In this document: positions 1-64,000 of the stretch, piece after piece
Numbering within the stretch: the stretch's first letter is position 1
Layout: each line of letters starts with the position of its first letter
DNA from: a virus
Length of the DNA stretch: 64,000 bases
Direction: 5' to 3' (one strand)
IMG/VR virus record: IMGVR_UViG_3300028883_000046
Span: 11,718-75,717 of that record
Translations under genes and position numbers: made by a program
Notes under the pieces: model-generated
Told to the model about the DNA's origin: nothing
Databases searched by the model: none
The model's input: the letters and a program-made list of their open reading frames with translations, nothing else

Positions 1-2
1 GC

Positions 3-464
3 CAAGAAACCTATATTGATATAAGCGAATTGGAAGAAGTACTTCTAACTCGGCTGGAAAAGTTCGAGAAAAGAATTTTTTCCAAGGCTCTTATGACAGA
101 AATTGGAAACTTCGCCATGACCAAAATCAAAGTTCGAACGAGCGAAGGAAAAGACGTAGAAGGAAGATATTTCAAACCCTACACCGCAAAGTATAAAATG
201 TTCAGGAGAGAAAAAGGTCTACCGACAAATGTGGTAGACCTGTTCCGTACGGGCTCAATGTTGTCTTCTATGACGTATGATCCTTATGAACGATATGTAA
301 AGATCTTTTTTCTAAATACTTCTGATGAATTCAACGTAAAGAATCCGAAGAAAGCTTTTTTCCTGAATCAGAAAAGACGTTTTTTTGCCTTGTCTAAAGA
401 CGAGGTGGACAAGATTGTCAATATGTGTATCGATTACTATAACAACTTGCTCGACAATATGTAA
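3..464 (+). CDS. Virion morphogenesis / tail completion protein (Mu gpG / P2 gpS-like), probably 5'-truncated
   Basis: Frame open from window start; 'GKDVEGRYFKPYT..Y', 'DLFRTGSMLSS' and 'RRFFALS' resemble this family; lies upstream of tail genes. Confidence 0.6.
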   Translation, partial: QETYIDISELEEVLLTRLEKFEKRIFSKALMTEIGNFAMTKIKVRTSEGKDVEGRYFKPYTAKYKMFRREKGLPTNVVDLFRTGSMLSSMTYDPYERYVKIFFLNTSDEFNVKNPKKAFFLNQKRRFFALSKDEVDKIVNMCIDYYNNLLDNM

Positions 465-481
465 CCGAGGGAGCCTATCTG

Positions 482-931
482 ATGGCCGAGAATAGTAAGC
501 GCGAGGCAATTATACTTTCCGATATAGCCTTGATTGAGTCTATACCGGCGATTAAAACGGTAGCAAGAAGACTGCCATCATTTTCTGATTTACAATCCTT
601 TGCTTCCACTCAATTCCCAGCGGTAGCAGTAGTAGGGAGAATTCCCGTTCCTGTAAATCATGTTCAAAGTAGAAATGGCCAGGTAGATCTAATTGTTTCC
701 GAGCTTCGCGTTGATGCCTATGTCTTCATTCATGAGAACGTAAACGCGGACGCGAAAATATCAAACATCCTGGACGACTTCTGGGCAGTACTTTATACCA
801 ACCCAACCAGAAATAATCTTTGTATGTTTACTTCTCTTGAGGCAACAGAAACAACCGAGACTTGGCCGCCATTTGTGGCTTTCCAGCTAACCTGTTTTCA
901 CAAATATCAACACTCTATTGGAGGAATTTAA
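482..931 (+). CDS. Putative tail terminator protein
   Basis: 149 aa, GAGGGAG RBS, directly before the tail tube gene; 'FPAVAV' motif. Confidence 0.5.
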   Translation: MAENSKREAIILSDIALIESIPAIKTVARRLPSFSDLQSFASTQFPAVAVVGRIPVPVNHVQSRNGQVDLIVSELRVDAYVFIHENVNADAKISNILDDFWAVLYTNPTRNNLCMFTSLEATETTETWPPFVAFQLTCFHKYQHSIGGI

Positions 932-933
932 TT

Positions 934-1509
934 ATGGAAGATGCCCATAGTACTTCTCTATATGCGCCTGCCGGAAGAGGTATCTTGTGGATCGCGGAAT
1001 GGGACGGTACCACACCGCCCACTGATCCTACAGATTATACCGAAATCGGTAACTGCCCGTCGTTTGAAGCGGAACCGACGGTAGAGCGGCGCCCACACTA
1101 TTCAAGCCGGTCGGGTCTTCGCACAAGAGATCTTAACCCAATCGTCCAAACGGAATACAATATTACTTTCGAATGCGACGAACTATCGGCGAAGAACCTT
1201 TCAAGATTTTTCCTGGGTACGTTGAACACTACCACAGGCAGAATCGCCGGGCTTCAAAACGCGGACAAAGAATACGCCTTGAAGTTCGTTTCCGACAACC
1301 CAATCGGGCCGAATGCTACCTATTACTTTCATCGGGTAACAATTGGTCCAAACGGATCTTTGCAACTTATCGGCGATGATTATCTGGTCATGAGCTTTAC
1401 CGGTGAAGGTCTTGCGGACGTGGCAAATCATGCTTCCAGCCCGTACTTCGATATCGCTTACCAGACCACGACCACCACGACAACTTCTACTACCAGCACA
1501 ACCGCTTAA
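934..1509 (+). CDS. Major tail tube protein with C-terminal poly-Thr tail
   Basis: ATG 934 after GGAGGA; 'EIGNCPSFE', 'LQLIGDDYLVMSFTGE' tube-like motifs; ends TTTTTTTSTTSTTA; precedes chaperone and tape measure. Confidence 0.8.
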   Translation: MEDAHSTSLYAPAGRGILWIAEWDGTTPPTDPTDYTEIGNCPSFEAEPTVERRPHYSSRSGLRTRDLNPIVQTEYNITFECDELSAKNLSRFFLGTLNTTTGRIAGLQNADKEYALKFVSDNPIGPNATYYFHRVTIGPNGSLQLIGDDYLVMSFTGEGLADVANHASSPYFDIAYQTTTTTTTSTTSTTA

Positions 1510-1537
1510 TCAGTGAAGCGGTTATAGGGAGTAAAAC

Positions 1538-1936
1538 ATGAGGAAAAGAGAAGTCATTAAAATCGATGCCAGAGAGTATACCATTAAAGAACTTACGGTG
1601 GAAGAAATAATCGAGCTGACGCAAGGCTCGGTTTTCTTCTCTGATACGTTAAAAGGTAATGAAAAACAAAAACTGCCGGACAGTGACGAAATCGGAAGAG
1701 TTAAGGGAGATCTTAAAAGAGTAATGGAGAAATGTTGTGATTTTACTCCCGACGATCTTGTAAAGCTCGCGCCATCAGAGATCAATACCCTTTACGATAA
1801 ATTCAAGGAAGTAAATTCCGATTTTTTATCTTTTCTAAAAACGATGGGAGTAACAGAAATCCTGGGAAATATAAAAGAGCTGGTACTCAATCGCTTTTTA
1901 AAAACGCTTGTCACCTCATTGAGGCAGGACACTTAA
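1538..1936 (+). CDS. Tail assembly chaperone (gpG-like)
   Basis: Between tube and tape measure; 'YTIKELTVEEI'; slippery heptamer near the 3' end. Confidence 0.75.
   Translation: MRKREVIKIDAREYTIKELTVEEIIELTQGSVFFSDTLKGNEKQKLPDSDEIGRVKGDLKRVMEKCCDFTPDDLVKLAPSEINTLYDKFKEVNSDFLSFLKTMGVTEILGNIKELVLNRFLKTLVTSLRQDT
1897..1903 (+). promoter_or_regulatory. -1 programmed ribosomal frameshift site T TTA AAA
   Basis: In-frame X XXY YYZ heptamer; the -1 frame stays open to TGA 2086-2088, just before the tape measure ATG. Confidence 0.8.
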
Positions 1937-2088
1937 ACGTTTTTCAGTATGGCTTCTCATATTTTCTCCATGCTTTAAACGAGCACCAAATCATCATGAA
2001 TATAGAAAGAAAAAACATTGCCATAGCATTTAGAGTAGCACGTTATGCCACGCCAAGGGAATGGAAGAAATTCATGAAAAGGAAGTGA
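1903..2088 (+). CDS. Tail chaperone frameshift extension (gpGT-like, ~183 aa fusion with 1538 ORF)
   Basis: -1 frame reads NACHLIEAGHLNVFQYGFSYFLHALNEHQ...WKKFMKRK*; fills the gap; absent from the ORF track. Confidence 0.75.
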   Translation, partial: NACHLIEAGHLNVFQYGFSYFLHALNEHQIIMNIERKNIAIAFRVARYATPREWKKFMKRK

Positions 2089-2092
2089 AGCA

Positions 2093-4960
2093 ATGGCAGA
2101 AAACGTTGATATTATAGTTCGCCTAAAGGACGCGGCTTCCAAGGGTATAAGAGCAATTAAAGGAAGTATGGGAGAGCTTGAGAAGTCGGTCGGTAGTACA
2201 AGAAAAATATTAGGTTCAATGGTTGGGACGCTGGGAACCCTTGCCGCTACTATAGGAGCAGGGGCTTTCTTAGGAAGTGCTATAAAGACTTTTGCAGATT
2301 TTGACACCGCTATCCGATCGGCGGGTGCGGTGTCGAATGCTACTGCCGAAGAGTTGAAGGATTTAAGCGATGCCGCAAAAGAGATGGGCAAGACAACAAA
2401 GTTTTCCGCAGTACAAGCCGCGGATGGTCTTAAACTTCTCGGCATGGCTGGCTTTGAAACAAAAGAATCAATAGAAGCACTTCCTGGCGTGCTTAATCTT
2501 GCGGCCGCCGCAGGAACAGATATTGCTACCTCTGCCGATATTGCAACCAATGTTTTGTCTGGATTTGGCCTTGAAGTAGAAAATCTTGGTCAAGTCAATG
2601 ACGTACTTGTCAAAACATTTACTTCCTCGAATACCGCTGTCCAAGAGCTGGGCGAATCCTTTAAGTACGTTGGACCTTTGTTCAAAGCAGTCGGCGGTAA
2701 CTTTGAAGAGTTATTCGCTACAATAGGAAAGCTTGGCGACGTAGGTATAAAAGGAAGTCAAGCTGGTACTGCTCTTAAAGGCGCTCTTCAACAACTTCTT
2801 AACGCTACCCCAGAACAGATCAAGCTCCAAAAAGAACTTGGCGAAAGAATTGGCCAAACTTCTTTAGAAGTACTTGACGCACAGGGAAGTTTTGTTGGCT
2901 ATACAAGAATTGTAGAGCAACTATCAAAAGCGGGCGTGAACGGTTCTCAAATATTGAAGTTATTTGGTACAGAAGCGGGCCCAGCTATGGCCGCTCTTGT
3001 AGGGCAAGGCTCGGAATCAATAAAAGAACTACAAACCGCAATTGAAGAGGCAGGAGGTATATCAGAAGAAGTAGCAAAGAAAATGGGAGCTGGCCTTGGT
3101 GGTGCAATATTAGAGGCTAAGTCCGCATTTGAAGCGGTAAAGATCGCCATTGGCGAAGCGTTTTCCGAAGATCTAATCCAAGGCATTAGAGTAGCAAGAG
3201 ACTGGCTAATTGACCTTGTTGACGTTATTAAAGAACTTAAAGAAAATGGTACAATCGAGGCATGGGCAACGGTTACAAAGATCGGATTTGGAACAGTTAC
3301 TACCTCGGCAAAGATTGCCTGGGCGGCCGTGAAAGAAGTAGTAAAGGTTTTTACCGCTCTTGGCTTGTTAGCAACCGGACAGGTGAGTGCCGCAGGAGAA
3401 GCGTTAAAGGATCTTGGTAGTGATTTTGTAGCGGTCGCAGAAAGTATGCGGCAAGAAGTAGAGAAGTCCGAAGGTACAAGATTTTTCAAAATCGATACAA
3501 GTACCGGAGAGATAACCGAGGAAGTAAACGCGGTTGGCGAGCTGATTAAAAAAGCAGTAAAGACCGGTCCAATTGGGCAAGGTGTAAAAGAGGCAAGTAA
3601 AGAACTATCCGAAGCGTTGGTGCCAAAGGCTGCTCCTGTAGAGGCTTTATTAAAGGCAGAAATGACAAAGCTTTCCGCCTTACTTTCTTTAGAGTCTACA
3701 AAAATCGAGGATAGCTATGAAAGAGGATTGATTGATCTTGAAACCTATTACAACGAAAGAGCAAAGATCATTCAAAGAAAGATGGAGCAGGAGATCCAAC
3801 TTCTTAGCCAAAAAGCATCAAGCGAAACCGACCTCGGAAAGAAAGAACTACTAAACGCCCAAATCTTTGCTAAAGAGCAAGAATTACAGGCCGCCCTTCT
3901 CAGCCTTGAGACTGAAAGATATAGAGAGCAAGACCGACTTGCTCAAGAAAGATTGTCTAAGGATCAAGCTCTAAACCAGCTCAAGCTGAAAGCAGAGCAG
4001 GCCCTTGCAGATCAAAAGAAAAGACTTGCAAACGATCCGGCATATGGATTGCAAGGACAGTTTAGCGAAGAGTTGGCAAATCTACAAACCAAACACAATG
4101 CAGAACTTGAGGAAATAAATAACTTCTACGTCCGAAAACTCGATATGCTTCGCCAACAGAAAGCGGCAGAGGCAGAGATTGAAGCAATCGCCGATGAACA
4201 GAAGAAAATGATAGACGATCAGAAGCGGATGCAGAGGGAAGAAGAGTTTCGGCTGGAACAGGATCAACAAAGTAGACTTGTTAATTTTCAATTAAACAAT
4301 TATGCCAACCTTGCAGGAGGTATGGCTGATACTCTTTCCAATGCTTACGAATTGATTGGAAAAGAAAATAAAGAAATGTTTTATGCAATGAAAGCGGCCG
4401 CCATTGCAGAGGCAGTTATAAAAACAGCTCAGGCGGTCGTGAGTGCTTATGCTACCGCCGGCAACCCATACTTGGGAATTGCAATGGCCGCAATAGTTGG
4501 CGCGGCTGGTGCCGTTCAGGTAGCAAAGATCGCCTCCCAAAGCTATGCAGAAGGCGGCTTGATTGCCGGTCAATCTCCCACAAAGACTTCTGATGATAAA
4601 CTTATAAATGCTACTTCTGGTGAATTCATGCAACCAGTGGACACGGTAGATTACTATGGGTTGGGAGTTATGGAAGCATTAAGAAGAAGAGCGATTCCGA
4701 AAGATATGTTTACCGGCTTTAACATGCCAAGTATCAAATATGGACATAGACAATTTGCAGAGGGTGGCGCGGTTACCCCCGCTTCTGGTATTCCCGATCC
4801 TAATGACGTTAAGAAAGAAGGACAGAAAACAAATATTGTTAACGTCCTCGATCCAGCAGTATTTGAGCAATGGTCGGCAAGTACTCCTGGCCAAAAAAAT
4901 ATTATGAACGTTATCTCACAAAATGCTTTCGAAGTGCGCCAGATGATACTTGGCAACTAA
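2093..4960 (+). CDS. Tail tape measure protein (TP901-like core)
   Basis: 955 aa, Ala/Gly-rich helical; 'TTKFSAVQAADGLKLLGMAG', 'LPGVLNLAAA', 'GIKGSQAGTAL'. Confidence 0.92.
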   Translation: MAENVDIIVRLKDAASKGIRAIKGSMGELEKSVGSTRKILGSMVGTLGTLAATIGAGAFLGSAIKTFADFDTAIRSAGAVSNATAEELKDLSDAAKEMGKTTKFSAVQAADGLKLLGMAGFETKESIEALPGVLNLAAAAGTDIATSADIATNVLSGFGLEVENLGQVNDVLVKTFTSSNTAVQELGESFKYVGPLFKAVGGNFEELFATIGKLGDVGIKGSQAGTALKGALQQLLNATPEQIKLQKELGERIGQTSLEVLDAQGSFVGYTRIVEQLSKAGVNGSQILKLFGTEAGPAMAALVGQGSESIKELQTAIEEAGGISEEVAKKMGAGLGGAILEAKSAFEAVKIAIGEAFSEDLIQGIRVARDWLIDLVDVIKELKENGTIEAWATVTKIGFGTVTTSAKIAWAAVKEVVKVFTALGLLATGQVSAAGEALKDLGSDFVAVAESMRQEVEKSEGTRFFKIDTSTGEITEEVNAVGELIKKAVKTGPIGQGVKEASKELSEALVPKAAPVEALLKAEMTKLSALLSLESTKIEDSYERGLIDLETYYNERAKIIQRKMEQEIQLLSQKASSETDLGKKELLNAQIFAKEQELQAALLSLETERYREQDRLAQERLSKDQALNQLKLKAEQALADQKKRLANDPAYGLQGQFSEELANLQTKHNAELEEINNFYVRKLDMLRQQKAAEAEIEAIADEQKKMIDDQKRMQREEEFRLEQDQQSRLVNFQLNNYANLAGGMADTLSNAYELIGKENKEMFYAMKAAAIAEAVIKTAQAVVSAYATAGNPYLGIAMAAIVGAAGAVQVAKIASQSYAEGGLIAGQSPTKTSDDKLINATSGEFMQPVDTVDYYGLGVMEALRRRAIPKDMFTGFNMPSIKYGHRQFAEGGAVTPASGIPDPNDVKKEGQKTNIVNVLDPAVFEQWSASTPGQKNIMNVISQNAFEVRQMILGN

Positions 4961-4972
4961 GGAGAAAACAAA

Positions 4973-6277
4973 ATGACTTTAAATGGAAAAACAACTTCTG
5001 GATCGGTTACTTCTTTTGCGGGCGCCACTGGTTTACTTCAAGCGCTACTTGACTTTGTTTCCGGTACAAAGTTAGAGGATCAAGCAACCGCAGGATCAAG
5101 TGTTGGACCGTATACCGATACGTTATCAACTCCCGTTGGTTTAGGATCAGTATTGATGAAGTATACCATTTCAGGTCTTGACTATACAGCAAGAGACGAT
5201 GGTGTTGGAGCTATAACGGGAGATTATATAGACTCTGCCTCAATCAACTATGATACAGGCGCATTAACCGTCACTCTTACAACCACACCGGATGCAAACC
5301 CAACTTATGACTATGTATATGGCGAAGACGGCGGCGATTGGGAAGTAAAGATAAATCGAAATACAAGAAATGGTAACAAAACCTCTCCCTCGGAACCATT
5401 TGGAAGTAATTGTAAGGAAGTAATTCTACATAATAGAGGATTGAGCGGTGCAGAAAATATCTTGATCGGTATAAGAGAGTGGCAATATGTAGCGGCTAAC
5501 GCATCTGGCTGGGATCTAACAGGCTTTACTTCTTATTCGGACGGCATGTATTTCGGTAGAACTTTTGAAGACCTTAGTTTAACCTATGATACTACCTGGA
5601 ACTGTTTTGAAAACGCTCCCAAACTACCGCTAATTGACGATACAATTTACTATTGGTTTTTCAGCAATAGGCAAAGAATAATAGTTATTGCGAAAGTTCA
5701 AAGTAATTACGAATCAATCTATCTTGGATTTGCCAATAGATATGGAAACCCAGAAGACTATCCTTATCCGCTCGTTATAAAAGGGAGCTTGTACGGGAAG
5801 AAAACCATTACAGAAACATCAGAGGCAAGCCATGCATTTATTCCCTATAGTACAACTTCCGGAACCAATATGCTTCATAATGTTTTGCCAGATGGTTCTT
5901 GGTCGTTGAATTGGGGAGCTTTTTCTTCGAATTACGCCACAATCCTTTTCCCTGTGTGCAATTGGAATTCTTCCAGTAGATTACTATCCGAAACACCGAA
6001 CAAAAAAGAAGTACTTCTATCACCTGTTATGTCCCTTAGCTTGGCAAATAATTCTGTACTGCATGAACTTGATGGTGTTCTACATGCGGCCGGCGTTGGC
6101 GTTCAATCTGAGGACGAAATCAGAGGGCACGATGGCATAAAATACTTGGCATTTCAAAATATATCGAGGATCGATTACGATGATTTTATGGGAGTAGCAA
6201 ATGAGGATTATACATCTACTTCCACAACAACCACAACGACGACCACGACCACGCTAACAACAACTACTACCGAATAA
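4973..6277 (+). CDS. Virion structural (tail) protein with C-terminal poly-Thr tail
   Basis: Follows tape measure; 'YWFFSNRQRIIVIAKV..YESIYLG' resembles YuA-like virion proteins; ends TSTSTTTTTTTTTTLTTTTTE. Confidence 0.65.
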   Translation: MTLNGKTTSGSVTSFAGATGLLQALLDFVSGTKLEDQATAGSSVGPYTDTLSTPVGLGSVLMKYTISGLDYTARDDGVGAITGDYIDSASINYDTGALTVTLTTTPDANPTYDYVYGEDGGDWEVKINRNTRNGNKTSPSEPFGSNCKEVILHNRGLSGAENILIGIREWQYVAANASGWDLTGFTSYSDGMYFGRTFEDLSLTYDTTWNCFENAPKLPLIDDTIYYWFFSNRQRIIVIAKVQSNYESIYLGFANRYGNPEDYPYPLVIKGSLYGKKTITETSEASHAFIPYSTTSGTNMLHNVLPDGSWSLNWGAFSSNYATILFPVCNWNSSSRLLSETPNKKEVLLSPVMSLSLANNSVLHELDGVLHAAGVGVQSEDEIRGHDGIKYLAFQNISRIDYDDFMGVANEDYTSTSTTTTTTTTTTLTTTTTE

Positions 6278-6296
6278 AGTATAAGGAGAAGAAAAA

Positions 6297-7214
6297 ATGC
6301 CTTACGTCCTGTCCGAAGATATTCGTTACAACCCGACCGATACTATGGAAGCACTGGACTACATTCGCCAATTTGCTTTGACGATTGGTTGGACCGTAGA
6401 TAATTGGGACGGCTATCGCTTGCAACTCTTCTCTCCTGGTTATTCTATTCAAAATCTTTGTTACAGATTAGAAGTAGAAACGATTGACGCCCAAGTCCAA
6501 ACTCTTGAATATAGACCGGTCATACCAGGTCAAAGACTTGTAAATATGGAACTAATGACCTCAACTTATATTTGGAATACTTCTTCCTCATATGGCAAAG
6601 TCTCTCTTCCTGCAAGTTCTTTCGATGCGCTGTACCTCTATGGGAACTCGCATTTTATAGCCGCGATTTTTCATGTTGATCCGATAGCGGTAATTACGGT
6701 TGCAATTGGCATCCCAGATCTATGGCCGTCTTGGTACTACTCTCTTGATTTCTCTTGCCACTTTCCTTGTAGCTACTATAGCGATACTTCTTCATATCAG
6801 TGGTACAACATGGCAGACAATATTAGCAATTGGTATATGCCGTGGACTTACATGGTCTCTTATGTTTATTGCGCCTGGTTTCAGGGAGAAGCAATTAATT
6901 CAAATAACTTTACAGGAAACTATCTGCCAACCACAGCCGTTGCAATAGGAGCAGAGGCGGGATCATTTAACAAACTAAACGGATTACTTCGTTATAACGA
7001 GTATACCAACAAGCGAATGGCTTTTCAATCAACGTACTTTGTTAAGTCGGAAACATTGGGCGTTTGGTACCCGATCGGTTTGTCACCCTTCGCCTGGATC
7101 AACGGAAGAGATCTTTCAATTGGTGAAGTAGTAGAGTTTGGAGCGGATCAATACAGATGTTTTCCAGCAGTATTCTCGCCAAATGAAATTTGGCAAGCTT
7201 ATAGGATATCCTAA
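6297..7214 (+). CDS. Virion structural (tail) protein
   Basis: AAGGAG RBS; 'FALTIGWTV' N-terminus like 13258 ORF; tail module context. Confidence 0.55.
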   Translation: MPYVLSEDIRYNPTDTMEALDYIRQFALTIGWTVDNWDGYRLQLFSPGYSIQNLCYRLEVETIDAQVQTLEYRPVIPGQRLVNMELMTSTYIWNTSSSYGKVSLPASSFDALYLYGNSHFIAAIFHVDPIAVITVAIGIPDLWPSWYYSLDFSCHFPCSYYSDTSSYQWYNMADNISNWYMPWTYMVSYVYCAWFQGEAINSNNFTGNYLPTTAVAIGAEAGSFNKLNGLLRYNEYTNKRMAFQSTYFVKSETLGVWYPIGLSPFAWINGRDLSIGEVVEFGADQYRCFPAVFSPNEIWQAYRIS

Positions 7215-7215
7215 T

Positions 7216-8316
7216 ATGTCTACCTTAGATGGTATTATTCAAACGATATTTACCGCTGAGAGATTAAGCCAGCCTGTTCGACAGTATGATCTTGTGGTTG
7301 GTGACAAAAGCACTCATGAAAAGCTACCAACCGAATATTGGCAAACAGACGTTGGTGTGGGAAGTGATAATCAAATATGCGGAGAAGTAGTAAGACAAAC
7401 GCAACCGGTAACACCTGGGTATGAAGATGGTATGCTTTCTACTTTTACCGGTTCAGATTTTTACTTCGAAAGAATTTGGGTTGAACCTATTCGGTTTGAT
7501 CTACAGTTTATCGTTGAAGACTTAACCAGGGAGTTAAAAGTATGGAACGCCTGGAGAAGCAAAAACGTTCAATTGACCGACGTACAAGTGTTAGAGCAAG
7601 AAGGAACTTATCTTGAATACCCGGATCTTCCAGATACGTTGGGAACCTTTGGTGACACTATATACACTTTAAATATATATGGTGACGGACCGCCCTTACA
7701 GGATACGCAATACAAATTAACAATCGATGGCTGGGAAGTAACCATCTACATAACCGGTGTTCGAATCATACCTTGGGATTTAATGCCAAACTGGCAAGAT
7801 CAATTAGAAATTTCCTATGAGTTTGCAACAACGATTTGGACGAACGATAGATTTAAAGAGCAGAGAAGAGCATTATCAAGAGAGAGTTGGTTTTTACTAC
7901 AGGCAACATATGATGCTTCCGGGAATAGAAGTAGAAAGATTTTAAATCTTATTGGATATGGAAAAGACAAAGTATTTGGTCTACCAGTCTATAACGAAAT
8001 GCTAACCGCTTCCGAAATAAGCGGCACGACGATAACAGTAAATGAGGACTTTACCTATTATTATAATCTTATAAACAGAAGCAGTTATATCATTATCGTG
8101 GATCATGAGTTTGGTCTTGCAGAGATAAAGGAAATCTCTTCTGTAAACGCTCCAAATGAAATCGTCTTGAGCCAAACAATTTCAGAAACCTTCGATCCTA
8201 AATATACTATTATCTATCCTGCGGCATTCGTTATTATTGGATCGTATTCTGGAACAAATATCACCGATGATTTTGACGAAGTAAAAGTAGAATTTAAGGA
8301 ATTCAAAAATGGATAG
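7216..8316 (+). CDS. Virion structural / tail tip protein
   Basis: ATG 7216 after the upstream stop; 'VWNAW', 'PNW...YEFAT...EQRRAL' as in YuA/GTA-like tip modules. Confidence 0.55.
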   Translation: MSTLDGIIQTIFTAERLSQPVRQYDLVVGDKSTHEKLPTEYWQTDVGVGSDNQICGEVVRQTQPVTPGYEDGMLSTFTGSDFYFERIWVEPIRFDLQFIVEDLTRELKVWNAWRSKNVQLTDVQVLEQEGTYLEYPDLPDTLGTFGDTIYTLNIYGDGPPLQDTQYKLTIDGWEVTIYITGVRIIPWDLMPNWQDQLEISYEFATTIWTNDRFKEQRRALSRESWFLLQATYDASGNRSRKILNLIGYGKDKVFGLPVYNEMLTASEISGTTITVNEDFTYYYNLINRSSYIIIVDHEFGLAEIKEISSVNAPNEIVLSQTISETFDPKYTIIYPAAFVIIGSYSGTNITDDFDEVKVEFKEFKNG

Positions 8317-8941
8317 TCTACTTGATATTGGTGGCGAGACTGAGTTTCCTTTCCTCATGGATTGGAGCACCAACCCGATAAACAAGTTTCAGATAACCAG
8401 AAACTTGTTTGAATATAGAGGCACAGCCTCAAAGATTGAACAGCAAAATCCAGAGACGCCTATAAATGTAGAAGCAGATTTTTACTTCGAAAATAAAGAA
8501 GCGGAATATACCTTTCTTGATTTTATTCACGGCAGGATTGGCAAGACAAAACGTTTTTGGCTACGCCACCCAAAACAAATGTTCCGTTTGACCGAGGGAG
8601 TATCAAATGGATCGGTAGTAATGAGGTGCGAACCAAATAACTTTGATTTGTTTCATGTAGGACATGAAAGAATTTATATTGAAATGAATACTGGCGATAC
8701 ACTCACAAGGCATGTAGAGAACGCTACCTATGACAGTGTAAACGAAGAGTTGAATTTAGAGATTGCCAGTGCAATTGATAGAAGTATTGATCTAACAAAT
8801 TACTATATTATTGGAAGATATTATTTGATGCGTTTTGACGTTGATGCATTTCGGTTAAAGATTATTAGTAATACAAAGAGCCAAATCAGTCTCCGCTTTG
8901 TAGAAGTTATCCGAGACTATGACGCATTAGCGGCCGATTAA
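8309..8941 (+). CDS. Distal tail-like protein
   Basis: 'FIHGRIGKTKRFWL' Dit-like motif; coupled to neighbours. Confidence 0.5.
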   Translation: MDSLLDIGGETEFPFLMDWSTNPINKFQITRNLFEYRGTASKIEQQNPETPINVEADFYFENKEAEYTFLDFIHGRIGKTKRFWLRHPKQMFRLTEGVSNGSVVMRCEPNNFDLFHVGHERIYIEMNTGDTLTRHVENATYDSVNEELNLEIASAIDRSIDLTNYYIIGRYYLMRFDVDAFRLKIISNTKSQISLRFVEVIRDYDALAAD

Positions 8942-8962
8942 GATTAATAAGAGGATAGAAAA

Positions 8963-9775
8963 ATGACGGAATTCGACGACAACTTAGAAGGCATAGAAGT
9001 AGAACCTGTTCCTGAATTCTACGTTCTTACAACAGGAAGTACTGTAGAAAGATACACTTCCTACTCAAGATCTTTAACCTTTCTTGGTAACTACTATGCG
9101 GCCGCTTCCATAACAAGGGGCAACTTAAAACAGGATAACAACTTTGGCATAACTACTTTGACAGTGACAAGTCCGATAACTCCCTCGATTGCGAAGTATG
9201 TTCCTAATCAACCAATTGAGCCTGTCAATATAGTAGTATATCGAAGCCATATTGATAATCTGGATCAGTATGAGATTTTTTTCAAGGGAGAAATCAAATA
9301 CGTTCAATTGCGCGGTCGGCTTGCATCCGCGCAATGCGAAGCAAAGAATAAATATATGTTAACAAAGATTCCTAACGTCATATATCAATCCGGTTGCAAC
9401 CATGATATATACGACGATGGGTGTCAAGTAGATCCATTTCTATGGAGAAGAAGCGCTACCATCACTGGCATATCAGGGTCGAGCCTAACTTTTTCTTTTA
9501 CTGACGGGTTATCCGCTGTGGCGGTAGAGTACTTCACGGGCGGTAGAATAAACTTTCAAAATGACGTTAGATTGATTACCGGCAATTCAGTTTTAAATAC
9601 TTTAGATCTTCATATTCCTTTTGATTCAAGATTGTCGGTTGGCTCTTCTGTTTATTTATATCCTGGTTGTGACGGAAATCCCGCAACATGCAATGGGAAG
9701 TATAACAACCTAATACACTTCCTTGGGATGCCATATATACCTTCAACCAACCCAGTTATATGGGGGTTTAAATAA
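8963..9775 (+). CDS. Tail tip hub protein (DUF2163/BR0599, lambda gpL-like Cys cluster)
   Basis: 'YQSGCNHDIYDDGC' and C-terminal 'PGCDG...C..KYNN..HFLGMPYIP..NP'. Confidence 0.85.
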   Translation: MTEFDDNLEGIEVEPVPEFYVLTTGSTVERYTSYSRSLTFLGNYYAAASITRGNLKQDNNFGITTLTVTSPITPSIAKYVPNQPIEPVNIVVYRSHIDNLDQYEIFFKGEIKYVQLRGRLASAQCEAKNKYMLTKIPNVIYQSGCNHDIYDDGCQVDPFLWRRSATITGISGSSLTFSFTDGLSAVAVEYFTGGRINFQNDVRLITGNSVLNTLDLHIPFDSRLSVGSSVYLYPGCDGNPATCNGKYNNLIHFLGMPYIPSTNPVIWGFK

Positions 9776-10290
9776 TGTTGATTCCTTTTTTTCATGAAGA
9801 AGAGAGATGGCAAGCCTTTAGTAAAGAAGTACAGTCTTGGGAGGGCACGCCATATCGTCACCAAACGATGATAAAAGGGCGTGGCGCAGATTGCACGATG
9901 TTTATCGGAGCTGTTTGGTTGAGTATGGGAATACTTACGGAAGTCAAATCTGATTACTATGCAAAAGATTGGCACTTGCATAACAAAGAAGAGTTTGTCC
10001 TCGATCAATTTCACGAGCATTGGAACAAATTTGCCGGTGAAGGATTGAAAATAATAAAAGTAAACTCAAGGGAGATAGATACTTTTTATCGAGGCGACGT
10101 TCTTTGCTTCTCTTGCACACCTACAGGTATAACAAATCATGCCACCATTTGGTTCGGATATTTTGAGAAGACAAAAGAGAAAAATCAAATGTATAACTCG
10201 ATAAACGGGCATGGCGTTTGTCGTCTAACGTATGGAAGTTTTTGGCAAAAGAGATTGACCACAATTTTTAGAGTAGTATTGGAGGCATAG
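9775..10290 (+). CDS. NlpC/P60 tail-associated peptidase (gpK-like position)
   Basis: 'WEGTPYRHQ...GADC' catalytic Cys, 'GDVLCF', 'NHATI' His. Confidence 0.85.
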   Translation: MLIPFFHEEERWQAFSKEVQSWEGTPYRHQTMIKGRGADCTMFIGAVWLSMGILTEVKSDYYAKDWHLHNKEEFVLDQFHEHWNKFAGEGLKIIKVNSREIDTFYRGDVLCFSCTPTGITNHATIWFGYFEKTKEKNQMYNSINGHGVCRLTYGSFWQKRLTTIFRVVLEA

Positions 10291-10291
10291 G

Positions 10292-13231
10292 ATGGCTGTA
10301 TATCTACTCGTTATTGCGTTGGTAGTACTTGCAGCCGGTTTGTATATGGCTTCAATGAACCAACCAGATCAAAATCAGCAGGACATGGCTCCGAACGGGA
10401 TTGACTCTTTCAAGGCAACGACAAACCAGGAAGGAGCAGTAGTTCCCGTTATGATAGGTGAAGGAAGACTTTCTGCCAATTTACTTTGGTTTGGAAATCT
10501 TGTAACAGAAGAAATTGTAGAAGAGATGGAAACGGGAGGCAAGGGCGGAGGAGGTGGCGGAAATGAGGACGTAGTAACAGGCTATAGATATTATATGGAT
10601 GTTTGGGAAGCAATTTGTGTTGGGCCAGATGTAGAAATAGTCCAAGTTTTCCAAAACGACAAACCAATAAATCTTATTGGAACCTTAAACCCTGGAGATA
10701 CTCTTTACTTCCCAACCGAGGCTGGTCAATACTCTGCGCCTTTAAATCCTGTAGCGCATGTTTTTATGAGCCGTCAATGGATAGGAGATAATGTAAGCTC
10801 CGTTCCAACTTATCACTGGGCAGTAAAGAAAACAAGCAATGCGCCTTTAAATCATGCGAACCTAACGAATGGTACAAACCCTGCGGCCGCAATATATGAC
10901 ATTTTGATAATGTCTGGAACCAAGGCTTCTTCTTTTGTTTTAAGTTCTTTCCAGGATGCCGCGGACTACTGGTACGATAAGGGCTATGGAATAAATCTTG
11001 CTTTGAACAAACAAGAAGAAACAAGGAATATTATAAAAAGAATTTTTACCTATGTTGATGGAAATTTGAGAGTAGATAACCAGGACAGATTTGAATTGGT
11101 CGCCTGGAAAGATACGGATACCTATCAATATGAAATTGACGAAGAAGACCTAAAAGATTTTAATTTTAGGAGAAGAAGTTGGTATGACGTATATACCGAC
11201 TTTAGAGCCAATTTTATTTACAAACAAAAGAATTACACCCAAAGAACTTTACGGGTAAGAAATACTGCCGTTAAAGATATCATTGGGCAAGACAAACAAA
11301 TTACTATTGACCTAACCGCTTTCAACGATATAACTGCCGCCTCGAAAAGACTTTGGGAGTTAATGAAACAACTATCCTATCCAGAAGCGGAAGCCTCTGC
11401 CAAGGTTAGTTTAAAATATTCAAAAGTAAAAGTTGGTGACGTTGTTAGAGTAAGTTACTCTCCATATGAAATAACAAACATGGATTTTAGAGTAATAGGG
11501 ATTGACGTAGCAAAAGCAGATAGTAATGAAATCTCTTGGAACATGCGCCAATTGACTACTACTCTATTTGATACGAATTTTGGATTGGGCGGTGAGCCGC
11601 AATGGGTCGAACCCGACTACTCACCACAAGAGCCTTTGGACGTAGAGTTTTTCGAGCTTCCATATACTTCCAGAATTGAATATGACTACACAGCTAAATT
11701 TAGAGTTTCCTATTTGGTACTTGTAGCAAGAGCAGGAAACGAAACGGGCTTTCAAGTTCATACTTCCGGAAGCGGAAGTAATTACTCAAGAGCCCAAACC
11801 ATGTCAACGTTCTCTCAGGTAGGAACGCTTGACGAAGATTATCCGGCAGACACTTACAGTATTGACGACGAAACTGGAATTCTTTACACTCCCGAAAGAG
11901 AGGACCCGAAGTTTGGGAGTCTTTTCAGAAATGAACTTTTTACAAAGTTAAGATTTGCAATTATAGACGAAGAGATTCTTGCCTTTCAAACTGTAGATTA
12001 CGAGGGAGAAGAAAGTATCAGGCTAACGGGAGTAATTCGCGGCATACTAAATACACCCATAGAAACACATACCGCAGGATCGAAGATATGGATAACAAGT
12101 TTCAGAAATAATATTTTAAGTGAGACCGAATATCACGAGTTTAATGCCAAGGTAGTAACCACTTTTGGAGGCGAAGTATTTGATATATCCGAAGTATCGC
12201 CAATTACTGTTACAGAAACGCAGAAAGCCGCGCAACCTTGGACGCCTTGGAATGCTTATGCAGAAAGAGACGGCGTAACCATTAACGTTACCGTGGCGCA
12301 CACCACAAAGGCTACAGATGGCGCTGGTGTACTTCCCGCAGAATCGCAAAAAACAGTAGAAAAGCAATTAGCCGAAGGGTTTGTCCTTTGGTGGACAAGT
12401 GTTGACTCTACCGTAAATGAAGAGAGATATGGGAAGTTCGACTATATCAACGGCTCGGCCGGAAATCATACTCTTTACATAGCTCAAATAAACAGCCTTG
12501 GATTCCAAACGGACACAATAGAGATAGTTGTTGGTCCTGACGATGGCGACTATTTCTGCGACGATCACTTGACCGAAAATTATTCTTTCGAAAAAATTCA
12601 ATATGGTTCGCAAAACTGGATCGATATTATGAACAGGAACGCAACCAGATTGAATGACGAAGTTTTGAAAATTTCAGGATTGATTGACGTTGATTTGTCC
12701 GGTATAGCTGATACAAATGCAATAGCCTGGAATAGTACTTCCGAGAAATACGAGCCGGTCGACTGGTTAACAACGTTCCCGACTTCTACTACTACCAGCA
12801 CTACCAGCACAACCAACACGCAGTCAACCACAACCAACACACAGTCTACCACAACGTCAAGTACTTCGACCACAACGTCAAGTTCCAGCACAACCAACAC
12901 GCAATCGACCACAACGTCAAGTACTTCGACAACGACCGAGTCGCAAACGTCAACCTCGACTGTTACCAACACGGGGACAACGACAACCAACACGCAATCG
13001 ACAACGAGTAGTAGTTCAACGACAACGACTCAAACCAGCTCTACCAGTACGACTTCTACCAGCACGACAACAACCAACACGGTAACAGAAAGTACTTCTA
13101 CCTCGACCACAAGTACCAGCTCTTCCAGCACGACAACAACAACGACGCCTCCTGGCGCGGGCGGAGCCTATGAGGGCGAAGACGTTATGAGTGATGCATT
13201 TTATATTGATGGGATTATGATCCCAGCCTAA
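10292..13231 (+). CDS. Large tail tip / central fibre protein with mucin-like Thr/Ser-rich C-terminal region
   Basis: 'EGAVVPVMIG', 'GGKGG', 'NPAAAIYDIL', 'LTGVIRGILNT...H.AG' GTA-like tip motifs; Thr/Ser tract 12770-13147. Confidence 0.85.
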   Translation: MAVYLLVIALVVLAAGLYMASMNQPDQNQQDMAPNGIDSFKATTNQEGAVVPVMIGEGRLSANLLWFGNLVTEEIVEEMETGGKGGGGGGNEDVVTGYRYYMDVWEAICVGPDVEIVQVFQNDKPINLIGTLNPGDTLYFPTEAGQYSAPLNPVAHVFMSRQWIGDNVSSVPTYHWAVKKTSNAPLNHANLTNGTNPAAAIYDILIMSGTKASSFVLSSFQDAADYWYDKGYGINLALNKQEETRNIIKRIFTYVDGNLRVDNQDRFELVAWKDTDTYQYEIDEEDLKDFNFRRRSWYDVYTDFRANFIYKQKNYTQRTLRVRNTAVKDIIGQDKQITIDLTAFNDITAASKRLWELMKQLSYPEAEASAKVSLKYSKVKVGDVVRVSYSPYEITNMDFRVIGIDVAKADSNEISWNMRQLTTTLFDTNFGLGGEPQWVEPDYSPQEPLDVEFFELPYTSRIEYDYTAKFRVSYLVLVARAGNETGFQVHTSGSGSNYSRAQTMSTFSQVGTLDEDYPADTYSIDDETGILYTPEREDPKFGSLFRNELFTKLRFAIIDEEILAFQTVDYEGEESIRLTGVIRGILNTPIETHTAGSKIWITSFRNNILSETEYHEFNAKVVTTFGGEVFDISEVSPITVTETQKAAQPWTPWNAYAERDGVTINVTVAHTTKATDGAGVLPAESQKTVEKQLAEGFVLWWTSVDSTVNEERYGKFDYINGSAGNHTLYIAQINSLGFQTDTIEIVVGPDDGDYFCDDHLTENYSFEKIQYGSQNWIDIMNRNATRLNDEVLKISGLIDVDLSGIADTNAIAWNSTSEKYEPVDWLTTFPTSTTTSTTSTTNTQSTTTNTQSTTTSSTSTTTSSSSTTNTQSTTTSSTSTTTESQTSTSTVTNTGTTTTNTQSTTSSSSTTTTQTSSTSTTSTSTTTTNTVTESTSTSTTSTSSSSTTTTTTPPGAGGAYEGEDVMSDAFYIDGIMIPA
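12770..13147 (+). repeat. Degenerate coding repeats (TTNTQS, TTTSSTS units) forming a Thr/Ser tract
   Basis: Repeated ACCAACACGCA and ACCACAACGTCAAGT blocks across 126 codons. Confidence 0.85.
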
Positions 13232-13257
13232 TTAGTACAATAAAAGGAGAAGAGAAA

Positions 13258-14526
13258 ATGACGTTTAAAAGACTTGTTGCCTACAATGCTTCAAACACCG
13301 CCGACTTCTGCGAACAAATGAAGGATCTCATGGTTGCCGCTGGTTGGACTCTTCATGATGATTTGTCTTCTGCTACACCACCAAGATATATTATGAAGAC
13401 AAATGGTGAAGCACCCGAAACAAAGTGTCCTTGCTATCTTGAAATAAAATGGGACGCAAGTTATGCCGATAAAATTTCCATGTTGATGTACCTCTATTGG
13501 AATAACTCTACTCATTCGGGAGTAGTACAAATTGGATCTGAAACTGGCAACTATATGTATTCGGACGACGATGCTTCCTTTTATGGGTGGATTTATACAA
13601 GTAAAGATTTTGTAATCATCATAACAAAAATTGGCGCTACCTACTATGGAGGTTGGTGCTCACGTTTCCAGCCTGGATATCAATTTATTGGTTTTCTACA
13701 GTCAAGCGCTTCTGCGGGATCGAGTGTTACACTTCAACTTGGAAAAGGACAAACACGCGGAGCAGTAGTTGGCGCGAAGTGTATGGTGGTATGTTACGAT
13801 GGCACAGTTGGGAGAGATCACGATTGCGAAATTACTGCCGTTGACGATGATAACAACCAAATAACGGTTGACGCTTTAACCTATACTTTCCCTGCGGGAT
13901 CCTCGGTTGGATTTGTTCCCTATCCTTGGTTGTTATCCAGATTTTCGAATAGTGCTTCTCAATACAGCCTTTGGGGTGCTTCTGGAACGAGCGCATACAC
14001 TACCGGTGGAAATGCTCTTCAAACTTTGACCTATCAATATGTTGATCCAGAAGAGTTAACCGGAATGTATATGCTTCTTCCTTATTGTTTGCTTCGCTCC
14101 GGTGCTGGGTATGCCGGATTTATAGATAGATGGTTGCTCGGCGATGCTTTTACAACAAGCTCTTATGAAGACACAGTAGGAGTGGGAGTAATTCAGGGAG
14201 ACACGGTAGCAACTGGTGGTGGAAGTAATACTCTTGCCGATACAAATCAATCTTGGGAAGTTGATGCTCTCATTGATTATGCCGTGATTATCATATCAGG
14301 CACTGGTGCTGGTCAAATTAGGACGATTTCTGATAACACGGCAATAGGATTGACGGTTGACGATAATTGGAGCGTACAGCCAGACAGTACTTCCCATTAT
14401 ATTATTTGTAGCGAAGCCTATAGACACTTTGGCTTCAACTCTACTTCCTATTCGAAAAGTATATTTGAAGGCGGGCATTATACCCCCGCATTGTGTTATG
14501 AAATTACGACAACCACTACCGTTTAG
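13258..14526 (+). CDS. Virion structural / fibre-like protein ending in a short Thr tail
   Basis: 'LMVAAGWTLHD' N-terminus; 'IISGTGAGQIRTISDNT'; ends ITTTTTV. Confidence 0.6.
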   Translation: MTFKRLVAYNASNTADFCEQMKDLMVAAGWTLHDDLSSATPPRYIMKTNGEAPETKCPCYLEIKWDASYADKISMLMYLYWNNSTHSGVVQIGSETGNYMYSDDDASFYGWIYTSKDFVIIITKIGATYYGGWCSRFQPGYQFIGFLQSSASAGSSVTLQLGKGQTRGAVVGAKCMVVCYDGTVGRDHDCEITAVDDDNNQITVDALTYTFPAGSSVGFVPYPWLLSRFSNSASQYSLWGASGTSAYTTGGNALQTLTYQYVDPEELTGMYMLLPYCLLRSGAGYAGFIDRWLLGDAFTTSSYEDTVGVGVIQGDTVATGGGSNTLADTNQSWEVDALIDYAVIIISGTGAGQIRTISDNTAIGLTVDDNWSVQPDSTSHYIICSEAYRHFGFNSTSYSKSIFEGGHYTPALCYEITTTTTV

Positions 14527-14537
14527 GAGAAGAAGTA

Positions 14538-15338
14538 ATGACGCATTATAACGCTATGCTATTATCCCTTGAAAGCCCTGCGAGTCGCGCTTTTGCGAAT
14601 GCTTCTTTAACGCCTTTGCCTGACAATTTCGGGATTGAATATTTGTTAAGGACGCAAACTTCGCACAATATCAATTATATGTTTAATGACTTCTCAGCCG
14701 CACCAATAGGCAATAAAATTTTGGTACAGGGATATCAAGACTCGCAGTATCCAGGGCTGGTAGTAAATCATCCGTCGGTAATTCACACAAGGTCAAAGTA
14801 TCAATACGAGGCAGTGGTACCAAATACTGATTATTGCGGCGTAAGAAATGAAAATTCAAACAGTGTGGCGGCTTATACTTATAATCTGACGGGTACAACT
14901 TATTACTATTCCGGAATTGACGGGTGGGATCCGGGTGTAGATCTCACGATTTGCCGCGTCCATGCGGCAATGTTGAGATACGGAAGCTTTGATGGATTAG
15001 GTAGATCGGTGTACTTTACTATATGGTCAAAGGATGGTAATGATCTGGATGAAGTATTGTACGAAACTTCTTTTCCTATGACTGACGAAGTATCAAATAG
15101 CGGAGTGAAATTTTACCCGTTTTATATTACTCCCAATTATACTCTTTTAAACGGCACAACCTACGCCTTTACACTTTCGACAAAGGCGGTTGATAGTAGT
15201 CATTATATAAAAACTTATAGAGGTGGTGTAAGTAGCGGCTTATTTGGTATAACGGCCGCTTGGAATAGTAGTAAGGTAAGAACTGCCACAAATACTTTTA
15301 GACCAAGTTTCATCTTTTATACAAGGACTGGATCATGA
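14538..15338 (+). CDS. Putative receptor-binding / beta-sandwich virion protein
   Basis: Aromatic, beta-rich; distal position in tail module. Confidence 0.4.
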   Translation: MTHYNAMLLSLESPASRAFANASLTPLPDNFGIEYLLRTQTSHNINYMFNDFSAAPIGNKILVQGYQDSQYPGLVVNHPSVIHTRSKYQYEAVVPNTDYCGVRNENSNSVAAYTYNLTGTTYYYSGIDGWDPGVDLTICRVHAAMLRYGSFDGLGRSVYFTIWSKDGNDLDEVLYETSFPMTDEVSNSGVKFYPFYITPNYTLLNGTTYAFTLSTKAVDSSHYIKTYRGGVSSGLFGITAAWNSSKVRTATNTFRPSFIFYTRTGS

Positions 15339-15541
15339 CTATTTTATCTACCGGTTTAGAAACTTTTGATTATAGCGCGCCAGGCTGGAATCACATTTAC
15401 AATAGGAACATGGAATTGCTTGACGCAGAACTTTTAAAACTAAATGCTTTACATGACGTTGATACCTCTGCATTGGCAGATGGTGCCGTCCTTTTATATA
15501 ACTCTACAACCGCAACCTGGGAAGTAAAGGTGAATTCATGA
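15335..15541 (+). CDS. Small tail-fibre-like protein, homologous to tip segment 12581-12757
   Basis: 'LNALHDVDTSALADGAVLLYNSTTATW' fibre-type repeat. Confidence 0.6.
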   Translation: MTILSTGLETFDYSAPGWNHIYNRNMELLDAELLKLNALHDVDTSALADGAVLLYNSTTATWEVKVNS

Positions 15542-15750
15542 GCAGTACTTTAAACCCTTCTGGGCTAATAATAAACAGTTATGGCGAGGATTGGGCGATA
15601 CACCAAAACTCAAATATTACTTCTTTAAATGGAACTCTTCTAACGTTATCCGGCTTAGGCGACGTTGAAACTACAGCTTTGACTACCGACGATGCGCTCC
15701 AGTATGATTCTGCCGGAGAAAGATTTATAAACGTAAATACTGCCTCTTGA
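15538..15750 (+). CDS. Small tail-fibre-like protein, paralog of 15335 ORF
   Basis: 'LSGLGDVETTALTTDDALQYDS..RF'; ATGA overlap. Confidence 0.6.
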   Translation: MSSTLNPSGLIINSYGEDWAIHQNSNITSLNGTLLTLSGLGDVETTALTTDDALQYDSAGERFINVNTAS

Positions 15751-15765
15751 TATTTCTAACAACAG

Positions 15766-16032
15766 GTGAACGAAATGACAGATCAAATCATCAAAGAAGC
15801 AACCGGGTTAATGAAAATCATAAACGACCCTATATTAATTGTTTTAACGGTCGTAATTTTTGCTCTTTTAGTTTTTATTTACTATATGGCGCGGCAAGCC
15901 GATGGGAAAGAAAAAAGATATTTTGATTATACAAAGATCTTGAACGAAGAGATCCACGCCAATAGTCAAACACTCGTTAAACTTACCACATTGATCGAAG
16001 TACTTGTCCACGGCAGAGGAAAGAACTCGTAA
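15766..16032 (+). CDS. Putative holin-like single-TM protein
   Basis: One TM helix then coiled coil; first gene after the tail module. Confidence 0.4.
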   Translation: MNEMTDQIIKEATGLMKIINDPILIVLTVVIFALLVFIYYMARQADGKEKRYFDYTKILNEEIHANSQTLVKLTTLIEVLVHGRGKNS

Positions 16033-16076
16033 CCTTAGGATTGATAGTAATGCAATAAAGAACGGGTTAAATTAAA

Positions 16077-16307
16077 ATGAGAAAAATTATGAACTTTCTA
16101 AAAAGAAAAGTCTCTGTTAAATCTCTTGGTAGAGAAGAGAAGACGGAAATTATGTTGAGTACTGCCCAGGAAGAGGCAAAAAAGGCAAGAAAAATTGCAG
16201 AAGAAAAAATAGACAATATCTATGCCCAACTAAACGGTTGTGGTGATAGATGGTTTCTAATGCCAAAAAAGACGATTGATAGTTGTAAAGAGGAGGAAAA
16301 TAATTAA
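16077..16307 (+). CDS. Hypothetical protein
   Basis: 76 aa ORF, stop overlaps next ATG. Confidence 0.5.
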   Translation: MRKIMNFLKRKVSVKSLGREEKTEIMLSTAQEEAKKARKIAEEKIDNIYAQLNGCGDRWFLMPKKTIDSCKEEENN

Positions 16308-17104
16308 TGGACGCTCTAATGTTCTTTAATCTTTCAACCGCTGTAATCTCATTTTTCGGTTTTATGATTTTTGTTCAATGGTGGGTCACAACGAGAAAGG
16401 CGACGATAGTATATATCTATATCCTTTTACTTATCTTTGCCATAGGTGTGGAAAATCTTATAGAGTTTTACTTCCGGTATAACCATTATGATGCCATACA
16501 ACAACTTGCCTCGGCAGGTTGCTCGGTATGCGCTCATCTTTTTGATAAATATTGGATGTTTAAGGGATTGCTTGTGTTTGTTGTTATTAGCATATTCATG
16601 CTTCATATGATCCAAAGAATTTACCATACGATGTTTAAAATAAAAAAAATACAAAGCGAGGTAGAAAAGTATTACAACCCAAATGCCTCGTTTTTTGTTT
16701 TGATAGTAGAAGACGATCTTTTAATACCTGCTATCCTTGGCGAATACATTTCAAAGAAATCTAAGGGCGCAAGTGTTGTTGTTAGATCCTCAGCCGAAGA
16801 AGCACTCGAATACCTTGGAAAAGATCCTTCAATAAATATGATTCTATGCGATATAGCGCTGAAAGGCAAAATGACCGGCTTTGATTTAATTAGAACAGTA
16901 AAGAAAAGCTATCCTTGGATAATCAATATCTGTATGACAGGCTATCCTGGAAGATATAGTCTTCACGATGCAAGAAAAGAGGGCTTCGATGATTACTTCA
17001 TTAAACCGTTTAGGCTTGACGATATTGCCAAATCGATGAATTATCACAGGCAGAAAATGGTAAGATGGGGTAATATTACAAATAGAGCGGATCGAGTAGT
17101 ATAA
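16307..17104 (+). CDS. Membrane protein (~3 TM) with C-terminal response-regulator receiver domain
   Basis: Three hydrophobic segments, then 'VLIVEDD', 'ILCDIAL' (phospho-Asp), 'MTGY', 'IKPF'. Confidence 0.85.
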   Translation: MDALMFFNLSTAVISFFGFMIFVQWWVTTRKATIVYIYILLLIFAIGVENLIEFYFRYNHYDAIQQLASAGCSVCAHLFDKYWMFKGLLVFVVISIFMLHMIQRIYHTMFKIKKIQSEVEKYYNPNASFFVLIVEDDLLIPAILGEYISKKSKGASVVVRSSAEEALEYLGKDPSINMILCDIALKGKMTGFDLIRTVKKSYPWIINICMTGYPGRYSLHDARKEGFDDYFIKPFRLDDIAKSMNYHRQKMVRWGNITNRADRVV

Positions 17105-17123
17105 AAAAGAAAGGAGAAGTAAA

Positions 17124-17525
17124 ATGGAATACGGTGAGATTATTCAAAGATTTTTTATCGAAGTGGTATTTCCAATTCTTGGCGCGGTCGTTCTATCTCT
17201 TATTGGCCTGGTTATCAAAAAGATATCCGCGAAACTCGGCAATGAAGAGATCTTGAAACATCAGACCCAGATTGAAGAGCTGGCAATATCTGCAATTGGA
17301 TATGCAGAAGAAAAAGCTCTTGAGCGCATGAAAAAAGGACCTCAAGATAAAATCACAGGTGAACAAAAGCTTGATATGGCTATTGGCTGGCTTATGTCCA
17401 AAGCAAAGGCGGTCGATAGAGATCAAGCAAGAGAATGGATAGAGGGCACCATACCCAAGCTTGCTGGTATGGGAGCTACTGGCGAGAAGACAATAAAAAA
17501 GATAGAGGAGGATTGCGATGTTTAA
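17124..17525 (+). CDS. Putative holin (LL-H-like)
   Basis: N-terminal TM, then 'SAIGYAEE...GEQKLDMAI...IEG'. Confidence 0.6.
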   Translation: MEYGEIIQRFFIEVVFPILGAVVLSLIGLVIKKISAKLGNEEILKHQTQIEELAISAIGYAEEKALERMKKGPQDKITGEQKLDMAIGWLMSKAKAVDRDQAREWIEGTIPKLAGMGATGEKTIKKIEEDCDV

Positions 17526-17889
17526 GACAAGGAAGAGTATTTTTTTGATTTGTTTGGTGGTTATGTTTTTTCTTTCCGCATGTTCTACAATGCAGACAAT
17601 TCAAACACCGAAAGAGAAAGCCATCTGGATGTTTTCTATTTACAATGCCCAGTATAGCGACTACCAAACGCTAACCGGCCATGTATTCGACACCGAAAAA
17701 AATGATTGGGTCAAAGTCTCTTCGCCTGATTTGTCCGAGGATCAAAAAAAGATCTTGAACGAAAAGAAGAAAGTATTGACCGAGGTTTACCCGCTTATTC
17801 TTTTGTATGATTCTTATGTATCGACAAATACCGTTCCAAGCGAGGAGGTGGAACAGAAAATCATCGGCTTATTGAACAGTATTAAATAA
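17518..17889 (+). CDS. Lipoprotein
   Basis: Basic N-terminus, hydrophobic core, lipobox LSA-C. Confidence 0.7.
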   Translation: MFKTRKSIFLICLVVMFFLSACSTMQTIQTPKEKAIWMFSIYNAQYSDYQTLTGHVFDTEKNDWVKVSSPDLSEDQKKILNEKKKVLTEVYPLILLYDSYVSTNTVPSEEVEQKIIGLLNSIK

Positions 17890-17922
17890 GAGATTAAAAC
17901 AGTATAATGAAGGGAGAAGTAA

Positions 17923-18087
17923 ATGGACACAAGTCAAGTTTTGGTTGAGTTGGCAAAGGTTGCGGTGAATTCTTTTTTCACCTACATGAAATTGGCAAAC
18001 AAAACACAGGAGGAAATTGAAGAGATTTTTAAGGCAGAGGAAAGGAAGTTTCTTTTAAACGATCCAAGCAAACTCGAAGACGTATAG
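17923..18087 (+). CDS. Small hypothetical protein (54 aa, not in ORF track)
   Basis: GGAGAAGTAA-ATG; MDTSQVLVELAKV...PSKLEDV*; fills the gap. Confidence 0.65.
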   Translation: MDTSQVLVELAKVAVNSFFTYMKLANKTQEEIEEIFKAEERKFLLNDPSKLEDV

Positions 18088-18098
18088 GAGGTTTTGAA

Positions 18099-18803
18099 AT
18101 GAGAAAGATTGTTTTGCTTCTCATGATTCTATTTTTTATCCCATGTTTTTTCATTCTGCCATATTCGGCAATAGCCGGTACTGTTACACTGGCATGGGAT
18201 GCAAACGACCCGCAACCCGACGGTTATCTTCTCTACCAAAGAGATAGTGATCAAAATTATAATTACGACACTCCCGTTGCAAATCTCCCAGGTAGTGAAA
18301 CAACCGTAACATTGAATAACCTGGGAGAAATTGGCAAAAGTATTACCTATTATTGGGTCGTGCGGGCTTATCTTGATAAACCGTCAGGCTTAGACGTAAG
18401 CGGCGACTCAAACGAGGTAAGCAATACTTATGATTATACCTTGCCACAATCCGCGACAGGATTAGAAGCAACATACAACGAAGCGGACGAAACCATTACG
18501 GTAGCTTGGCAACAAGACAATCCTGGTGAAGTAGTAAATTGGAAAATATATACTTCTGAAACTCAGGGCGGCCCTTATGTGCTTTTTGATACGGTCGCAA
18601 ATACAGGACAAACCACGCCAACAACTACTAAGGCAATATCCGTTCCCGAAGGTACAAGGAAAACGATTTACTTCGTTGTTGTTTCTTTTAAATCCGAAGA
18701 AATCTATAGTGGAAACTCTTCCGAGGTATTCGTTATTGTAGACAAGCGAGTGGTTGTTCCGCCCGTCTTGCGAATTACCGCGACGATCCCAGTAACCGAT
18801 TAG
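18099..18803 (+). CDS. Secreted protein with two fibronectin type III-like domains
   Basis: Signal peptide; 'VTLAWDAN..DGYLLY', 'YYWVVRAY', 'SGDSNEVS', repeated as 'ITVAW', 'YFVVVSF', 'SGNSSEV'. Confidence 0.75.
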   Translation: MRKIVLLLMILFFIPCFFILPYSAIAGTVTLAWDANDPQPDGYLLYQRDSDQNYNYDTPVANLPGSETTVTLNNLGEIGKSITYYWVVRAYLDKPSGLDVSGDSNEVSNTYDYTLPQSATGLEATYNEADETITVAWQQDNPGEVVNWKIYTSETQGGPYVLFDTVANTGQTTPTTTKAISVPEGTRKTIYFVVVSFKSEEIYSGNSSEVFVIVDKRVVVPPVLRITATIPVTD

Positions 18804-18822
18804 TAAGTTCAACAAATCCTTT

Positions 18823-18881
18823 ATCTGCTCTTTCACAATTGCACCACGACGATGGAAAGCAAAGTGGAAGAGCAGATTTTT
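18823..18881 (+). terminator. Long hairpin with U-tract before the glycosyltransferase cluster
   Basis: ATCTGCTCTTTCAC / GTGGAAGAGCAGAT 14-bp stem (one G-U), then TTTT. Confidence 0.55.
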
Positions 18882-18908
18882 ATTAACTCAAGAAAGGAAA
18901 TATAAGAA

Positions 18909-20369
18909 ATGAAAAAAGATCACAAAACAATCGGCATTTTTACCAACTTCCAAGAATTCAAACCAGGATACAGCCTTACAGGCATTGCGGTAGATCAAGC
19001 GTTAATGCTTCTCAGAAACGGCCACAAAGTTTGCATGTTTGTCAACGAGCGTTTCAACAAGGAGAAAAACAAAGAAGCCGGCATCCAATTCCTCGAGGAC
19101 ACCTATCCAAATCTTTTCTTCGTTATCAAAAAATCGAAATTCATGCATTTGACCGATTACGAAACCCAAACGACCTTGTCCGAGAGTCATAAAAGAGACT
19201 CGATTATTGCCGCTCAGATGTATACGGAAGAAATAGTAAAACACGACATTGACATATGTTATACCCACGATTTTATATTTGTAGGCTGGAATCTCCCTTA
19301 CTCTCTTGCAGTAAAAGCGGCCGATAATATGTTGAAGAAAATCGGCAAGATGGTTTATTGGCTTCACTGGATCCATAGTGTACCTTCGCCCGAGGGTAAA
19401 GACTGGTGGGATATCAATACTTATGGTGATAACCATCTTATTGTGTTCCCAAACAATGTTGAAGTCGTGAGAGTGGCAGAGAGTTTCAATACAAACCCTT
19501 CCAGAATAAGAATTATTCCTCATATAAAAGATATTCGATCCTGGTATGAATTCTCTCAAAATTCATGGAATTTTATTGATCGGTATCCAAATATACTTCA
19601 ATCAAATGTGGTTCAAGTCTATCCTTGCTCTACCGATAGACTTTCAGCCAAACAGCTTGAGCTTGTTATAAAGATCTTTGGCTATATGAAGAAAGCAAAG
19701 GTTAAAGTCTTCTTGTGTGCCGCGAATCAATGGGCTACCGGTCGTCATAGAAAAGAAGACGTAAACAAATATATTGATTTGGCTGAATACGTCGGTCTCA
19801 GATATGGCGAGGATTTTGTTTTTACTTCCGAATATTCGACAAATCAAAATCTATCCAAAATCATAAAATCCGCAAGTGATTTTGAAGACCTTGAGGTTGA
19901 TCTAAATCTGGGAGGTTATCCAGAAGTAAGCAAAACCATTAACAAAGAAAAGGATTTCGAAGAAGAGAAAACAAGACTTTTAGAAATACTTCAACCTTAT
20001 TCCACAGGCATCGATAAAAGAATGCTTAGGGAACTGCAATTACTTTCGAACGTTTTTATCTTTCCTACAAGAGAAGAAAGCTTTGGGCTTGTTGGTCCTG
20101 AAAGTTCTTTTTCAGGTGCTCTTGTTGTTTCAAACAAAAGCCTATCAATGATGTATGAAGTATTAGGCACGATGGCCCCAGCTTTTGAATTCGGGTCACA
20201 CCATCAAACGACTCCCGCAGTAAAGAGCGAGAAATACATTAAAGGCGTATCCTTTGCCATCCTAAATCGGATCTATTCAAACGAGGCAATTATGACCAAG
20301 ACCTATACAAAAAATCGTTACAATATGGATTCGATTTATCAAAGATACTATCTTCCTTTCGCAGTATAA
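18909..20369 (+). CDS. Glycosyltransferase, GT-B fold (GT4-like)
   Basis: 'VFIFPTREESFGLVGPESSFSG' E-x7-E motif; 'GHKVCMF'. Confidence 0.8.
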   Translation: MKKDHKTIGIFTNFQEFKPGYSLTGIAVDQALMLLRNGHKVCMFVNERFNKEKNKEAGIQFLEDTYPNLFFVIKKSKFMHLTDYETQTTLSESHKRDSIIAAQMYTEEIVKHDIDICYTHDFIFVGWNLPYSLAVKAADNMLKKIGKMVYWLHWIHSVPSPEGKDWWDINTYGDNHLIVFPNNVEVVRVAESFNTNPSRIRIIPHIKDIRSWYEFSQNSWNFIDRYPNILQSNVVQVYPCSTDRLSAKQLELVIKIFGYMKKAKVKVFLCAANQWATGRHRKEDVNKYIDLAEYVGLRYGEDFVFTSEYSTNQNLSKIIKSASDFEDLEVDLNLGGYPEVSKTINKEKDFEEEKTRLLEILQPYSTGIDKRMLRELQLLSNVFIFPTREESFGLVGPESSFSGALVVSNKSLSMMYEVLGTMAPAFEFGSHHQTTPAVKSEKYIKGVSFAILNRIYSNEAIMTKTYTKNRYNMDSIYQRYYLPFAV

Positions 20370-20394
20370 AAAACACAAAAAAAAGAGGTTCAAA

Positions 20395-21084
20395 ATGCTA
20401 ATTGCTCTTATCCCAACTATGGATGTTGCCGGGTCTTTGCCTTTGGTCCGAAGTATTTTGAATTGCAAAGACAGACCAGAAGAGACCTATATCATAAATA
20501 ACGGTAAGCGAGTAGGTGAGCAAGTAATCAAAGATGTTCAATCAGGCATCTGTTTAATACAATTTGATAAAAACATAGGTGTGAATGCTTCTTGGAATGT
20601 CGGCTTGAATATTGCAGAAGACAAAAAGGCTCACTTGTCTATCCTGAATGATGATATCCAAATCAAATACACTTTTTTTAGCCGAATTAGAAAACTACTT
20701 CGCACCGATAACCACACTCCTGTTTTTTGCCCAAGTACTATTCACGATCTTGATAAGTTTTTTAACCTTCCAAGTTTTTCTACTGCGCCAAGTAGCATAA
20801 CCACTATGCGGCGCAAAGAGGGTTGGGCATTTACGATAAGAGATTCCTACGTTAAAAAAATACCTGCAATCCCAAAAGAACTTTTTACTTTTTGCGGTGA
20901 TGATTGGATTTGGGATCATACGGTTTCCTATGGCGGTAGATGGATAAAAGATATAAGTAATGTTATCTATCATCGCATTGGAAAAACATTGCGGCAAATG
21001 CCAGAATTGAGATCCCGATTGAGAGAAGAAAAACAAATTTACAAAAGAATAAAACAAAAGGGAAAGCACTCATGGGAAGAGTAA
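20395..21084 (+). CDS. Glycosyltransferase, GT-A fold (GT2-like)
   Basis: 'NIGVNASWNVG', 'ILNDDI', 'FCGDDW'. Confidence 0.75.
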   Translation: MLIALIPTMDVAGSLPLVRSILNCKDRPEETYIINNGKRVGEQVIKDVQSGICLIQFDKNIGVNASWNVGLNIAEDKKAHLSILNDDIQIKYTFFSRIRKLLRTDNHTPVFCPSTIHDLDKFFNLPSFSTAPSSITTMRRKEGWAFTIRDSYVKKIPAIPKELFTFCGDDWIWDHTVSYGGRWIKDISNVIYHRIGKTLRQMPELRSRLREEKQIYKRIKQKGKHSWEE

Positions 21085-21587
21085 CGATGGGTAGACATAG
21101 CTATGGCAAGATAAAAGTAATTGGACAACGTTGCCATGTATATGTTGGCCGATTTACTTCAATTGCCGACGATGTAAAGGTAATTACTTTAGGTCACGAT
21201 CCTAAAAACGTTTCTACCTTTCCATTCAATAAATTTAAAGGTTGGGATAGAGCATTAAACTCTACTACCCATCCTAAAGTTTATGGTGACGTTCAAATTG
21301 GTCACGATGTTTGGATCGGATATGGTAGTACTATTATGGGAGGCGTGAAAATCCTTGATGGTGCTATAGTTGCCGCTGGTTCAGTAGTAATAAAGGACGT
21401 TTCTGCTTATTCTATTGTGGGAGGTGTTCCTGCTCAACATATAAAGTGGCGCTTTCCAATCGAGGATATTCAAACTCTTCTAAAAATAAAATGGTGGGAT
21501 TGGGAGGACGATAAAATAAGAACAAATGCAGATATACTTTGTTCGCATAATATCGATTATTTTTTAACCACACATGGAGGGAAGTAA
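21072..21587 (+). CDS. Hexapeptide-repeat O-acetyltransferase (CatB/Vat-like fold)
   Basis: 'IGHDVWIG', 'GAIVAAGSVVIKDV..YSIVGGVPA', 'IKWWDW'. Confidence 0.85.
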   Translation: MGRVTMGRHSYGKIKVIGQRCHVYVGRFTSIADDVKVITLGHDPKNVSTFPFNKFKGWDRALNSTTHPKVYGDVQIGHDVWIGYGSTIMGGVKILDGAIVAAGSVVIKDVSAYSIVGGVPAQHIKWRFPIEDIQTLLKIKWWDWEDDKIRTNADILCSHNIDYFLTTHGGK

Positions 21588-21588
21588 A

Positions 21589-22257
21589 ATGGAAGAAGCG
21601 CCCAAAAAATTCAAAACGCCGAAGCAATACAGGGAAATGGAATTCAGACAACTACTTGTAGAGCTAACAAAACTTTTGAAGCCTAAAGTCTATGTGGAGA
21701 TTGGCATTAAAAAGTGTTATACTTTTAACCAAATCTCACCGCTTGTAGATTTGGCAATTGGCGTTGATATCAACGAATCAAGCTGGCAGTATATGGAAAT
21801 AGCAAAAGAAAATGATATCTTTCTTTGCATGGATAGTAAAGGGTTTGCCGAATGGGTTAAGCAATATAAGCCGGAACTTAAAATCGATTTTCTTTTTATC
21901 GATGGCGACCATCACCATGAAGCTATTCTGGACGATATCGATGCCTGTATTGGTCTTCTCAAGCCTTATGAAAGCATGGTTTTCCTTCATGATACATATC
22001 CTGCGAACGAAAATTTATTGGCAAAGGGATATTGCTTCGATGCATGGAAAGCCGCAAGCTTCATTCGAAAGTTCGCAAAAGACGATTTTGAAATAACTAC
22101 TTTGCCTGGACCCTGGGCCGGTATGTCAATACTTCGATTCGCGCCAGATTACTGCCATGGCTGGATGGAAGAGGACATATCGAAAATGTTCCAAAAACAA
22201 AAATATTACAACGAAAGGAAAACTACACTTGGTAAATTTAACCCTTCGGATTTGTGA
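21589..22257 (+). CDS. Class I SAM-dependent methyltransferase
   Basis: 'VYVEIG', 'IDFLFIDGDH', 'FLHDT'. Confidence 0.75.
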   Translation: MEEAPKKFKTPKQYREMEFRQLLVELTKLLKPKVYVEIGIKKCYTFNQISPLVDLAIGVDINESSWQYMEIAKENDIFLCMDSKGFAEWVKQYKPELKIDFLFIDGDHHHEAILDDIDACIGLLKPYESMVFLHDTYPANENLLAKGYCFDAWKAASFIRKFAKDDFEITTLPGPWAGMSILRFAPDYCHGWMEEDISKMFQKQKYYNERKTTLGKFNPSDL

Positions 22258-22284
22258 TAATTATAACGAAAAGGAGAGCTACAA

Positions 22285-22464
22285 TTGATAGCGTTAACCG
22301 CATTACTTCTCGGATTTGTGATAGGTCTCTTGATAGCAACAACAAGATTTAAGGGAAATGCTTTCAAGGAAAGTTATTTTCAATTTAGAGATGGCAAATA
22401 TAAAGTGGTAAAACTTGATAGCTTGGAATCGATTGAGCTATTGGAAAGGATAAACGTGGTATGA
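22285..22464 (+). CDS. Small membrane protein (59 aa, not in ORF track)
   Basis: AAGGAG RBS, TTG start, hydrophobic N-terminus; TGA overlaps next ATG. Confidence 0.55.
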   Translation: MIALTALLLGFVIGLLIATTRFKGNAFKESYFQFRDGKYKVVKLDSLESIELLERINVV

Positions 22465-23579
22465 AAGTAGTATTTCTTTTCATGTCGCAAGGGTGCGCCT
22501 CGCCAGGTTCTACAGAAAGAACTTATCCAAAACATCAGTGTGGTACGAAGTATATGGATGATTTTGCGGGCGAGGGATATTTTAAACTTCTTGACGCCTT
22601 GGTTAAAAACGAGACGATAACAGATTTAAAGATATTTTTTGAATCAAACGTCCAACCGGGTCTCGCAAGTTGGGTAACGGGCGAAAACGTATATTGCGAA
22701 GTAATTCCCGAAATTCGGTTTGTGGAAGAGTATATTGACAAAGACACGATTATCTTTGCAAGAGGCGGGTTTAAACATTGGCATGATTTTCTTTTGAAGT
22801 ATAAAGGCAAAAACTGGCTAATGCTTTATGCCGCTAATACTGGTAGACAACGGTGGACGTTCTGGGATATTATCCTTGACGATTTGAGAGATTTTCACTC
22901 GATTGATAAGTACGGAAGATATTACTTCCCTTTCGTCAAGCCTATCAATGAGGATATGTTCTATCCAAAAAACGATACGCCTATTGAATGGGATTTTTGT
23001 ATTGGTGCCTCCCATATTCATGATCGAAAAGGACAGTGGAGAGCATTAGAAGCAATTATTGAGTATAACAGAAAGTATGGTGAAATCAGAGCCGTTATGC
23101 CTGGTGCGCCAAGAAGAAGTATAAAGACTCATGAAATGCTTTTAAGATTAGATGAAATGCGATGGGTAGAAACTCCCGGTCATGTTCACAGGACGCAACT
23201 TAGGGAGATATTGAATGGGTCGAAGTATTTCATTCATCTTGGCGCGCACGGTCAAAACGATAGAGGCCCGCTTGAAGCTCTTGCCTGCGGTACTTCAACC
23301 ATAATTGCTTCTCCAGGTTATCATGCTCCCTTTCTAACGGATTGTTGTTTTACTGGTTGCAATCTTGACGATAAGGAATCAATTGCCAACAGTATGCATT
23401 TTTTAAGAAATGCCTGGACGCCTCAGGACAAAATAAAAACGTATAACTTCTACAAGAAAAAAAGCGGATTTGAAGGAGTGGTGATTCCAAAAATGACCTC
23501 CCTATTTTCTTTGCTTTCGATGGCACATCCTTGTTTGCAAGCAAAGAAAGAAATAAGACAAATCTTTTTGGAAAGGTGA
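22461..23579 (+). CDS. Glycosyltransferase, GT-B fold
   Basis: 'RKGQ', 'QNDRGPLEALACG', 'LREILNGSK'. Confidence 0.65.
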   Translation: MKVVFLFMSQGCASPGSTERTYPKHQCGTKYMDDFAGEGYFKLLDALVKNETITDLKIFFESNVQPGLASWVTGENVYCEVIPEIRFVEEYIDKDTIIFARGGFKHWHDFLLKYKGKNWLMLYAANTGRQRWTFWDIILDDLRDFHSIDKYGRYYFPFVKPINEDMFYPKNDTPIEWDFCIGASHIHDRKGQWRALEAIIEYNRKYGEIRAVMPGAPRRSIKTHEMLLRLDEMRWVETPGHVHRTQLREILNGSKYFIHLGAHGQNDRGPLEALACGTSTIIASPGYHAPFLTDCCFTGCNLDDKESIANSMHFLRNAWTPQDKIKTYNFYKKKSGFEGVVIPKMTSLFSLLSMAHPCLQAKKEIRQIFLER

Positions 23580-23584
23580 CAATT

Positions 23585-24184
23585 ATGAACAACCTGCATA
23601 GTCTTTACAACGAAAGTTTTTTTTATCGAAGAAAAAATCTTTTGTGGCGCGCACCCATCCTATGTGACATAATCAAAAGAGTATTTCCAAACATGATTAG
23701 CGTTATAGATGTCGGATGCGCTATTGGCGAGTTTGTTCAAGAGTTTCAAAACATGGGAATGGTCGCCATGGGTATTGAGGGAAGCACAAGTGCCAAAAAG
23801 TACTTCTTGCCTGATATTCATGTATCCTTGTGGGATATGAGGCAAATGCTACCTCCATCAAAGGTTAACTTTTATGATCTTTGTATGTGTCTTGAGGTTG
23901 CGGAGCACATAGAAGAAGAGTATTCCGATATATTTGTTAACAATCTATGTAGCCTATCAAAGACTGTTTTAATATCTGCCGCAGTACCAGGACAACAAGG
24001 TCATGGCCATTTTAATTGCCAACCAAACGAGTATTGGGAAATAAAATTTGGTATAAGAAAGTACAAAAGAAATTGCGACAAAGAAAATCAATTCAGGCAA
24101 TTGCTTGAGAAGTACAAGACTAAAAAAGGATTAAACGCCTATTATTCAAATACAATGATCTATGAAAAGAAAATAGGTTTTTAA
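23585..24184 (+). CDS. Class I SAM-dependent methyltransferase
   Basis: 'VIDVGCAIG', 'CLEVAEHI', 'SAAVPGQQGHGHFNCQ..YW'. Confidence 0.8.
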   Translation: MNNLHSLYNESFFYRRKNLLWRAPILCDIIKRVFPNMISVIDVGCAIGEFVQEFQNMGMVAMGIEGSTSAKKYFLPDIHVSLWDMRQMLPPSKVNFYDLCMCLEVAEHIEEEYSDIFVNNLCSLSKTVLISAAVPGQQGHGHFNCQPNEYWEIKFGIRKYKRNCDKENQFRQLLEKYKTKKGLNAYYSNTMIYEKKIGF

Positions 24185-24204
24185 GACTGAAAGGAAGACC
24201 TAAA

Positions 24205-24483
24205 ATGATTAAAGTAAATCCTAAAGTTTGTAAAAGGTGCGCACGACATAATCTTGCCTGGATGGCTACCGCACGACAACCGTTATCAATGATAAAGCTT
24301 AGGTATAGAATGCTTTTGGAATGCTCAAGAGCATTACTTCGCAATTTAACATTGCCGTGCCCGGTTGTTTTCTTTAGGGACGAAGAAGTAAATCCATATG
24401 GTTATTCAAAATTGTCTTCGCTAACAGGTAGTGTTCCTCGTTGGTGCCCATATGCAGTACAACATAAATACGAAATTTTTTGA
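24205..24483 (+). CDS. Hypothetical Cys-containing protein
   Basis: AAGGA RBS; CxxC and WCPY. Confidence 0.5.
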   Translation: MIKVNPKVCKRCARHNLAWMATARQPLSMIKLRYRMLLECSRALLRNLTLPCPVVFFRDEEVNPYGYSKLSSLTGSVPRWCPYAVQHKYEIF

Positions 24484-24505
24484 ATAGAAAAAGGAGAGAA
24501 TATCA

Positions 24506-25312
24506 ATGGAGAACCATCAGAAATTTGACTTGACCTGTACGGCAACCCTGAGGCCCGAGCTTTTGGATATTACTCTTTCAACATTTACAAAGAATTTTTT
24601 TAGAGAGAGGATAAGTTGTGCGAGGCTTATAATCAACATTGATATGGCAGGTGTTGAAGAAGAAAGAGAAAAGCAAGAGAAGTATCAGGATGTTTTGTCC
24701 ATCATAGAAAAGTATCCGTTTTATGAGAAAGAAATTAGAGTTGGGAACGATCCTCACTTCCCAACAGCCTTTTGTTGGTGTATGAGCGAGCTTGAAAACG
24801 AATACTTTTTTCATCTTGAGGAAGATTGGCGAATGTTGATACCTCTTGACTTTGAAGAAATGTGGACCATCTTTTCCAAATATGAAACCTTGGCCCACCT
24901 TCGTTTGTCGCAATTTAAAAGCGAAGAAAAAGAGTGTAAGAATTGGAACAAATTCCTACCCTGGAATGGCGAGTTTTTCGAAGTGAAAGAAGAAGAGAAG
25001 GGAGTTATTGGCTGGGCTGGTCACCCTTCGTTGAATAGATCCTCGTTTATGAAGGAGTGTTTGAAATACATTGACCCTATGGTTAATCCAGAGAAGCAAA
25101 TCAAAGGGAGAAGATATACCCATCCTATGAATGAAATACTTTCATGGCACAGATTTGGTAGCTATCACCCGCAAAATTCTGCTCCCGCAATTATGGATAT
25201 CGGCAGAAACTGGATGATTCAACATGGGTGGATCAAAGAAGGTTCGAAAGCATTTTTCACAAACTGGATTAAAGAGAAGAAAGATTATGAGGATTACATT
25301 TTGGAAACATAG
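24506..25312 (+). CDS. Putative glycosyltransferase, GT-A fold
   Basis: 'TATLRPELL..TL', 'YFFHLEEDW', 'HPSL'. Confidence 0.65.
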   Translation: MENHQKFDLTCTATLRPELLDITLSTFTKNFFRERISCARLIINIDMAGVEEEREKQEKYQDVLSIIEKYPFYEKEIRVGNDPHFPTAFCWCMSELENEYFFHLEEDWRMLIPLDFEEMWTIFSKYETLAHLRLSQFKSEEKECKNWNKFLPWNGEFFEVKEEEKGVIGWAGHPSLNRSSFMKECLKYIDPMVNPEKQIKGRRYTHPMNEILSWHRFGSYHPQNSAPAIMDIGRNWMIQHGWIKEGSKAFFTNWIKEKKDYEDYILET

Positions 25313-25478
25313 ATTTGGAATGTTTACCTTCACAGTAAAAGAGTTTCGGTGCTGTGGAAACGTATGGCAACTACTGCTTTCCAAAAACTGGCCAGAAAGA
25401 TATCTTTGGAAGCCAAGATGCCCAACATGCGGTAAACCCATAAGAAGAAGGAAGAAAAGAAATGGGAAACGAGGTTAA
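25287..25478 (+). CDS. Small Zn-ribbon-like hypothetical protein
   Basis: CC...CPTCG. Confidence 0.4.
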   Translation: MRITFWKHRFGMFTFTVKEFRCCGNVWQLLLSKNWPERYLWKPRCPTCGKPIRRRKKRNGKRG

Positions 25479-25647
25479 CAAACAATTGATTTTTGATATT
25501 AAACAGTTGATTACCAAATATGAAAAAGAAATGGGAGGATTGAGAATAAAAGAAATTCACATATTCTGGAATAATCATGGCGTAGACAATCTTTTATTTA
25601 TCACATCCGCAGTCAAGAATCTATCGTTACACCCAAAACAATTTTAA
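25462..25647 (+). CDS. Hypothetical protein
   Basis: 61 aa ORF within the operon. Confidence 0.4.
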   Translation: MGNEVNKQLIFDIKQLITKYEKEMGGLRIKEIHIFWNNHGVDNLLFITSAVKNLSLHPKQF

Positions 25648-25663
25648 AAAAGGAAGGCTAAAA

Positions 25664-26725
25664 ATGAAAAAAGATCTATCTATTATTATCCCTTTCGTTG
25701 GTGAGTATCCCCAGGTACTCTTTACTATCCAATCTATTGCCCAAAGTCTTTTAGGATCGTCAATTGATTTTGAGATAGTAGCCGTCAATAACTATTGCTT
25801 AAAGGTTCAAGACCAGGCAAGAATTGCGGCAGAAAAACAAATGAAAGTACTTTGGCAAAAGATCTTTAATGATAACGAGGAATTTTGTGTTGAGGACATA
25901 TACTCAATTCGAAAAAATACCATGCCAACATTCGAAGACAAAAGCGGCCCTGCGATTGCGGCTTGCGTGAAGGGAAACGAGTGGTTGAAGTATATTCACT
26001 ATGACGAAAGATTGTCACACTGGCAAGCCAAAAGAGCAGGGGTTGACGCCTCAAGCGGCCAGGTTTTAATGTTCGTTGACGCGCACACAACGCCTTCACA
26101 CAATGCAATCGAAGGAATGTATAATGCATATACCACAAACTATTCGAAGCTTGGATCGATTCATCTTCCTTTGACATACAAGATCCTTGAGTGGCATAAA
26201 TTGATTTATAAGCCTCTTGTTGAAGAGAAATACTTCTACTCCTATAAATTTACAGGGTTTAGGGAATCGCCCGACCCTTATGAGGTAGCTTGTATGTCTA
26301 CTTGTGGCATGATGATAGATAGAGATATTTATGACGCAATTGGCGGTTGGCCAGTTGGTCTGGGAGTATACGGAGGTGGCGAGAATTTCATGAATTATAC
26401 TTTGGCAGTATGCGGCTACAAGAAGTATATATATCCTGATGGAATTCTTTTTCACCATGGAGAGAAAAGAGATTACCATTATTACTATGACGATTTTGTA
26501 ACCAATAGGCTGATAGCTCATTATTTGTTTGGCGGAAAAGATTTGCTTCACAAACTTAAAACAGTAATGAAAGGAAGACCAGAGACTTTGGAAATGTTTT
26601 GCCATGAAGTAGAAAAACAACATTCCGATCAAAGGCAAAAAATAAAAGCAATTCAAAAAGAGAACGTAGAAGACTGGATAAAAGCATGGTACAAACAAGA
26701 CGAGGGAGAAGAAAATGGACTTTAA
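25664..26725 (+). CDS. GT-A glycosyltransferase with ppGalNAc-T-like motifs
   Basis: 'LSIIIPF', 'SGQVLMFVDAH' (DxH), 'IDRDIYDAIGG...YGGGEN...VCG'. Confidence 0.8.
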   Translation: MKKDLSIIIPFVGEYPQVLFTIQSIAQSLLGSSIDFEIVAVNNYCLKVQDQARIAAEKQMKVLWQKIFNDNEEFCVEDIYSIRKNTMPTFEDKSGPAIAACVKGNEWLKYIHYDERLSHWQAKRAGVDASSGQVLMFVDAHTTPSHNAIEGMYNAYTTNYSKLGSIHLPLTYKILEWHKLIYKPLVEEKYFYSYKFTGFRESPDPYEVACMSTCGMMIDRDIYDAIGGWPVGLGVYGGGENFMNYTLAVCGYKKYIYPDGILFHHGEKRDYHYYYDDFVTNRLIAHYLFGGKDLLHKLKTVMKGRPETLEMFCHEVEKQHSDQRQKIKAIQKENVEDWIKAWYKQDEGEENGL

Positions 26726-27101
26726 TGAATATCTGAAAGATTTTGAAAGCAAGATCGTCGTAGGTGGTTTTACTTCTGGCATTTTTAGTGCCAAGGAGCA
26801 TGTTGTGCCTCTTCGTCCAGGGAAACTTTCCAATTCTGAGTTTGGGCAGTTTGTTGGAGAAGTATTTGAGGCGGACGATATTTTTGCAATCAACTATTAT
26901 GGATTGTATAAGTTGTCCGAGAAGATCATAACCGTTTCCAATGACGCTATGAATATCTTTGGTACGATTAGATCTATAAAATGCCCTGTGGTCTACTTCA
27001 ACTCGATTAAGTTTGAAACGGTTAAGAAACTCTCTCCTGAGCTTTACGAGAATTTTGCCGAATTCAAAAAGTATGTTGTGGATCTCAGGTGGGGAAAGTA
27101 A
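26715..27101 (+). CDS. Hypothetical protein
   Basis: GGGAG RBS; last gene of the + arm. Confidence 0.6.
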   Translation: MDFNEYLKDFESKIVVGGFTSGIFSAKEHVVPLRPGKLSNSEFGQFVGEVFEADDIFAINYYGLYKLSEKIITVSNDAMNIFGTIRSIKCPVVYFNSIKFETVKKLSPELYENFAEFKKYVVDLRWGK

Positions 27102-27122
27102 AAGAGAGTCAAAAAAAGGGCC

Positions 27123-27163
27123 AAAAAAAAAGGGAGCGATTTTTTAGGTCGCTCCCTTTTTTT
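27123..27163. terminator. Bidirectional rho-independent terminator
   Basis: A9-GGGAGCGAT...GTCGCTCCC-T7 at the convergence of the two arms. Confidence 0.9.
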
Positions 27164-27173
27164 ATACTTCTTT

Positions 27174-27563
27174 TTAGGCAAGCTTGTTTAGATACTCGAC
27201 AAACTTGCCCATCATTTCGTAAAACTCCGTCCTAATTACGGATCCGAAACCATTTTTCCAAAAAAATATATTTTCTTCTTCCGGTGTTCTTTTCGTAAAA
27301 CAAGCCGTTTTATACACTGGCCATTTTGGAAATGGACTTTCCCGCAAAACCCTGTTAACGTCTCTTTTTGTTTTGCAGTCTACCAATAGGCGTTTAAGTC
27401 TATTTAAGTAGTACTCTTGAGCGTCTCTTACAGAAAGACCAAAGCCTTCGTTATACCAGTGCGCTTGAAATTCAGTTTCTTTAAGAGTTGGTGTAACAGG
27501 CTGAAGGATTTGCATAGCTTCCGACAACGTTTCTTTGTCAAAGTATTTAACTTTTTTTGCCAC
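27174..27563 (-). CDS. Hypothetical protein
   Basis: 129 aa ORF, last gene of the - arm. Confidence 0.6.
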   Translation of the reverse strand: MAKKVKYFDKETLSEAMQILQPVTPTLKETEFQAHWYNEGFGLSVRDAQEYYLNRLKRLLVDCKTKRDVNRVLRESPFPKWPVYKTACFTKRTPEEENIFFWKNGFGSVIRTEFYEMMGKFVEYLNKLA

Positions 27564-27837
27564 TGTTTTCTTCCTTTCCTATTTTGAAGTGATAGATTAT
27601 TTTTGATCTCAAATAATCAAGAGCGTCTGCTATTTCTTTTGGCCCTGCCGGCTCTTTAACTTCTACTGCCATGTGATAGTCGTTATCCCAATCTATTCTA
27701 AGTTCCAAGGTCGTTTTGGTTGTTTTTTCGAAAAGAGAATAAACCTTGTTTTCTTTTTTGAATGAATCGCGTGAAGACTTTAGATTAATGATTTTGTGAT
27801 TTGTATAGATCTCCTCAACTCTTGGTAGACGGCTCAT
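27547..27837 (-). CDS. Hypothetical protein
   Basis: GGAG RBS; packed ORF. Confidence 0.6.
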   Translation of the reverse strand: MSRLPRVEEIYTNHKIINLKSSRDSFKKENKVYSLFEKTTKTTLELRIDWDNDYHMAVEVKEPAGPKEIADALDYLRSKIIYHFKIGKEENSGKKS

Positions 27838-27852
27838 TTTTTTTCTTCTCCA

Positions 27853-28434
27853 TTAGTGTTTGAAAAATTGATATCCTTCTGGTTGTTTTTCAATTTCTTT
27901 TTGTTTCTTTACTGCCTCTTTGGGCGTTTTACTTTTATCTGCCATTCTCAATTTTTCAAGATCTTCCATAGTGAGAGAAATTTCATTTGTAGAGTTCTCG
28001 AGGACTTTTTCGACCGATTTGGAAAGCGCTCTTTTTTGTTCCCAATAACCTCTATATGAAGCGGCAAACTTTTCAGGAGTTGGCACATATCCTCTAATGA
28101 CTTGAAAGGTACACATAAAAAGTAGATTGAAAATGTCGTTTGGGTCTTCGATGAAAAATCTCTCCTTCATATGACCATACAGTGCTGAGTCTTTACTTCT
28201 CAATCCCCAACCATCTTTCAGAAAGCCAAAAGTAATTCTTGCTCTTCTGGCAAACTCTTCTGCCGTCATTGCTTCGGGTTCGTCAAGTTTTATTCTTTCA
28301 ACAAGGATTATCAAGGATTTTATTGCTTCCTCATATGTTGTTGGCTTGACAACCTTAACAACGTCCGCACCCGAAAAAAGAATTGCTATGGCGTTATATA
28401 TGGATTTAAATAAGGTTTTAATTCGTTTCATCAT
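27853..28434 (-). CDS. Hypothetical protein
   Basis: 193 aa packed ORF. Confidence 0.6.
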   Translation of the reverse strand: MMKRIKTLFKSIYNAIAILFSGADVVKVVKPTTYEEAIKSLIILVERIKLDEPEAMTAEEFARRARITFGFLKDGWGLRSKDSALYGHMKERFFIEDPNDIFNLLFMCTFQVIRGYVPTPEKFAASYRGYWEQKRALSKSVEKVLENSTNEISLTMEDLEKLRMADKSKTPKEAVKKQKEIEKQPEGYQFFKH

Positions 28435-28834
28435 CCTTATCCTCCTCTTTGTAAATAAGATCGAGAGACGTATTTTTTATTACTTCTTTTTGCGTATCAC
28501 TAACCGAAAAATAGTGAATAACTTTTTTCTCCCTCAGATCGGGTCTAAGTTTGGAAATAATTTCTTTTGCTACTTTTAAAAGGATCTCTTCGTCAAAGGT
28601 AAACAATTCAGTTTTGCCTATAGAACTTACAGAATTGCTTTCCTCTATTTCTTTTTTGCTTGATTTGTTCCATCTTTCCCGAAATTGAAAAAGTTTTTCT
28701 TCTATACTATCCAATATTTTTCGTAAAGATTTTTTGGATAGGTACATGCCAAGCTTGCCGTCGGTAAAATCGACCACTTCGGACATTACTTTTTTATCAT
28801 TGGATAGTATTTGAAGCTCTATTTTCAGTTTCAT
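28418..28834 (-). CDS. Hypothetical protein
   Basis: 138 aa packed ORF. Confidence 0.55.
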   Translation of the reverse strand: MKLKIELQILSNDKKVMSEVVDFTDGKLGMYLSKKSLRKILDSIEEKLFQFRERWNKSSKKEIEESNSVSSIGKTELFTFDEEILLKVAKEIISKLRPDLREKKVIHYFSVSDTQKEVIKNTSLDLIYKEEDKDDETN

Positions 28835-28838
28835 ATCA

Positions 28839-29096
28839 TCAAGTCTTCAAAAAGGTTTTTGGATTAAGTTCTTTTATTACTCTTGAGATGCATTGAAGTA
28901 TTCCGTTTAACCTTGGGTGAACAAGGATCATAATGGCAACATGCAATTCGCCACCGCATTGAATACAATTATCTCTATAAATCTTTGAAACGTCTCTTTC
29001 GAAAATGCTTAGGTCCAGCTCTTGAATTTTCCCACACAAAGGACATTGAATTCTCGGCTTAGACTCTTCCCGCGTTATTTTAATCAACTCTCCCAT
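28839..29096 (-). CDS. Zn-ribbon hypothetical protein
   Basis: CPLC...CIQC. Confidence 0.55.
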   Translation of the reverse strand: MGELIKITREESKPRIQCPLCGKIQELDLSIFERDVSKIYRDNCIQCGGELHVAIMILVHPRLNGILQCISRVIKELNPKTFLKT

Positions 29097-29403
29097 CGAT
29101 CTCTCCTTTTTCTTCGGTTAATGTTATTTTTATTCTATCCAAAATTGATTGAATTTTTTGTTGATCTTCTACTACACTTTTTAGAGCTTCCGAAAAGTTG
29201 TTAACTTTTATACCTCTCTTTCCTTGAAAGAAATCTCTTATTGTTTCTTTTACAAAAAATGATGCATTCATTTTGTTGATAGATTTATTTTTTGAATCTG
29301 CCAATTTGAATTGTTTTCTTGCTATAAGTACTCTTTCCGAATAGATAGCATCAGGCGAAGAGTCGTCCTCTATTTTTATTTCGATTGACATTAAAGGCAT
29401 CAT
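29080..29403 (-). CDS. Hypothetical protein
   Basis: AGGAGG RBS; packed ORF. Confidence 0.55.
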   Translation of the reverse strand: MMPLMSIEIKIEDDSSPDAIYSERVLIARKQFKLADSKNKSINKMNASFFVKETIRDFFQGKRGIKVNNFSEALKSVVEDQQKIQSILDRIKITLTEEKGEIDGRVD

Positions 29404-29951
29404 AGCCTCCTTTGCGAAGTGTTACCAATTAAGACTTTATAGATCTTTTGCAGATCGTCGTTGGTTAGCTCTATCTGTTTATATTTTACTTTATATTCTT
29501 TTGCCTTTCTAAACCAATAATCGTCTCTTTCTTTATCGTCGCTATGATACTTCATTTCATAGAAAACACTTTGAATGCCAACCGAGCTGATATTCTTTAG
29601 GCACATAATGCATGGTTGTAGAGTACAATAAACCTTTGCACCAGATAGATCCCCTAAACCTCCCAAAGAAGTAATTTGATTCAAGGCATTTTGTTCTGCA
29701 TGTATTGCCGGACACTCTTGATATTTTTTATCTCCCTTATCATCTACTTTTAAAGATCTTCTGTGGCAGTATTTTGGGCCGTTGTCGGTACACTGAGGCT
29801 GGCCAGGCAAGCTTCCGTTGTAACCTGTGGCTATTACTCTTTTGCCAAGGACGATTACTGCTCCGGTTGGTCTTGAATTGCAACCAGATCTAATGGCGGC
29901 AAGTTTTGCAAGAGCCATAAAATATTTGTCCCAAGGAATTCTATTATTCAT
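29400..29951 (-). CDS. dCMP deaminase
   Basis: 'WDKYFM', 'TGYNG', 'HAEQNA', 'PCIMC'; likely start at MNNRIPW. Confidence 0.92.
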   Translation of the reverse strand: MNNRIPWDKYFMALAKLAAIRSGCNSRPTGAVIVLGKRVIATGYNGSLPGQPQCTDNGPKYCHRRSLKVDDKGDKKYQECPAIHAEQNALNQITSLGGLGDLSGAKVYCTLQPCIMCLKNISSVGIQSVFYEMKYHSDDKERDDYWFRKAKEYKVKYKQIELTNDDLQKIYKVLIGNTSQRRL

Positions 29952-30038
29952 ATACACTCTCCAAGATATGCAACAAATATTGAGGCAGAAATAAGGATAA
30001 TCCAAACTAAAATTGACTCCCAATCAATTCTCATTTTA

Positions 30039-30785
30039 CTATTCCTTATTCAAATAATGCATTACAGCGCCGAGTTGATAATCATAACAATGGAGCCCTT
30101 GAGAAGCAAAGGAGAGCGGGCCGGGATCAATGGATAGCTCTTCTGCTATGTATTGATTTAGCAAAGCAAAGCCACCCATGTTTTCGGGAAAACCTGCATA
30201 TAAATCCCAGGATCGATATATGATGCCAAGAAGTACTTTGTTATCCTTGATTTTGATATCGATGCCGCGAAGACAAGGAGAGGTTCTCCGATCGGTTTCG
30301 TTTTTATAAGGGAAGTCATAATTGAAGTTTATTGTCGGATCGCCAATTGTAATAAAGCAATGATTATTTCCAAATCCTTTTTCTTTGAAATGACGGATGC
30401 ACCACCCGAGCTGTGATTCGTTATATTTGGAATCTTTATGAAGCGGAACGCTTGGGTTGAAGTATTCGCCATTGATCCAGGTTGAGTAGCGATACTCTTC
30501 ATTCGGTGAGAGATTGGGATCCATGAGATAGTTGGCAAAGTACTCTTCTATTTTTTCATCCGTAGTAGTTGGCGGTATCCCTGCGGGCATAATAGGGGCA
30601 AGCGGTCTTGTGTGCGGGTATCGAATAAAGCCGGCTGCAAAAGGAATTTCTACTCTCTTGCCTCCCTTGTTTGATCCTTCTGTTATTTTAAATTCATATC
30701 CATAATCATAGCAATGACTAATCAGTTGGAAGTAGGCATCGTCAATATTGTTTGCTTCTATCAGTGCTGGTTTAAGATCTTTCAT
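30039..30785 (-). CDS. thyA: Thymidylate synthase (short ThyA-family)
   Basis: 'SPCL' catalytic Cys, 'YRSWDLYAGFPEN' (Asn indicates dUMP specificity), 'LHCY'. Confidence 0.8.
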   Translation of the reverse strand: MKDLKPALIEANNIDDAYFQLISHCYDYGYEFKITEGSNKGGKRVEIPFAAGFIRYPHTRPLAPIMPAGIPPTTTDEKIEEYFANYLMDPNLSPNEEYRYSTWINGEYFNPSVPLHKDSKYNESQLGWCIRHFKEKGFGNNHCFITIGDPTINFNYDFPYKNETDRRTSPCLRGIDIKIKDNKVLLGIIYRSWDLYAGFPENMGGFALLNQYIAEELSIDPGPLSFASQGLHCYDYQLGAVMHYLNKE

Positions 30786-30787
30786 TT

Positions 30788-31042
30788 TTACTTTCCTCCC
30801 TTTTTCATTCCTTCAACAAAGTTCTTTTTAAGTGCTTCTTGCATTTCGTGGAGGCATGTACCGCAAATGCGCGGCATGCGCGAGTATTGATTTTCCCCTT
30901 GCCAAAGAAATTGCCATAGCGAAGTACTTGGCAACTCTATTACATGGGAGCTGAAATCGTTGCAAAAGTCGCAAGGGTTGTCCATACTAAAATCGTCTTC
31001 TTTTACTCTTTCGTTATGAAGGACTATAAAACTTGGTTTCAT
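30788..31042 (-). CDS. Zn-finger hypothetical protein
   Basis: CDFC...CGTC. Confidence 0.55.
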   Translation of the reverse strand: MKPSFIVLHNERVKEDDFSMDNPCDFCNDFSSHVIELPSTSLWQFLWQGENQYSRMPRICGTCLHEMQEALKKNFVEGMKKGGK

Positions 31043-31055
31043 GAAAAATCTCCTT

Positions 31056-31658
31056 TTATTTTTTGTCTTCGAATGTAAAATTGGTTGAGTTTAAATCCTC
31101 AATTAATTTTTTGAATTGGGAAGAAATCAAAGAGAGATCTACTTCTCCCATTATTAGTTTCATCAAGGTTTCTCTGCCCTTCATGATATGTTTTTTCTTG
31201 AATTTTACTGCCATTTGGCTTTTCTTTGTTAAAACACCGGTGAACAAATGATAAGTATTCCACCAATAGGCATAGACGAATTGCAGTTTTTGGCGGATCA
31301 ATATGAAGTCTTCGTCTTGAACGTCCTTTAGTTCTTTTATTCTACCCCTCAAAACTTTATTGAAGCTATTGCTCCATGTGCCGAATTGTCTCTCTATGTC
31401 CTCGCAAACAAGAAGCCACTTAACACGGGAGTTTTTTGCTTCTCCTTTCTTCTTTTCTTTCCGAAATCTATTCAACATTGCCTCAATTTCGGAAACAACA
31501 ATATCAATTTGGACCATTAACTCTACCGGATGCATTTGTTTAAGCTTATCCTTGTCTTTTTCAACACCTTCGAATTTCAGCTTGTAAACTACTACAAGCT
31601 TGTCAAGTAGAGCTTCTATATTCTCTTCTTTTTTAATCTCTGCCATTGTCATTATCAT
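31056..31658 (-). CDS. Hypothetical protein
   Basis: 200 aa packed ORF. Confidence 0.6.
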   Translation of the reverse strand: MIMTMAEIKKEENIEALLDKLVVVYKLKFEGVEKDKDKLKQMHPVELMVQIDIVVSEIEAMLNRFRKEKKKGEAKNSRVKWLLVCEDIERQFGTWSNSFNKVLRGRIKELKDVQDEDFILIRQKLQFVYAYWWNTYHLFTGVLTKKSQMAVKFKKKHIMKGRETLMKLIMGEVDLSLISSQFKKLIEDLNSTNFTFEDKK

Positions 31659-31861
31659 CTCCCTTTCCCAAACACAGTTTTAAATTTTTCACTTCTAAGG
31701 GTAACGTATAATCCCCATGGCCAAACGAGTCCAATCAAAAACGTGCTTAACAAAACTATCCACGTTTTGTAGCGATACATTTCCTCTTTGATTTTTATAT
31801 ATAGGTAAAGAGAAGCAATAACAGAAATAGCCAAATAGATAATCAAAAAGGTTAATATCAT
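31655..31861 (-). CDS. Small 2-TM membrane protein
   Basis: Two hydrophobic segments. Confidence 0.55.
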   Translation of the reverse strand: MILTFLIIYLAISVIASLYLYIKIKEEMYRYKTWIVLLSTFLIGLVWPWGLYVTLRSEKFKTVFGKGR

Positions 31862-32280
31862 TTTTCCTCCTTTGGTTTGATCCCAATTTTAAGATTTGTT
31901 TTCATTCTTAACCTTAGTTGTTGTTTGCTTCCTATTTCTGTGAAGTCTTGGATAAATGTTTTATCTTCCTTATGATAGATTGTTTTGCTGATAAATCTCT
32001 TGCCGTGGTTGCTGTCTTTATAGGCAATATATTCGAAAGTATAAACGATATAGTTTCCTCTATCTTCCATGTTGTCTGAGCCATCGATTATAATGACTTT
32101 ACTTTCTCTTGCATAGTTCGACTCATAAAGAGCTATAAGCGCTTGCCTTTTCATTACCTCTTGCGCGATTTGATTACATTCGTTTGCATTTAAACGAATG
32201 GAAAACGAATCTACAAGGAAAATTATGAGATAGAGAATTAGGGAAAAGCATAACATCATAGGCAAAAGACTTTTCTTCAT
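31858..32280 (-). CDS. Membrane-anchored or exported hypothetical protein
   Basis: N-terminal hydrophobic segment. Confidence 0.55.
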   Translation of the reverse strand: MKKSLLPMMLCFSLILYLIIFLVDSFSIRLNANECNQIAQEVMKRQALIALYESNYARESKVIIIDGSDNMEDRGNYIVYTFEYIAYKDSNHGKRFISKTIYHKEDKTFIQDFTEIGSKQQLRLRMKTNLKIGIKPKEEK

Positions 32281-32576
32281 TGATCGCCTCCTTTATGTTC
32301 AAGTATTTGGAAGTTAAACTCTTCGATAAAATTTAATGCTATCTTTCGGCAAGACACTATCGAATCATATTCTTTTTTCTCAGGCGAGCAAATAGTAAAG
32401 GCGTGTTTTTTACCCATTGGTCCTCTACCAAATACTTTTATTTTCCAGGTAAAGAAAAAATCTCCCGGCTCGTTACTTCTTTGATTTTTGTCGATATAGA
32501 TCTTGCAATTTCTTCCTCGGCTATCGGCTCTTTTTTCTTTTAGCCTATATCTTTGGTTGAAGTTCATTTTATCCAT
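32277..32576 (-). CDS. Hypothetical protein
   Basis: 99 aa packed ORF. Confidence 0.55.
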   Translation of the reverse strand: MDKMNFNQRYRLKEKRADSRGRNCKIYIDKNQRSNEPGDFFFTWKIKVFGRGPMGKKHAFTICSPEKKEYDSIVSCRKIALNFIEEFNFQILEHKGGDQ

Positions 32577-32579
32577 ATC

Positions 32580-33362
32580 CTATTTTGAATTTTTTATTTT
32601 CTTTCCTGCATATTTTCCCTTCTCCCATGATCTTCTTCTTCTTACCTTTTTTAACTTCTTGAAAAACGCTTGTGGTCTGCACCATGCGAAGAAGTCCTCG
32701 AGCCGCGCAACAACAAACTCCCATTTGTCATACCAAACAGTCACAAGAGGACCGCAATGTGGATAGACCCATCTGCCATTGTTTTCTCTTAATAGTTCAA
32801 AAGTTTTTTTGGAAAGAACTATGCAGGATTGTTTTTTATCTCTTTTGAAAATGAGAATAACTTCCTTGATTTTGTTTTGCTTTGCCTCTGCATATGCTTT
32901 TTCGAGCCATTGAATTAGGATTGGCGGCTTAGACTTCCTCTGCTTTTGATATACAAATTTATCGACAATATCCATCAAAGATATTCCCGTTTGAACCGAA
33001 TTCGTTTCTTTCCCGGTCTTCTTCGATCTCCTGGTAATTACTTTATTGCCATAGCCTCTTTTTATTTCTATCAAATAATTCGAGGTAAGAGGGTATCCGC
33101 TCTTATCAAGGGCACAAACATCTCCGGCAGAATTGGTAGTCAAACATGATCTTTTCATTCGTTGGGTGGCTCTTGCGCCGCTTCCAGCAGTACGCCAGAA
33201 AATATCATCATTTTCGTTTTCGCTATACCACTTGGAAAGTTGTTTGCATATGTCTCGCTCGTAATTACTACCTTTCCTTTTGTTTGCGCCTCCCTTGCCT
33301 TTCTTTTTCTTTTCAACCGGTTTTGCTTTCACAGGATCTTTTACTCTTCTTTTAATCGCCAT
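32580..33362 (-). CDS. Holliday junction resolvase (Hjc-like PD-(D/E)xK)
   Basis: 'KGSNYER', 'RTAGSG', 'GDV', 'IEIKR'. Confidence 0.75.
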   Translation of the reverse strand: MAIKRRVKDPVKAKPVEKKKKGKGGANKRKGSNYERDICKQLSKWYSENENDDIFWRTAGSGARATQRMKRSCLTTNSAGDVCALDKSGYPLTSNYLIEIKRGYGNKVITRRSKKTGKETNSVQTGISLMDIVDKFVYQKQRKSKPPILIQWLEKAYAEAKQNKIKEVILIFKRDKKQSCIVLSKKTFELLRENNGRWVYPHCGPLVTVWYDKWEFVVARLEDFFAWCRPQAFFKKLKKVRRRRSWEKGKYAGKKIKNSK

Positions 33363-33990
33363 CTTTGAATCTCCTATTTCTTCTAATCGTTTTTATTCTC
33401 GATTTTCCGTTGATATGGTCAACCTTGAATATCTTATCCGCTATGGCTATTAAATTGTCGTCGTGCGTTATAAGTATAACTTGAAAATTGAACTTCTTTG
33501 AAAGTTCTTTTAAAATTAAACCTGTAACCTGAGATAACTTGCCGGTCCATTTAAAAGGCTCGTCCAGAATAAAAACATTTCTTGCTTTATAGGATGACAT
33601 TTGCCACATTACTATCCTAAAGGACATTGAAATAATATCAAGAATACTTCCTCCCAAATCGTCTTTGGGTTCGAGTTCCTCGCCATTTTCTTTTATGATG
33701 ATATATGAAGAGATGCCATCTCTCATCTCTTTATAGACAAGCTCTAAAGTGAGGTCCCTATTAAAGATTTGTCGAATCGCTCCCGTTATTATTTTTTCGA
33801 TTTCTACCTTGAACTTTTGATGAATCATTCGGATAGAGTTATTTAAAATATCCCTTGCCTCGATATAATTCTGTAACTCTTCCTCAGCGCCTCTTATCTC
33901 CCTGTCAATGTATTTGTTTTTCATTAGACAGGTGGCTTTTTTGACAACTAAGGAATCGTATTCTCTTTTTATTTGTTCATACTCTTTCAT
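33352..33990 (-). CDS. SbcC/Rad50 C-terminal half
   Basis: Coiled coil, degenerate signature 'LGGS', Walker B 'ILDEPF', H-loop 'ITHD'. Confidence 0.85.
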   Translation of the reverse strand: MKEYEQIKREYDSLVVKKATCLMKNKYIDREIRGAEEELQNYIEARDILNNSIRMIHQKFKVEIEKIITGAIRQIFNRDLTLELVYKEMRDGISSYIIIKENGEELEPKDDLGGSILDIISMSFRIVMWQMSSYKARNVFILDEPFKWTGKLSQVTGLILKELSKKFNFQVILITHDDNLIAIADKIFKVDHINGKSRIKTIRRNRRFKDGD

Positions 33991-33994
33991 GTTG

Positions 33995-34234
33995 TTAATC
34001 CTCTAAATCGATCAAAGATAAAAAGTCTTTTGCCTTCTTTTTAAGTTTAAAGGACTCTTCCTCTAATTCCTCTAATTCCTTGTCCATTTTTTTCAATGCT
34101 TTTCGAGCGCTTTTAACCGTGGTTATTTCATACTTCGAAAGCTTTTTCTTCTGTTCCTGAACATACTTTTTTTCTACCGCGATACTTATTTTTACTTCCT
34201 GGATTTTGTCTTGTAAATCTTGGATACTGGTCAT
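33995..34234 (-). CDS. Small coiled-coil protein in the SbcCD locus
   Basis: Heptad-rich, 79 aa. Confidence 0.6.
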   Translation of the reverse strand: MTSIQDLQDKIQEVKISIAVEKKYVQEQKKKLSKYEITTVKSARKALKKMDKELEELEEESFKLKKKAKDFLSLIDLED

Positions 34235-34237
34235 GTC

Positions 34238-35152
34238 TCAGCCTTTCGGTACGAATTCATGGAAAGCATTTCCTATTGTTTTGGAAAGTAGTTTATATAC
34301 CTTTTTTGGATTGGAAGACTTTTCTATAAGCTCATGAATAATTTCCACAACGCTCATATTGTCAAGATTAGGCATTTCAAACATATCGCCAATATTTTTT
34401 TCTTCTTTCTCTTTTGCATCCTTGTTTATATTTTTTCTTAATACTTCGAACCAAGGCTTGCACGGAATCTCTACCTCTCCAATCTCTGAGGAAGAGTTAT
34501 AGACGTATACTCTTGGATTGTGTTTTCTCATAAAGTCGGACGACTCAAGGCGCATAAGCGGGCCAGTGTTACAGACAATCTTTCCTTTTTTCTTTTCCAT
34601 AAAGTTTCTATGAATATCTCCGCAAATTGTGAGATTGAAATCTTTTACTTTTCTTCGAAACTCTTTTAGCCTAATAAACGAATGCCCAGGGAATAGAGCG
34701 TTTAGATATACAGGCGCATGGATTGAAAGAATATTTGTTTCCTTGCTTTCTTTTACTTTCGGGATATCCTCTCGCCAACTACATCCATACAGATTGACAC
34801 CTTTAAGCTTGTATGGTTTCTTGCCAAGTACTATTGCGCTATTTGTCTTCTCCAGTATACCAATATTGGTTACCACGTTTTTATTTCTAAAATATAGATC
34901 ATGTTGTCCGTATACAGTGAAGAAAAGAGTTTTTGGATATTTATTTTTTAGCGTCAAGAAAGTAAATAGAGCGGTGATATCTCTCGGCGTATCGAAGAGA
35001 TCTCCGGCACATATTATTGGCGCATTGCGTAACCTCAAAGATAGATCGAAAATAAATTTTAATTTAGCTTTTGCATCCTTGAGAGGATCGCCAATTCTAC
35101 CTCTTGGAATTCTACTCGTTATGTGCGGATCAGATATTAGAATAAAATTCAT
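34238..35152 (-). CDS. SbcD/Mre11-like metallophosphoesterase nuclease
   Basis: 'SDPH', 'AGDLFD', 'GQHD', 'GDIH'. Confidence 0.88.
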   Translation of the reverse strand: MNFILISDPHITSRIPRGRIGDPLKDAKAKLKFIFDLSLRLRNAPIICAGDLFDTPRDITALFTFLTLKNKYPKTLFFTVYGQHDLYFRNKNVVTNIGILEKTNSAIVLGKKPYKLKGVNLYGCSWREDIPKVKESKETNILSIHAPVYLNALFPGHSFIRLKEFRRKVKDFNLTICGDIHRNFMEKKKGKIVCNTGPLMRLESSDFMRKHNPRVYVYNSSSEIGEVEIPCKPWFEVLRKNINKDAKEKEEKNIGDMFEMPNLDNMSVVEIIHELIEKSSNPKKVYKLLSKTIGNAFHEFVPKG

Positions 35153-36095
35153 CTTTCATCCTTTTAACGGTTGACTGCTTTATGGCAGATAAACAAACAG
35201 GACATTTTTTACTCTTCTTCAATCCTTCAATAAGTTTGTCGGTTAGATCAAAGAATTTATTTTTAAGATTGCCAACATTTCTTGAGGCTTTTATAAAGTT
35301 AAGGATGTCTTCTTTTAGGCTTTCTAAATTCTCTTTTCTCTCTTCGATTTCCTTTAGCTTGTCTACTACCCCAACCGCTTGCAATGCTTTTTTTAACCTT
35401 TTTGTTTTTCTTTCCGATGCAATGATATTAGCCATCGTAGTTTCTATCATATAAATTTTCTTTTCCAGATTTCTTTTTCTTCTTTCTACTCTTCCCAACT
35501 TGCTTATTGTAGGATCAATTTTATGTATATCCTTGACGACTTCAAGGGTGTCAAGGATCTTTGCTTTTTCCTTTAGCAGATCGGTCAAAATCAAATCACT
35601 ACTTTTTATTGCATCTTTAACGGCTCTTATCCAATTGTCTATCATGTTAATATTGGTAATTTGATTTATCTCTTTTGTCACATTTGGAGGACTGCTTAGA
35701 ACCATATAGGGAGGGTCTAACTGTCTCTGAACATTAATCGCTCTTATACCAAGTACGTTGTAAACCTTGTTTGGTACGTTTCTATTTAGCTTTCGAAATT
35801 TCCAAGTTTTATCTTTTTCAAGATCTTTTACTATATATTCGGTCTCTTTTCCTCTGATTAGTTTTACTTCTTTGTTATCCGTTGTCCTTAAAGTTATTTC
35901 TGTTTGGGCGTCTTCATCGGCGAAATTACTTTTCCAACGATTGAAAGGGCGAAGCTTCCGCAACATTTCAATCGCCCTAATGATATTTGTTTTGCCGGCC
36001 ATTCCTTCGCCAACTATTGCGTTTACTCTTTTTGAGAATACTATCTTGGTATCCTCGTAACTTCTAAAATTCTTTAGAGTCAAATACTTTATCAT
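35130..36095 (-). CDS. SbcC/Rad50 N-terminal half
   Basis: 'LKNFRSY', Walker A 'GEGMAGKT', coiled coil, zinc hook 'CPVC' near the C-terminus. Confidence 0.85.
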   Translation of the reverse strand: MIKYLTLKNFRSYEDTKIVFSKRVNAIVGEGMAGKTNIIRAIEMLRKLRPFNRWKSNFADEDAQTEITLRTTDNKEVKLIRGKETEYIVKDLEKDKTWKFRKLNRNVPNKVYNVLGIRAINVQRQLDPPYMVLSSPPNVTKEINQITNINMIDNWIRAVKDAIKSSDLILTDLLKEKAKILDTLEVVKDIHKIDPTISKLGRVERRKRNLEKKIYMIETTMANIIASERKTKRLKKALQAVGVVDKLKEIEERKENLESLKEDILNFIKASRNVGNLKNKFFDLTDKLIEGLKKSKKCPVCLSAIKQSTVKRMKDEFYSNI

Positions 36096-36390
36096 AGACT
36101 TCACCTATCTTTTTTATTCTATCCAGTCTTCGTTGCCTTTTCCTATGTTTTTGAAACAAGGAAACAACTCTTCTTAATTCGTTAGAATATGTTCGAAGTA
36201 TAGCCAGTTTTTTTCTTAAAAGAACTTTTGCCGCTTCTGCTCCAACGTCTTCGTCTATTGCTATAAATTGCGGCGTCATACCGTCAACCAACTCGATCAA
36301 ATATTTAAAATGTTTTTTTATAGAACCCGTTTTTATTGCTTCCTCTACCTCTTTATCGATATCAAGGATCGTCCTTGGATTTTGTGGCAT
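36064..36390 (-). CDS. Hypothetical protein
   Basis: 108 aa packed ORF. Confidence 0.55.
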   Translation of the reverse strand: MPQNPRTILDIDKEVEEAIKTGSIKKHFKYLIELVDGMTPQFIAIDEDVGAEAAKVLLRKKLAILRTYSNELRRVVSLFQKHRKRQRRLDRIKKIGEVYDKVFDSKEF

Positions 36391-36394
36391 TTTC

Positions 36395-37279
36395 TTAATC
36401 CTTTAAAAAAGCATTCTCCCATTTTTGAAACTCTTCCTTTTCCAAGAAGCTTCTCAGACCGTATTTTGAAAATGTTTGGATAAACGCTTTTCTGCTATAT
36501 CTATTCCGCCTTATTACTTTGCTTAGGTTATCATCAAGCGGTAGCTTCACCAGCGAGAGATTTTTCTTTATTGTATCTTTGCCCTGCTTTGAAGTGATTC
36601 GCTCGTATATCTTGCCGGCAATCAATTCCTTTCTGACATATTTAAGCGCTTTGGACTTCGGTTGTTTCGGATCACTCGCACCTTTAATGCCTATAACGTT
36701 GTCACCAGAGCAACCGCCAATAGCTTTACATAAAGGCCATTGGGAAGGATCAACTTTATACTTCTCTAAAAAATCTTTTTTGGTAAACTTTTTAAGTTTC
36801 TTTGGCGATACTATATCACAATCGTTTAGGCACTGGAACATATCGTTGTCCGCGCTTACCATGATTACTTTTTTTGCCTTCAACTTTTCGCATATGTAGG
36901 CCATTAGGTCGTCGCCTTCATAACCTTTCTGAATAAACAAATTTCGGAAACCCATGCTTTTCAAGGCGAAGTCTCGTAACTCTACTTCCTGATTAAATTT
37001 GTGGTTGAAAAGTTCAAGGTCTTCCTTGCTAAGTTCTTTCCTGTGTTTTACTCTTTGCGCTTTGTAGACCGGGTCGATTTGCTTTCTGTAGTTTACCGAA
37101 TGATCAAAGCAAAAATAGAAATGATTTGTTTCAAACTTTTTGGCAATGGCCAATACCTTTTTTAAAAATCCGTAAATTACTCCCGTTGGTTTGTTATCAT
37201 ATGAGAGGACACCATAAGAGAAAAACGCTTGATATATAAGTCCGGATGAATCGACTATGATATGATTTTTGTTTTTCAT
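36395..37279 (-). CDS. 5'-3' exonuclease / flap endonuclease
   Basis: 'IVDSS', 'YKAQR', 'EGDD', 'SADNDMFQ', 'GDNVIGIKG'. Confidence 0.9.
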   Translation of the reverse strand: MKNKNHIIVDSSGLIYQAFFSYGVLSYDNKPTGVIYGFLKKVLAIAKKFETNHFYFCFDHSVNYRKQIDPVYKAQRVKHRKELSKEDLELFNHKFNQEVELRDFALKSMGFRNLFIQKGYEGDDLMAYICEKLKAKKVIMVSADNDMFQCLNDCDIVSPKKLKKFTKKDFLEKYKVDPSQWPLCKAIGGCSGDNVIGIKGASDPKQPKSKALKYVRKELIAGKIYERITSKQGKDTIKKNLSLVKLPLDDNLSKVIRRNRYSRKAFIQTFSKYGLRSFLEKEEFQKWENAFLKD

Positions 37280-37458
37280 TATCTCTCCGAGGCTCGTTTA
37301 AATATTTGTTCTAATACTTCGTATTGATTTTCCGTCAATCTGCCGTTTCTTTGAAAAAATTGTTCGTAATCAATAACAAGATTTTCTTCGTTTTCCGTTA
37401 GATTATCGTATTCCATAAATCTGAAAATATGCTCAATTCTTTCCTCTACTTCTTTCAT
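37279..37458 (-). CDS. Small hypothetical protein
   Basis: Likely start MKEVEER at 37458, overlapping the RecA stop; 'LTENQ..LEQI'. Confidence 0.5.
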   Translation of the reverse strand: MKEVEERIEHIFRFMEYDNLTENEENLVIDYEQFFQRNGRLTENQYEVLEQIFKRASER

Positions 37459-38555
37459 TATAACCCCCTGTATTCTCTTTCCTCTACCTCTTCTTGGAAA
37501 AGATCCTCGATATCGTTCCATATTTTTTCTACTTCTTTGGCAAGTTTTTTCTGTAACCCTCTTTCTTCTACTGCCAAACAAAAGTCATGAAGCTTTCCTT
37601 CAAGCTTTATGCCCTCCCATTTTTTCTTGCCTTTCTTTTTCAAATACATTGCATTGGATAGAATATCATCCATTCCATAGTCAAATAGGAAAGCAAACTC
37701 GGCAGATCTAAAGGATAATCCTACTTTGCTTCTTTCAACTTTTAATTCACAATGCATCCCGTAAACTTTGCTTTCCTTGTTTTTTGTTTTTGAGAGTTTT
37801 TGAACAACTCTAATCCAGGGTACCAAGTGAGTGTAGAAGTTTAAAGCATCTCCGCCGGTTCTGTATTTCTTCTTCCCAAATACAACGCCAATTTTTTGTT
37901 TCGTTTGGCTTATAACAATAAGTGTTGCGTCCGTGTTATTGTCTTCTAACATTTCGCACGCCTCGGAAAAGAAGGACCAGGCGAATTGCTGTTTTTTCAT
38001 ATTGAAACCTTTTATAATGTCTTCGTCTTTTTCTTCCAAAATCTTTGTATCATGAATGCTTTTGAAGCTGTCCCAAGAATCAATGATGTAAAGAAGCGCT
38101 TCGTTTTCTTTTAGCTTCTTACACTCTTCCATATAATCTCTTCCAACCGATTCTATTGTTTTGCTTCTTCGCCATTTTATCGAGTCTATGAATTTTTGTC
38201 CATACATTTTTTCAAGCGGGAAGTCCATAACACCTTCGCCGTTGTTGTATATGACTTTGGGCACTTTATTGCTTCCGAATATTTTACTTTTCATTTTTGG
38301 TATTGTTTTAAGAAAGGATAGGCAAGTTTCTAATGCTATAAGAGTTTTGCCGCTTGAGCCATCGCCCACAAAGTTTGTAACCCGACAACGAGGCACGCCG
38401 TTCTTTCTCTTTCCTGAGACTGCAAGATTTATCATCGTGCAACCACTTGAAAAAAATTCAACGTTTACTTTCCTTAGTTTGGAACGTTTTTTGATCTCAT
38501 TCTTTATTTGTTTGGCGGCTCTATCAAATTTATTTCTTTTTCTTCTTTTTATCAT
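37458..38555 (-). CDS. RecA/UvsX-like recombinase
   Basis: Walker A 'GDGSSGKT', 'IIDSW', 'TGGDALNFY'. Confidence 0.88.
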   Translation of the reverse strand: MIKRRKRNKFDRAAKQIKNEIKKRSKLRKVNVEFFSSGCTMINLAVSGKRKNGVPRCRVTNFVGDGSSGKTLIALETCLSFLKTIPKMKSKIFGSNKVPKVIYNNGEGVMDFPLEKMYGQKFIDSIKWRRSKTIESVGRDYMEECKKLKENEALLYIIDSWDSFKSIHDTKILEEKDEDIIKGFNMKKQQFAWSFFSEACEMLEDNNTDATLIVISQTKQKIGVVFGKKKYRTGGDALNFYTHLVPWIRVVQKLSKTKNKESKVYGMHCELKVERSKVGLSFRSAEFAFLFDYGMDDILSNAMYLKKKGKKKWEGIKLEGKLHDFCLAVEERGLQKKLAKEVEKIWNDIEDLFQEEVEEREYRGL

Positions 38556-38570
38556 GGCTCAATCCTATGA

Positions 38571-38614
38571 ACAAAAACGCTCTTCCCTAAGTAAATAGAA
38601 GAAGAGCGTTTTGT
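38571..38614 (-). terminator. Hairpin terminator after SSB
   Basis: AAAACGCTCTTC / GAAGAGCGTTTT inverted repeat with T-rich tail on the - strand. Confidence 0.7.
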
Positions 38615-38630
38615 CCTTATTTAGAAATGG

Positions 38631-39887
38631 TTAGATTTGCTCTTCTATGATCTCTTCTATCAGATCGTCCTTGTCTGATTTGCCATAGTAGCTAAGATCG
38701 ATATCGAGCTTGTGTTTTTTAACGTACTTCTTCAATTTGATGAAACTCATTTTTTCAAGGGTTTCCCGAAGTTCGTCTTCCTCGTCGTCCTCCTCGTCTT
38801 CGTCCTCATCTTCGTCCTCATCGTCTTCCTCTTCGTCTTCGTCTTCATCTTCTTTGGAGATAAACGGCGGCACAGACCGGTCTTCGTCCTCGTCGTCCTC
38901 GTCGTCCTCGTCTTCCTCGTCTTCGAGCATTTCCTCGATTTGTTTTTTTACTTTCTTTTTCTCTTTTCTGAACTTGCCATCCTCGTCAATCTCAATATCA
39001 ATTTCGTTTTCTTCGACAAATTCAGCCAGATCCTCAAGATCCTCAATTTCGTCCAAATCTTCCAACAATCCTTCGACTACTTCTTCCAAAGATTTTTTCT
39101 TTTTTGCTTTCTTGCCGGTTTTCTTCTTTTTGTCGTCCTCGTCTTCTCCGCTAAACATGGCGTTTTTCATTTCTTCGTATGAGGCGAGTTGGACAAGCTC
39201 ATCCAAGGCGTGGGCAGTCTTGAGGATCTTTATATCGATTTCATAATTGCGGTCGTCAAAAGCATGTCCGACGTATTTAGGATAATCGTCTTTACTCTTT
39301 GCTTTTTCTACCGTAAAAGAAATTGATTTGCCATTTTCAGGATCGATAAAGTTGACAGTCTTGTCTTCTTTGCCTTGACGGGAAGGTTTTCTACTGATGG
39401 CCATCAAAGGTTTTTCAAAATAGAAATTTGCTACATCCCAAACCTGGACGCCTTTCTTCGTCTCTTTCTTATCATCGTAGGATATGACGTTATACATATT
39501 CCTCGTCTTGGGCCACCACTTCTTATAGTTGTCGTCGTCGTTCTCTCTCAACTTCTCCCTATGTTCGCAGGCCGGGCACTTCTTCCCATACATGCGCGGG
39601 CAAACATATTCGATATTGTTTGGTCCGAGGCGATGCATTTGGTATTCGAAAGTGTACGTTTGGGCACCCTCTTCTACCGCTGGATCGTTACTGCCAGCGA
39701 AGTAAGGAATAATATCGATGATATGTGTGCCCTCTTTAGGGAAGTAAAAGCTTACGTTCAAATCATCTTTAAAGACGTTTGATTTGTAGCCTTTTGCCTT
39801 CTCTTGGTTCTTTTTAATTCTCTTTACCAACTCGTCTTGCTGAAACATCCTTTTCTTGCGGTTGATCTTTTTCTTGTTTTTCTTCAT
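38631..39887 (-). CDS. Single-stranded DNA-binding protein (gp32-like) with long acidic region
   Basis: 'H....VCP....CPAC' Zn site, 'GVQVW', 'DPENG'; D/E-rich C-terminal half; beside RecA. Confidence 0.75.
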   Translation of the reverse strand: MKKNKKKINRKKRMFQQDELVKRIKKNQEKAKGYKSNVFKDDLNVSFYFPKEGTHIIDIIPYFAGSNDPAVEEGAQTYTFEYQMHRLGPNNIEYVCPRMYGKKCPACEHREKLRENDDDNYKKWWPKTRNMYNVISYDDKKETKKGVQVWDVANFYFEKPLMAISRKPSRQGKEDKTVNFIDPENGKSISFTVEKAKSKDDYPKYVGHAFDDRNYEIDIKILKTAHALDELVQLASYEEMKNAMFSGEDEDDKKKKTGKKAKKKKSLEEVVEGLLEDLDEIEDLEDLAEFVEENEIDIEIDEDGKFRKEKKKVKKQIEEMLEDEEDEDDEDDEDEDRSVPPFISKEDEDEDEEEDDEDEDEDEDEEDDEEDELRETLEKMSFIKLKKYVKKHKLDIDLSYYGKSDKDDLIEEIIEEQI

Positions 39888-40029
39888 TTCTTCCTCCAAA
39901 GTTTTCTTTGATGGTTCTGACAATTGCAAGTGTTATTAACCTTGACAAGGTGTAAAAGAATACAAAAACGGCAAATAGCCCGCCGATTGATAGGATTGTG
40001 ATAGACAATATGTTGAATAGTTGCTCCAT
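39814..40029 (-). CDS. Small membrane protein
   Basis: Hydrophobic N-terminal segment. Confidence 0.45.
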   Translation of the reverse strand: MEQLFNILSITILSIGGLFAVFVFFYTLSRLITLAIVRTIKENFGGRNEEKQEKDQPQEKDVSARRVGKEN

Positions 40030-40030
40030 G

Positions 40031-40507
40031 TTATCGTCTTCTTATAGAGTGTTTTTGATTTAGCTCTTCTTCGATTTGTTTCCTTGTTTGTCGATTGAAT
40101 TGCTTTTCGTATTCTCTCGGTACTCTTACCTCAGAATTTTTCTCCCTGTGAATATGGTAGAGGTAACTTTCCAACATTCTCTTTCTTTGTTCGAATGCTT
40201 TTTCGGCTTTATAAATAAGCTTATAATTGTTTCTTGCCTTGTTAAATCGTTTTAAAGCAATCTTTACTCTTTGATTGGAAGCCACTTCTGATTTAATCGC
40301 GCCCTCGGTGGTTTTATCTCCTTTCTTTCTGATTTTCTTCTCAACCTCGATAACGATTAAATCATAAGCATCCTTGGCCTTGTCTTTTTCTACTTCCGCT
40401 TCTGCGGCAAGTTGTGCCCAATCGTAATACTTTTGGGCTTGCTCTAACAATTCCTTGTCAATCTTGTATTTATTAATTGACAAGTCGGCCCTTGAGTTTG
40501 TCTTCAA
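40031..40507 (-). CDS. UvsY-like recombination mediator (putative)
   Basis: Helical; 'TEGAIKSEV', 'AFEQRKRML'; beside SSB and RecA. Confidence 0.55.
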   Translation of the reverse strand: MKTNSRADLSINKYKIDKELLEQAQKYYDWAQLAAEAEVEKDKAKDAYDLIVIEVEKKIRKKGDKTTEGAIKSEVASNQRVKIALKRFNKARNNYKLIYKAEKAFEQRKRMLESYLYHIHREKNSEVRVPREYEKQFNRQTRKQIEEELNQKHSIRRR

Positions 40508-40522
40508 AATTACCTCCTTTCA

Positions 40523-41080
40523 TTAATTCCCAAAAACTTCTCTTTTAAGTATTTCCAAATCGCTTTTCATTTCGTTCATTATTGAAATGAAATGAAATCT
40601 GAATTCGTTCATATTTTTTGAATTTTGCCTTGCCAATTCTAAATCTGATTCCAGTCTACTGTTTTCTTTCTGTAGTCTTTCCTGTTCCAATTCTGCCGTT
40701 TTGACTGTAAAGGTGTAGTTCATTTTCTCTTCGTCAAACTTCTTTGCTTCCTCTTCCAACCGATTATCAATCTTCCTATCCTCTTCATCGGAACGCAAGC
40801 CTTCCTCTATTCGATTCATACGGATAGATAAGTTGTCTAATTTGGCAAACAGTTTTTTAATTTGCTTTTTTTGACTTTCAATTGCTTCTCTTTGGCTTAC
40901 AATGGCAATATTTATTTCAGATTTTACAAAGCCCTTGTTGGCTATAAACCTATTTGCCAATTGTTTTGTAACCTCTTCGGTTGTAATGCTTCGCAAATAC
41001 TTTTCAAAATTTCTGGCAAAATCTTTCGAATTCATGTTTTTCTCCTTTTCTTCTTCTATATAATTATAGAAGATTTTCAA
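40523..41080 (-). CDS. Coiled-coil hypothetical protein
   Basis: Heptad-rich ORF; true start may be MNSKDF. Confidence 0.55.
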   Translation of the reverse strand: MKIFYNYIEEEKEKNMNSKDFARNFEKYLRSITTEEVTKQLANRFIANKGFVKSEINIAIVSQREAIESQKKQIKKLFAKLDNLSIRMNRIEEGLRSDEEDRKIDNRLEEEAKKFDEEKMNYTFTVKTAELEQERLQKENSRLESDLELARQNSKNMNEFRFHFISIMNEMKSDLEILKREVFGN

Positions 41081-44000
41081 AGTTTGTCTTTTGCTAATGA
41101 TTTAAGCAACTTTCTAAACTTCTTCATTCCTGTTTTGAAATAAACTTCGTTTTCGGGATTGTGCAACTTGGCGGCTGGGTGGATACAATATACTATCCAA
41201 CAACCGAACTTTTCGGACCATATTGTCTTGCCACTCATTTTAGATATTCCAGTTTTCTTTCCTTCAAAGAATTCCAAAGAAGTATTACCAAAGGCCAGGA
41301 TCAAACAAGGTTTGATTTGCTGTAACTCTTGAGTTAGATAGAGATCGGCGCAAGTTTTTATCTGTTTTGAATTCGGCTTTCTACTCTTTGATGGGAAACA
41401 CTTGGCAACATTCGTAACGTGAAATAACTCTCTTGGATATTTAACCGCGGTCCATACTTCTTTACCAGATCTACCAACAAACCCTTTCCCTTTTTCGTCT
41501 TCTTCTTTTCCAGGTGCTTCTCCGACTATTGCAACATTCAACTCGCCAGGTGAAGGCTTCACGGGCTTTCTACACTCTTCGCATAGTTCGCATTTTTTAC
41601 AATCAACGAAATTTTCAATTGGGTTATATGCGGGAGAGTCGTAAGGCTTAAAAGATTTTCTTTTTGCTATACTGCCAAGCTTTTTAATATCTTTTACTTC
41701 TCCGGCTAAAATATCGTCTAATCGATCAAGTCTTATAGAGCCACCAAACAGTTTATAAAGTCTTGAGTAATTGCTTTTTGGATTGGATACGATTCGAAAC
41801 TTAAAAAGATCTTTAACCTCTTCTGTAATTGCCGCGCTATTGTTTGGATCATTCGCACCAATCAAAAGTAGCTTCTTTTCAAGACTACTAATATCCTTTG
41901 ATGCTTTCTTCTTTTTTGGTTTCTTAGAAAAGAACTTTGTTAATGCACCATCCTCAATTTTTGTAAATTTAAATTGAGAAGCCTCAAGTGCCGTCTTTTG
42001 TCCTAAACCTTTTACTTCCACAAAAGGCACGAGTAATTTATTATCTCTTGCTTTCCATTCGAAAGGATCGTTTATATCGACTTTGGGAAGCTGAAGGATC
42101 AATCCAAGTCTATATGCTTCTTCTATCAACTCAGGTTTCTTTTTATCGTCACCAAACGAAAGGGAAGAGCAAACAAACTCGGTTGGAAAGTAGTATTTCA
42201 GCCATGCGCACCAATATGCGAGCATGGCATATTCAACACTATGGGCAAGATTAAATGAATATCTTGAATGTTCATGAAGTCCTGTCCAAAACTCTTTCGC
42301 TTCTCTTTTGGAAATGATCTTTGTTTTCTTACAGGCGTCAATAAATATATCTTCATACTCGTCAAACTCTTTAACGTCTCTTTTCTTTCCAATTATCTTT
42401 CTTATTTTGTCGGCCGTAGAATAAGGCAGACCGGCTACTTTATAAATAACCTCCATAACCTGCTCTTGAAAAAGTATTACGCCATAAGTATCTTTGGTTA
42501 GCTCTTCGTAAATTGGATGCTTCTTTTCCCATCTCTTGCCGTGTTTTCTTTCGATGTATTGGGCAGTCATTCCGCTATTCATTGGCCCAGGTCTAACAAG
42601 TGCTACCGAGTCAACTATGTGCCTAAATTTATCCACTCCCATCTCTCTTATTAAGTTGGTCATTGAATAAGTATTTAATTGAAAAACTCCCGTGTTATTA
42701 CCCTTGCTTATTTCTTTCAATACGGCTTTATCATTTAGGTTAAGCTTTTCAAGATTAATATCTTTGCCGTGATTTTCTCGAATTAAGGTTAAAACATTAC
42801 TCAAAATAGAAAGAAGTTTTAATCCAAGGGAGTCGAGCTTCATAAACCCCATATATTCTGCGTCTTCTTTTTCCCAGTTTATAAGTTTTACGCCATTTCT
42901 TTCTATTAGGTTACATCTTCCACTCTTCGCTATATCAACCATTGATATTACTATAGCGGCCGCATGTTGACCGTAACCTCTAACCTGTCCCGCTAATTTC
43001 TTCGCAAGATTGATAACTTTAGGATAGTTATTATAAAACTCTTGGCATTCACGATAGTTTGCAATTGCGCTTTCGATTTTTTCCGCTTCGGAAACCGGCT
43101 CGATATCATCTATCAATTTTGTGAAGGCGTTTACTTCGGATTGCTTTACGTCAAATACTCTTGCAACATCTTGAACCGCGGCTCTTGCTTTCATCCTATT
43201 AAAAGAAGAAACGCCGGCGATATTATTCTCTCCATATAACTCTTCCAAATGTTCTTTTATTAAATGCCTTTTTGAGTCTTCAAAATCAATATCAATGTCT
43301 GGATAGTCAATTCTATCCTCGTTGATAAATCGAGCAAAGTAAAGTTTATGAACGATAGGATCAACCGAAGTAATGTTCATAAGATATGCAATGAGACTTC
43401 CACCAACAGATCCTCTACCTGGACCGATTAGGATTTTGTTTTCTCTACACCAATTACATAGTTCCCAAACTATTAAAAAATATCTTGAAAAGTTTTTACT
43501 CTTAATAATTCCATACTCTTCTTTTAACCTTTCAAAATATATCTTTTGCTTTTTTATGGATTCGCCAAATCTTTTCTTAAATCCTTTAACACAAAGTCTC
43601 CAGAGGAATTTGTCTTCTTCGTCAGGCGCGATACCTTCTACCTCAGGCAATTCTATTTCTTGCTGTTTGATTCTAAAATCGCAACATTTCTTTGCCAACT
43701 CTATGGTATTATCCAAATACTCTTTTTTATAAATTTTTGCTTTCTTTAGAACCCTTATCATTTCTTTTTCAGATCTTAGGTGAAGACCCTTAATATCAAA
43801 TTTAAATCTGTTAGGATCGTCCCATTTTACTTTCCGTTGAATTGCCAACATTACTTCCTGAACTTTATGATCCGATGGTCTAATATAATGACAGTCGTTT
43901 GTTGCAATTATTTTTGTATTGGTTCGCTTTGCCAGCTTGATAATACGACGATTATACTTTCGTTGAATCTCCATATCATGCGGCATGATTTCTGCATACA

Positions 44001-44475
44001 AATCGTCTCCCATTTTCTTCTTCAATTTTTCAAAAAACTTTTCACCTCCCTGTATGTTTACAAAACTACCTAAACAAGCTGTTCCAAATATCAAACCCCT
44101 TCGGTATTTTAAAAGAGTTTTAAAATCTATTCTTGGTTTGTAGTAATACCCTTCAAGGTTGGCAATCGAAAGCATTTTACAAAGATTTTTAAATCCTGAT
44201 TTGTTCTTAACCCAGATTGTGATATGGCCAATCTGTGCTTTTTTCTTATACTCTTTTACAAGATATCCTTCACAACCAAGGATAGGATTAATTCCTTCTT
44301 TGTCGCAGGCTTTTTGAAATTTAATAAGACAATCAATGTTGCCGTGATCCGTACAAGCCATATACTTCATGCCAAGCTTTTTGGCTCTTTTTGCAAAGTC
44401 TTCTGGAAAACCAAAGCCGTCCAATTTGCTTTGGGTAGTATGTAAATGCAGATGGCAGAAATTACTTTTATTCAT
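41077..44475 (-). CDS. dnaE: DNA polymerase III alpha subunit fused to a C-terminal family-4 uracil-DNA glycosylase domain
   Basis: PHP 'HLHLHT','TDHG','TNDCHY'; 'GRGSVGGSL'; 'PDIDIDF'; 'KLD'; then 'CKKC..C','VGEAPG..ED..G.GFVG.SG','TNVAKCFP','HPAA'. Confidence 0.93.
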   Translation of the reverse strand: MNKSNFCHLHLHTTQSKLDGFGFPEDFAKRAKKLGMKYMACTDHGNIDCLIKFQKACDKEGINPILGCEGYLVKEYKKKAQIGHITIWVKNKSGFKNLCKMLSIANLEGYYYKPRIDFKTLLKYRRGLIFGTACLGSFVNIQGGEKFFEKLKKKMGDDLYAEIMPHDMEIQRKYNRRIIKLAKRTNTKIIATNDCHYIRPSDHKVQEVMLAIQRKVKWDDPNRFKFDIKGLHLRSEKEMIRVLKKAKIYKKEYLDNTIELAKKCCDFRIKQQEIELPEVEGIAPDEEDKFLWRLCVKGFKKRFGESIKKQKIYFERLKEEYGIIKSKNFSRYFLIVWELCNWCRENKILIGPGRGSVGGSLIAYLMNITSVDPIVHKLYFARFINEDRIDYPDIDIDFEDSKRHLIKEHLEELYGENNIAGVSSFNRMKARAAVQDVARVFDVKQSEVNAFTKLIDDIEPVSEAEKIESAIANYRECQEFYNNYPKVINLAKKLAGQVRGYGQHAAAIVISMVDIAKSGRCNLIERNGVKLINWEKEDAEYMGFMKLDSLGLKLLSILSNVLTLIRENHGKDINLEKLNLNDKAVLKEISKGNNTGVFQLNTYSMTNLIREMGVDKFRHIVDSVALVRPGPMNSGMTAQYIERKHGKRWEKKHPIYEELTKDTYGVILFQEQVMEVIYKVAGLPYSTADKIRKIIGKKRDVKEFDEYEDIFIDACKKTKIISKREAKEFWTGLHEHSRYSFNLAHSVEYAMLAYWCAWLKYYFPTEFVCSSLSFGDDKKKPELIEEAYRLGLILQLPKVDINDPFEWKARDNKLLVPFVEVKGLGQKTALEASQFKFTKIEDGALTKFFSKKPKKKKASKDISSLEKKLLLIGANDPNNSAAITEEVKDLFKFRIVSNPKSNYSRLYKLFGGSIRLDRLDDILAGEVKDIKKLGSIAKRKSFKPYDSPAYNPIENFVDCKKCELCEECRKPVKPSPGELNVAIVGEAPGKEEDEKGKGFVGRSGKEVWTAVKYPRELFHVTNVAKCFPSKSRKPNSKQIKTCADLYLTQELQQIKPCLILAFGNTSLEFFEGKKTGISKMSGKTIWSEKFGCWIVYCIHPAAKLHNPENEVYFKTGMKKFRKLLKSLAKDKL

Positions 44476-44498
44476 TTCTTCTCCTTCAACCTTTGCTT

Positions 44499-45167
44499 CT
44501 ATAATTTTTTTTGATAATTTTTAAGTTTATTAAATTCTTTTATGAACGTACTTTTACCGGACTGTCTGCTTATTTTAAGATGATATTTTCTCTCTTGAAT
44601 GAGTGCTCTTTTCTTAAAATCATCAAATTCTCTTTTTAAATCATCTACTTTTTCTCTTTTTAAATCATCTACTTTTTGTTGGAACTCTTTTAATTTTTTA
44701 TCGTTTATTTCTTTTTTATAAAATTTTGACGCGATTTCTTTACCTAAAATAGCTTCAATGTTTTTTTCTGTAATTGTAGCAATTTGAGGATGTTCAAATC
44801 TATTTTCACCTTCGATTACTCCTTTTATCTTGATTTCTCTACAATGCAGATCGTCCTCAACATCGATATATTTTTTAATCTCTTCCAAATAGCTTTCGGA
44901 TATTTTCATATTCAAATAGATTTGGATTACTTCATGAATATTTTTTAACGAATAGAATATTCTTTGATTTACTTCTGGAATATATTCTGGCATATATTGA
45001 TCTTTGCCCCACCAAACATGAGACATTGTTTCTCCGCAACATCTACAAGTAATTAGAAATGGGGTAACTCCATCTCTGCTATTCCATATTTTTTCTACAA
45101 CACCACAATCACCATTTTCGCATTTATAATGCATTAAACAAAATGCTTCTGAGTGTATATGCTTCAT
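44499..45167 (-). CDS. Hypothetical protein with Zn ribbon and a short tandem repeat
   Basis: 'C....C...WNSRDGVTPF...C.CC'; KVDDLKRE x2. Confidence 0.6.
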   Translation of the reverse strand: MKHIHSEAFCLMHYKCENGDCGVVEKIWNSRDGVTPFLITCRCCGETMSHVWWGKDQYMPEYIPEVNQRIFYSLKNIHEVIQIYLNMKISESYLEEIKKYIDVEDDLHCREIKIKGVIEGENRFEHPQIATITEKNIEAILGKEIASKFYKKEINDKKLKEFQQKVDDLKREKVDDLKREFDDFKKRALIQERKYHLKISRQSGKSTFIKEFNKLKNYQKKL

Positions 45168-45220
45168 TTTCTTTATCTCCTAATATTTTATATCATCTTC
45201 GATAAAGTTTCTTTTACTCT

Positions 45221-45442
45221 TTAAAAATCTATCCGGGTCAAATTCGCATTTCTTCTCCTAATCGATTTCAAAGTTTTTAACGGGCACCAAAACGGAATTT
45301 TGTATCCCTTGTTAAAAGTCTTCATAACCAATCCACACATATAGTTGGCGCCCATTGGATGATGTATCATTGAAAAGTGTGGACAGTCCATACACTTCGT
45401 TATAATCAAAATCTTTTTTACTTCTCGCTTTCTTCTTTTCAT
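45221..45442 (-). CDS. Small Cys-rich protein
   Basis: 'CMDCPHF...C...IPFWCPL'. Confidence 0.6.
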   Translation of the reverse strand: MKRRKREVKKILIITKCMDCPHFSMIHHPMGANYMCGLVMKTFNKGYKIPFWCPLKTLKSIRRRNANLTRIDF

Positions 45443-45451
45443 GTTCGCCTC

Positions 45452-45685
45452 TTAATATTTTACATCGTCTTCAACAAACTTCTTTTTACTCTTTAAAAAT
45501 CTATCCGGATCGAACTCGTCCTTGCCTCTTAACTCTGCCTGTTCTATTTGCTTTTTTAAAAAAAGATATTCTTTTATTGCCAAATCAAGCCTTTTGATCT
45601 CTCTTACAATCGTCTTAATCCTGAGTTTCAGAGTATAGCGCCTGTTTTTCAAATGTTCTTTATGTAATTCTATGGATAGCTTCAT
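45452..45685 (-). CDS. Hypothetical protein
   Basis: AAGGAG RBS before ATG 45685; coiled coil ending 'EFDPDRFLK'. Confidence 0.6.
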   Translation of the reverse strand: MKLSIELHKEHLKNRRYTLKLRIKTIVREIKRLDLAIKEYLFLKKQIEQAELRGKDEFDPDRFLKSKKKFVEDDVKY

Positions 45686-45695
45686 AAATATCTCC

Positions 45696-46613
45696 TTAAT
45701 CAGAATAAATAGAGGCAATAGTTAGAATTATCGCAGGCATTCCTATCTCTAATGTTTTGCAATGATAGAAGTACTCTCCAATGGCAAGTGCGTTTTCATT
45801 CATTTTGCCAGAAATAAGAATTTTTGACATATATCCACAAATTGCTCTTTTGATTGTTTCGGGAGGCTCTTTTATCTGCTTTAATAAATCACATATAGTT
45901 TTGTACTTTTCCCTCCTTAGAAGTAATTGACATAATTCCACCAATTCTTTGCTTACCATTTCATCGATATATTCATATCCTTCAATTATCTTTTTGATTT
46001 GTTTTTTCGACTTCATGTTGGATATTGAATCGAGGATAAGAAGAAGTTTTCTTGGTATGCCGTTGGAAGACAAAATAATGTCTCTATATAAACTCTTGTC
46101 TATGGTTAGCTTTTCTTTTTTAATTATTCTTTTTAATAGTGTTTTTGATTCTCCATAATCAAGCTTGTTAAGCTTGTGAATAACACATCTTGATTTTACT
46201 GCCGGAAGTAATTTTTGCGGATCAGTAGTACAAAGAACAAAAAGAACGTCTTTGGGAGGCTCTTCAAGTATTTCGAGCATGGCGTCCTGAAATTGTTTTG
46301 TGGCTTCATGGCATTCGTTTAATACTATTGTTTTGCCTGTTCCCAATAAGGAGTGAGTTTGCACGGAATCTATAATTGCTCTTGCGTTTTCAATTCCTCT
46401 TGTTTTGGAAATATTCAACTCTATCAATTCTGATTTTCTTATTTTCCCAATTATTCTTGCAATGGTTGTTTTACCACAACCAGTCTCTCCAACAAGAAGT
46501 ATAGAGGATGGCCATTTTTCGACATTCGAAATATATTCCTTTATCGAGTCGTTTCCTAAAATTCTTTTGATGTTTTTTACTCTATGCTTTTTATCGAAGG
46601 TTAAATCTTCCAT
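45696..46613 (-). CDS. Clamp loader AAA+ subunit (DnaX-like)
   Basis: 'GETGCGKTTIARI', 'LNECHE', 'LEEPP', 'SRC'. Confidence 0.88.
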   Translation of the reverse strand: MEDLTFDKKHRVKNIKRILGNDSIKEYISNVEKWPSSILLVGETGCGKTTIARIIGKIRKSELIELNISKTRGIENARAIIDSVQTHSLLGTGKTIVLNECHEATKQFQDAMLEILEEPPKDVLFVLCTTDPQKLLPAVKSRCVIHKLNKLDYGESKTLLKRIIKKEKLTIDKSLYRDIILSSNGIPRKLLLILDSISNMKSKKQIKKIIEGYEYIDEMVSKELVELCQLLLRREKYKTICDLLKQIKEPPETIKRAICGYMSKILISGKMNENALAIGEYFYHCKTLEIGMPAIILTIASIYSD

Positions 46614-46626
46614 TTTACTCTCCTTT

Positions 46627-47652
46627 TTAGACGTTTAAGGCGATTACATGCTTAAACTCTTCCTGTTCAAAAATTATTCTATTGGAGGAATAATAAAAAA
46701 TAACGTTTCTACTGGAAATCTTTTTTAGAATATCGATAAGATAGCTTGGATTAACTATCATTTCTATATCCTCTTTTATTTTCGATTTCATCCTGCCTTT
46801 TTCTAAACTTGATCCAAAATCATTTTTGGATGAAATTTCAAACTTTTTGTTTTTTTGAATAACTATACTTATTTCCTCTTTTTTCAATGACTCTCCGGAG
46901 GCAAATATTTTGCACCTTTCTATCGCCTTTAAAAATCCTATTCTGTTTGTTTCCAGTTTTACTTCCTTTTCGAAAATTTCTTCTTTTATTTTTGGATACT
47001 CCGCAACAAGAAGAGGAATCTTGATATAATACTTTTCGCTTTTAAACTCTATACTCTTCTTTCCAACATGATAGAAATCCAATCCAAGATTTTCTATTAA
47101 GGAAACGCATTGACTTGATAGAACAAAATCTTTGGAAAGCGGATTAGAAAACGGATAATAGGAGCATCTATTTTCATCTGTAGTTATCAACCCATCCTCA
47201 AATATCCCAAAATAAGTCAATATCCAGTTAATACTTTCTTTTGACAAAGATATTTTACAGAAAGATAAGGCCGGAAAGAAGTTTTTCGGGATTGCTTCCC
47301 ATTTCTTTGTTTTCTTGATTTTTGGGAAATCAATCTCTTCTTCTACAAAGGGAATTTTTGCTACTATTTTACCTTTGTCCTTATGTTTTATTTTTATAAA
47401 ATTTTCGCTCGATACAATTTCAATTTCCTTTTTTGGATTAAGGCTTTCAAGTAGTTTTTGAAACTTATCAAACATGATTACGCAATCCTTAATATCATGT
47501 TTTAATTTTGCCTCAATATACATCTCTTGACTTTTTGTGATTAGTTTATTCTCAGAGAATTTTAAATAAGAAGTATTTATGGACGTATCCGAAGAAGAGA
47601 TATTAAAAAGATTTTTTGTTAACTCTGAAATGTTTTCAACTATTGCCTTCAT
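46627..47652 (-). CDS. Sliding clamp (DnaN-like)
   Basis: 341 aa; 'TTDENR', 'EYP', 'VNPSYLIDIL'; adjacent to clamp loader. Confidence 0.75.
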   Translation of the reverse strand: MKAIVENISELTKNLFNISSSDTSINTSYLKFSENKLITKSQEMYIEAKLKHDIKDCVIMFDKFQKLLESLNPKKEIEIVSSENFIKIKHKDKGKIVAKIPFVEEEIDFPKIKKTKKWEAIPKNFFPALSFCKISLSKESINWILTYFGIFEDGLITTDENRCSYYPFSNPLSKDFVLSSQCVSLIENLGLDFYHVGKKSIEFKSEKYYIKIPLLVAEYPKIKEEIFEKEVKLETNRIGFLKAIERCKIFASGESLKKEEISIVIQKNKKFEISSKNDFGSSLEKGRMKSKIKEDIEMIVNPSYLIDILKKISSRNVIFYYSSNRIIFEQEEFKHVIALNV

Positions 47653-48833
47653 ATCATTTCCCTTCCCTCAATTAGTTGATAGGCTTTTTTATTGTCTTTG
47701 AATTCTGGGCCAATGTATTCGAATATCGCGCACGGGCGGGAGACTGCTTTCCTAAGCTTTGAAACCGATCTATCGGAGATTGTCTCAACTTTTAAAAAAG
47801 AATCGATATCAAGCTTGGTATACTGCATAATATCAGCTTTTTTGGTTTGTTTCCACTCTTCCGATCTCTTGAAAGATTTTATAAGAGCAGGATGTGCCGG
47901 ATACGTTTTCAACCTGTAACCAATTGACTTATACGCTCCTGCAAGTGCTTTTAGCAAAATCATTGATAGACCTAATCCTTGCCAGTCGGGAAGAGTAACA
48001 AGTCTTGATACTCCCAAAAGATTTTGATGTTTTGATCTGGATATAGGTCTGTTAAGAATTCCCGCAAAGGATACAACTTCTTCATTTATGAATAAGCCAA
48101 AACACTTCGCTCCTTTATTTAGTTTGGCAGTTAAATAGTGAAACGGAGCGAAAATTTCCCATGTTGCATAGGGCACTCTTCGGACTTCGCAATCAATAAG
48201 TGGTCGGTGGATTTGTTGAAGTAACCCCCTTGGTCTGAAAGTCATTGTGGCAGGTTCAAATACCCAATCCGGGTTGAGCCACTCTTCAATATCGTTATGA
48301 CAAGATATTGCCACAAATTGTTTTTTACTTTTTCTTCTGATATATTTTTGAATGGCAAAAGAACAAATATTTGCCACTTGTCTATCAACAACGGATGAAA
48401 ATTCATCTACAACAATAGGAGATGGAAGTTCCAAAATTCTTCTTGCCATCTCTACTCTGAATTTTTCACCCATAGACAAAACCTTATAAGGACGAAGCCA
48501 TGCGGGAATAGTGTTAAAGCCTACAGCCTGACAAGCCATTGATATATCCTCTATTGAAAGCGACTTGTCAAAATCATCTATAACCGACTTTCTCTTCCAC
48601 TCCAAATTCTTATGATAATTTTCTTTAAATATCTCTTTACCAATTACTGATTTGCCACAACCGCTTGGGCCTGTAATAAGTCCTATTGACCAATCCATGT
48701 TGTCTATAGGCAAGCTTCCTTTCCATTTTATCGTTTTGTTTTTCTTTGATGGTACATCAAACATCGATTCCAATTGACGGCACCTGATAGATCTGCTTTG
48801 CTCGTAATCTATAGCGATATTAATAGTTGGCAT
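47649..48833 (-). CDS. ABC-type ATPase fused to a GNAT acetyltransferase
   Basis: 'GPSGCGKS', 'LSMGEKFR', 'VVDEFSSVVDR', 'SCH'; GNAT 'SRLVTLPDWQGLGL'; 'FHYL'. Confidence 0.85.
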   Translation of the reverse strand: MPTINIAIDYEQSRSIRCRQLESMFDVPSKKNKTIKWKGSLPIDNMDWSIGLITGPSGCGKSVIGKEIFKENYHKNLEWKRKSVIDDFDKSLSIEDISMACQAVGFNTIPAWLRPYKVLSMGEKFRVEMARRILELPSPIVVDEFSSVVDRQVANICSFAIQKYIRRKSKKQFVAISCHNDIEEWLNPDWVFEPATMTFRPRGLLQQIHRPLIDCEVRRVPYATWEIFAPFHYLTAKLNKGAKCFGLFINEEVVSFAGILNRPISRSKHQNLLGVSRLVTLPDWQGLGLSMILLKALAGAYKSIGYRLKTYPAHPALIKSFKRSEEWKQTKKADIMQYTKLDIDSFLKVETISDRSVSKLRKAVSRPCAIFEYIGPEFKDNKKAYQLIEGREMI

Positions 48834-49006
48834 TTTAAACCTCTCTTTTCAAATTCTTTTAATAATCGTCTTTGTTGTTTTTCTCCTTCGCAGCTTATTA
48901 CTATTTTATAGTTATATTTATCATCAAAAGAAATCTTCTTTTTGGATTTGATTTTTGCTTCTTTAAAGAAACTTGATAGAGGAGAGCTTTTATTTTCCTT
49001 TGACAT
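48809..49006 (-). CDS. Small protein coupled to the ABC-GNAT gene
   Basis: GGGAG RBS; 'YKIVISCEGEKQQ...GLKCQLL'. Confidence 0.55.
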   Translation of the reverse strand: MSKENKSSPLSSFFKEAKIKSKKKISFDDKYNYKIVISCEGEKQQRRLLKEFEKRGLKCQLLISL

Positions 49007-49027
49007 AGTTTTTATCTCCCTATAAAC

Positions 49028-49064
49028 AAAAAAAGCGGTGGTTGATTTTCGCAACCACCGCTTT
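49028..49064 (-). terminator. Rho-independent terminator
   Basis: AAAGCGGTGGTTG / CAACCACCGCTTT stem with T7 tail on the - strand. Confidence 0.85.
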
Positions 49065-49099
49065 ATAGGATAATTTCTACATATTAGGACCGATGCTTT

Positions 49100-49942
49100 T
49101 TATTTGTTCAGCTTGTAAACATCTTTCTTCTCGTTGTGATCGATGGCACCGATGATAACGCAGGCGGTGATAATGATCTTCACGAAGTTTTTGATTGCGC
49201 TTGTTGTCTCGCCCATCTCTTCGCGTTTTGCTTTGGCAAGATCCACAATATCCTTCATTTTGAAGGCTTTCTTCTGTGAGGCGATCACGTTGGCAACGAC
49301 TTCGGGGATGGTGGCGCCCTTCTTCTTCTTTTCGAACCCGCGGCCGGAGCTCTTCTTGCCTTTCTTGCCTTTCTTGCTTTTCTTCTTGGATGATTTTTCT
49401 TCCTCTTCATCCTCATCCTCGTCTTCGTCCTCGTCTTCGTCTTCGTCTTCCTTGGCGGCTTTCTTGCTTTTCTTGCCGGCTTTTTTCTTGCCCTTGGCTT
49501 TCTTCTTGCCCTTGGCTTTCTTGGCCGGCTTCTCTTCTTCTTCCTCTTCGTCCTCGTCCTCGTCTTCGTCTTCATCCTCGTCTTCGTCTTCGTCGTCTTC
49601 GTCTTCGTCTTCGTCGTCCTCGTCTTCGTCGTCCTCGTCCTCATTCTCATCTTTCTTGGATTTCTTGGCGGACTTCTTGCCCTTGGCTTTTTTGATTTCT
49701 TCGGGCTCGTCCTCTTCTTCCTGCTCTTCGACATATTCAAGGACGGTATCATAGTACTTGAGGATCTTTTTGCTTACCTCGTCGATTTTCCCGTCGTCGT
49801 CGATCTCTTCAATGGCGGATACGAAATCTTCGGCCAGCTCATCCACATCCTTGGTCTTGGTGTCGATTGCTTCGGTGAGATCCAACTTGTTGAGTGCCTT
49901 TGCCATCTTTACCAGATCTTTAAGCTGAATTTTTTTTGCCAT
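49100..49942 (-). CDS. Charge-block protein (alternating poly-D/E and K/A tracts) with possible C-terminal winged helix
   Basis: Sequence composition; candidate promoter upstream and terminator downstream. Confidence 0.7.
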   Translation of the reverse strand: MAKKIQLKDLVKMAKALNKLDLTEAIDTKTKDVDELAEDFVSAIEEIDDDGKIDEVSKKILKYYDTVLEYVEEQEEEDEPEEIKKAKGKKSAKKSKKDENEDEDDEDEDDEDEDEDDEDEDEDEDEDEDEDEEEEEEKPAKKAKGKKKAKGKKKAGKKSKKAAKEDEDEDEDEDEDEDEEEEKSSKKKSKKGKKGKKSSGRGFEKKKKGATIPEVVANVIASQKKAFKMKDIVDLAKAKREEMGETTSAIKNFVKIIITACVIIGAIDHNEKKDVYKLNK

Positions 49943-50089
49943 GATTTTACTTCTCCTAAGTTTTTTTGATGAATGTTTTTGGTTATCCTCTTTTGTCTAC
50001 AATTACTAATTGCCCATGAACCTCCTTTTTTAATTAAGTAAGTTGCCAAGCAAGTATCACAGTTTCCTGCCTCAATTTCATTCAAATAC

Positions 50090-50144
50090 ATTATAGCAGA
50101 TTAATCAAAAAAACAATTGTTTCAAAAACAAGGCAACAATTGTT
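50090..50144 (-). promoter_or_regulatory. Extended -10 promoter (TGcTATAAT) with two upstream AACAATTGTT palindromes
   Basis: TGCTATAAT at 50098-50090; palindromes at 50111-50122 and 50135-50144. Confidence 0.5.
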
Positions 50145-50159
50145 ATCCTAACCATTATC

Positions 50160-50603
50160 CTAATCAAGGAGGCCTGTTATTTTATTATATGCCTCGCTTC
50201 TCTCGCCTGTTAGATAAATATGAAGGTTATTGTCTTGATAATAAATTTTGTAGTACGGGAAAAGATCTTTTAGAGAAGTAATGATTTTGCGACTTGCTAA
50301 TCTCATGATTAATCTTTCAACCTGATAATTATAAAAAAAACTTTTCGTTCCGTTTACATAATAGCGGTTCATATTAAAAAAAATATTCATAAAGGATAGC
50401 CTTATAACACTTTTGCCAATGTAGAAAACACTTTTATCATAAAATCTTATTTTCATTTTGGCAATTTTTCTTTTAAGGTTATCCTTAACAGCACCAATAT
50501 TTTTTATTTCATTGCCTATACAGTTTTTAATAACATCTTTTGCCACAAGGCGAAGATAATCCATTTCAACAAACAGGTTTTCTTCTACAAAATTTCTTTT
50601 CAT
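50160..50603 (-). CDS. Hypothetical protein
   Basis: GAGG RBS before ATG 50603. Confidence 0.55.
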   Translation of the reverse strand: MKRNFVEENLFVEMDYLRLVAKDVIKNCIGNEIKNIGAVKDNLKRKIAKMKIRFYDKSVFYIGKSVIRLSFMNIFFNMNRYYVNGTKSFFYNYQVERLIMRLASRKIITSLKDLFPYYKIYYQDNNLHIYLTGERSEAYNKITGLLD

Positions 50604-50607
50604 AACC

Positions 50608-52254
50608 TCACTCCTTTTTTTCTTTCGAAACGGGATAATGCGTATTGTAGTTATGCCAAAATTCACTATCCAACATCGCATGGCACGTTTCGAGGCGCTG
50701 GGTTAACATTACTTCTGAGTTAAGAAGTCTCCCTTTCCGTTTGAAAAGCATTCCTACCCTTTGTAAACCAAGTTCTTTTTCTAATTCGGAACTATTTATT
50801 GTGATTCTCATATCAAGATGGGCGTCCTTAGTTTTACTTTCACTTGTGTCCATTACGCCGATGGATCTTTTACCTCTTGCTGATTTTATTGTTTGATCTG
50901 CTAACAGTATAAGGGCGTCCAGCTCTTGAGATAAACCCGCGCACTTCTTCCAATTGTAGTCGATATTAAATCTATCCATCAAGTTGCCCTCTATAGGTCG
51001 CATAATGTCTGGATAGTCGATCATGATTATATCTGGTTTAAAGTTCTTTTTAGAGGTATAAGTTTTTATGTAGGTTATTACATCGTCGAGAGTGGCAGAA
51101 AAGCGCGGGAAGCATCTCATTCGGTAATTGTTTATACCAAAAGGGATAAATTTCTTTACTGTGTTTATTATTCTCTTCTCGCTTATAGGTTTTATTTTTA
51201 TTACTTTGAACCAAATTGCAGGAATAAATCTTTTTGTTTTCTTCGCTCTTTTATCTTGCTTGTTTCTACACTTTTGGCAAACTCTCCAATCTCTTCTTTC
51301 ATTGTAGGAAACCAAATCGTCTATCGAGTAAAGTAAATCTTTTGCGTTTAATTTTCTTTTTCTAACCTCGCATGTTCCAAACTGATTATTTTCACAATCA
51401 AAAACGGGTATAATTAACTCTCCTGCATGTTCATGGTCTAATGCATAGTTGCCAAGTCTTTGCCACAATCTTTCTTGTTTGTCTTCAATTGGCATTTCAA
51501 GATTTATATCCAATATTTTTAGCTTATGATGAATTACTCCTCTATATCCTACTTCTTGCATAAAGTGAGTCTTGCCAGATTTTTCAACACCGGTTATTGC
51601 TATTAGCTTCGATCTTGAAAATGGCCCTATAAAACTACCTATAGCTCCTGGAAGTCTAAACAATTCGTTTTTGTCTTTTTCTTCTCCATAATATTTTCTT
51701 ACCGCTCTAATACTTGCCGGCTTTACTGTCCCAAGCTCTGGATCAAAATCCTCTTCTACTATAGGATTATATTCTTTTATTATCTTGTCTATATCCTCGA
51801 TTTTATTTGATTGGATTTTTGCCTGCAAATTTGAAATGACTATTTCCGCTTCCTGTCTTTTTACAAATCGTGGTATTATCTCTTTCTTTATAAACTCAGG
51901 ATTAACTCCCACCTCTTGAGTTTTGGCGAACTCTTCTGCAAGTCTATCCAAATACTCTTCAACAATCCTTGCGGTATCTTTGTTTAAGGATTTGCTATAG
52001 CTTCTAAAAACTTCTTTGATAGTTTGTTTGGGAGCTTTTGAATAGTCGCCGTGGTACTTCATTAGCCATCTAAATATAGGCTGAAAGTATTGTCCAAAGT
52101 GCTTTGTCTTTATCTGGCCCGACTTGTATTTCTCGTAAACAAAAAGAAGTATTTCGTCAAACATGATCGAGTAAGACAATATGAACCATTCGTCCTCATA
52201 GATATCCTGCGACTCAAGTTCCAATATGTCGCTTAACTTTCTTCCCATATTCAA
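50608..52254 (-). CDS. Replicative DnaB-like helicase
   Basis: 'GVEKSGKT', 'NLEM', 'IMIDYPD', 'ADQ', 'SES'. Confidence 0.8.
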   Translation of the reverse strand: MNMGRKLSDILELESQDIYEDEWFILSYSIMFDEILLFVYEKYKSGQIKTKHFGQYFQPIFRWLMKYHGDYSKAPKQTIKEVFRSYSKSLNKDTARIVEEYLDRLAEEFAKTQEVGVNPEFIKKEIIPRFVKRQEAEIVISNLQAKIQSNKIEDIDKIIKEYNPIVEEDFDPELGTVKPASIRAVRKYYGEEKDKNELFRLPGAIGSFIGPFSRSKLIAITGVEKSGKTHFMQEVGYRGVIHHKLKILDINLEMPIEDKQERLWQRLGNYALDHEHAGELIIPVFDCENNQFGTCEVRKRKLNAKDLLYSIDDLVSYNERRDWRVCQKCRNKQDKRAKKTKRFIPAIWFKVIKIKPISEKRIINTVKKFIPFGINNYRMRCFPRFSATLDDVITYIKTYTSKKNFKPDIIMIDYPDIMRPIEGNLMDRFNIDYNWKKCAGLSQELDALILLADQTIKSARGKRSIGVMDTSESKTKDAHLDMRITINSSELEKELGLQRVGMLFKRKGRLLNSEVMLTQRLETCHAMLDSEFWHNYNTHYPVSKEKKE

Positions 52255-52265
52255 CCTTTCTTTGG

Positions 52266-53531
52266 CTAACTTGCCAGATATTTTTTGGATTTTACAATAC
52301 GGCTATTTACAAGGATTTGAGGAAGTAATTGGGTGAAAAAATAACTTGAATTAAAAAACATAGGATTATCGATATTCATAGGATTTTCAGATTTGAAAAT
52401 ATTCCCGTTTATTACTTCTAAAATCGTTCGAATAGACAACTTATTTATTTTAGCGTACTTTTTGATTTTAGAAGTAAAGATAACAAAAGCTCTTTTTTCG
52501 TAGGCTGAAATACTATCCACCCGCTTAAAGTTTTGCCAGTTTCTTACCATAACATTTGTTAATTGAGGATCGGGATCCGTTCTAACTATCATAAAATTTT
52601 TCTCTATGTGATCTCTTCCTTTCCTAAATTCGTTATACCAGGAACTAACGTTGACTTTCGAAACACCAGGAATATTACTTTTCTCATAATCGCTGTATTT
52701 GAAAAAAGTAGGAACACCAATCTTTTTTGGACGATAAACGAAATCTTGATTTGAGAAGTATTCTTTGGCAAGTGTAAAAGGATCTAAAATGTTTGTTCTA
52801 TATTTTTTAAAGTACTTTTGCAGAAGTGCAATTGATTCCTGATAAACGGCACTTCCTTTCCTATGTTTTACAAAAGGACTACCAAGTTTGAAAATTTCTT
52901 CTAAAAGCTTTTCGTAAAACTGTGGAACCACCATATCCTTCTGGATAAGAGTTGTTTTGTTTTTTGAAATTCTTTTTGGTTTCTTTCTGGATAATGCTTC
53001 TGAAAAATCGCTATTATAATCCAAGTCCGAATGGCTCTTTGCGAAGCAAAGGCCAATACGTCTTTGCGAAGCAAAGGCGTCTCCTAAGGTTTTACTGCTC
53101 TTAGGGAGTTTCAATACATTGATTTTATTCATTTTAAAAATACGTTTTTCTGCTTTCCTAAGGATTTTGTCACTTTTCCCTAAAGGAAATAACAGTCTCA
53201 AAAAATTACTTTTTTTTGACTTGTTTTTGGTAGTCTTACAGGTTATTACATCTGCGGACAAAAAATTTCGTTTTGAAAAAAGCAAAGCATTTCTTCCTAA
53301 TATATTCTCAAGGATAAAGAGATAGAGAATATATATACGAAGTATATATTCTCTCTCTTTTTCTTTTTTGCTACTTTTTTCTTTTTCTCTCTCTTTATTT
53401 TTTTTTGATTTTGCGAATACGATCCGAAACGAATTAGATTTATCTTCGTTTCGCTTGATATTCAATCCAAGAGCTTTTAGTTTTCTGTATTCTCGATTTT
53501 TTGCGTTTATTCGAATTTCAGTTATTTCCAT
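52266..53531 (-). CDS. Hypothetical protein between primase and helicase (possible replication initiator)
   Basis: GAGG RBS; low-complexity, hairpin-rich 5' region; function inferred from position only. Confidence 0.45.
   Translation of the reverse strand: MEITEIRINAKNREYRKLKALGLNIKRNEDKSNSFRIVFAKSKKNKEREKEKSSKKEKEREYILRIYILYLFILENILGRNALLFSKRNFLSADVITCKTTKNKSKKSNFLRLLFPLGKSDKILRKAEKRIFKMNKINVLKLPKSSKTLGDAFASQRRIGLCFAKSHSDLDYNSDFSEALSRKKPKRISKNKTTLIQKDMVVPQFYEKLLEEIFKLGSPFVKHRKGSAVYQESIALLQKYFKKYRTNILDPFTLAKEYFSNQDFVYRPKKIGVPTFFKYSDYEKSNIPGVSKVNVSSWYNEFRKGRDHIEKNFMIVRTDPDPQLTNVMVRNWQNFKRVDSISAYEKRAFVIFTSKIKKYAKINKLSIRTILEVINGNIFKSENPMNIDNPMFFNSSYFFTQLLPQILVNSRIVKSKKYLAS
53036..53078. repeat. 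18-bp direct repeat TCTTTGCGAAGCAAAGGC, each copy a GAA-triloop hairpin
   Basis: Copies at 53036-53053 and 53061-53078. Confidence 0.85.
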
Positions 53532-53684
53532 ACTTGCACCTCAGTCAAATTTGTGAAATGCATCTCTACAAACAATCAAAACAACATAGCGAAGCTATCA
53601 GGCGTCGTTTTTTTGATAGCTTAAATCGATCTCTTGTTAGATTGTATATCTCAACAAAAGATCGTTCGAAATTCAAGCTACCGC

Positions 53685-54599
53685 TCATTTGAAGTTTAAC
53701 ACTTTTTTTAGATTTAAAACTTCTTCCCTGGTTAGATTTGCAGGGTCATTAATTTTTCTGTTTTTCGTTTTTGTGTATTTCAAAATGTGGGTTTGTTTTA
53801 CTACTGGCGAAAGGTATTTAGAAATTCTTTTTGCCGCGCTTTTTCCTGGAGCGTCATTGTCATAGAAAATATAAAGATTTTGAATTTTCTTTTCTGCAAT
53901 TTCTAAAATTCTTTGTGGTGTGATTTTAATTCCCATGAAGCAAAACGCGCCATCACCAATTTTCATTACGTCAAAAGGGCCTTCAACACAAAAGGCATCT
54001 CCGTACTCGTTTACAGAATCAAGATTGAAAATGATTTCTTTTGGATCGATTCTCGATTCCTTTGCAGATGCGGTTTTATATTTTAGCTTTTGCTTCTCGG
54101 TTATATCTCTTCCTGTGAAAGATACGAGTTTTCCTTTTTGATATATTGGGATAATTATTCGATATCTGTAATCGCCATCAAGATAACAGGCTTTAAGCTT
54201 ATACTTCCTAATTACTCTTTTTGGTCGAAAGCCTCTTTCTTTCAAATATTTCAAGTGAATTGCTGGAAAGAAGTCGGACGCTTCTTTTGGTAGTACGGAT
54301 CGCCTAACGAGCTTTATTTTATTTTCTTCTGGAATGAACGTTGAATACTTATCAAGGTTCTTTAAAATATCTTTTGCTTCTTTGTAGGATTTATCGCAAA
54401 CCTCCACGATTATATCCAGAAGATTTTTAGGACCGCACTTCCAACAATTGCACATGGAAATATTTTTAAGATTTATCCCAAGGTGATTACTTCTATCGCC
54501 GCAGAAAGGGCATTGAATATTGATATGGTGAGAAGAGACGTTTTTACCGCTTGTCCAATATCTTATCCCTTCATTTTCGAATAGCTCTTTTATATCCAT
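53685..54599 (-). CDS. DNA primase (Zn-binding + TOPRIM)
   Basis: 'CPFC...H...CWKC', 'FTGR', 'VEGPFD', 'YDND..G'. Confidence 0.9.
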   Translation of the reverse strand: MDIKELFENEGIRYWTSGKNVSSHHINIQCPFCGDRSNHLGINLKNISMCNCWKCGPKNLLDIIVEVCDKSYKEAKDILKNLDKYSTFIPEENKIKLVRRSVLPKEASDFFPAIHLKYLKERGFRPKRVIRKYKLKACYLDGDYRYRIIIPIYQKGKLVSFTGRDITEKQKLKYKTASAKESRIDPKEIIFNLDSVNEYGDAFCVEGPFDVMKIGDGAFCFMGIKITPQRILEIAEKKIQNLYIFYDNDAPGKSAAKRISKYLSPVVKQTHILKYTKTKNRKINDPANLTREEVLNLKKVLNFK

Positions 54600-54805
54600 A
54601 CTTCTTCTTCTTTCCTGTAGTCTTTTACTTTTGGGCTGAATCGAAGGTAGGCTTCACCATCTATGCATATCCAAATTCTACCGTCTTCTGCCATTTGTAT
54701 TCCAAAGTCGCAAAAGATCATGTTTCCATCTATTGTTTTTTCGATAGATAAATGCCCTGTTTGGTGAGTTTCAGGAATTGCTTTTATTTTTTTTTGCTTT
54801 GGCAT
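54590..54805 (-). CDS. Hypothetical protein
   Basis: GAGGAG RBS. Confidence 0.55.
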   Translation of the reverse strand: MPKQKKIKAIPETHQTGHLSIEKTIDGNMIFCDFGIQMAEDGRIWICIDGEAYLRFSPKVKDYRKEEEVWI

Positions 54806-55035
54806 TATCTTTTTCTCCTCTTTATGATGTTTGGTTTTTTCTTTTCGAAGTAATCACATTTAAGCGCCTCGTCCATACAATTGTCAAAAAGATCTTTTTT
54901 GAACTTTTCGGCAGTTATCTTCCAAAAACCCATTTCACAACCCATAGCATTTTTGTCGCTTGATAGTTTGTGGATAGTACTGTAATGGGCGCATAGGCAA
55001 CAAATTTTAGGTTCAATTCTTTTACTCTTTTTCAT
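54805..55035 (-). CDS. Small Cys-rich protein
   Basis: CCLC...C...C...C. Confidence 0.55.
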   Translation of the reverse strand: MKKSKRIEPKICCLCAHYSTIHKLSSDKNAMGCEMGFWKITAEKFKKDLFDNCMDEALKCDYFEKKKPNIIKRRKR

Positions 55036-55226
55036 TTTACAATTTCCTCCAAAGTTTGTTTGCGATTTTTTAGAGCCTGTTTGTAATTGTCAATAGCCGT
55101 TTCTTGGACGAGCATGTTTGATTTTACTTCTCTCATATGTGGCAAATGGTAAACAAAAAACCAACCGCCAAATACTGCCCATGTAAATAGAAACGCCAAA
55201 TAAAGAAGTAGTTTTCCTCTGTTCAT
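55032..55226 (-). CDS. Small membrane protein
   Basis: N-terminal TM; GGGGAG RBS. Confidence 0.55.
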   Translation of the reverse strand: MNRGKLLLYLAFLFTWAVFGGWFFVYHLPHMREVKSNMLVQETAIDNYKQALKNRKQTLEEIVK

Positions 55227-55240
55227 ACTCTCCCCCTCTC

Positions 55241-56623
55241 TTATTTTATCCAGCCAAGCTTTTTGTATATTGCGTATCTCATAACGCTATGCTCAGCCAA
55301 ATATCTGTGAGGATCCATGAAATCAATTAAACGAACTCTCTTCTTTTTGTTTGTTGTTCTTAAACCGCGTCCCATAGCTTGTTTTATCGATTTTTCTTCT
55401 TTCATACCAGAAGCAAGAATGATTTGATTTAATGAAGGGATATTGATGCCAACCTTCCAAACACGGGTACAAATCACAACCAATCTTTCGCTTCGCTTTA
55501 ATCTTTCTTTTATTCTATCTCTTGTTTCGGAATCCGTTTTACCCTCTACAAACTCGCATGGTATTTTTTTTCTTTTAAAGAGTTTTTGTAAAACTAATCC
55601 ATGGTTGATTTTTTCAACCATAATCAATGTTACCTTCTTCCTCTTCATTCCCTTTATTGCTTTTTTTACTATCAATTTATTTCTTGTCTCGTTTTCTACA
55701 ATACCAAGCTTATACATTTCGGAATAACTTCTAACCTTGAGTGTTGCTTGATAGGGTACTGGTATCATCTCAACCTTTGCTTTTGCAATTATGCCAATCT
55801 CTTCTCCTCGCTTGTTTGTCAATTCGTATATAACAGGACCGAAGAAGCCCTCGACAACCAGCTTTTCGTAATCGTTCGTTGGTAAAGTAGCGGTAAACCC
55901 AAGCTTTACCGGTGATAGATTGGATAACATTACTCTTCCATATTGCGAGTCTTCTTTTGCCGCATATTGTACCTCGTCCACCAATGTTATATCAAAGAAG
56001 CTATTCCATTTTTTGTTTTTTATCTCTGAAAAGGATTGAATTGTCGAAAGTACTAAACAGGAATCTTTTTTGAATATCTTTTTCCAGTTTACTTTTTTAC
56101 CGTCGCCTAATACTTCATGCTTAAAGCCAAATTCTTTGAATTTACTTGAGGCTTGATTTATTAGGTCGATAGTATTGCAAAGGAATAGAATTCTACAATT
56201 TTGGAAAACAGAAACGATCCCGCACATAATAATCGTTTTGCCACTACCTGTAGGACAAACAATAGTACCGCGTTGTCTTACTCTTGCTCTTGATATTGCT
56301 CTCTTCTGGTCATTACGAAGAGTAATGTTTTTTAATTTGGGATTTCTACTTGAAGGGATTATCTTTTCAATATTTTCTTTTCCAGTGATTTTTATTTTTT
56401 CACTTTTTACTCTATTTAATAAGCCTGTTAGAAATAGTCCGGAAGAGTTTTCTCTCCCGGTTATTAGGTGTGAAGTGTTTTCCGTTACCTGTCCGGGTCC
56501 CCATCTTGACTTCTTATAAGATATTTTTTTATATTTTAATTTATTTTTGATTAGTTTTCTGGCTCGTGGGTTTGCTCGGCAGTGAACGGAATCAAGAATA
56601 TCAATTATAGCTTCTTGACCCAT
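55241..56623 (-). CDS. SF2 helicase (UvsW-like)
   Basis: 'PTGSGKT', 'VDEVQ', 'FTAT', 'GINIP', 'QAMGRGLR'. Confidence 0.88.
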   Translation of the reverse strand: MGQEAIIDILDSVHCRANPRARKLIKNKLKYKKISYKKSRWGPGQVTENTSHLITGRENSSGLFLTGLLNRVKSEKIKITGKENIEKIIPSSRNPKLKNITLRNDQKRAISRARVRQRGTIVCPTGSGKTIIMCGIVSVFQNCRILFLCNTIDLINQASSKFKEFGFKHEVLGDGKKVNWKKIFKKDSCLVLSTIQSFSEIKNKKWNSFFDITLVDEVQYAAKEDSQYGRVMLSNLSPVKLGFTATLPTNDYEKLVVEGFFGPVIYELTNKRGEEIGIIAKAKVEMIPVPYQATLKVRSYSEMYKLGIVENETRNKLIVKKAIKGMKRKKVTLIMVEKINHGLVLQKLFKRKKIPCEFVEGKTDSETRDRIKERLKRSERLVVICTRVWKVGINIPSLNQIILASGMKEEKSIKQAMGRGLRTTNKKKRVRLIDFMDPHRYLAEHSVMRYAIYKKLGWIK

Positions 56624-56982
56624 CGCTTTATCTCCTTAAATGCGGATTCAACCATAAGACTGCTATTCCAACATTTGGAAAGAATTACTTTTAACCTTGA
56701 GATTGAAATGTTTTTTCTTTTGGGAGTTATGAATAATTCCAGAATTTCTTGAGGGCTATTTAGGATGATATTAATAATCTCTTTTGCTTCGGTTGATAAA
56801 TGATTATACTCGTCCTTTCTTATTAGAAAGTCTTCCGGGTTTTCCTGCTCGGTATTCAATATGATCCCGTCTTCTGGCAAATCACTATTTTGGACTTCAA
56901 TAGTGTTTATGTTCTGCAAACAACCATCCTTTATGTAGTTATAGACTATAAGGTAGTTATATTCGTTTGCCTTGTTTGCCAT
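56605..56982 (-). CDS. Hypothetical protein (possible DNA-binding)
   Basis: 'PEDFLI....LSTEAKEII' resembles sigma-factor C-terminal regions; weak. Confidence 0.45.
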   Translation of the reverse strand: MANKANEYNYLIVYNYIKDGCLQNINTIEVQNSDLPEDGIILNTEQENPEDFLIRKDEYNHLSTEAKEIINIILNSPQEILELFITPKRKNISISRLKVILSKCWNSSLMVESAFKEIKRWVKKL

Positions 56983-57460
56983 TCTTGGATCTCCTTTTGA
57001 TTTTGGTTGGTTTATCTCTTCGCTTGATCTTGATAGGCTTATCTCTTCGCTTGATCTTAGGAACAGGCTTATTTCTTCGTTTTATCCTTGTTTTGTTTTC
57101 TACTTGGATAGGTTTATTTCTTCTTTTAATTTGGATAACAGATTTTGGTTGTAGATCCTCCTCCTTTGCTATTTTTTTAATTTCAAGATATTGCTTGCAC
57201 CGTCTACATTTGCTGTAGGAGCTATAAAAGCGAACTCTATGTTTAACACAGTTTCGTCTATGAAGACAAGTCAAAATATTTAAGCGCTGTCCGTATCGTT
57301 CGCAATGGAAATGGTTGCGACTTTCAAAGGATTTACAAGCGGGAGTAATCGGGCCTCTAACAAGGATAGATTTTGAAAGAGAGCATTTGTTAGGAGCGCT
57401 ATAATTTTTGCAGTATTGACAGGTAATGATTACTCTTCTTTTCAATTTCTTTTTTGCCAT
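56957..57460 (-). CDS. Cys-rich basic protein with IKRR repeats
   Basis: Multiple Cys pairs; five C-terminal IKRR units. Confidence 0.6.
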   Translation of the reverse strand: MAKKKLKRRVIITCQYCKNYSAPNKCSLSKSILVRGPITPACKSFESRNHFHCERYGQRLNILTCLHRRNCVKHRVRFYSSYSKCRRCKQYLEIKKIAKEEDLQPKSVIQIKRRNKPIQVENKTRIKRRNKPVPKIKRRDKPIKIKRRDKPTKIKRRSKNGKQGKRI

Positions 57461-57471
57461 ACTGTTCTCCT

Positions 57472-57505
57472 TGAGGCGCCCGCCTTGATTGACGGGCGCT
57501 CCTCA
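57472..57505 (-). terminator. GC-rich intergenic hairpin (terminator or RBS-adjacent regulator)
   Basis: TGAGGCGCCCG / CGGGCGCTCCTCA; no clear U-tract. Confidence 0.45.
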
Positions 57506-57520
57506 GTTTAATTTTCCTTG

Positions 57521-58525
57521 TTATTTTTTGAGCTTGATATGGTAGATATCGTCAACTCCCTTTGCATTGCTACCATTCATGGTTATATTGATTATCGCGC
57601 CCTTGTTTCTAACCGCTTGACGAACAGTGGTTGAAAAGATCAATTGAAGAGTTTCCGCTCCAAGTTTGTGCTTCTCGGCTACTTTCCGAAATATTTCGGA
57701 TTTCTTTTGTGGCGATTTCATTTCCTCGATAATATCAAACTTCGGAGAGTTTTTTCGAAAGATCGAAGAGTTATCCCTTCGTTTTATCTTTTTTGGACCT
57801 TTGTCGATCTTTGTCCGGTCTCTTCGTTTAATTTTGGTTTTCTTTGGCTTCTTTTTGTCTCTTCTTCTCAGAGTGAAACTAACCGGTTTTTTAGGTTTAC
57901 TTTCTTTCAACTCTTCCTCAAGTGATTTTGGATAAGTCAAAAGGCATTTAATATAGGCGAGTTTAAATACCTCTCTAATAGTGGATAGATATTTACTTCC
58001 AGGTGTTCCTTGGCCGTTCCATGTTGTTTCAAGAGCGTTTAGCATGTTGAGGCAAAGAACGATTGCTTTTGGGTTAACGCCATCAAAGAACGGTTTTTGT
58101 GAAACTCTATGGATGATTCTATACTTCCCATCCATGTTCAATTCGCAAACAAACTGGCCTTTGATTTTGAGCGCTTCCTCAAGAGTTTGGTTCGACCCCT
58201 CGTCTATTACAGGTGCAGAATTTTCGTCTTCGGGTACAGTGTTTGGTTTTTCTTCTGAAACTTCGGGCGGCTTTTCTTCTTCTTTCTTTTCAGGTTCGGG
58301 TTTGTTTTCTTTTGAAGTTTCGGATTTAAAAAGATCTTTGTAAAACTTCAACCTTTGGCACTTCTTACAGGTAACGCTTTCGAGCGAATACTCTTTTTCC
58401 GACTGCATTGGCTTAGCTTCACAAAGCGTTACAGGCCCATCGATTGACTTGACAATGACATGGACGACCTTTCCGCTTCCTTTTGCAAATCCAATCAACT
58501 GTACTTCTTTCCTTGGTTTACTCAT
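57521..58525 (-). CDS. Hypothetical protein (N-terminal Zn finger, basic IKRRD region)
   Basis: 'H...TLC...VTCKKC'. Confidence 0.6.
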   Translation of the reverse strand: MSKPRKEVQLIGFAKGSGKVVHVIVKSIDGPVTLCEAKPMQSEKEYSLESVTCKKCQRLKFYKDLFKSETSKENKPEPEKKEEEKPPEVSEEKPNTVPEDENSAPVIDEGSNQTLEEALKIKGQFVCELNMDGKYRIIHRVSQKPFFDGVNPKAIVLCLNMLNALETTWNGQGTPGSKYLSTIREVFKLAYIKCLLTYPKSLEEELKESKPKKPVSFTLRRRDKKKPKKTKIKRRDRTKIDKGPKKIKRRDNSSIFRKNSPKFDIIEEMKSPQKKSEIFRKVAEKHKLGAETLQLIFSTTVRQAVRNKGAIINITMNGSNAKGVDDIYHIKLKK

Positions 58526-58550
58526 TTTGTCTCTCCTTTTTGGTTAATTG

Positions 58551-58877
58551 CTATTCTGTAAAGCCGTATTTGGTTGGATCTACACCGGCCATATGCATTT
58601 CGGTAATTATTTGTAGCTCTACTACTTTTGCCAAACGATTAATTGCATCGGTGCTTTGGCTAAAAATGGAATGCATACCAATGAACATTGAAGCTTGTTG
58701 AAGTAGTCCGGTTCTGGTAGACTCTTTTGCCAATAAAAATAATTGATGTTTAACGAACTTAACATACCGCGCCGCGTCCTCTTTGCTTTTAATTGGCCGG
58801 GTTACAATGTTATTAAATTCGCTTTCAACACAATGCAGGACGAGACTTTCGATATCCTTTACTTCTTCTTTTTTCAT
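58551..58877 (-). CDS. Hypothetical protein (tandem paralog A)
   Basis: Starts MKKEEVKDI. Confidence 0.6.
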   Translation of the reverse strand: MKKEEVKDIESLVLHCVESEFNNIVTRPIKSKEDAARYVKFVKHQLFLLAKESTRTGLLQQASMFIGMHSIFSQSTDAINRLAKVVELQIITEMHMAGVDPTKYGFTE

Positions 58878-59173
58878 TTTACTTCTCCTTTTTTTAATTT
58901 ATCAATTGTTTCCTCTATTACGTCGGATAGAATAAGCCAGAAACTTGGATATTTTTTAAAAGCTAAGTCTATACGAATAAATGTGTAAGCCAATTCGAAA
59001 AATCCGGATTCGGCCGCTCTTTTGGCGGAAATAAAAAGTCCGTTGGAAATATCGTCCACAAATTTTTGGGCTTCTTCTTCGTTTTGGATAAATTTGGTAA
59101 TAACTTGCCTTGTTGGCGTCTTTGCAAGATATTTAGCCAAAGAGACTATATTCTTTACTTCTTCTTTTTTCAT
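58874..59173 (-). CDS. Hypothetical protein (tandem paralog B)
   Basis: Starts MKKEEVKNI at 59173 after an identical RBS. Confidence 0.6.
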   Translation of the reverse strand: MKKEEVKNIVSLAKYLAKTPTRQVITKFIQNEEEAQKFVDDISNGLFISAKRAAESGFFELAYTFIRIDLAFKKYPSFWLILSDVIEETIDKLKKGEVK

Positions 59174-59184
59174 TTTACTTCTCC

Positions 59185-59394
59185 TTATAGGTTCTGCCAA
59201 AGCTGATCTTTGATTTGTCCCTTGATTTCACGCATATTTTTTTCTATTGTCTGGACCACCTCTTTTATTTCTGAAACGTCTCCCTTCACCCATGCGTTTT
59301 CAAGCTGGATCGATGCTTTGTGAATTTCTCTGAAGTAGTCTTTGTCGAAGTCGGGTTTTTCAAACTTTTTCAGATAAGAGTCCAAGTTGGCCAT
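59185..59394 (-). CDS. Hypothetical protein
   Basis: GGAGAAGTAAAATG start. Confidence 0.6.
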   Translation of the reverse strand: MANLDSYLKKFEKPDFDKDYFREIHKASIQLENAWVKGDVSEIKEVVQTIEKNMREIKGQIKDQLWQNL

Positions 59395-59453
59395 TTTACT
59401 TCTCCTTTTGTTGGTGTTTTTAGGTAAAGATCTTTTTAAATTATAGGGAGTAC

Positions 59454-59495
59454 AAACTAAAATAGCGCCCTCGACTTTTACACCGAGGGCGCTAT
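59454..59495 (-). terminator. Rho-independent terminator
   Basis: ATAGCGCCCTCG / CGAGGGCGCTAT then TTTAGTTT on the - strand. Confidence 0.75.
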
Positions 59496-59499
59496 GTGA

Positions 59500-60408
59500 T
59501 TAGTAGTCCAAAGCTCTCTTGCTTTCGAAGTCCGGTAGGCTATCGATAGCCTTGGTCATTTTCTTTACTTTTCTCTTTACTTTGCCAATGTAGTCTTCCG
59601 AGTCGTTATCCGGATCGATTTTGCCAATCTCTTTGCGGATGTTTTCAATAACTTGCTTCAACTCTTCATGCCCAATGAAGCCGCTCCATAGTTCATCGTA
59701 CTTTTCAAAAAGTCTTCCTATACTGTTAATTGTTTTCTTTGGTATCTTGCCATCGGAAGTATACTCTTTAAGTCGTGTTATCTTGGCAAGAAACTCGTTT
59801 TTGACCACGTCCATGGTCATATTCACGATTTCCTGCATTTGGTCCTTAGCCTTCTCTACTTCTCTTTTGTATATAGCATCTGGCAAGTTCTTTCTATCAG
59901 GAACGGCGAGGACGCGGAAAATCCATTCGAAGTAAAATTTCGTTCTCAGCTTTTCTATGGAGGGATATTTTTCCCTTCGGAAGAGTCTTTTGTTTTTACT
60001 CTTCTTGAAGTTTTGGATATGTTTGTCGTAATTTTCCAAAAAGCTTTCCACGGCTTCTTTAAATCTCTCTCTTTGATTCAGGAGATACTTGTCAATCTCT
60101 TCTACCTTATCCTTTGGTACAAACTTCAAACTCCTGATGGGACAAGGAAGCAAATTGGCGTTTAGATAGTTGTACGTTTCATTATAGATCGAAACGAACG
60201 TTTTAAGCTCTTTCTTGCCGTTGGCGTCAAGTAGATCTTGAACAGTCCTAAGGACGTCTTTGTCTTTAGATATATCGTCTTGGTAAATATCTTCTTTTAC
60301 TTTTGCACGGGCGGCCCAATATCCAACACTGAGATTTATAAGGCAACCTTCCCTAAATACGTCGGTTTTAACTACTTCTTTATTTTTTCTTCTTCTTATA
60401 GCTGGCAT
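59500..60408 (-). CDS. Helical protein associated with the AAA module (possibly DUF3150-like)
   Basis: 'LINLSVGYW', 'YPS...LR.KF.F.W'; AAGGAG RBS; family call tentative. Confidence 0.5.
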   Translation of the reverse strand: MPAIRRRKNKEVVKTDVFREGCLINLSVGYWAARAKVKEDIYQDDISKDKDVLRTVQDLLDANGKKELKTFVSIYNETYNYLNANLLPCPIRSLKFVPKDKVEEIDKYLLNQRERFKEAVESFLENYDKHIQNFKKSKNKRLFRREKYPSIEKLRTKFYFEWIFRVLAVPDRKNLPDAIYKREVEKAKDQMQEIVNMTMDVVKNEFLAKITRLKEYTSDGKIPKKTINSIGRLFEKYDELWSGFIGHEELKQVIENIRKEIGKIDPDNDSEDYIGKVKRKVKKMTKAIDSLPDFESKRALDY

Positions 60409-60472
60409 TAGAAAATCTCCTTTATGCATGAATATTATAGATTAAGATTGTTTATTTATTTTAAAAAGATCT

Positions 60473-61924
60473 TTAATAATCAATTGCTCTCTTCTTCGAC
60501 TTTCCATTGTCTATAGAGGTTGAAGCTGGAATCGCGTTTTGCTTTGCCCATTGCTCTAATTGGTCAATTGAACTTTTCATCGTTTTGGATATCGGGATAA
60601 CGTACTTGGAAGCTTTATCAAGTGTTATTCCCATCATTGCGGCAATGCGACAACAAGTCTTAACTTCCGCACCGCTCCAACCTTGCATATCTTTTGAAGT
60701 GAATTTTCCTGCCTTGACGTTATACTCTTTCATGTAGAATTTTAGAATTTCTTTCAACTCTTTTTCGCTTGGCAAGCCTAAGTAGAATATCCCATCCCAT
60801 CTTTCACTTCTTTTGTATTCGGGAGGCAAGTTGGCGATAGAGTTGCAGGTGGCTACAATGTAAATGCCCGGTCTATCATCGGACATAAACTTCAATAACA
60901 TCGAAGCCGAGCGCTTTCCCGTGCTATCGGTTGAAGCTTCTTGACTTGTAGCAGACAAGCCCTTCTCGATTTCATCAAAGAAGAGGACCGCGTTACCAAT
61001 AGACTTGACAGTCTTAATCATTTTTGCCCATGCGGCTTCGGCTTGTCCATACAGGCCACTTCCTTGCATTTCGGCAAGCTCCGCTTCTATCATTACTTTA
61101 TTGGTCATGCTCGATATATATCTGGCAAAATGAGTCTTGCCCGTTCCTGGAGGGCCGATAATCAATATCCCTTTTGAGATAGGAGAGTTAATACTCTTCA
61201 AAACGAATTCTTTGATGTTTTCATATCCAAGCAACTCGGAAACTTTATACTTCCCAACTTTCAACCCAACCGAACTTTCAATTTCCTGTTTTCGAAGTTC
61301 GCCAATATCTTTTGGATCGATACTTCCTTTGTTTTTTATAATGCTATATGAAATAGCGTTTTGGATCGACTTTAGAGACAAGCCTCGACAACTTTCAACA
61401 ATATCCAACGCATCGCTCTTGCTTGGGCTTTTAAAGTTAGGATTCGTCTTCTCAGCCTCTACAAGCTTATCCAAATAGATCTGGATCTCTTCGAACGTTG
61501 GCAGATCAAAATCAAGTTGAATGAAATCTCTTTTCAATTCATCCGGGACGGCTTCTTCGAAAGGACTGTTACCGACAATTAGAAGTGCTTTTCTGTTTAC
61601 TCTGCTTTCGAATTCGGATAGATGATTTGAAAAGTAGGTTACGAGCTGATAATCAATCTCTCCGGTTACTTTGTCTTTTAAGAACCAATTTAAATTTCTG
61701 AAAACTAACAGATCATAGCTTGCGGATGCATCGATAAATGGAACGATACTTCCCTTGTCCCAATCCATTGATTCGAAATCCCAAATCTTTACTTCTCGCC
61801 AATTGCTTTCTCCCTCTTTCATTATGTCAAGGAGAGTAGCGAGGAAACGGTCTTGCTCGTCCGTTTGGCAGTAGAAGAAAACATAACCGGCATTCAGTGC
61901 GGTTTTTATTTCATTGATATTCAT
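60473..61924 (-). CDS. AAA+ ATPase (Ycf46-like)
   Basis: Degenerate N-terminal AAA domain, then 'GPPGTGKT', 'FFDEIEK', 'ATCN..LPPE..R..RWD', 'GWSGAE'. Confidence 0.85.
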   Translation of the reverse strand: MNINEIKTALNAGYVFFYCQTDEQDRFLATLLDIMKEGESNWREVKIWDFESMDWDKGSIVPFIDASASYDLLVFRNLNWFLKDKVTGEIDYQLVTYFSNHLSEFESRVNRKALLIVGNSPFEEAVPDELKRDFIQLDFDLPTFEEIQIYLDKLVEAEKTNPNFKSPSKSDALDIVESCRGLSLKSIQNAISYSIIKNKGSIDPKDIGELRKQEIESSVGLKVGKYKVSELLGYENIKEFVLKSINSPISKGILIIGPPGTGKTHFARYISSMTNKVMIEAELAEMQGSGLYGQAEAAWAKMIKTVKSIGNAVLFFDEIEKGLSATSQEASTDSTGKRSASMLLKFMSDDRPGIYIVATCNSIANLPPEYKRSERWDGIFYLGLPSEKELKEILKFYMKEYNVKAGKFTSKDMQGWSGAEVKTCCRIAAMMGITLDKASKYVIPISKTMKSSIDQLEQWAKQNAIPASTSIDNGKSKKRAIDY

Positions 61925-61951
61925 TATTCGATTCCTTTCGTATAGGATGAT

Positions 61952-62158
61952 TTACTTCTGGAAGGTGCTCAGTTTTCTATCATAGGATCTAAGTTGCATT
62001 GATTTAGAAATTTCTTTTTTGGTAGTTTTTCTTTCGGACATATGCTCTTCTATCATGTCAAAAAAATCGTCCGCGCTTTGATGATTCGCTCCGCTGATTT
62101 GTCCGGTTTCAAACTTTATCGTGCCATCCTCTAATACTTCGATATTTATAATATCCAT
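61952..62158 (-). CDS. Small protein (DUF2997-like)
   Basis: 'INIEVLEDGTIKFET'; position upstream of the Ycf46-like ATPase. Confidence 0.5.
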   Translation of the reverse strand: MDIINIEVLEDGTIKFETGQISGANHQSADDFFDMIEEHMSERKTTKKEISKSMQLRSYDRKLSTFQK

Positions 62159-62179
62159 TTTTTCTTCTCCCTATTTGAA

Positions 62180-62500
62180 TTAAAATTTGGTTGCTTTGAA
62201 TTTATTTTCGGAAAGCTTCTTTAACATCCAGTTTTTCTTCTTTGCCACTTTTTGAATTACTTGGGCACTGTATTGTCGTTTGATCTTTGCAAATAGATCG
62301 GTTTCGGTAACAGGATATTTTACGGATTGCTCGTTTAGATCAAAGGTGAAAGTAGATCTACCATTAGGCGTATAGGCTCTAATTCTGTTTGATTGTCTTA
62401 CCACTGTGAAGTTGAGCGCTTTAAGCGCTTCCAGTAGTATTTCTTCGCTCTTCAAATTAAATGTTTTTATCGTCATTTCGTTTACTTCATAGCACGGCAT
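62180..62500 (-). CDS. Ycf35/DUF1257-like protein
   Basis: 'LLEALKALNF', 'IKRQYSAQVIQKVAKKKNW'. Confidence 0.5.
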   Translation of the reverse strand: MPCYEVNEMTIKTFNLKSEEILLEALKALNFTVVRQSNRIRAYTPNGRSTFTFDLNEQSVKYPVTETDLFAKIKRQYSAQVIQKVAKKKNWMLKKLSENKFKATKF

Positions 62501-62524
62501 AATAGCCTCCTTATTTGTTAAGAG

Positions 62525-62770
62525 TTATTTAATTTTAGCTTTTCTACCGACGGCATAGGTAAATTTCCCAATGTTATAATGAAAGCAAAGGAAGACCTCT
62601 TCTCCTTGCCTGAATCCTGAGAAGCAATCGTCCCAACACTCACAATTGAAGAGAAGTTCCATTTGTTCGTTGTTTGCTTCACATTTTTGTTTTGCTTCAT
62701 CCATTAGTTCTTTCTTTAGATTGTCCAACTTAGACAGATCAAAACTTTCCGGGAGAGATACGTTTTTCAT
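62525..62770 (-). CDS. Hypothetical protein
   Basis: AAGGA RBS; directly downstream of the ribozyme. Confidence 0.6.
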   Translation of the reverse strand: MKNVSLPESFDLSKLDNLKKELMDEAKQKCEANNEQMELLFNCECWDDCFSGFRQGEEVFLCFHYNIGKFTYAVGRKAKIK

Positions 62771-62804
62771 TTTTTTCTTCCTTTGGTTTGTTTTGATTTA
62801 ATTT

Positions 62805-62878
62805 ACTACTTGGCTAATCATCAGTTAGAAAGCGCCACCCAACTAATACGCCCTCGAAAGGGCGTTTCATATAGTAGT
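62805..62878 (-). ncRNA. Type II hammerhead ribozyme
   Basis: - strand: ACUACU-AUAU-GAAA-CGCCCU(UUCG)AGGGCG-UA / UUAG..UGGC..CUAA-CUGAUGA-UUA-GCCA-AGUAGU; full core, three stems, UGGC/GCCA pseudoknot potential. Confidence 0.85.
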
Positions 62879-62882
62879 TTTT

Positions 62883-63233
62883 TTATTTGGCTGATTTGAA
62901 AGTATTAAGAATTCCTTGCATAATGCCAAAGTACTCGGCTAAAAAAACTCGCTCTGGCGGTATATCGTTTCCAAACAAAGTTGTTTTCTTATACTCGTTA
63001 GAAATGTCTACTGAAAAGTCGCCAATTGGAAGTTCATGATCATTGGTAAATACTTCGATTGGAATTCCTTTATGCCCATCATAGAAAGGCGTTGCAAAAA
63101 CTCGGATAGTGTTTTCTTCATTTTCCCAACATATGACGCCGGTCATGTCGCAAACATCATAGGAAAACCCTTCAATTTCTTTTCCGGCTTTTTCTTTCAA
63201 AATTTCATATGCTTTTTCGCAATCAATTTTCAT
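62883..63233 (-). CDS. Hypothetical protein
   Basis: GGAGAAGTAAAATG start. Confidence 0.6.
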   Translation of the reverse strand: MKIDCEKAYEILKEKAGKEIEGFSYDVCDMTGVICWENEENTIRVFATPFYDGHKGIPIEVFTNDHELPIGDFSVDISNEYKKTTLFGNDIPPERVFLAEYFGIMQGILNTFKSAK

Positions 63234-63266
63234 TTTACTTCTCCTTTTAGGACAGATTGTTTTTAA

Positions 63267-63629
63267 TTAAAGAGTATACAGGATTGTTACAAGACGATTG
63301 GATAGAGAATATATATAGGCATCATCTCTTTCGTTTGTCTCCCAATCTTGCTCTGGGCAAGAGACTGGGCCATCTATGTCATATTTTGGAACTTGGTTAA
63401 CATTCGCTTTTTCTTCCATCTCTTTGACTCGCTGGTTAACCCATACTTTTTTAAAAGTCTTGTTTTCCATTTTACTTCTCCTATTAGGAGTTGGTTGATA
63501 ATTGTGTGTAGAGTCGTTTTTCATTGCTTCTAAGGAATCGATCATATCTTGAAATGATTTTTGCCTCTGCCTAAACCAATAGACGTCCGTTTGAGCATAA
63601 TGTTTGTTTTCTGGATTCTTGTTTTCCAT
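63267..63629 (-). CDS. Hypothetical protein, apparent two-cassette fusion with internal start at 63470
   Basis: Internal exact copy of the RBS/start block. Confidence 0.55.
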   Translation of the reverse strand: MENKNPENKHYAQTDVYWFRQRQKSFQDMIDSLEAMKNDSTHNYQPTPNRRSKMENKTFKKVWVNQRVKEMEEKANVNQVPKYDIDGPVSCPEQDWETNERDDAYIYSLSNRLVTILYTL

Positions 63630-63655
63630 TTTACTTCTCCTATTAGGAGTTGGTT
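63458..63655. repeat. 39-bp exact direct repeat (63458-63496 and 63617-63655)
   Basis: TCTTGTTTTCCATTTTACTTCTCCTATTAGGAGTTGGTT twice, 159 bp apart. Confidence 0.9.
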
Positions 63656-63890
63656 AGTAATCGTATTCGGTTTTTATTGCTTCCAAGGAATCGATCATAT
63701 CTTGCATTGATCCTTGCCCGTCTACTCTGCTATTTATATGGTTGAACCAATATGCTTTCGCTCGCGCATATTGTTGACTTTCTTTTCCTAAAGTCTTTGC
63801 CACAATTTTAAGATTTTCTTTGTTCAGCTCTTTGATGATTTCCATGTTTTCTTCAAACTTCATTATGTCGCCTCTGATTTCTTTTTTCAT
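63654..63890 (-). CDS. Hypothetical protein
   Basis: GGAGAAG RBS. Confidence 0.6.
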   Translation of the reverse strand: MKKEIRGDIMKFEENMEIIKELNKENLKIVAKTLGKESQQYARAKAYWFNHINSRVDGQGSMQDMIDSLEAIKTEYDY

Positions 63891-63892
63891 TT

Positions 63893-64000
63893 TTACTTCT
63901 CCTTTATAAGTTTTTCGGCAAAATCTTTTGCTTTCTTTAAACCATTAGGCTCGACAAAATAAGCTAACAATTGATAATCCTCGATATCGATAAGTTGATA
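63893..64000 (-). CDS. 3' end of a gene truncated by the window edge
   Basis: Open frame YQLIDIED...KLIKEK*. Confidence 0.5.
   Translation of the reverse strand, partial: YQLIDIEDYQLLAYFVEPNGLKKAKDFAEKLIKEK

What the first reader, a model, noticed from the sequence alone, without database searches (positions are those of the whole stretch)
934..26725. Candidate phage-encoded mucin-type O-glycosylation system: poly-Thr tags on virion proteins plus a glycan-building cluster
Seen: four virion proteins carry Thr-rich tracts at or near the C-terminus: tail tube (1465-1506, TTTTTTTSTTSTTA), 4973 ORF (6212-6274, TSTSTTTTTTTTTTLTTTTTE), tail tip (12770-13147, 126 codons mostly Thr/Ser) and 13258 ORF (ITTTTTV). 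Thr codons are mixed (ACC/ACG/ACA/ACT), which points to selection on the protein rather than DNA slippage. I saw no such tracts in the replication arm. The same strand carries 5 GTs, 2 SAM methyltransferases and an O-acetyltransferase (18909-26725). Established: some mycobacteriophages glycosylate capsid and tail tube proteins with their own GTs, and Thr/Ser-rich tracts are classic O-glycan acceptors. Inference: poly-Thr is a portable acceptor tag, and the virion is coated with a methylated/acetylated glycan brush for shielding, adhesion or host-surface mimicry.
Basis: partly seen in the sequence, partly recalled or inferred. Interest (0 to 1): 0.92.

Follow-up and report, generated by a model that had tools for sequence, protein, structure and literature searches.

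The report
Phage mucin-like sugar-coating system
An uncultured marine-sediment phage ends six of its particle proteins in threonine-rich tails and carries a sugar-building gene cluster whose key enzyme looks like the animal enzymes that start mucin glycosylation. The particle is therefore probably sugar-coated, though nobody has measured this.

Summary
All four Thr/Ser tracts lie where stated and use mixed Thr codons. Two more tailed proteins lie in the head module just upstream of the window: a 73-aa protein after the major capsid gene and a 52-aa protein. That gives 6 of 49 late-arm genes against 0 of 56 replication-arm genes.

The tail is a conserved trait. Of the 120 best tube homologues, 117 end in a poly-Thr tail or, in a few, a Ser-rich one. 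Tail type (poly-T, poly-S or S/E/A) matches between tube and head mini-protein in 39 of 40 genomes.

The cluster holds five glycosyltransferase-fold proteins, two methyltransferases and a hexapeptide acyltransferase. All are soluble, and there is no flippase or lipid-carrier machinery.

The conserved enzyme at 25664-26725 is specifically similar to polypeptide GalNAc-transferases (GT27). It scores Z 26.8 against them and 19 against other GT-A folds, and keeps an invariant DxH...H triad and a GGGEN motif. It has no lectin domain.

Every near-complete phage genome checked with this enzyme has poly-Thr proteins (16 of 16, 13 of them in lineages with a different tube family). The reverse does not hold: only 4 of 34 poly-Thr viral records carry the enzyme.

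Verdict: a probable phage-encoded mucin-type virion O-glycosylation system and a new variant of the mycobacteriophage precedent. It is unproven biochemically. This scan has noted similar tag-plus-GT patterns on other DNA.

The parts
934..1509 (+). Major tail tube protein with a 14-residue C-terminal poly-Thr/Ser tail (1465-1506)
   Evidence: It matches phrog_807 at E 9e-31. Of the 120 best homologues, 117 end in a poly-Thr or Ser-rich tail. The tail starts where Chi-like relatives carry an Ig-like domain.
4973..6277 (+). Structural protein (phrog_687-like) ending in a 20-residue Thr-rich tail (6212-6274)
   Evidence: Syntenic tailed homologues occur in 17 of 22 related loci that cover the position.
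10292..13231 (+). gpJ-like tail-tip protein with a 126-residue mucin-like Ser/Thr tract (12770-13147), followed by a 27-residue ordinary end
   Evidence: It matches phrog_1101 at E 2e-73. The tract is 85% S+T with degenerate 60-bp repeats.
13258..14526 (+). Tail-fibre-region structural protein (phrog_687-like) ending ITTTTTV
   Evidence: Relatives G002 and G003 have tailed proteins in the same region.
18909..20369 (+). Soluble GT4-type (GT-B, retaining) glycosyltransferase, the conserved first gene of the cassette
   Evidence: The AlphaFold model has pLDDT 93 and its best matches are BshA and MshA. It occurs beside the GT27-like gene in 58 of 72 loci.
20395..21084 (+). GT-A glycosyltransferase with an invariant DD, a variable cassette member
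   Evidence: A profile of 19 homologues matches chondroitin synthase at E 2.6e-5. It is present in 20 of 72 loci.
21072..21587 (+). Hexapeptide-repeat acyl/acetyltransferase
   Evidence: Pfam Hexapep, E 2e-9.
21574..22257 (+). SAM-dependent methyltransferase (Methyltransf_24)
   Evidence: Pfam, E 2.7e-6, above the curated cutoff.
22461..23579 (+). GT-B glycosyltransferase
   Evidence: A profile matches WbaZ-1 mannosyltransferase at E 6.7e-6. It also matches phrog_2170. It is present in 37 of 72 loci.
23531..24184 (+). SAM-dependent methyltransferase (Methyltransf_23/11)
   Evidence: Pfam, E 1e-5. It is present in 40 of 72 loci.
24506..25312 (+). GT-A-fold protein with no Pfam match
   Evidence: The Atlas structure search finds GT2 clusters at TM 0.65-0.80. 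It is present in 40 of 72 loci.
25664..26725 (+). Lectin-less, soluble GT27-like (polypeptide GalNAc-transferase-like) enzyme, the candidate initiating O-glycosyltransferase
   Evidence: A profile search of the PDB gives best hits that are nearly all ppGalNAc-Ts, the top one at E 2.4e-4. The Foldseek list of top PDB matches is entirely ppGalNAc-T, E 2e-15. VIA-align gives Z 26.8 and 25.4 against 19 for other GT-A folds. D139, H141, G237-E240, H264, H265 and R269 are invariant.
26715..27101 (+). Conserved 128-aa protein of unknown function at the end of the cassette
   Evidence: It is present in G001-G003 and in 27 of 72 loci. It has no family match.

Best explanation
This is a phage-encoded, cytoplasmic, mucin-type O-glycosylation system for the virion.

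Late in infection, the soluble GT27-like enzyme (25664-26725) would transfer a first sugar from a host UDP-sugar onto the hydroxyls of the poly-Thr/Ser tails. By analogy the sugar is probably a HexNAc. The chemistry would be Mn-dependent through the DxH...H triad and retaining.

The tails sit on exposed parts of at least six virion-module proteins: a head mini-protein, a 52-aa protein, the tail tube, the 4973 protein, the tail tip and the 13258 protein.

The conserved GT4-type enzyme (18909) and the variable GT-A and GT-B enzymes (20395, 22461, 24506) would extend the glycan. The two methyltransferases and the hexapeptide acyltransferase would cap it. The result would be a dense, hydrated glycan brush on head and tail. 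On the tube it occupies the place where related phages display an Ig-like domain.

What is shown: the tails, their conservation and concerted type, the enzyme folds and motifs, and the co-occurrence. What is inferred: that the tails are the acceptors, which enzyme initiates, the identity of the sugar, and the biological role.
For: 1. The tails are real, restricted to virion-module genes and beyond chance. They are encoded by mixed codons.
2. The tube tail is conserved in 117 of the 120 best homologues down to 52% identity. Tailed head mini-proteins occur in 35 of 41 related loci, and tailed homologues of 4973 in 17 of 22.
3. Tail type is concordant between tube and mini-protein within a genome: poly-T with poly-T, poly-S with poly-S, S/E/A with S/E/A. 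Of the 42 loci compared, 40 have an intact tube end and 39 of those agree; L048 has a mixed S/T tube end beside a poly-T mini-protein. All five clearly non-T tubes are matched. This points to a common constraint on all tails.
4. The tube tail begins exactly where Chi-like tube proteins carry an external Ig-like domain.
5. The 25664 enzyme is specifically GT27-like by sequence profile, by Foldseek and by an independent aligner with a 7-unit Z gap over other GT-A enzymes. Its metal-binding and Gal/GalNAc-T motifs are invariant.
6. No cassette protein has a membrane segment. No flippase, polymerase or lipid-carrier enzyme was identified among the genes annotated.
7. All 16 GT27-like-bearing genomes that are at least 90% complete have poly-Thr proteins. 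This includes 13 lineages lacking this tube family. Clear ...TTTTTA/TAP C-terminal tails were read in G012 and G020.
8. Tail-less tube relatives G006-G008 have no GT27-like gene, no GT4-like gene and no poly-Thr.
9. Among 401 genomes of the phylum of a Desulfobacteraceae MAG, the enzyme occurs only in the MAG that holds a binned phage contig.
10. There is a precedent: mycobacteriophages glycosylate the C-termini of capsid and tail tube subunits with their own glycosyltransferases (Freeman et al. 2023, as cited in PMC12619734 and PMC12363180).
Against: - There is no biochemical or proteomic evidence. No RNA or protein data bear on it.
- Identity to ppGalNAc-Ts is only 13-17%. The best sequence E-value is 2.4e-4. 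Fold similarity does not fix the acceptor.
- Only 4 of 34 viral records with long Thr-codon runs carry the enzyme, so poly-Thr does not require it.
- Relative G004 keeps its tails and the GT4-like gene but lacks a detectable GT27-like gene. It has another GT-A with a Glyco_transf_7C motif instead.
- The tail-less contrast genomes are only 45-61% complete.
- A divergent thymidylate-synthase-like gene in this genome leaves a DNA-modification role formally open.
Confidence: 0.65

Rival explanations
1. The tails are glycosylated by the cassette, but the GT27-like enzyme is not the initiator. Another enzyme, such as the more widely retained GT4-type protein, adds the first sugar, and the GT27-like enzyme extends or branches the glycan.
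For: G004 keeps its tails and the GT4-like gene but has no GT27-like gene. The GT4-like gene lies beside the GT27-like gene in 58 of 72 loci. Serine-rich repeat proteins of Gram-positive bacteria are initiated by a GT4 enzyme, GtfA (from my own knowledge).
Against: The GT4 model matches generic BshA/MshA-type enzymes, not GtfA. The GT27-like fold is the only one with a specific link to peptide acceptors. G004 has a substitute GT-A with a GT7/GT27-type C-terminal motif.
Confidence: 0.12
2. The tails are unglycosylated hydrophilic spacers or brushes. The cassette instead modifies a host envelope glycan, for example for superinfection exclusion or receptor masking.
For: Poly-Thr tracts are common in viral proteins that lack this enzyme: 30 of 34 records. 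Phage glycosyltransferases that alter host polysaccharides are well known (PMC12619734).
Against: No cassette protein has a membrane segment, and none is a flippase or lipid-carrier enzyme. No integrase or lysogeny module turned up among the genes annotated. The cassette sits at the end of the late operon. The enzyme strictly accompanies poly-Thr proteins across unrelated lineages, and tail type is concerted; this reading leaves both unexplained.
Confidence: 0.12
3. The cassette hypermodifies phage DNA by glycosylating hydroxymethyl-pyrimidines, and the tails are unrelated to it.
For: A divergent thymidylate-synthase-like gene at 30039-30785 (-) could be a pyrimidine hydroxymethylase. Phage glycosyltransferases that glycosylate DNA are known (Pyle et al. 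2024, as cited in PMC12619734).
Against: The TS-like gene is absent from G002 and G003, which keep the GT27-like gene, the GT4-like gene and the tails. The cassette is co-oriented with structural and lysis genes, not with replication genes. The closest structures are protein-acting enzymes.
Confidence: 0.05

Closest known systems
Mycobacteriophage virion glycosylation (Che8, Corndog, Myrna; Freeman et al. 2023, Cell Host Microbe, known here only through citing papers PMC12619734 and PMC12363180)
   Same: Phage-encoded glycosyltransferases, with a methyltransferase-type domain, are thought to glycosylate the C-termini of exposed virion subunits, including the tail tube, inside the infected cell.
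   Different: Che8 capsid and tube proteins end in ...NKTGS and ...YSDGS, with no poly-Thr tail. Che8 gp108-110 show no detectable similarity to any protein of this cluster. Here the capsid protein itself is untagged and a separate mini-protein carries the tail. At least six proteins are tagged. The host is not an actinobacterium; the phage comes from marine sediment and a close relative was binned with a Desulfobacteraceae MAG.
Eukaryotic mucin-type O-glycosylation initiated by GT27 polypeptide GalNAc-transferases
   Same: The catalytic-domain fold, the DxH plus distal His metal triad, the GGEN-type Gal/GalNAc-T motif, and dense Thr-rich acceptor tracts. GT27 enzymes are known to prefer Thr over Ser (from my own knowledge).
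   Different: There is no ricin-type lectin domain and no membrane anchor, and the enzyme would work in the bacterial cytoplasm rather than the Golgi. Identity is only 13-17%. The motif reads YGGGEN rather than WGGEN. Donor and acceptor are untested.
Serine-rich repeat protein glycosylation in Gram-positive bacteria (GtfA/GtfB plus extending glycosyltransferases)
   Same: Low-complexity Ser/Thr tracts are O-glycosylated in the cytoplasm by a set of soluble glycosyltransferases encoded next to the substrate.
   Different: The GT4 enzyme here resembles BshA and MshA rather than GtfA. There is no accessory Sec system. The substrates are virion proteins.

Membership tests
GT27 polypeptide N-acetylgalactosaminyltransferases | GT-A catalytic domain closest in structure to ppGalNAc-T catalytic domains | tested here: met
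   The Foldseek list of top PDB matches is entirely ppGalNAc-T, E 2e-15. VIA-align against 48,161 chains gives GalNAc-T1 Z 26.8 (289 residues aligned, rmsd 3.1) and TgGalNAc-T3 Z 25.4. The next family scores Z 19.0.
GT27 polypeptide N-acetylgalactosaminyltransferases | DxH metal-binding motif (rather than DxD) plus a distal His ligand | tested here: met
   D139-A-H141 aligns with the DSH/DAH motif of GalNAc-T10 and T7. H264 aligns with the His of VGHIFRKR in PGANT9. All are invariant in 30 homologues.
GT27 polypeptide N-acetylgalactosaminyltransferases | Gal/GalNAc-T motif (WGGEN) | tested here: met
   YGGGENF at residues 236-242 aligns with WGGEN/WGGEQ. G237-E240 are invariant. The Trp is replaced by Tyr. 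One long homologue carries a precomputed Pfam Glyco_transf_7C hit.
GT27 polypeptide N-acetylgalactosaminyltransferases | C-terminal ricin-type lectin domain | tested here: not met
   The protein is 353 aa and ends after the catalytic domain. Only one longer homologue was found, and it has no lectin family hit.
GT27 polypeptide N-acetylgalactosaminyltransferases | Type II membrane anchor and luminal location | tested here: not met
   There is no hydrophobic segment. The first beta-strand of the GT-A fold starts at residue 5.
GT27 polypeptide N-acetylgalactosaminyltransferases | Significant sequence-level family membership | tested here: inconclusive
   The profile gives E 2.4e-4 to GalNAc-T10 and 0.004 to T9 and T4. 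The single sequence gives only E 0.06-0.2. Pfam reports only Glycos_transf_2. No CAZy classifier was available.
GT27 polypeptide N-acetylgalactosaminyltransferases | Transfer of GalNAc from UDP-GalNAc to the Ser/Thr of a polypeptide | not testable with these tools
   This needs an enzyme assay.
Actinobacteriophage (Che8-type) virion glycosylation | Glycosyltransferases homologous to Che8 gp108-110 or Corndog gp38 | tested here: not met
   BLASTP of Che8 gp108-110 against all cluster proteins gives no hit better than E 0.19. A tblastn of the 25664 protein against 50,697 phage records finds only one weak Tunturiibacter phage hit.
Actinobacteriophage (Che8-type) virion glycosylation | Acceptor sites at the C-termini of the major capsid and tail tube subunits | tested here: inconclusive
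   The tube has a C-terminal tail. The capsid protein ends ...KITSLATS with no tail, but the adjacent 73-aa protein is tailed. Whether any of these is an acceptor is untested.
Serotype-converting or O-antigen-modifying phage GT systems (Gtr-type) | Membrane flippase, a bactoprenol-linked GT and a membrane-embedded serotype-specific GT | tested here: not met
   No cassette protein has a transmembrane-like segment. No such family was hit.
Phage DNA glycosylation systems | A pyrimidine hydroxymethylase conserved alongside the glycosyltransferases | tested here: not met
   A TS-like gene is present in G000 and G001 but absent from G002 and G003, which keep the core glycosyltransferases.
SRRP GtfA/GtfB O-GlcNAc initiation | A GT4 enzyme specifically similar to GtfA | tested here: inconclusive
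   The best Foldseek matches of the 18909 model are BshA, MshA and other generic GT4 enzymes. GtfA is not among the listed top matches.

The most novel reading that the evidence does not exclude
A mobile 'virion mucinisation' cassette circulates among several lineages of uncultured tailed phages. Its initiating enzyme is a true polypeptide HexNAc-transferase homologous to eukaryotic GT27. Poly-Thr C-terminal tails act as a portable acceptor tag that can be attached to any exposed virion protein. The variable middle genes (methyl-, acyl- and possibly sulfo-transferases) diversify the glycan. If so, this would be the first mucin-type O-glycosylation outside eukaryotes and their viruses, and it would reopen the question of where GT27 enzymes came from.
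Probability: 0.5. Interest if true: 0.88.

Novelty: new variant of a known kind. Interest (0 to 1): 0.75.

Why it matters
By experiment, virion glycosylation by phage enzymes is known only for mycobacteriophages. If the reading here is right, three things follow.

- The practice is widespread in environmental phages of other hosts. The tube family alone has 281 homologues at E <= 0.001, and the enzyme family has 548.
- It uses a different enzyme family that looks like the animal mucin-initiating enzymes.
- It relies on a simple, transferable sequence tag.

That would matter for phage surface biology, including stability, adhesion and evasion of recognition, and for the evolutionary history of GT27. 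It would also be of practical use as a small soluble enzyme-plus-tag pair for making mucin-like glycoproteins in bacteria.

The hypothesis can be tested directly with two genes and a peptide.

Tried and rejected
Searches and tools that gave nothing useful:
- Megablast of 20 kb of the window against cultured phages found no match.
- A single-protein search of viral contigs with the tail-tip protein found no relatives.
- Freeman et al. 2023 is not held in the paper library, so its details come only from citing papers.
- Single-sequence PDB searches for 18909, 24506 and 20395 were uninformative.
- The Atlas search for 20395 failed twice because the machine was busy. A profile search replaced it.
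- No tRNA genes were found.
- No RNA holder was listed for the cluster, so nothing can be said about expression.
- Literature searches for GT27 or ppGalNAc with phage, and for threonine-rich tails with O-glycosylation in phages, found nothing relevant in the held library.
- BFVD holds only unnamed GT-A proteins of uncultured phages as matches.

Ideas considered and dropped:
- GtfA-likeness of the GT4 enzyme is not supported.
- Slippage-generated tracts are rejected because the codons are mixed.
- Poly-Ser in the replication arm is the antisense of Asp/Glu coding.
- A host assignment from prophages is not possible. Only two hits occurred in 185,579 species genomes, and the close one is a whole phage contig binned into a Desulfobacteraceae MAG.

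Full report
CONTEXT. The window is bases 11718-75717 of a single 75,717-bp virus record. Runs that hold it come from a marine-sediment metagenome. The + strand carries a lambda-like siphovirus late operon. Within the window this comprises the tube, chaperone, tape measure, gpL/K/J-like tail-tip genes, fibre-region genes, a lysis block and a glycosyltransferase cluster. Upstream of the window lie the terminase, portal, scaffold and major capsid genes. The - strand from about 27.2 kb carries replication genes: Pol III alpha, clamp, clamp loader, helicase, primase, RecA and nucleases. No cultured phage is close at the DNA level.

OBSERVATION. A six-frame scan of the whole genome added two more in the head module. 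One is a 73-aa protein directly after the major capsid gene, with a 32-residue Ser/Thr tail. The other is a 52-aa protein ending in eleven Ser/Thr residues plus Val. The capsid protein itself has no tail. With a simple gene call, 6 of 49 late-arm genes and 0 of 56 replication-arm genes have a Thr-rich run (Fisher p = 0.009). Chance predicts about 0.01 such runs in the genome. Thr codons are mixed and no codon repeats more than three times in a row. The tracts are therefore kept by selection on the protein, not made by slippage. The tail-tip tract is 126 residues, 85% Ser+Thr, with decayed 20-residue repeats.

THE TAILS ARE A CONSERVED, CONCERTED TRAIT. The tube protein has 281 homologues at E <= 0.001. 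Of the 120 best, which reach down to 52% identity, 117 end in a tail of roughly 4 to 37 residues. The tail is nearly always poly-Thr; in a few it is poly-Ser or a Ser/Glu/Ala mix. The three exceptions are two with only a short Thr run after an acidic stretch and one truncated protein.

In 61 IMG/VR loci built around tube homologues, three tailed genes recur in synteny. The tube is tailed in 50 of 55 loci. A small head protein about 2 kb upstream is tailed in 35 of 41. The homologue of ORF 4973 is tailed in 17 of 22. The head mini-protein has a conserved N-terminal domain of about 40 residues, followed directly by the tail.

Tail type agrees between tube and mini-protein within a genome. Of the 42 loci compared, two have tubes cut at contig ends and 39 of the other 40 agree; L048 has a mixed S/T tube end beside a poly-T mini-protein. 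All five genomes with clearly non-Thr tube tails have the same non-Thr type on the mini-protein. These few switches may be shared by descent. Even so, they show that tails on different proteins change together, as expected if one factor reads them all.

The tube domain aligns with Chi-like major tail proteins up to residue 174-175. There those proteins continue into an Ig-like domain of about 105 residues. By analogy with lambda gpV, which I know from general knowledge, that position faces outward.

THE CLUSTER. None has a transmembrane-like segment. The family scans of the cluster and of the larger genes elsewhere identified no flippase, polymerase, lipid-carrier transferase or sugar-nucleotide pathway gene.

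Comparison with three near-complete relatives (G001-G003) shows a conserved frame. The GT4-type gene comes first. The 25664 gene and a 128-aa unknown come last. The middle is variable: in other genomes it holds a GT9-methyltransferase fusion, further methyltransferases, hexapeptide transferases and sulfotransferase-like proteins.

Across 72 IMG/VR loci holding a 25664 homologue, the GT4-type gene is within 10 kb in 58. The 23531 methyltransferase and the 24506 GT-A are each present in 40, and the 22461 GT-B in 37.

THE 25664 ENZYME IS GT27-LIKE. A single-sequence PDB search gave only weak hits, but five of the seven were polypeptide GalNAc-transferases, aligned on a DAH motif and a GGENF motif. 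A profile of 30 homologues raised GalNAc-T10 to E 2.4e-4, and eight of the twelve hits were ppGalNAc-Ts. An AlphaFold model (pLDDT 93.6) gave a Foldseek list of top PDB matches made up only of ppGalNAc-Ts, E 2e-15.

An aligner that does not depend on Foldseek, run against 48,161 chains, gave GalNAc-T1 Z 26.8 and Toxoplasma GalNAc-T3 Z 25.4. The next families scored Z 19.0 or less.

D139, H141, G237-E240, H264, H265 and R269 are invariant in the family. They align with the DxH, Gal/GalNAc-T and distal His/Arg elements of GT27.

The protein lacks the lectin domain and the membrane anchor. Only one longer homologue exists, and it has no lectin hit. I therefore call the enzyme GT27-like rather than a member of GT27.

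It has no relative in cultured phages apart from one weak hit. BFVD offers only unnamed proteins. Among 401 genomes of the phylum of a Desulfobacteraceae MAG, only the MAG that contains a binned phage contig has it.

CO-OCCURRENCE. Going from enzyme to tails, 42 of 72 loci have a Thr-tract ORF on the same strand within 10 kb, and only one has such an ORF on the other strand. Of the 30 loci without one nearby, 11 have a run of seven Thr codons elsewhere in the record, including 4 of 4 that are at least 90% complete. The reversed-pattern control gave one hit. Only 2 of 15 near-complete GT27-like genomes in the sampled set have this tube family. All 13 others still have Ser/Thr-tract proteins. 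I read clear ...TTTTTA and ...TTTTTAP C-terminal tails in G012 and G020, and in G020 they lie on the strand opposite to the enzyme. With G001-G003, this makes 16 of 16 near-complete genomes.

Within the tube family, the distant tail-less branch (G006-G008) has no GT27-like gene, no GT4-like gene and no Thr runs, and its contigs span the syntenic region. These records are only 45-61% complete.

Going from tails to enzyme, only 4 of 34 viral records with runs of at least eleven Thr codons have the enzyme. G004 keeps its tails and the GT4-like gene but has a different GT-A with a Glyco_transf_7C motif.

The enzyme therefore predicts the tails, but the tails do not predict this particular enzyme.

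COMPARISON WITH THE KNOWN SYSTEM. Citing papers state that mycobacteriophages Che8, Corndog and Myrna glycosylate the C-termini of capsid and tail tube subunits using their own glycosyltransferases, which shields them from antibodies. I fetched Che8. Its capsid and tube end in ...NKTGS and ...YSDGS, without poly-Thr. Its gp108-110 share no detectable similarity with any protein here. The logic is the same, but the enzymes, the acceptor architecture and the host group differ.

RIVALS.
- DNA glycosylation is weakened. The thymidylate-synthase-like gene is missing from G002 and G003, which keep the core enzymes and the tails.
- Host-glycan modification is weakened by the absence of any membrane component and by the cross-lineage link to tails.
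- A variant in which the GT4 enzyme initiates remains open.

VERDICT. I rate it a new variant of a known kind of system, with a notable enzyme, at about 0.65 confidence.

Earlier notes of this scan describe similar poly-Thr-plus-GT patterns in other genomes: Enterococcus and Clostridium phages and other sediment phages. They also contain the same GT27 resemblance noted from memory for this gene. I tested that resemblance independently. The notes on other genomes I did not check.

Noticed in passing
window 16307-17104 (+): A protein with about four hydrophobic segments fused to a response-regulator receiver domain (Pfam Response_reg, E 8e-15) sits in the lysis block, between holin-like and lipoprotein genes. 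A 25%-identical homologue is in G002.
   Followed up: partly
window 41077-44475 (-): A DNA polymerase III alpha subunit (PHP, NTPase and finger domains) carries a uracil-DNA glycosylase superfamily domain at its C-terminus (residues 978-1115).
   Followed up: partly
window 30039-30785 (-): A divergent thymidylate-synthase-like protein. Only its C-terminal third aligns with ThyA (Pfam E 6.5e-6, PDB E 1.5e-4). It is present in G000 and G001 and absent from G002 and G003. It could be a ThyA variant or a pyrimidine hydroxymethylase.
   Followed up: partly
window 38770-38928 and 49398-49643 (- strand genes 38631-39929 and 49100-49942): Two replication-arm proteins have long poly-Asp/Glu tracts. The second alternates these with Lys-rich stretches. 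On the + strand the tracts read as poly-Ser.
   Followed up: partly
window 4973-6277, 6297-7214 and 13258-14526 (+): Three proteins all match phrog_687 ('structural protein'). Two are tailed and one (6297) is not, which suggests paralogous tail-associated proteins.
   Followed up: no
genome 7947-8447 (upstream of the window; L277:7947-8447): An endolysin-like peptidase (phrog_894) is encoded in the head module, between the 52-aa tailed ORF and the scaffold gene, far from the holin-like genes.
   Followed up: no
L026, L034, L045 (poly-Ser) and L028, L029, L032 (Ser/Glu/Ala): Sub-lineages of the tube family have switched the tail from poly-Thr to poly-Ser or to an acidic Ser-rich type. Where the head mini-protein is also on the contig (all but L034), it has switched to the same type. 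These contigs are too short to show whether their glycosyltransferases differ.
   Followed up: partly
L275:5924-14471 (G004) and L080:14168-16898 (G003): Cassettes of relatives carry other tailoring genes. These include an NAD-dependent epimerase/dehydratase, sulfotransferase-like proteins, a GT9-methyltransferase fusion and extra hexapeptide transferases. Different phages would therefore make different glycans.
   Followed up: partly
L134, L138, L140, L145 (contigs of 113-277 kb): In very large viral contigs, one of them a 277-kb record with terminal repeats, the GT27-like gene is followed directly by an ORF of 1,195-1,287 aa with a poly-Thr tract.
   Followed up: no
window 18099-18803 (+): A protein with a signal-peptide-like N-terminus and a weak DUF7015 match lies between the lysis genes and the cassette. 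A 33%-identical homologue is in G002.
   Followed up: no

Follow-up and report, generated by a model that had tools for sequence, protein, structure and literature searches.

A phage-encoded glycosyltransferase resembling mucin-type GT27 initiators and its candidate poly-threonine acceptors on virion proteins

Introduction

An uncultured phage of marine sediment encodes a 353-residue glycosyltransferase whose catalytic domain is, among solved structures, most like the eukaryotic polypeptide GalNAc-transferases (ppGalNAc-Ts, family GT27), and six virion-module proteins of the same phage end, or nearly end, in Thr/Ser runs. An enzyme shaped like the mucin initiators beside six Thr-ended particle proteins suggests that the phage probably sugar-coats its own particle. 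Our main reading, to which we give a probability of roughly one half, is that the enzyme is a cytoplasmic, metal-dependent GT-A glycosyltransferase that O-glycosylates the Thr/Ser tags of the phage itself by adding the first sugar. The broader claim, made at the level of the whole gene cluster, that the virion tags are glycosylated appears to us considerably more probable.

To our knowledge, experimental proof of phage virion glycosylation exists for mycobacteriophages only. Phage self-glycosylation is thus already known, whereas the GT27-like enzyme family and the poly-Thr tags are previously undescribed in the literature that we searched; this search, limited in scope, returned no paper in which a GT27-like enzyme of a phage is described as acting on poly-Thr.

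Results

Genomic context of the glycosyltransferase gene

The DNA analysed here (the window, 64,000 nucleotides) comprises bases 11718-75717 of a 75,717-bp IMG/VR virus record that carries direct terminal repeats and is rated complete (~76 kb), with a GC content of about 37%. Near-identical DNA occurs in two sequencing runs, of DNA or unknown type, one of which is a marine sediment metagenome; no RNA run is among those listed. A similarity search with window positions 24000-28000 gave no match among cultured phages.

The plus strand from 862 to about 27100 encodes a siphovirus tail module, then a lysis-like block that includes membrane proteins resembling holins, then a run of sugar-modifying genes. 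The tail module is ordered as major tail protein (phrog_807), tape measure, phiJL001/BR0599-type hub, NlpC/P60 protein and Rcc01698-like tail tip. The last member of the sugar-modifying run is the open reading frame at 25664-26725, which encodes the GT27-like enzyme (Table 1). From 27174 on, genes lie on the minus strand and include the replication functions: Pol III alpha, clamp, clamp loader, a RecA-like protein and helicases.

Table 1. Positions of the candidate acceptors, the sugar-modifying genes and the GT27-like enzyme. Coordinates are those of the window unless marked as genome; fractions are the GT27-like viral loci, out of 72, in which tblastn with the window's protein found a homologue.
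Feature	Coordinates	Strand	Basis
Major tail (tube) protein ending TTTTTTTSTTSTTA, candidate acceptor	862..1509	+	phrog_807; tract 1465-1506, mixed Thr codons
Structural protein with C-terminal TSTSTTTTTTTTTTLTTTTTE tail, candidate acceptor	4973..6277	+	phrog_687
Tail-tip (gpJ/Rcc01698-like) protein, candidate acceptor	10292..13231	+	phrog_1101, PF13550, PF23666
Structural protein ending ITTTTTV, candidate acceptor	13258..14526	+	
Two small Thr/Ser-ended proteins just upstream of the window	genome 7778-7936 and 10553-10774		
GT4-like GT-B, 486 aa	18909..20369	+	Weak Pfam GT1/GT4 matches; 58/72 loci
229-aa protein, possibly GT-A, variable member	20395..21084	+	Faint rhamnosyltransferase-like TIGR01556 match, E 4e-4, far under cutoff; 20/72 loci
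Hexapeptide-repeat (XAT/Vat/CatB-like) O-acetyltransferase	21072..21587	+	Pfam Hexapep, phrog_16087; NCBIfam Vat E 2e-42, under cutoff; 11/72 loci
SAM methyltransferase (Methyltransf_24)	21574..22257	+	14/72 loci
Second GT-B-like glycosyltransferase, 372 aa	22461..23579	+	Weak Glyco_trans_1_4, phrog_2170; 37/72 loci
SAM methyltransferase (Methyltransf_23/11)	23531..24184	+	40/72 loci
Conserved 268-aa cluster protein	24506..25312	+	No Pfam, PHROG, NCBIfam or PDB match; 40/72 loci
GT27-like GT-A glycosyltransferase, 353 aa	25664..26725	+	Translation, PF00535, PDB profile, AF2, Foldseek, exhaustive structural search (VIA)
128-aa ORF, 11-nt overlap with 3' end of the GT27-like gene	26715..27101	+	24/72 loci

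Sequence motifs and their conservation

The stop-free translation of the GT27-like gene contains QAKRAGVDASSGQVLMFVDAH, in which D139-A-H141 (nt 26078-26086) forms a DxH motif. Further along it has MIDRDIYDAIGG at residues 217-228, VYGGGENF at 235-242 (nt 26366-26389, with YGGGEN at 26369-26386), VCG at 249-251 and FHH at 263-265 (nt 26450-26458, with HH at 26453-26458). The preliminary description had listed these strings and placed the DxH, and all are found in the translation exactly as given there. Relative to the WGGEN of ppGalNAc-Ts, YGGGEN (236-241) replaces Trp with Tyr/Gly and has one additional Gly.

A metagenomic protein collection yielded 548 homologues of the enzyme. When 40 homologues sharing 45-62% identity are aligned (mean column identity 38%), the residues D139, H141, Y236, G237, G238, G239, E240, H264, H265 and R269 are invariant, and N241 is conserved at 90% or more. 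This invariance indicates that the motifs are real and under selection rather than a chance pattern.

The only Pfam match is PF00535 (Glycos_transf_2), at residues 101-226 (E 1e-9), scoring 38.9 bits with the cutoff set at 23.3. Because PF00535 is also carried by 96-100% of the members of chordate ppGalNAc-T clusters in the ESM Atlas, this match cannot separate GT2 from GT27. Neither PHROGs nor NCBIfam has a family for the enzyme. At E <=1 Pfam reports nothing other than PF00535, and hence no match to PF11397, the Pfam family of the GT60 cytoplasmic/Golgi polypeptide alpha-GlcNAc-transferases, in a search whose HMMER filters drop weak matches; a solved GT60 structure is likewise absent from the structure match lists.

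The lack of a ricin lectin domain, remarked on in the preliminary description, is borne out at two levels: Pfam gives no Ricin_B_lectin match for the enzyme, and the AF2 model terminates after a three-helix C-terminal extension. A search for longer forms of the enzyme returned a single 723-aa relative, also without a lectin family. The enzyme has no TM-like segment (maximum KD19 1.23) and is predicted to be a soluble, cytoplasmic, stand-alone catalytic domain that has neither a signal peptide nor a membrane anchor and no lectin domain.

Structural resemblance to GT27

Sequence and structure searches of solved proteins both place GT27 first. A single-sequence search of the PDB returned five ppGalNAc-Ts together with an unrelated short chain, GpsB (E 0.029), and a weak lyase match (E 0.45); at E <0.02 the matches are ppGalNAc-Ts only. 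With a family profile, the best six matches are all ppGalNAc-Ts, led by GalNAc-T10 (E 3.5e-4). The profile alignments pair VDAH of the phage enzyme with LDSH/LDAH, YGGGEN with WGGEN, and the N-terminal SIIIPF..E strand with SIIIPFHNE. H265 of the FHH motif is aligned by HMMER with the GH of Toxoplasma GalNAc-T3 (TgGalNAc-T3). In human GalNAc-T2 the metal site is formed by D224, H226 and H359, and the alignment and invariance of the DxH and distal His point to an equivalent, putative metal site in the phage enzyme.

The AF2 model of the enzyme is confident (pLDDT 94.4, pTM 0.92). Foldseek against the PDB places ppGalNAc-Ts (GT27) in all of the top ~50 listed matches (E 6e-15 to 2e-11). An exhaustive structural search of 48,161 representative chains, independent of Foldseek (VIA), is led by mouse GalNAc-T1 (Z 26.0, 291 residues aligned, rmsd 3.7) and TgGalNAc-T3 (Z 25.3). 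Sequence identity to GT27 is only 13-16%. The next matches after GT27 are chondroitin polymerase K4CP (Z 19.4) and WrtF (19.1), followed by heparosan synthase (18.4) and by TarS, SpsA and other GT2 enzymes at 18.4 or below. The resemblance to GT27 first proposed from motifs is thereby strengthened, as GT27 leads the PDB profile search, Foldseek and the exhaustive search alike. Clustering with polysaccharide GT2s, an outcome set in advance as the test of that proposal, is not seen among solved structures (Z 26.0 and 25.3 versus at most 19.4).

Predicted structures widen the comparison. Bacterial clusters of the ESM Atlas that combine GT2 with PF02709 match the enzyme at TM 0.73, and chordate ppGalNAc-Ts match it at TM 0.72-0.73. 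Since the bacterial clusters are as near as the ppGalNAc-Ts, what the enzyme resembles may be a wider group of prokaryotic proteins, and the phage family may belong to such a group sharing ancestry or form with GT27. The best match in BFVD is weaker than the GT27 matches, and the BFVD list includes phage GT2s of the GtrB type.

In sum, the GT-A domain is nearest to solved GT27 members, the DxH and distal His of the putative metal site are aligned and invariant, and the Gal/GalNAc-T motif is present as YGGGEN; the ricin-type (CBM13) lectin domain of GT27 is absent, as is its type II membrane anchor, and PF00535 scores above its gathering threshold. We therefore term the enzyme GT27-like rather than a member of GT27.

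Distribution of the enzyme family

A scan of IMG/VR recovered at least 72 loci with a GT27-like enzyme, a lower bound because the scan was pattern-limited. Genomes of 185,579 prokaryotic species gave 3 matches, all on contigs in Deltaproteobacteria/Desulfobacteraceae MAG bins; all 3 look like phage, and one of them, 83 kb long, matches a viral record. The sole tblastn match among 50,697 phage records is to Tunturiibacter phage Tunturi_4 (22.6% identity, E 7e-6). The GT27-like family is essentially virus-borne.

The sugar-modifying cluster and its GT-B partner

The cluster is opened by the 486-aa GT-B and closed by the GT27-like gene (Table 1). Between them lie a second GT-B, methyltransferases and an acetyltransferase that probably functions in sugar O-acetylation. 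No TM-like segment was found in any cluster protein, and the cluster contains neither a flippase nor a polyprenyl-phosphate glycosyltransferase. Many loci have a minimal trio of the 486-aa GT-B, the GT27-like enzyme and the 128-aa ORF. Searches of protein families, the PDB and the Atlas gave nothing informative for the latter (Atlas model pLDDT 0.37), and the 229-aa protein has no PDB sequence match.

The first GT-B was also traced from its own side. A pattern-limited scan of IMG/VR gave at least 227 stretches encoding it. Among the 57 GT-B-centred loci with 8 kb or more downstream, the GT27-like gene lies 0.4-9 kb downstream in 50 and elsewhere in the record in 3 more, making 53/57; the 4 exceptions are fragments, 15-61% complete. 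The 486-aa GT-B and the GT27-like enzyme are a near-obligate pair. Their co-occurrence is almost constant and supports the pair as such, without distinguishing which of the two enzymes touches the peptide. The AF2 model of the GT-B (pLDDT 93.9) is best matched in the exhaustive search by generic GT4 sugar/lipid transferases (Z 15.9-14.8), and protein O-GlcNAc transferases score lower (GtfA 12.7, SdgB 11.4, SPY 11.2).

Thr/Ser tracts in virion-module proteins

Thr/Ser runs at or near the C-terminus mark the six candidate acceptors of Table 1. The tail-tip protein differs in layout, with a ~125-aa Thr/Ser tract (12770-13150) followed by a short C-terminal peptide. Because different Thr codons are mixed within the runs, selection seems to act at the protein level. 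Orthologues of the tail-tube protein (46-84% identity) end in 7-17 Thr in 11/11 readable cases, 6 of the 17 loci having been left out as not read in frame. The GT27-like enzyme is encoded in all 6 related records whose completeness is 74% or more. Among close relatives we found neither a tail-tube orthologue lacking the poly-Thr tail nor a sufficiently complete relative lacking the glycosyltransferase, so a within-lineage 2x2 test was impossible and viral loci drawn by random 14-mers were taken as control.

Tracts were defined as 12-residue windows with 10 or more Ser/Thr, 5 or more of them Thr, in ORFs of 100 aa or longer. GT27-like viral loci have a tract in 41/72 (69 tract ORFs in 1278 kb scanned) and GT-B loci in 58/80 (102 tract ORFs in 1368 kb), versus 0/80 random-14-mer control loci (0 tract ORFs in 699 kb); for tract presence in GT27-like loci against the control, Fisher p is 1e-17. 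All distinct tract ORFs (59/59) are on the same strand as the glycosyltransferase, and in 30 the tract ends within 25 aa of the C-terminus. Approached from the opposite direction, viral records chosen solely by an (ACN)x12 run carry the GT27-like family in 4/57, a rate far above any plausible base rate. That only 4 of these 57 do so also means that poly-Thr tracts exist without, and do not require, a GT27-like enzyme.

Two distant loci (L058 and L065), which had been selected on the GT27-like gene itself, have this gene beside Thr/Ser-tract Laminin_G_3 proteins, with accompanying enzymes that all differ. Neither has a homologue of the 486-aa GT-B within 10 kb or any GT-B among the 20 ORFs scanned. 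A predicted complex of the enzyme with Mn and the C-terminal 59 residues of the tail tube protein, run without controls, scored 0.01 and was given no weight in either direction.

Discussion

Conserved motifs, a fold closest to GT27 among solved structures, a conserved gene cluster and Thr/Ser tracts statistically linked to the enzyme together suggest a pathway in which the phage would decorate its own particle. The GT27-like enzyme would be expressed with the late genes, from the end of the structural/lysis/glycan block. With a DxH...H metal site and its GGEN motif, the enzyme would hold a donor, presumably a UDP-sugar, and transfer the first sugar to hydroxyls of the poly-Thr/Ser tags on the tail tube, the tail tip and further proteins of the virion module. 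Extension and capping of the glycan would next fall to the partner GT-B, the second GT-B, the two methyltransferases and the acetyltransferase, the outcome being a sugar-coated virion.

Assignment of the first step to the GT27-like enzyme, a prediction drawn from fold resemblance, is about an even call. The preliminary description had proposed that this enzyme adds the first sugar to poly-Thr. The link to the tracts has gained support (41/72 loci versus 0/80 in the control); the first-sugar step stays a proposal, the GT-B partner being near-obligate. It may instead be that the 486-aa GT-B glycosylates the tags first, as GtfA does, and that the GT27-like enzyme follows, with the glycopeptide or the first sugar as its acceptor. 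Enzymes of the GT4 GT-B kind initiate the O-glycosylation of bacterial SRR adhesins, several GT27 isoforms favour peptides that are already glycosylated, the GT-B stands first in the cluster, and the pairing is close in both directions (58/72 GT27-like loci and, in reverse, 53/57, the exceptions being fragments). Against a GT-B start, the GT-B model is nearest to generic GT4 enzymes and lower in its match to GtfA, SdgB and SPY, and L058 and L065 combine tract proteins with the GT27-like gene in scanned surroundings where no GT-B is seen. We consider a GT-B start unlikely, if well short of negligible. A more specific form of our preferred reading, initiation by the GT27-like enzyme, holds that a lectin-less, cytoplasmic sister group of GT27 in sediment and aquatic tailed phages starts true mucin-type (HexNAc-O-Thr) glycosylation on poly-Thr tags; this we put forward tentatively, as doubtful on balance.

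Other readings take the tags out of the picture. The enzyme could be an ordinary GT2 polysaccharide or glycolipid transferase that acts on a host surface polymer, for serotype conversion or superinfection exclusion, or on another non-protein acceptor, with poly-Thr serving as unrelated flexible linkers. Pfam assigns only PF00535, GtrB-type phage GT2s do exist, and alignment to solved GT2s of the polysaccharide kind still reaches Z 17-19. The gap of 6 Z units nevertheless favours GT27, the cluster lacks the membrane segments, flippase and polyprenyl-phosphate glycosyltransferase, coupling to the tracts is strong, and the family is nearly absent from the 185,579 species genomes, where its 3 MAG contigs are phage-like; this makes a GT2 of that kind quite improbable. 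Glycosylation of phage DNA (hypermodified bases) for restriction evasion would be in keeping with the known DNA-hypermodifying phage glycosyltransferases (cited in PMC12619734). The cluster, however, sits in the late structural/lysis block away from the replication genes and has methyl- and acetyltransferases of the sugar type, and a partial screen of ten large replication-module proteins detected no base-hydroxymethylase family. Such a role would also leave the coupling to Thr/Ser unexplained, and we regard it as the most improbable of these readings.

If the more specific, mucin-type form of this reading is correct, the initiating chemistry of animal mucins has a counterpart in prokaryotic viruses, and a poly-Thr tag with its enzyme would be two portable parts sufficing as a system for O-glycosylation in the cytoplasm. 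Bacterial glyco-engineering could draw on an enzyme that is small and soluble, has a GT27-like active site and goes with so simple a tag, and the family would be of interest for the origin of mucin-type initiating enzymes. Phage adsorption and the stability of the particle could both depend on a sugar coat, as could immune recognition and the way particles adhere to mucus or biofilm. With another system that is unrelated to the mycobacteriophage one and apparently widespread, sugar-coated particles would become a general theme among phages.

Comparison with known systems

The family nearest in structure is GT27 (mouse GalNAc-T1, 8v9q; human T2, 2ffu/6nqt; T10, 2d7i; Toxoplasma GalNAc-T3, 6s24/8uhv). 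The phage enzyme shares with it the DxH, the distal His, the GGEN and the N-terminal IIIPF..E strand, and finds there its best fold and profile match; the candidate acceptors, like GT27 substrates, are Thr-rich and mucin-like. It differs in its low identity (13-16%), in lacking the ricin-type lectin domain, signal anchor and stem, in having YGGGEN rather than WGGEN, and in being phage-encoded and, as predicted, cytoplasmic instead of Golgi-lumenal. The bacterial enzymes that combine GT2 with PF02709 (Glyco_transf_7C), from Bacillota and Actinomycetota, are similar in size (about 290-310 aa), likewise lack a lectin domain and are equally close by TM (0.73), but PF02709 is not detected in the phage enzyme at E <=1.

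The GtfA/GtfB system, which glycosylates SRR adhesins in Gram-positive bacteria, has a GT4 GT-B as its initiator. Soluble cytoplasmic enzymes, some of them GT-B and some GT-A, that act stepwise on long Ser/Thr-rich tracts are common to that system and to the one predicted here. Unlike GtfA/GtfB, the phage cluster comes without an aSec export system, its putative targets are virion proteins, and its GT-B partner resembles GtfA (PDB 4pqg) at Z 12.7, below generic GT4 enzymes.

The nearest functional precedent is virion glycosylation in mycobacteriophages. According to two reports that summarise Freeman et al. 2023 (PMC12619734, PMC12363180), Che8 (gp110), Corndog (gp38) and Myrna decorate the C-termini of capsid and tail-tube subunits with their own glycosyltransferases, and phage-borne enzymes and candidate C-terminal virion targets have their parallel here. 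The mycobacteriophage enzymes, by contrast, have no homology to the 353-aa enzyme detectable by tblastn of the 50,697 phage records, their host lineage differs, and it is the present phage in which long, pure poly-Thr tags are seen together with a GT27-like fold.

GT27-like genes in distant phages and in prokaryotic MAG bins

In two distant viral loci, L058 and L065, the GT27-like glycosyltransferase gene adjoins genes for proteins that combine a Laminin_G_3 (ConA-like lectin) domain with long Thr/Ser tracts (L058:2857-4182 and L065:13659-16028). The enzymes that accompany it there differ from the GT-B set of the window and comprise GT2-methyltransferase fusions together with a GT11-like and a LicD-like protein.

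A search of genomes representing 185,579 prokaryotic species returned GT27-like matches only on L209-L211, contigs binned into Desulfobacteraceae/Deltaproteobacteria MAGs. One of these contigs (83,343 bp) matches a viral record, and all three are likely phage contigs in MAG bins. Their binning is possibly a hint at the host.

Further genes of the virus

Upstream of the window, we identified two mini-proteins in which a short N-terminal domain is followed by a tail consisting purely of Thr and Ser. One of the two is encoded directly after the putative major capsid gene, a frequent site of decoration proteins.

Features within and upstream of the window
Feature	Position	Strand	Domain match
Mini-protein, 52 aa	genome 7778-7936
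Mini-protein, 73 aa	genome 10553-10774
Receiver-domain protein, 265 aa, hydrophobic N-terminal part	window 16307-17104	+	response-regulator receiver, PF00072, E 8e-15
Hexapeptide acetyltransferase	window 21072-21587	+
ORF, 128 aa	window 26715-27101	+
DNA polymerase III alpha, 1131 aa	window 41077-44475	-	PHP, NTPase and finger domains

The top-scoring models for the hexapeptide acetyltransferase of the sugar cluster are Vat/CatB xenobiotic acetyltransferases (E 2e-42), yet the scores fall far under the model cutoffs; given its genomic context, a role in sugar O-acetylation is likelier than one in resistance. The 128-aa ORF overlaps the stop end of the GT27-like gene by 11 nt and is kept in 24 of the 72 viral loci carrying that gene, including minimal clusters; fold and family searches with it gave no assignable match.

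The receiver-domain protein is encoded in the stretch that separates the tail genes from a holin-like gene at 17124-17525; its N-terminal part is strongly hydrophobic (max KD19 2.38), and neither a kinase nor an output domain was detected in it. The DNA polymerase III alpha carries a uracil-DNA-glycosylase-superfamily domain at its C-terminus (PF03167, E 4e-21), a fusion that is unusual among phage replicases.

Follow-up and report, generated by a model that had tools for sequence, protein, structure and literature searches.

A divergent type II hammerhead motif in a predicted early operon of an uncultured marine-sediment phage

The RNA element described here is found in an IMG/VR contig of 75,717 bp from an uncultured marine-sediment phage; "the window" refers to the whole 64,000-nucleotide stretch of this contig that was analysed. 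The contig has a 'direct terminal repeat' of exactly 127 bp, and because this repeat resembles assembler overlap we treat the map as circular, with 75,590 bp. The idea that the contig end is a physical genome end was rejected, since a terminal repeat of exactly 127 bp is typical of assembly overlap. Genes diverge from a point at about 17 to 183 (contig positions), where the leftward arm starts, and the element lies about 1 kb into this arm. The leftward operon contains, in order, ORF78, ORF120, ORF116, the hammerhead motif, ORF81, ORF106, ORF68, an AAA ATPase gene, a DUF3150 gene and a terminator. We infer the label 'early operon', or 'early region', from this gene order, which makes it a reasonable one. 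The principal features of the locus are as follows.

62883-63233, minus strand: ORF116, the upstream gene, with its stop codon 4 nt ahead of the element
62805-62878, minus (coding) strand: the whole hammerhead-like element, of type II topology, 74 nt long, in the 112-nt gap between ORF116 and ORF81
62525-62770, minus strand: ORF81, the downstream gene, with an SD-like AAGGAAG at 62783-62777, 34 nt past the CUGAUGA of the element
60473-61924, minus strand: AAA+ ATPase gene (PF00004, phrog_8638)
59462-59495, minus strand: strong intrinsic terminator with a 14-bp stem and the tail UUUAGUUUGU, which ends the unit ORF78-DUF3150

The element occupies the only long gap in a block of small genes, measuring 112 nt versus 21 to 43 nt for the neighbouring gaps. 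The first-pass annotation had placed the motif just after the upstream stop and upstream of the AAA gene, and both statements are right: the TAA of ORF116 is at 62885-62883, and the AAA gene lies downstream at the position given above. The terminator that closes the unit is located in a 105-nt gap after the DUF3150 gene (59395-59499, minus strand; z = -4.05 for the gap), and a TATAAT-like box follows it within this gap. ORF116 has no homologue except itself among 5.8 billion proteins, and a blastn search of the locus against GenBank phages returned no match. The only public run with this phage is a marine-sediment metagenome, in which unitigs cover the locus at a k-mer depth of ~12,800; the contigs of this marine-sediment DNA run exhibit no variant over the element.

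Read as minus-strand RNA from 62878 to 62805, the element is ACUACU-AUAU-GAAA-CGCCCU-UUCG-AGGGCG-UA|UUAG-UUGGGUGGCGCUUU-CUAA-CUGAUGA-UU-A-GCCA-AGUAGU, where the vertical bar marks the predicted cleavage site. Its parts, in transcript order, are these.

62878-62873, minus strand: 5' strand (ACUACU) of an outer 6-bp helix that closes stem II past the pseudoknot strand
62872-62869, minus strand: AUAU, in which U11.1 is 62869 and is mismatched with U10.1
Within AUAU, minus strand: A11.2 and U11.3, which pair with U10.2 and A10.3, and A62872, unpaired opposite the GCCA bulge
62868-62866, minus strand: core G12 A13 A14 (GAA), from sequence and Rfam alignment
62865-62848, minus strand: stem III hairpin ACGCCCU/UUCG/AGGGCGU, 7 bp including A15.1-U16.1
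62847/62846, minus strand: predicted scissile bond, 3' of A17 (62847) and 5' of U1.1 (62846), from position in the Rfam alignment
62846-62825, minus strand: stem I hairpin, 22 nt, closed by UUAG (62846-62843) and CUAA (62828-62825)
62837-62834, minus strand: loop I bases UGGC, inside the stem I hairpin
62824-62818, minus strand: core C3 U4 G5 A6 U7 G8 A9 (CUGAUGA)
62817-62815, minus strand: U10.1 and U10.2 (UU, 62817-62816) and A10.3 (62815)
62814-62811, minus strand: GCCA strand, complementary to the loop I UGGC
62810-62805, minus strand: 3' strand of the outer helix (AGUAGU), from sequence and fold

Re-reading the minus strand shows that every element and coordinate listed in the first-pass annotation is correct, and the cut that it predicted between 62847 and 62846 falls at the correct position by the Rfam alignment, cleavage itself being a prediction. 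The invariant core is complete, comprising C3 U4 G5 A6 N7 G8 A9, G12 A13 A14, the A15.1-U16.1 pair (A62865-U62848) and A62847 as H17. Three helices surround this core in the type II arrangement: loops cap stems I and III, and stem II is left open. Stem I, far weaker than is usual, begins with four Watson-Crick pairs (UUAG/CUAA), followed by two U-U mismatches and one G-U pair. Stem II consists of a U-U mismatch, 2 bp made only of A and U, and the 6-bp outer helix. The usual G10.1-C11.1 closing pair of stem II is absent, and U62817-U62869 stands in its place. The replaced base G10.1 is part of the A9/G10.1 metal site.

The Infernal search with Rfam hammerhead models that the first-pass annotation named as a check supports its assignment in part. 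RF02276 (Hammerhead_II) matches end to end, over model positions 1-66/66 at 62808-62872, and the match is significant, but its 33.0 bits are 4 bits under the gathering score of 37 bits that Rfam sets for this family. A scan at the default Rfam threshold accordingly reports nothing for the element. The E-value is 0.0079 for the 64-kb window searched on both strands with 4227 Rfam families, 3.7e-5 for a 301-nt region, and 2.3e-6 for the genome with RF02276 alone. No ribozyme besides this hammerhead is found in an Rfam scan of the 75.7-kb genome. The alignment agrees with the model at GAAAC, stem III, the loop UGG, CUGAUGA and the tail AGCCAA, and loses bits at stem I, where five pairs are non-standard, and at stem II.

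A scan of IMG/VR with a pattern in which stem III and the two strands of the core were the only fixed parts yielded 128 other type II hammerheads, with which the window copy can be compared. Since the pattern left the 10.1/11.1 pair free, its distribution could be counted over all 129: the pair is G-C in 82, another 42 combine G-C with a U inserted after A9, and the rarer forms are two G-U, one A-U and two U-U, one of the last being the window copy. The other U-U copy belongs to L016 (IMGVR_UViG_3300032278_000067) and scores 44 bits, so the mismatch by itself does not put a hammerhead under the threshold. The first-pass annotation had singled out a U-U first pair of stem II as a departure from the usual G-C, and the pair is indeed present (62817/62869). 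It is not novel, as U10.1-U11.1 at the start of stem II is documented in natural hammerheads (PMC3088659, section 8) and was the most active mispair in older mutagenesis, as cited in the same paper (PMC3088659). G10.1-C11.1 is therefore usual, not obligatory. The exact UU-AGCCA variant pattern gave 0 matches over viral contigs.

Two further observations arose from this survey. An extra U between A9 and G10.1 (CUGAUGA-U-GGC) is present in 42 of the 129 viral hammerheads with a consensus stem III. Stem II in the Rfam consensus structure is apparently offset by one position from the true 10.1-11.1 pair. Also, L016 carries six tandem type II hammerheads at 3800-6400, spaced by ~500 bp and scoring 30 to 49 bits, and three of the six have G-U, U-U or A-U replacing G-C at 10.1-11.1.

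The window copy belongs to a pseudoknotted subclass, common in phages, in which a stem II 'GC' is followed by an AGCCAA tail. The UGGC/GCCA pseudoknot has four Watson-Crick base pairs in alignment columns identical to those of the consensus UGG/AGCCA; its bases are U10-G11-G12-C13 of the stem I module plus GCCA, and they correspond column for column with the AGCCAA subclass. In other natural hammerheads this pseudoknot measures 2 to 7 bp, mostly 3 to 5. At 22 nt, stem I is as long as in the consensus, and pairing is kept in its outer four pairs even though both strands depart from the common sequence. It contains four contiguous pairs, one of them G-C, compared with medians of 7 and 5 among 113 natural hammerheads. 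Stem III is the same as in the type II consensus and in the 128 other viral hammerheads.

The outer helix is rarer. Of 113 other type II hammerheads, just 3 have a Watson-Crick outer helix of at least 6 bp at any place in their flanks. ACUACU/AGUAGU directly abuts the pseudoknot strand, so that GCCA becomes a bulge in a lengthened stem II. Among 113 other phage copies, 97 are followed within 80 nt of CUGAUGA by an SD-like site and start codon, at a median of 14 nt; the distance of 34 nt from CUGAUGA to the SD-like site in the window is accounted for by the outer helix.

Structure prediction points to a strong competitor of the hammerhead fold. The minimum-energy fold of an 83-nt segment containing the element (-25.1 kcal/mol, z = -3.4 versus shuffles) is not that of a hammerhead. 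It retains the outer helix and stem III, and stem I is swapped for a register-shifted helix.

62847-62838 paired with 62829-62820, minus strand: competing 10-bp helix AUUAGUUGGG/UCUAACUGAU, from the minimum-energy fold

This helix pairs A17 and C3-U7 and so excludes the active fold, and it arises easily, in that UUAG pairs with CUAA as well as with CUGA. The nested hammerhead fold has an energy of -14.2 kcal/mol, and as hairpins alone stem I has -1.7 kcal/mol against -8.2 kcal/mol for the alternative. In the partition function, pairs of the alternative helix have probabilities of 0.85 to 0.97, versus 5e-5 for the tested stem I pair, and the alternative helix accounts for over 85% of the nested ensemble. 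The penalty for adopting the catalytic fold, 6.8 kcal/mol, ranks third from the top among 114 natural hammerheads (top 3%) measured in the same way, for which the median is 0.9.

Nearest-neighbour folding models omit both the pseudoknot and the core tertiary contacts, and it is in such a nested model that the alternative helix is favoured by 6.8 to 10.9 kcal/mol. By our estimate the pseudoknot is worth about -9 kcal/mol of stacking. It should shift the balance towards the active fold and reduce the energy gap, because a 5-nt linker is, on our steric estimate, too short to span the 10-bp helix. As modelled, then, the folding result is a serious caution for activity and no refutation.

Comparison with related phages places the element in a setting where ribozymes recur. 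A protein search detects many homologues of the AAA ATPase, among them P0003 (77% identity) and P0004 (62%). An alignment of AAA homologues (A1) was used to retrieve viral loci, and the relatives obtained in this way have at most 43% AAA identity. The closest usable relative is L121 (IMGVR_UViG_3300032053_000268; AAA 43% identity), which shares ORF106, ORF68, AAA and DUF3150 with the window in identical order. L121 contains three type II hammerheads at 671-738, 1096-1162 and 2357-2422 (58, 49 and 72 bits) and two pistol ribozymes at 3001-3069 and 3854-3922 (54 and 64 bits). All five are on the coding strand, no more than 3.3 kb upstream of AAA, and each resides in a gap, at a stop codon or just past one; the remainder of the 34-kb record has no ribozymes. 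The L121 hammerheads are of the AGCCAA-tail subclass, like the window copy, and all have CUGAAGA, with A at position 7. A single small, non-homologous ORF separates the pistol ribozyme at 3854-3922 from the ORF106 homologue downstream of it, and the window hammerhead is in exactly this slot. Both operons are thus punctuated by ribozymes, with one in the window and five in syntenic L121.

No ribozyme occurs in the available stretches of four other relatives with the AAA module, all of which are fragments, and from these four we conclude that the ribozyme is dispensable in the lineage. Ribozymes therefore appear to be gained or lost within the lineage, and to judge from synteny the setting of the element is typical for real ribozymes of phages. 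Scans with the single AAA protein over viral contigs and over metagenome contigs gave one relative each, at 26% identity, with 607 nt upstream that lack a hammerhead. Searching genome contigs with A1 returned only generic AAA ATPases (at most 32% identity), and hence no prophage relatives and no clue to the host. An AAA+ ATPase gene followed by a DUF3150 gene is itself a conserved two-gene module in uncultured phages (59500-61924 of the window, minus strand, and L121-L124), and the order is rearranged in L123.

The full core, the topology, the position of the pseudoknot, the significant Rfam match and the synteny with L121 together bear out the first-pass identification of the RNA as a type II hammerhead motif between two phage genes, and we hold it very probable that the element is a type II hammerhead by descent. 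A chance motif was rejected on the covariance-model E-value, the pseudoknot match and the ribozymes of syntenic L121. A related proposal is that there is no ribozyme at all, and that a G+C-rich hairpin followed by UAUUAGUU acts as a weak terminator, attenuator or RNA-stability hairpin beside a coincidental core. The stem and tail do resemble the terminator at 59462-59495: both have CGCCCU...UCGAGGGCG, followed by UAUUAGUU in the element versus CUAUUUUAGUU in the terminator, and CGCCCTN{2,16}AGGGCG occurs in the 64 kb only at these two sites, versus 0.01 expected. However, a terminator scan of 60000-64000 flags nothing, the hairpin stem is the type II consensus stem III, GAAA, CUGAUGA, the loop UGG(C) and the AGCCAA tail are in the correct order and spacing (E = 0.008 window-wide), and the syntenic relative has true ribozymes, all of which make this proposal very improbable. 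The likeness between stem III and the terminator may reflect chance, duplication or a shared binding factor, and the RNA may have a dual role as a ribozyme and a terminator-like hairpin.

Whether the hammerhead still works is less easily decided. It might be a decaying relic that descended from an active L121-like type II hammerhead, lost the strength of stems I and II in an A/T-rich genome, and is now dead or irrelevant, at most a stable hairpin spacer. Such decay would fit the score under the gathering threshold, the two U-U and one G-U in stem I, the U-U closing pair of stem II, and an ensemble dominated by the alternative helix with an energy penalty in the top 3% of natural hammerheads. 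The lone ribozyme of this genome versus five in L121 would fit it too, and the lack of ribozymes in the available stretches of four relatives suggests ongoing loss in the lineage. Yet ~13 invariant core bases and 8 pseudoknot bases are all unchanged despite widely differing stems, base pairing persists in the outer four pairs of stem I, and immediately next to the pseudoknot strand lies a 6-bp helix, of a length seen in just 3 of 113 others, as though to make up for a weak stem II. The nearest-neighbour model behind the penalty leaves out the pseudoknot and core tertiary contacts, and the pseudoknot should, with its 5-nt linker and on steric estimate, favour the active fold. A relic is a tentative reading that we take seriously and would not adopt. 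Another proposal keeps the hammerhead functional and has the alternative helix hold it off until something shifts the fold, for instance Mg2+, a change in temperature, a protein or the movement of ribosomes at the stop codon of ORF116. The two folds are well defined and mutually exclusive, with the outer helix and stem III common to both; the stop codon of ORF116 is 4 nt from the outer helix, so that a stopped ribosome would cover its 5' strand; and regulated cleavage has been raised for slow phage variants (PMC3088659). Against this, the alternative helix has no sign of being conserved or selected, arises easily from the pairing of UUAG with both CUAA and CUGA, and comes with no identified ligand- or protein-binding feature, and we consider regulation of this kind unlikely. 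On the folding models, a natural conformational switch, in which the shifted helix masks A17 and C3-U7, the outer helix makes the pseudoknot strand a bulge of stem II, and cleavage is gated, would be slightly less likely still. If it were true, gating could come from ribosome release at the stop 4 nt upstream, or from sediment cold or Mg2+, and the splitting of the early operon would be coupled to translation or environment.

The reading that we prefer, at a probability of roughly 0.5, is that of a genuine but divergent, A/U-enriched type II hammerhead by descent that cleaves a predicted leftward early operon RNA. We suspect selection on the window copy because its core and pseudoknot are intact and its outer helix seems to compensate, and the feeble stem I and dominant alternative fold are our reason to expect slow cleavage or decay. 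Any cleavage would probably lag behind that of consensus hammerheads in rate or completeness. Judged from its sequence, physiologically relevant self-cleavage by the window copy is about an even bet.

In this preferred reading, stems I and III would fold as hairpins upon transcription, and the flanks would then make stem II, with its U-U mismatch, two A-U pairs and extra 6-bp outer helix. Pairing of the loop I UGGC with the GCCA bulge would hold stems I and II parallel, and the 2'-OH of A62847 would attack its own 3' phosphate. The upstream three-gene RNA would be left with the stem III hairpin and a 2',3'-cyclic phosphate at its 3' end, and the downstream RNA (ORF81-DUF3150) would begin with a 5'-OH and the stem I hairpin, ~60 nt ahead of the ORF81 ribosome-binding site. 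The two halves of the operon could then differ in stability and expression. Differential stability of cleaved halves is the usual proposal for such RNAs (PMC3088659).

The nearest known system is the type II hammerhead of RF02276 with a pseudoknot between loop I and the 3' tail (PMC3088659). The window copy shares its core, topology and stem III sequence, as well as the 22-nt stem I module, the UGG(C) loop, the AGCCAA tail and the 4-bp pseudoknot, and the setting is alike: both lie on the coding strand, between phage genes, just past a stop codon. Unlike RF02276 type II RNAs, it has U-U for G10.1-C11.1 (a variation described in PMC3088659), a stem II of A and U only, a stem I cut to four contiguous pairs, a strong competing fold and a score 4 bits under the threshold. 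Its pseudoknot strand is an internal bulge closed by a 6-bp helix, whereas that of RF02276 type II is a free 3' tail.

Ribozyme-punctuated operons of phages and prophages (PMC3088659, Figure 3; L121) offer a second comparison, in that a ribozyme lies among small genes upstream of the module ORF106-ORF68-AAA ATPase-DUF3150. The array of L121 has five strong ribozymes, whereas the window has a single weak one. Hammerhead arrays have been proposed to cut phage transcripts to gene-length mRNAs, and three arrays cleaved in vitro (PMC3088659). HHphage, the hammerhead of haloviruses HF1/HF2 (PMC3088659), likewise has a variant core and lies a short way upstream of the start of a gene in an early polycistronic transcript of the phage, and for HHphage a 5' end mapped near the cleavage site suggests activity in vivo (PMC3088659). 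HHphage differs in its core insertions 2a and 2b and in its archaeal high-salt host, and comparison of the two hammerheads gives no sign of kinship.

Intergenic type II hammerheads have been on record in phages since 2011, and one further copy adds little in itself. The window copy is of use as a boundary case for annotation, with a full core and pseudoknot, yet a sub-threshold score and a strong competing fold. It could bear on the extent to which stems can weaken in a pseudoknotted hammerhead, and on the number of real ribozymes that the threshold misses in A/T-rich phages. A hammerhead in the window and a pistol ribozyme in L121, at one slot of a syntenic operon, amount to class swapping. 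Such swapping, as it appears from the gene order, argues that the selected function would be cleavage itself, not the sequence of the RNA.
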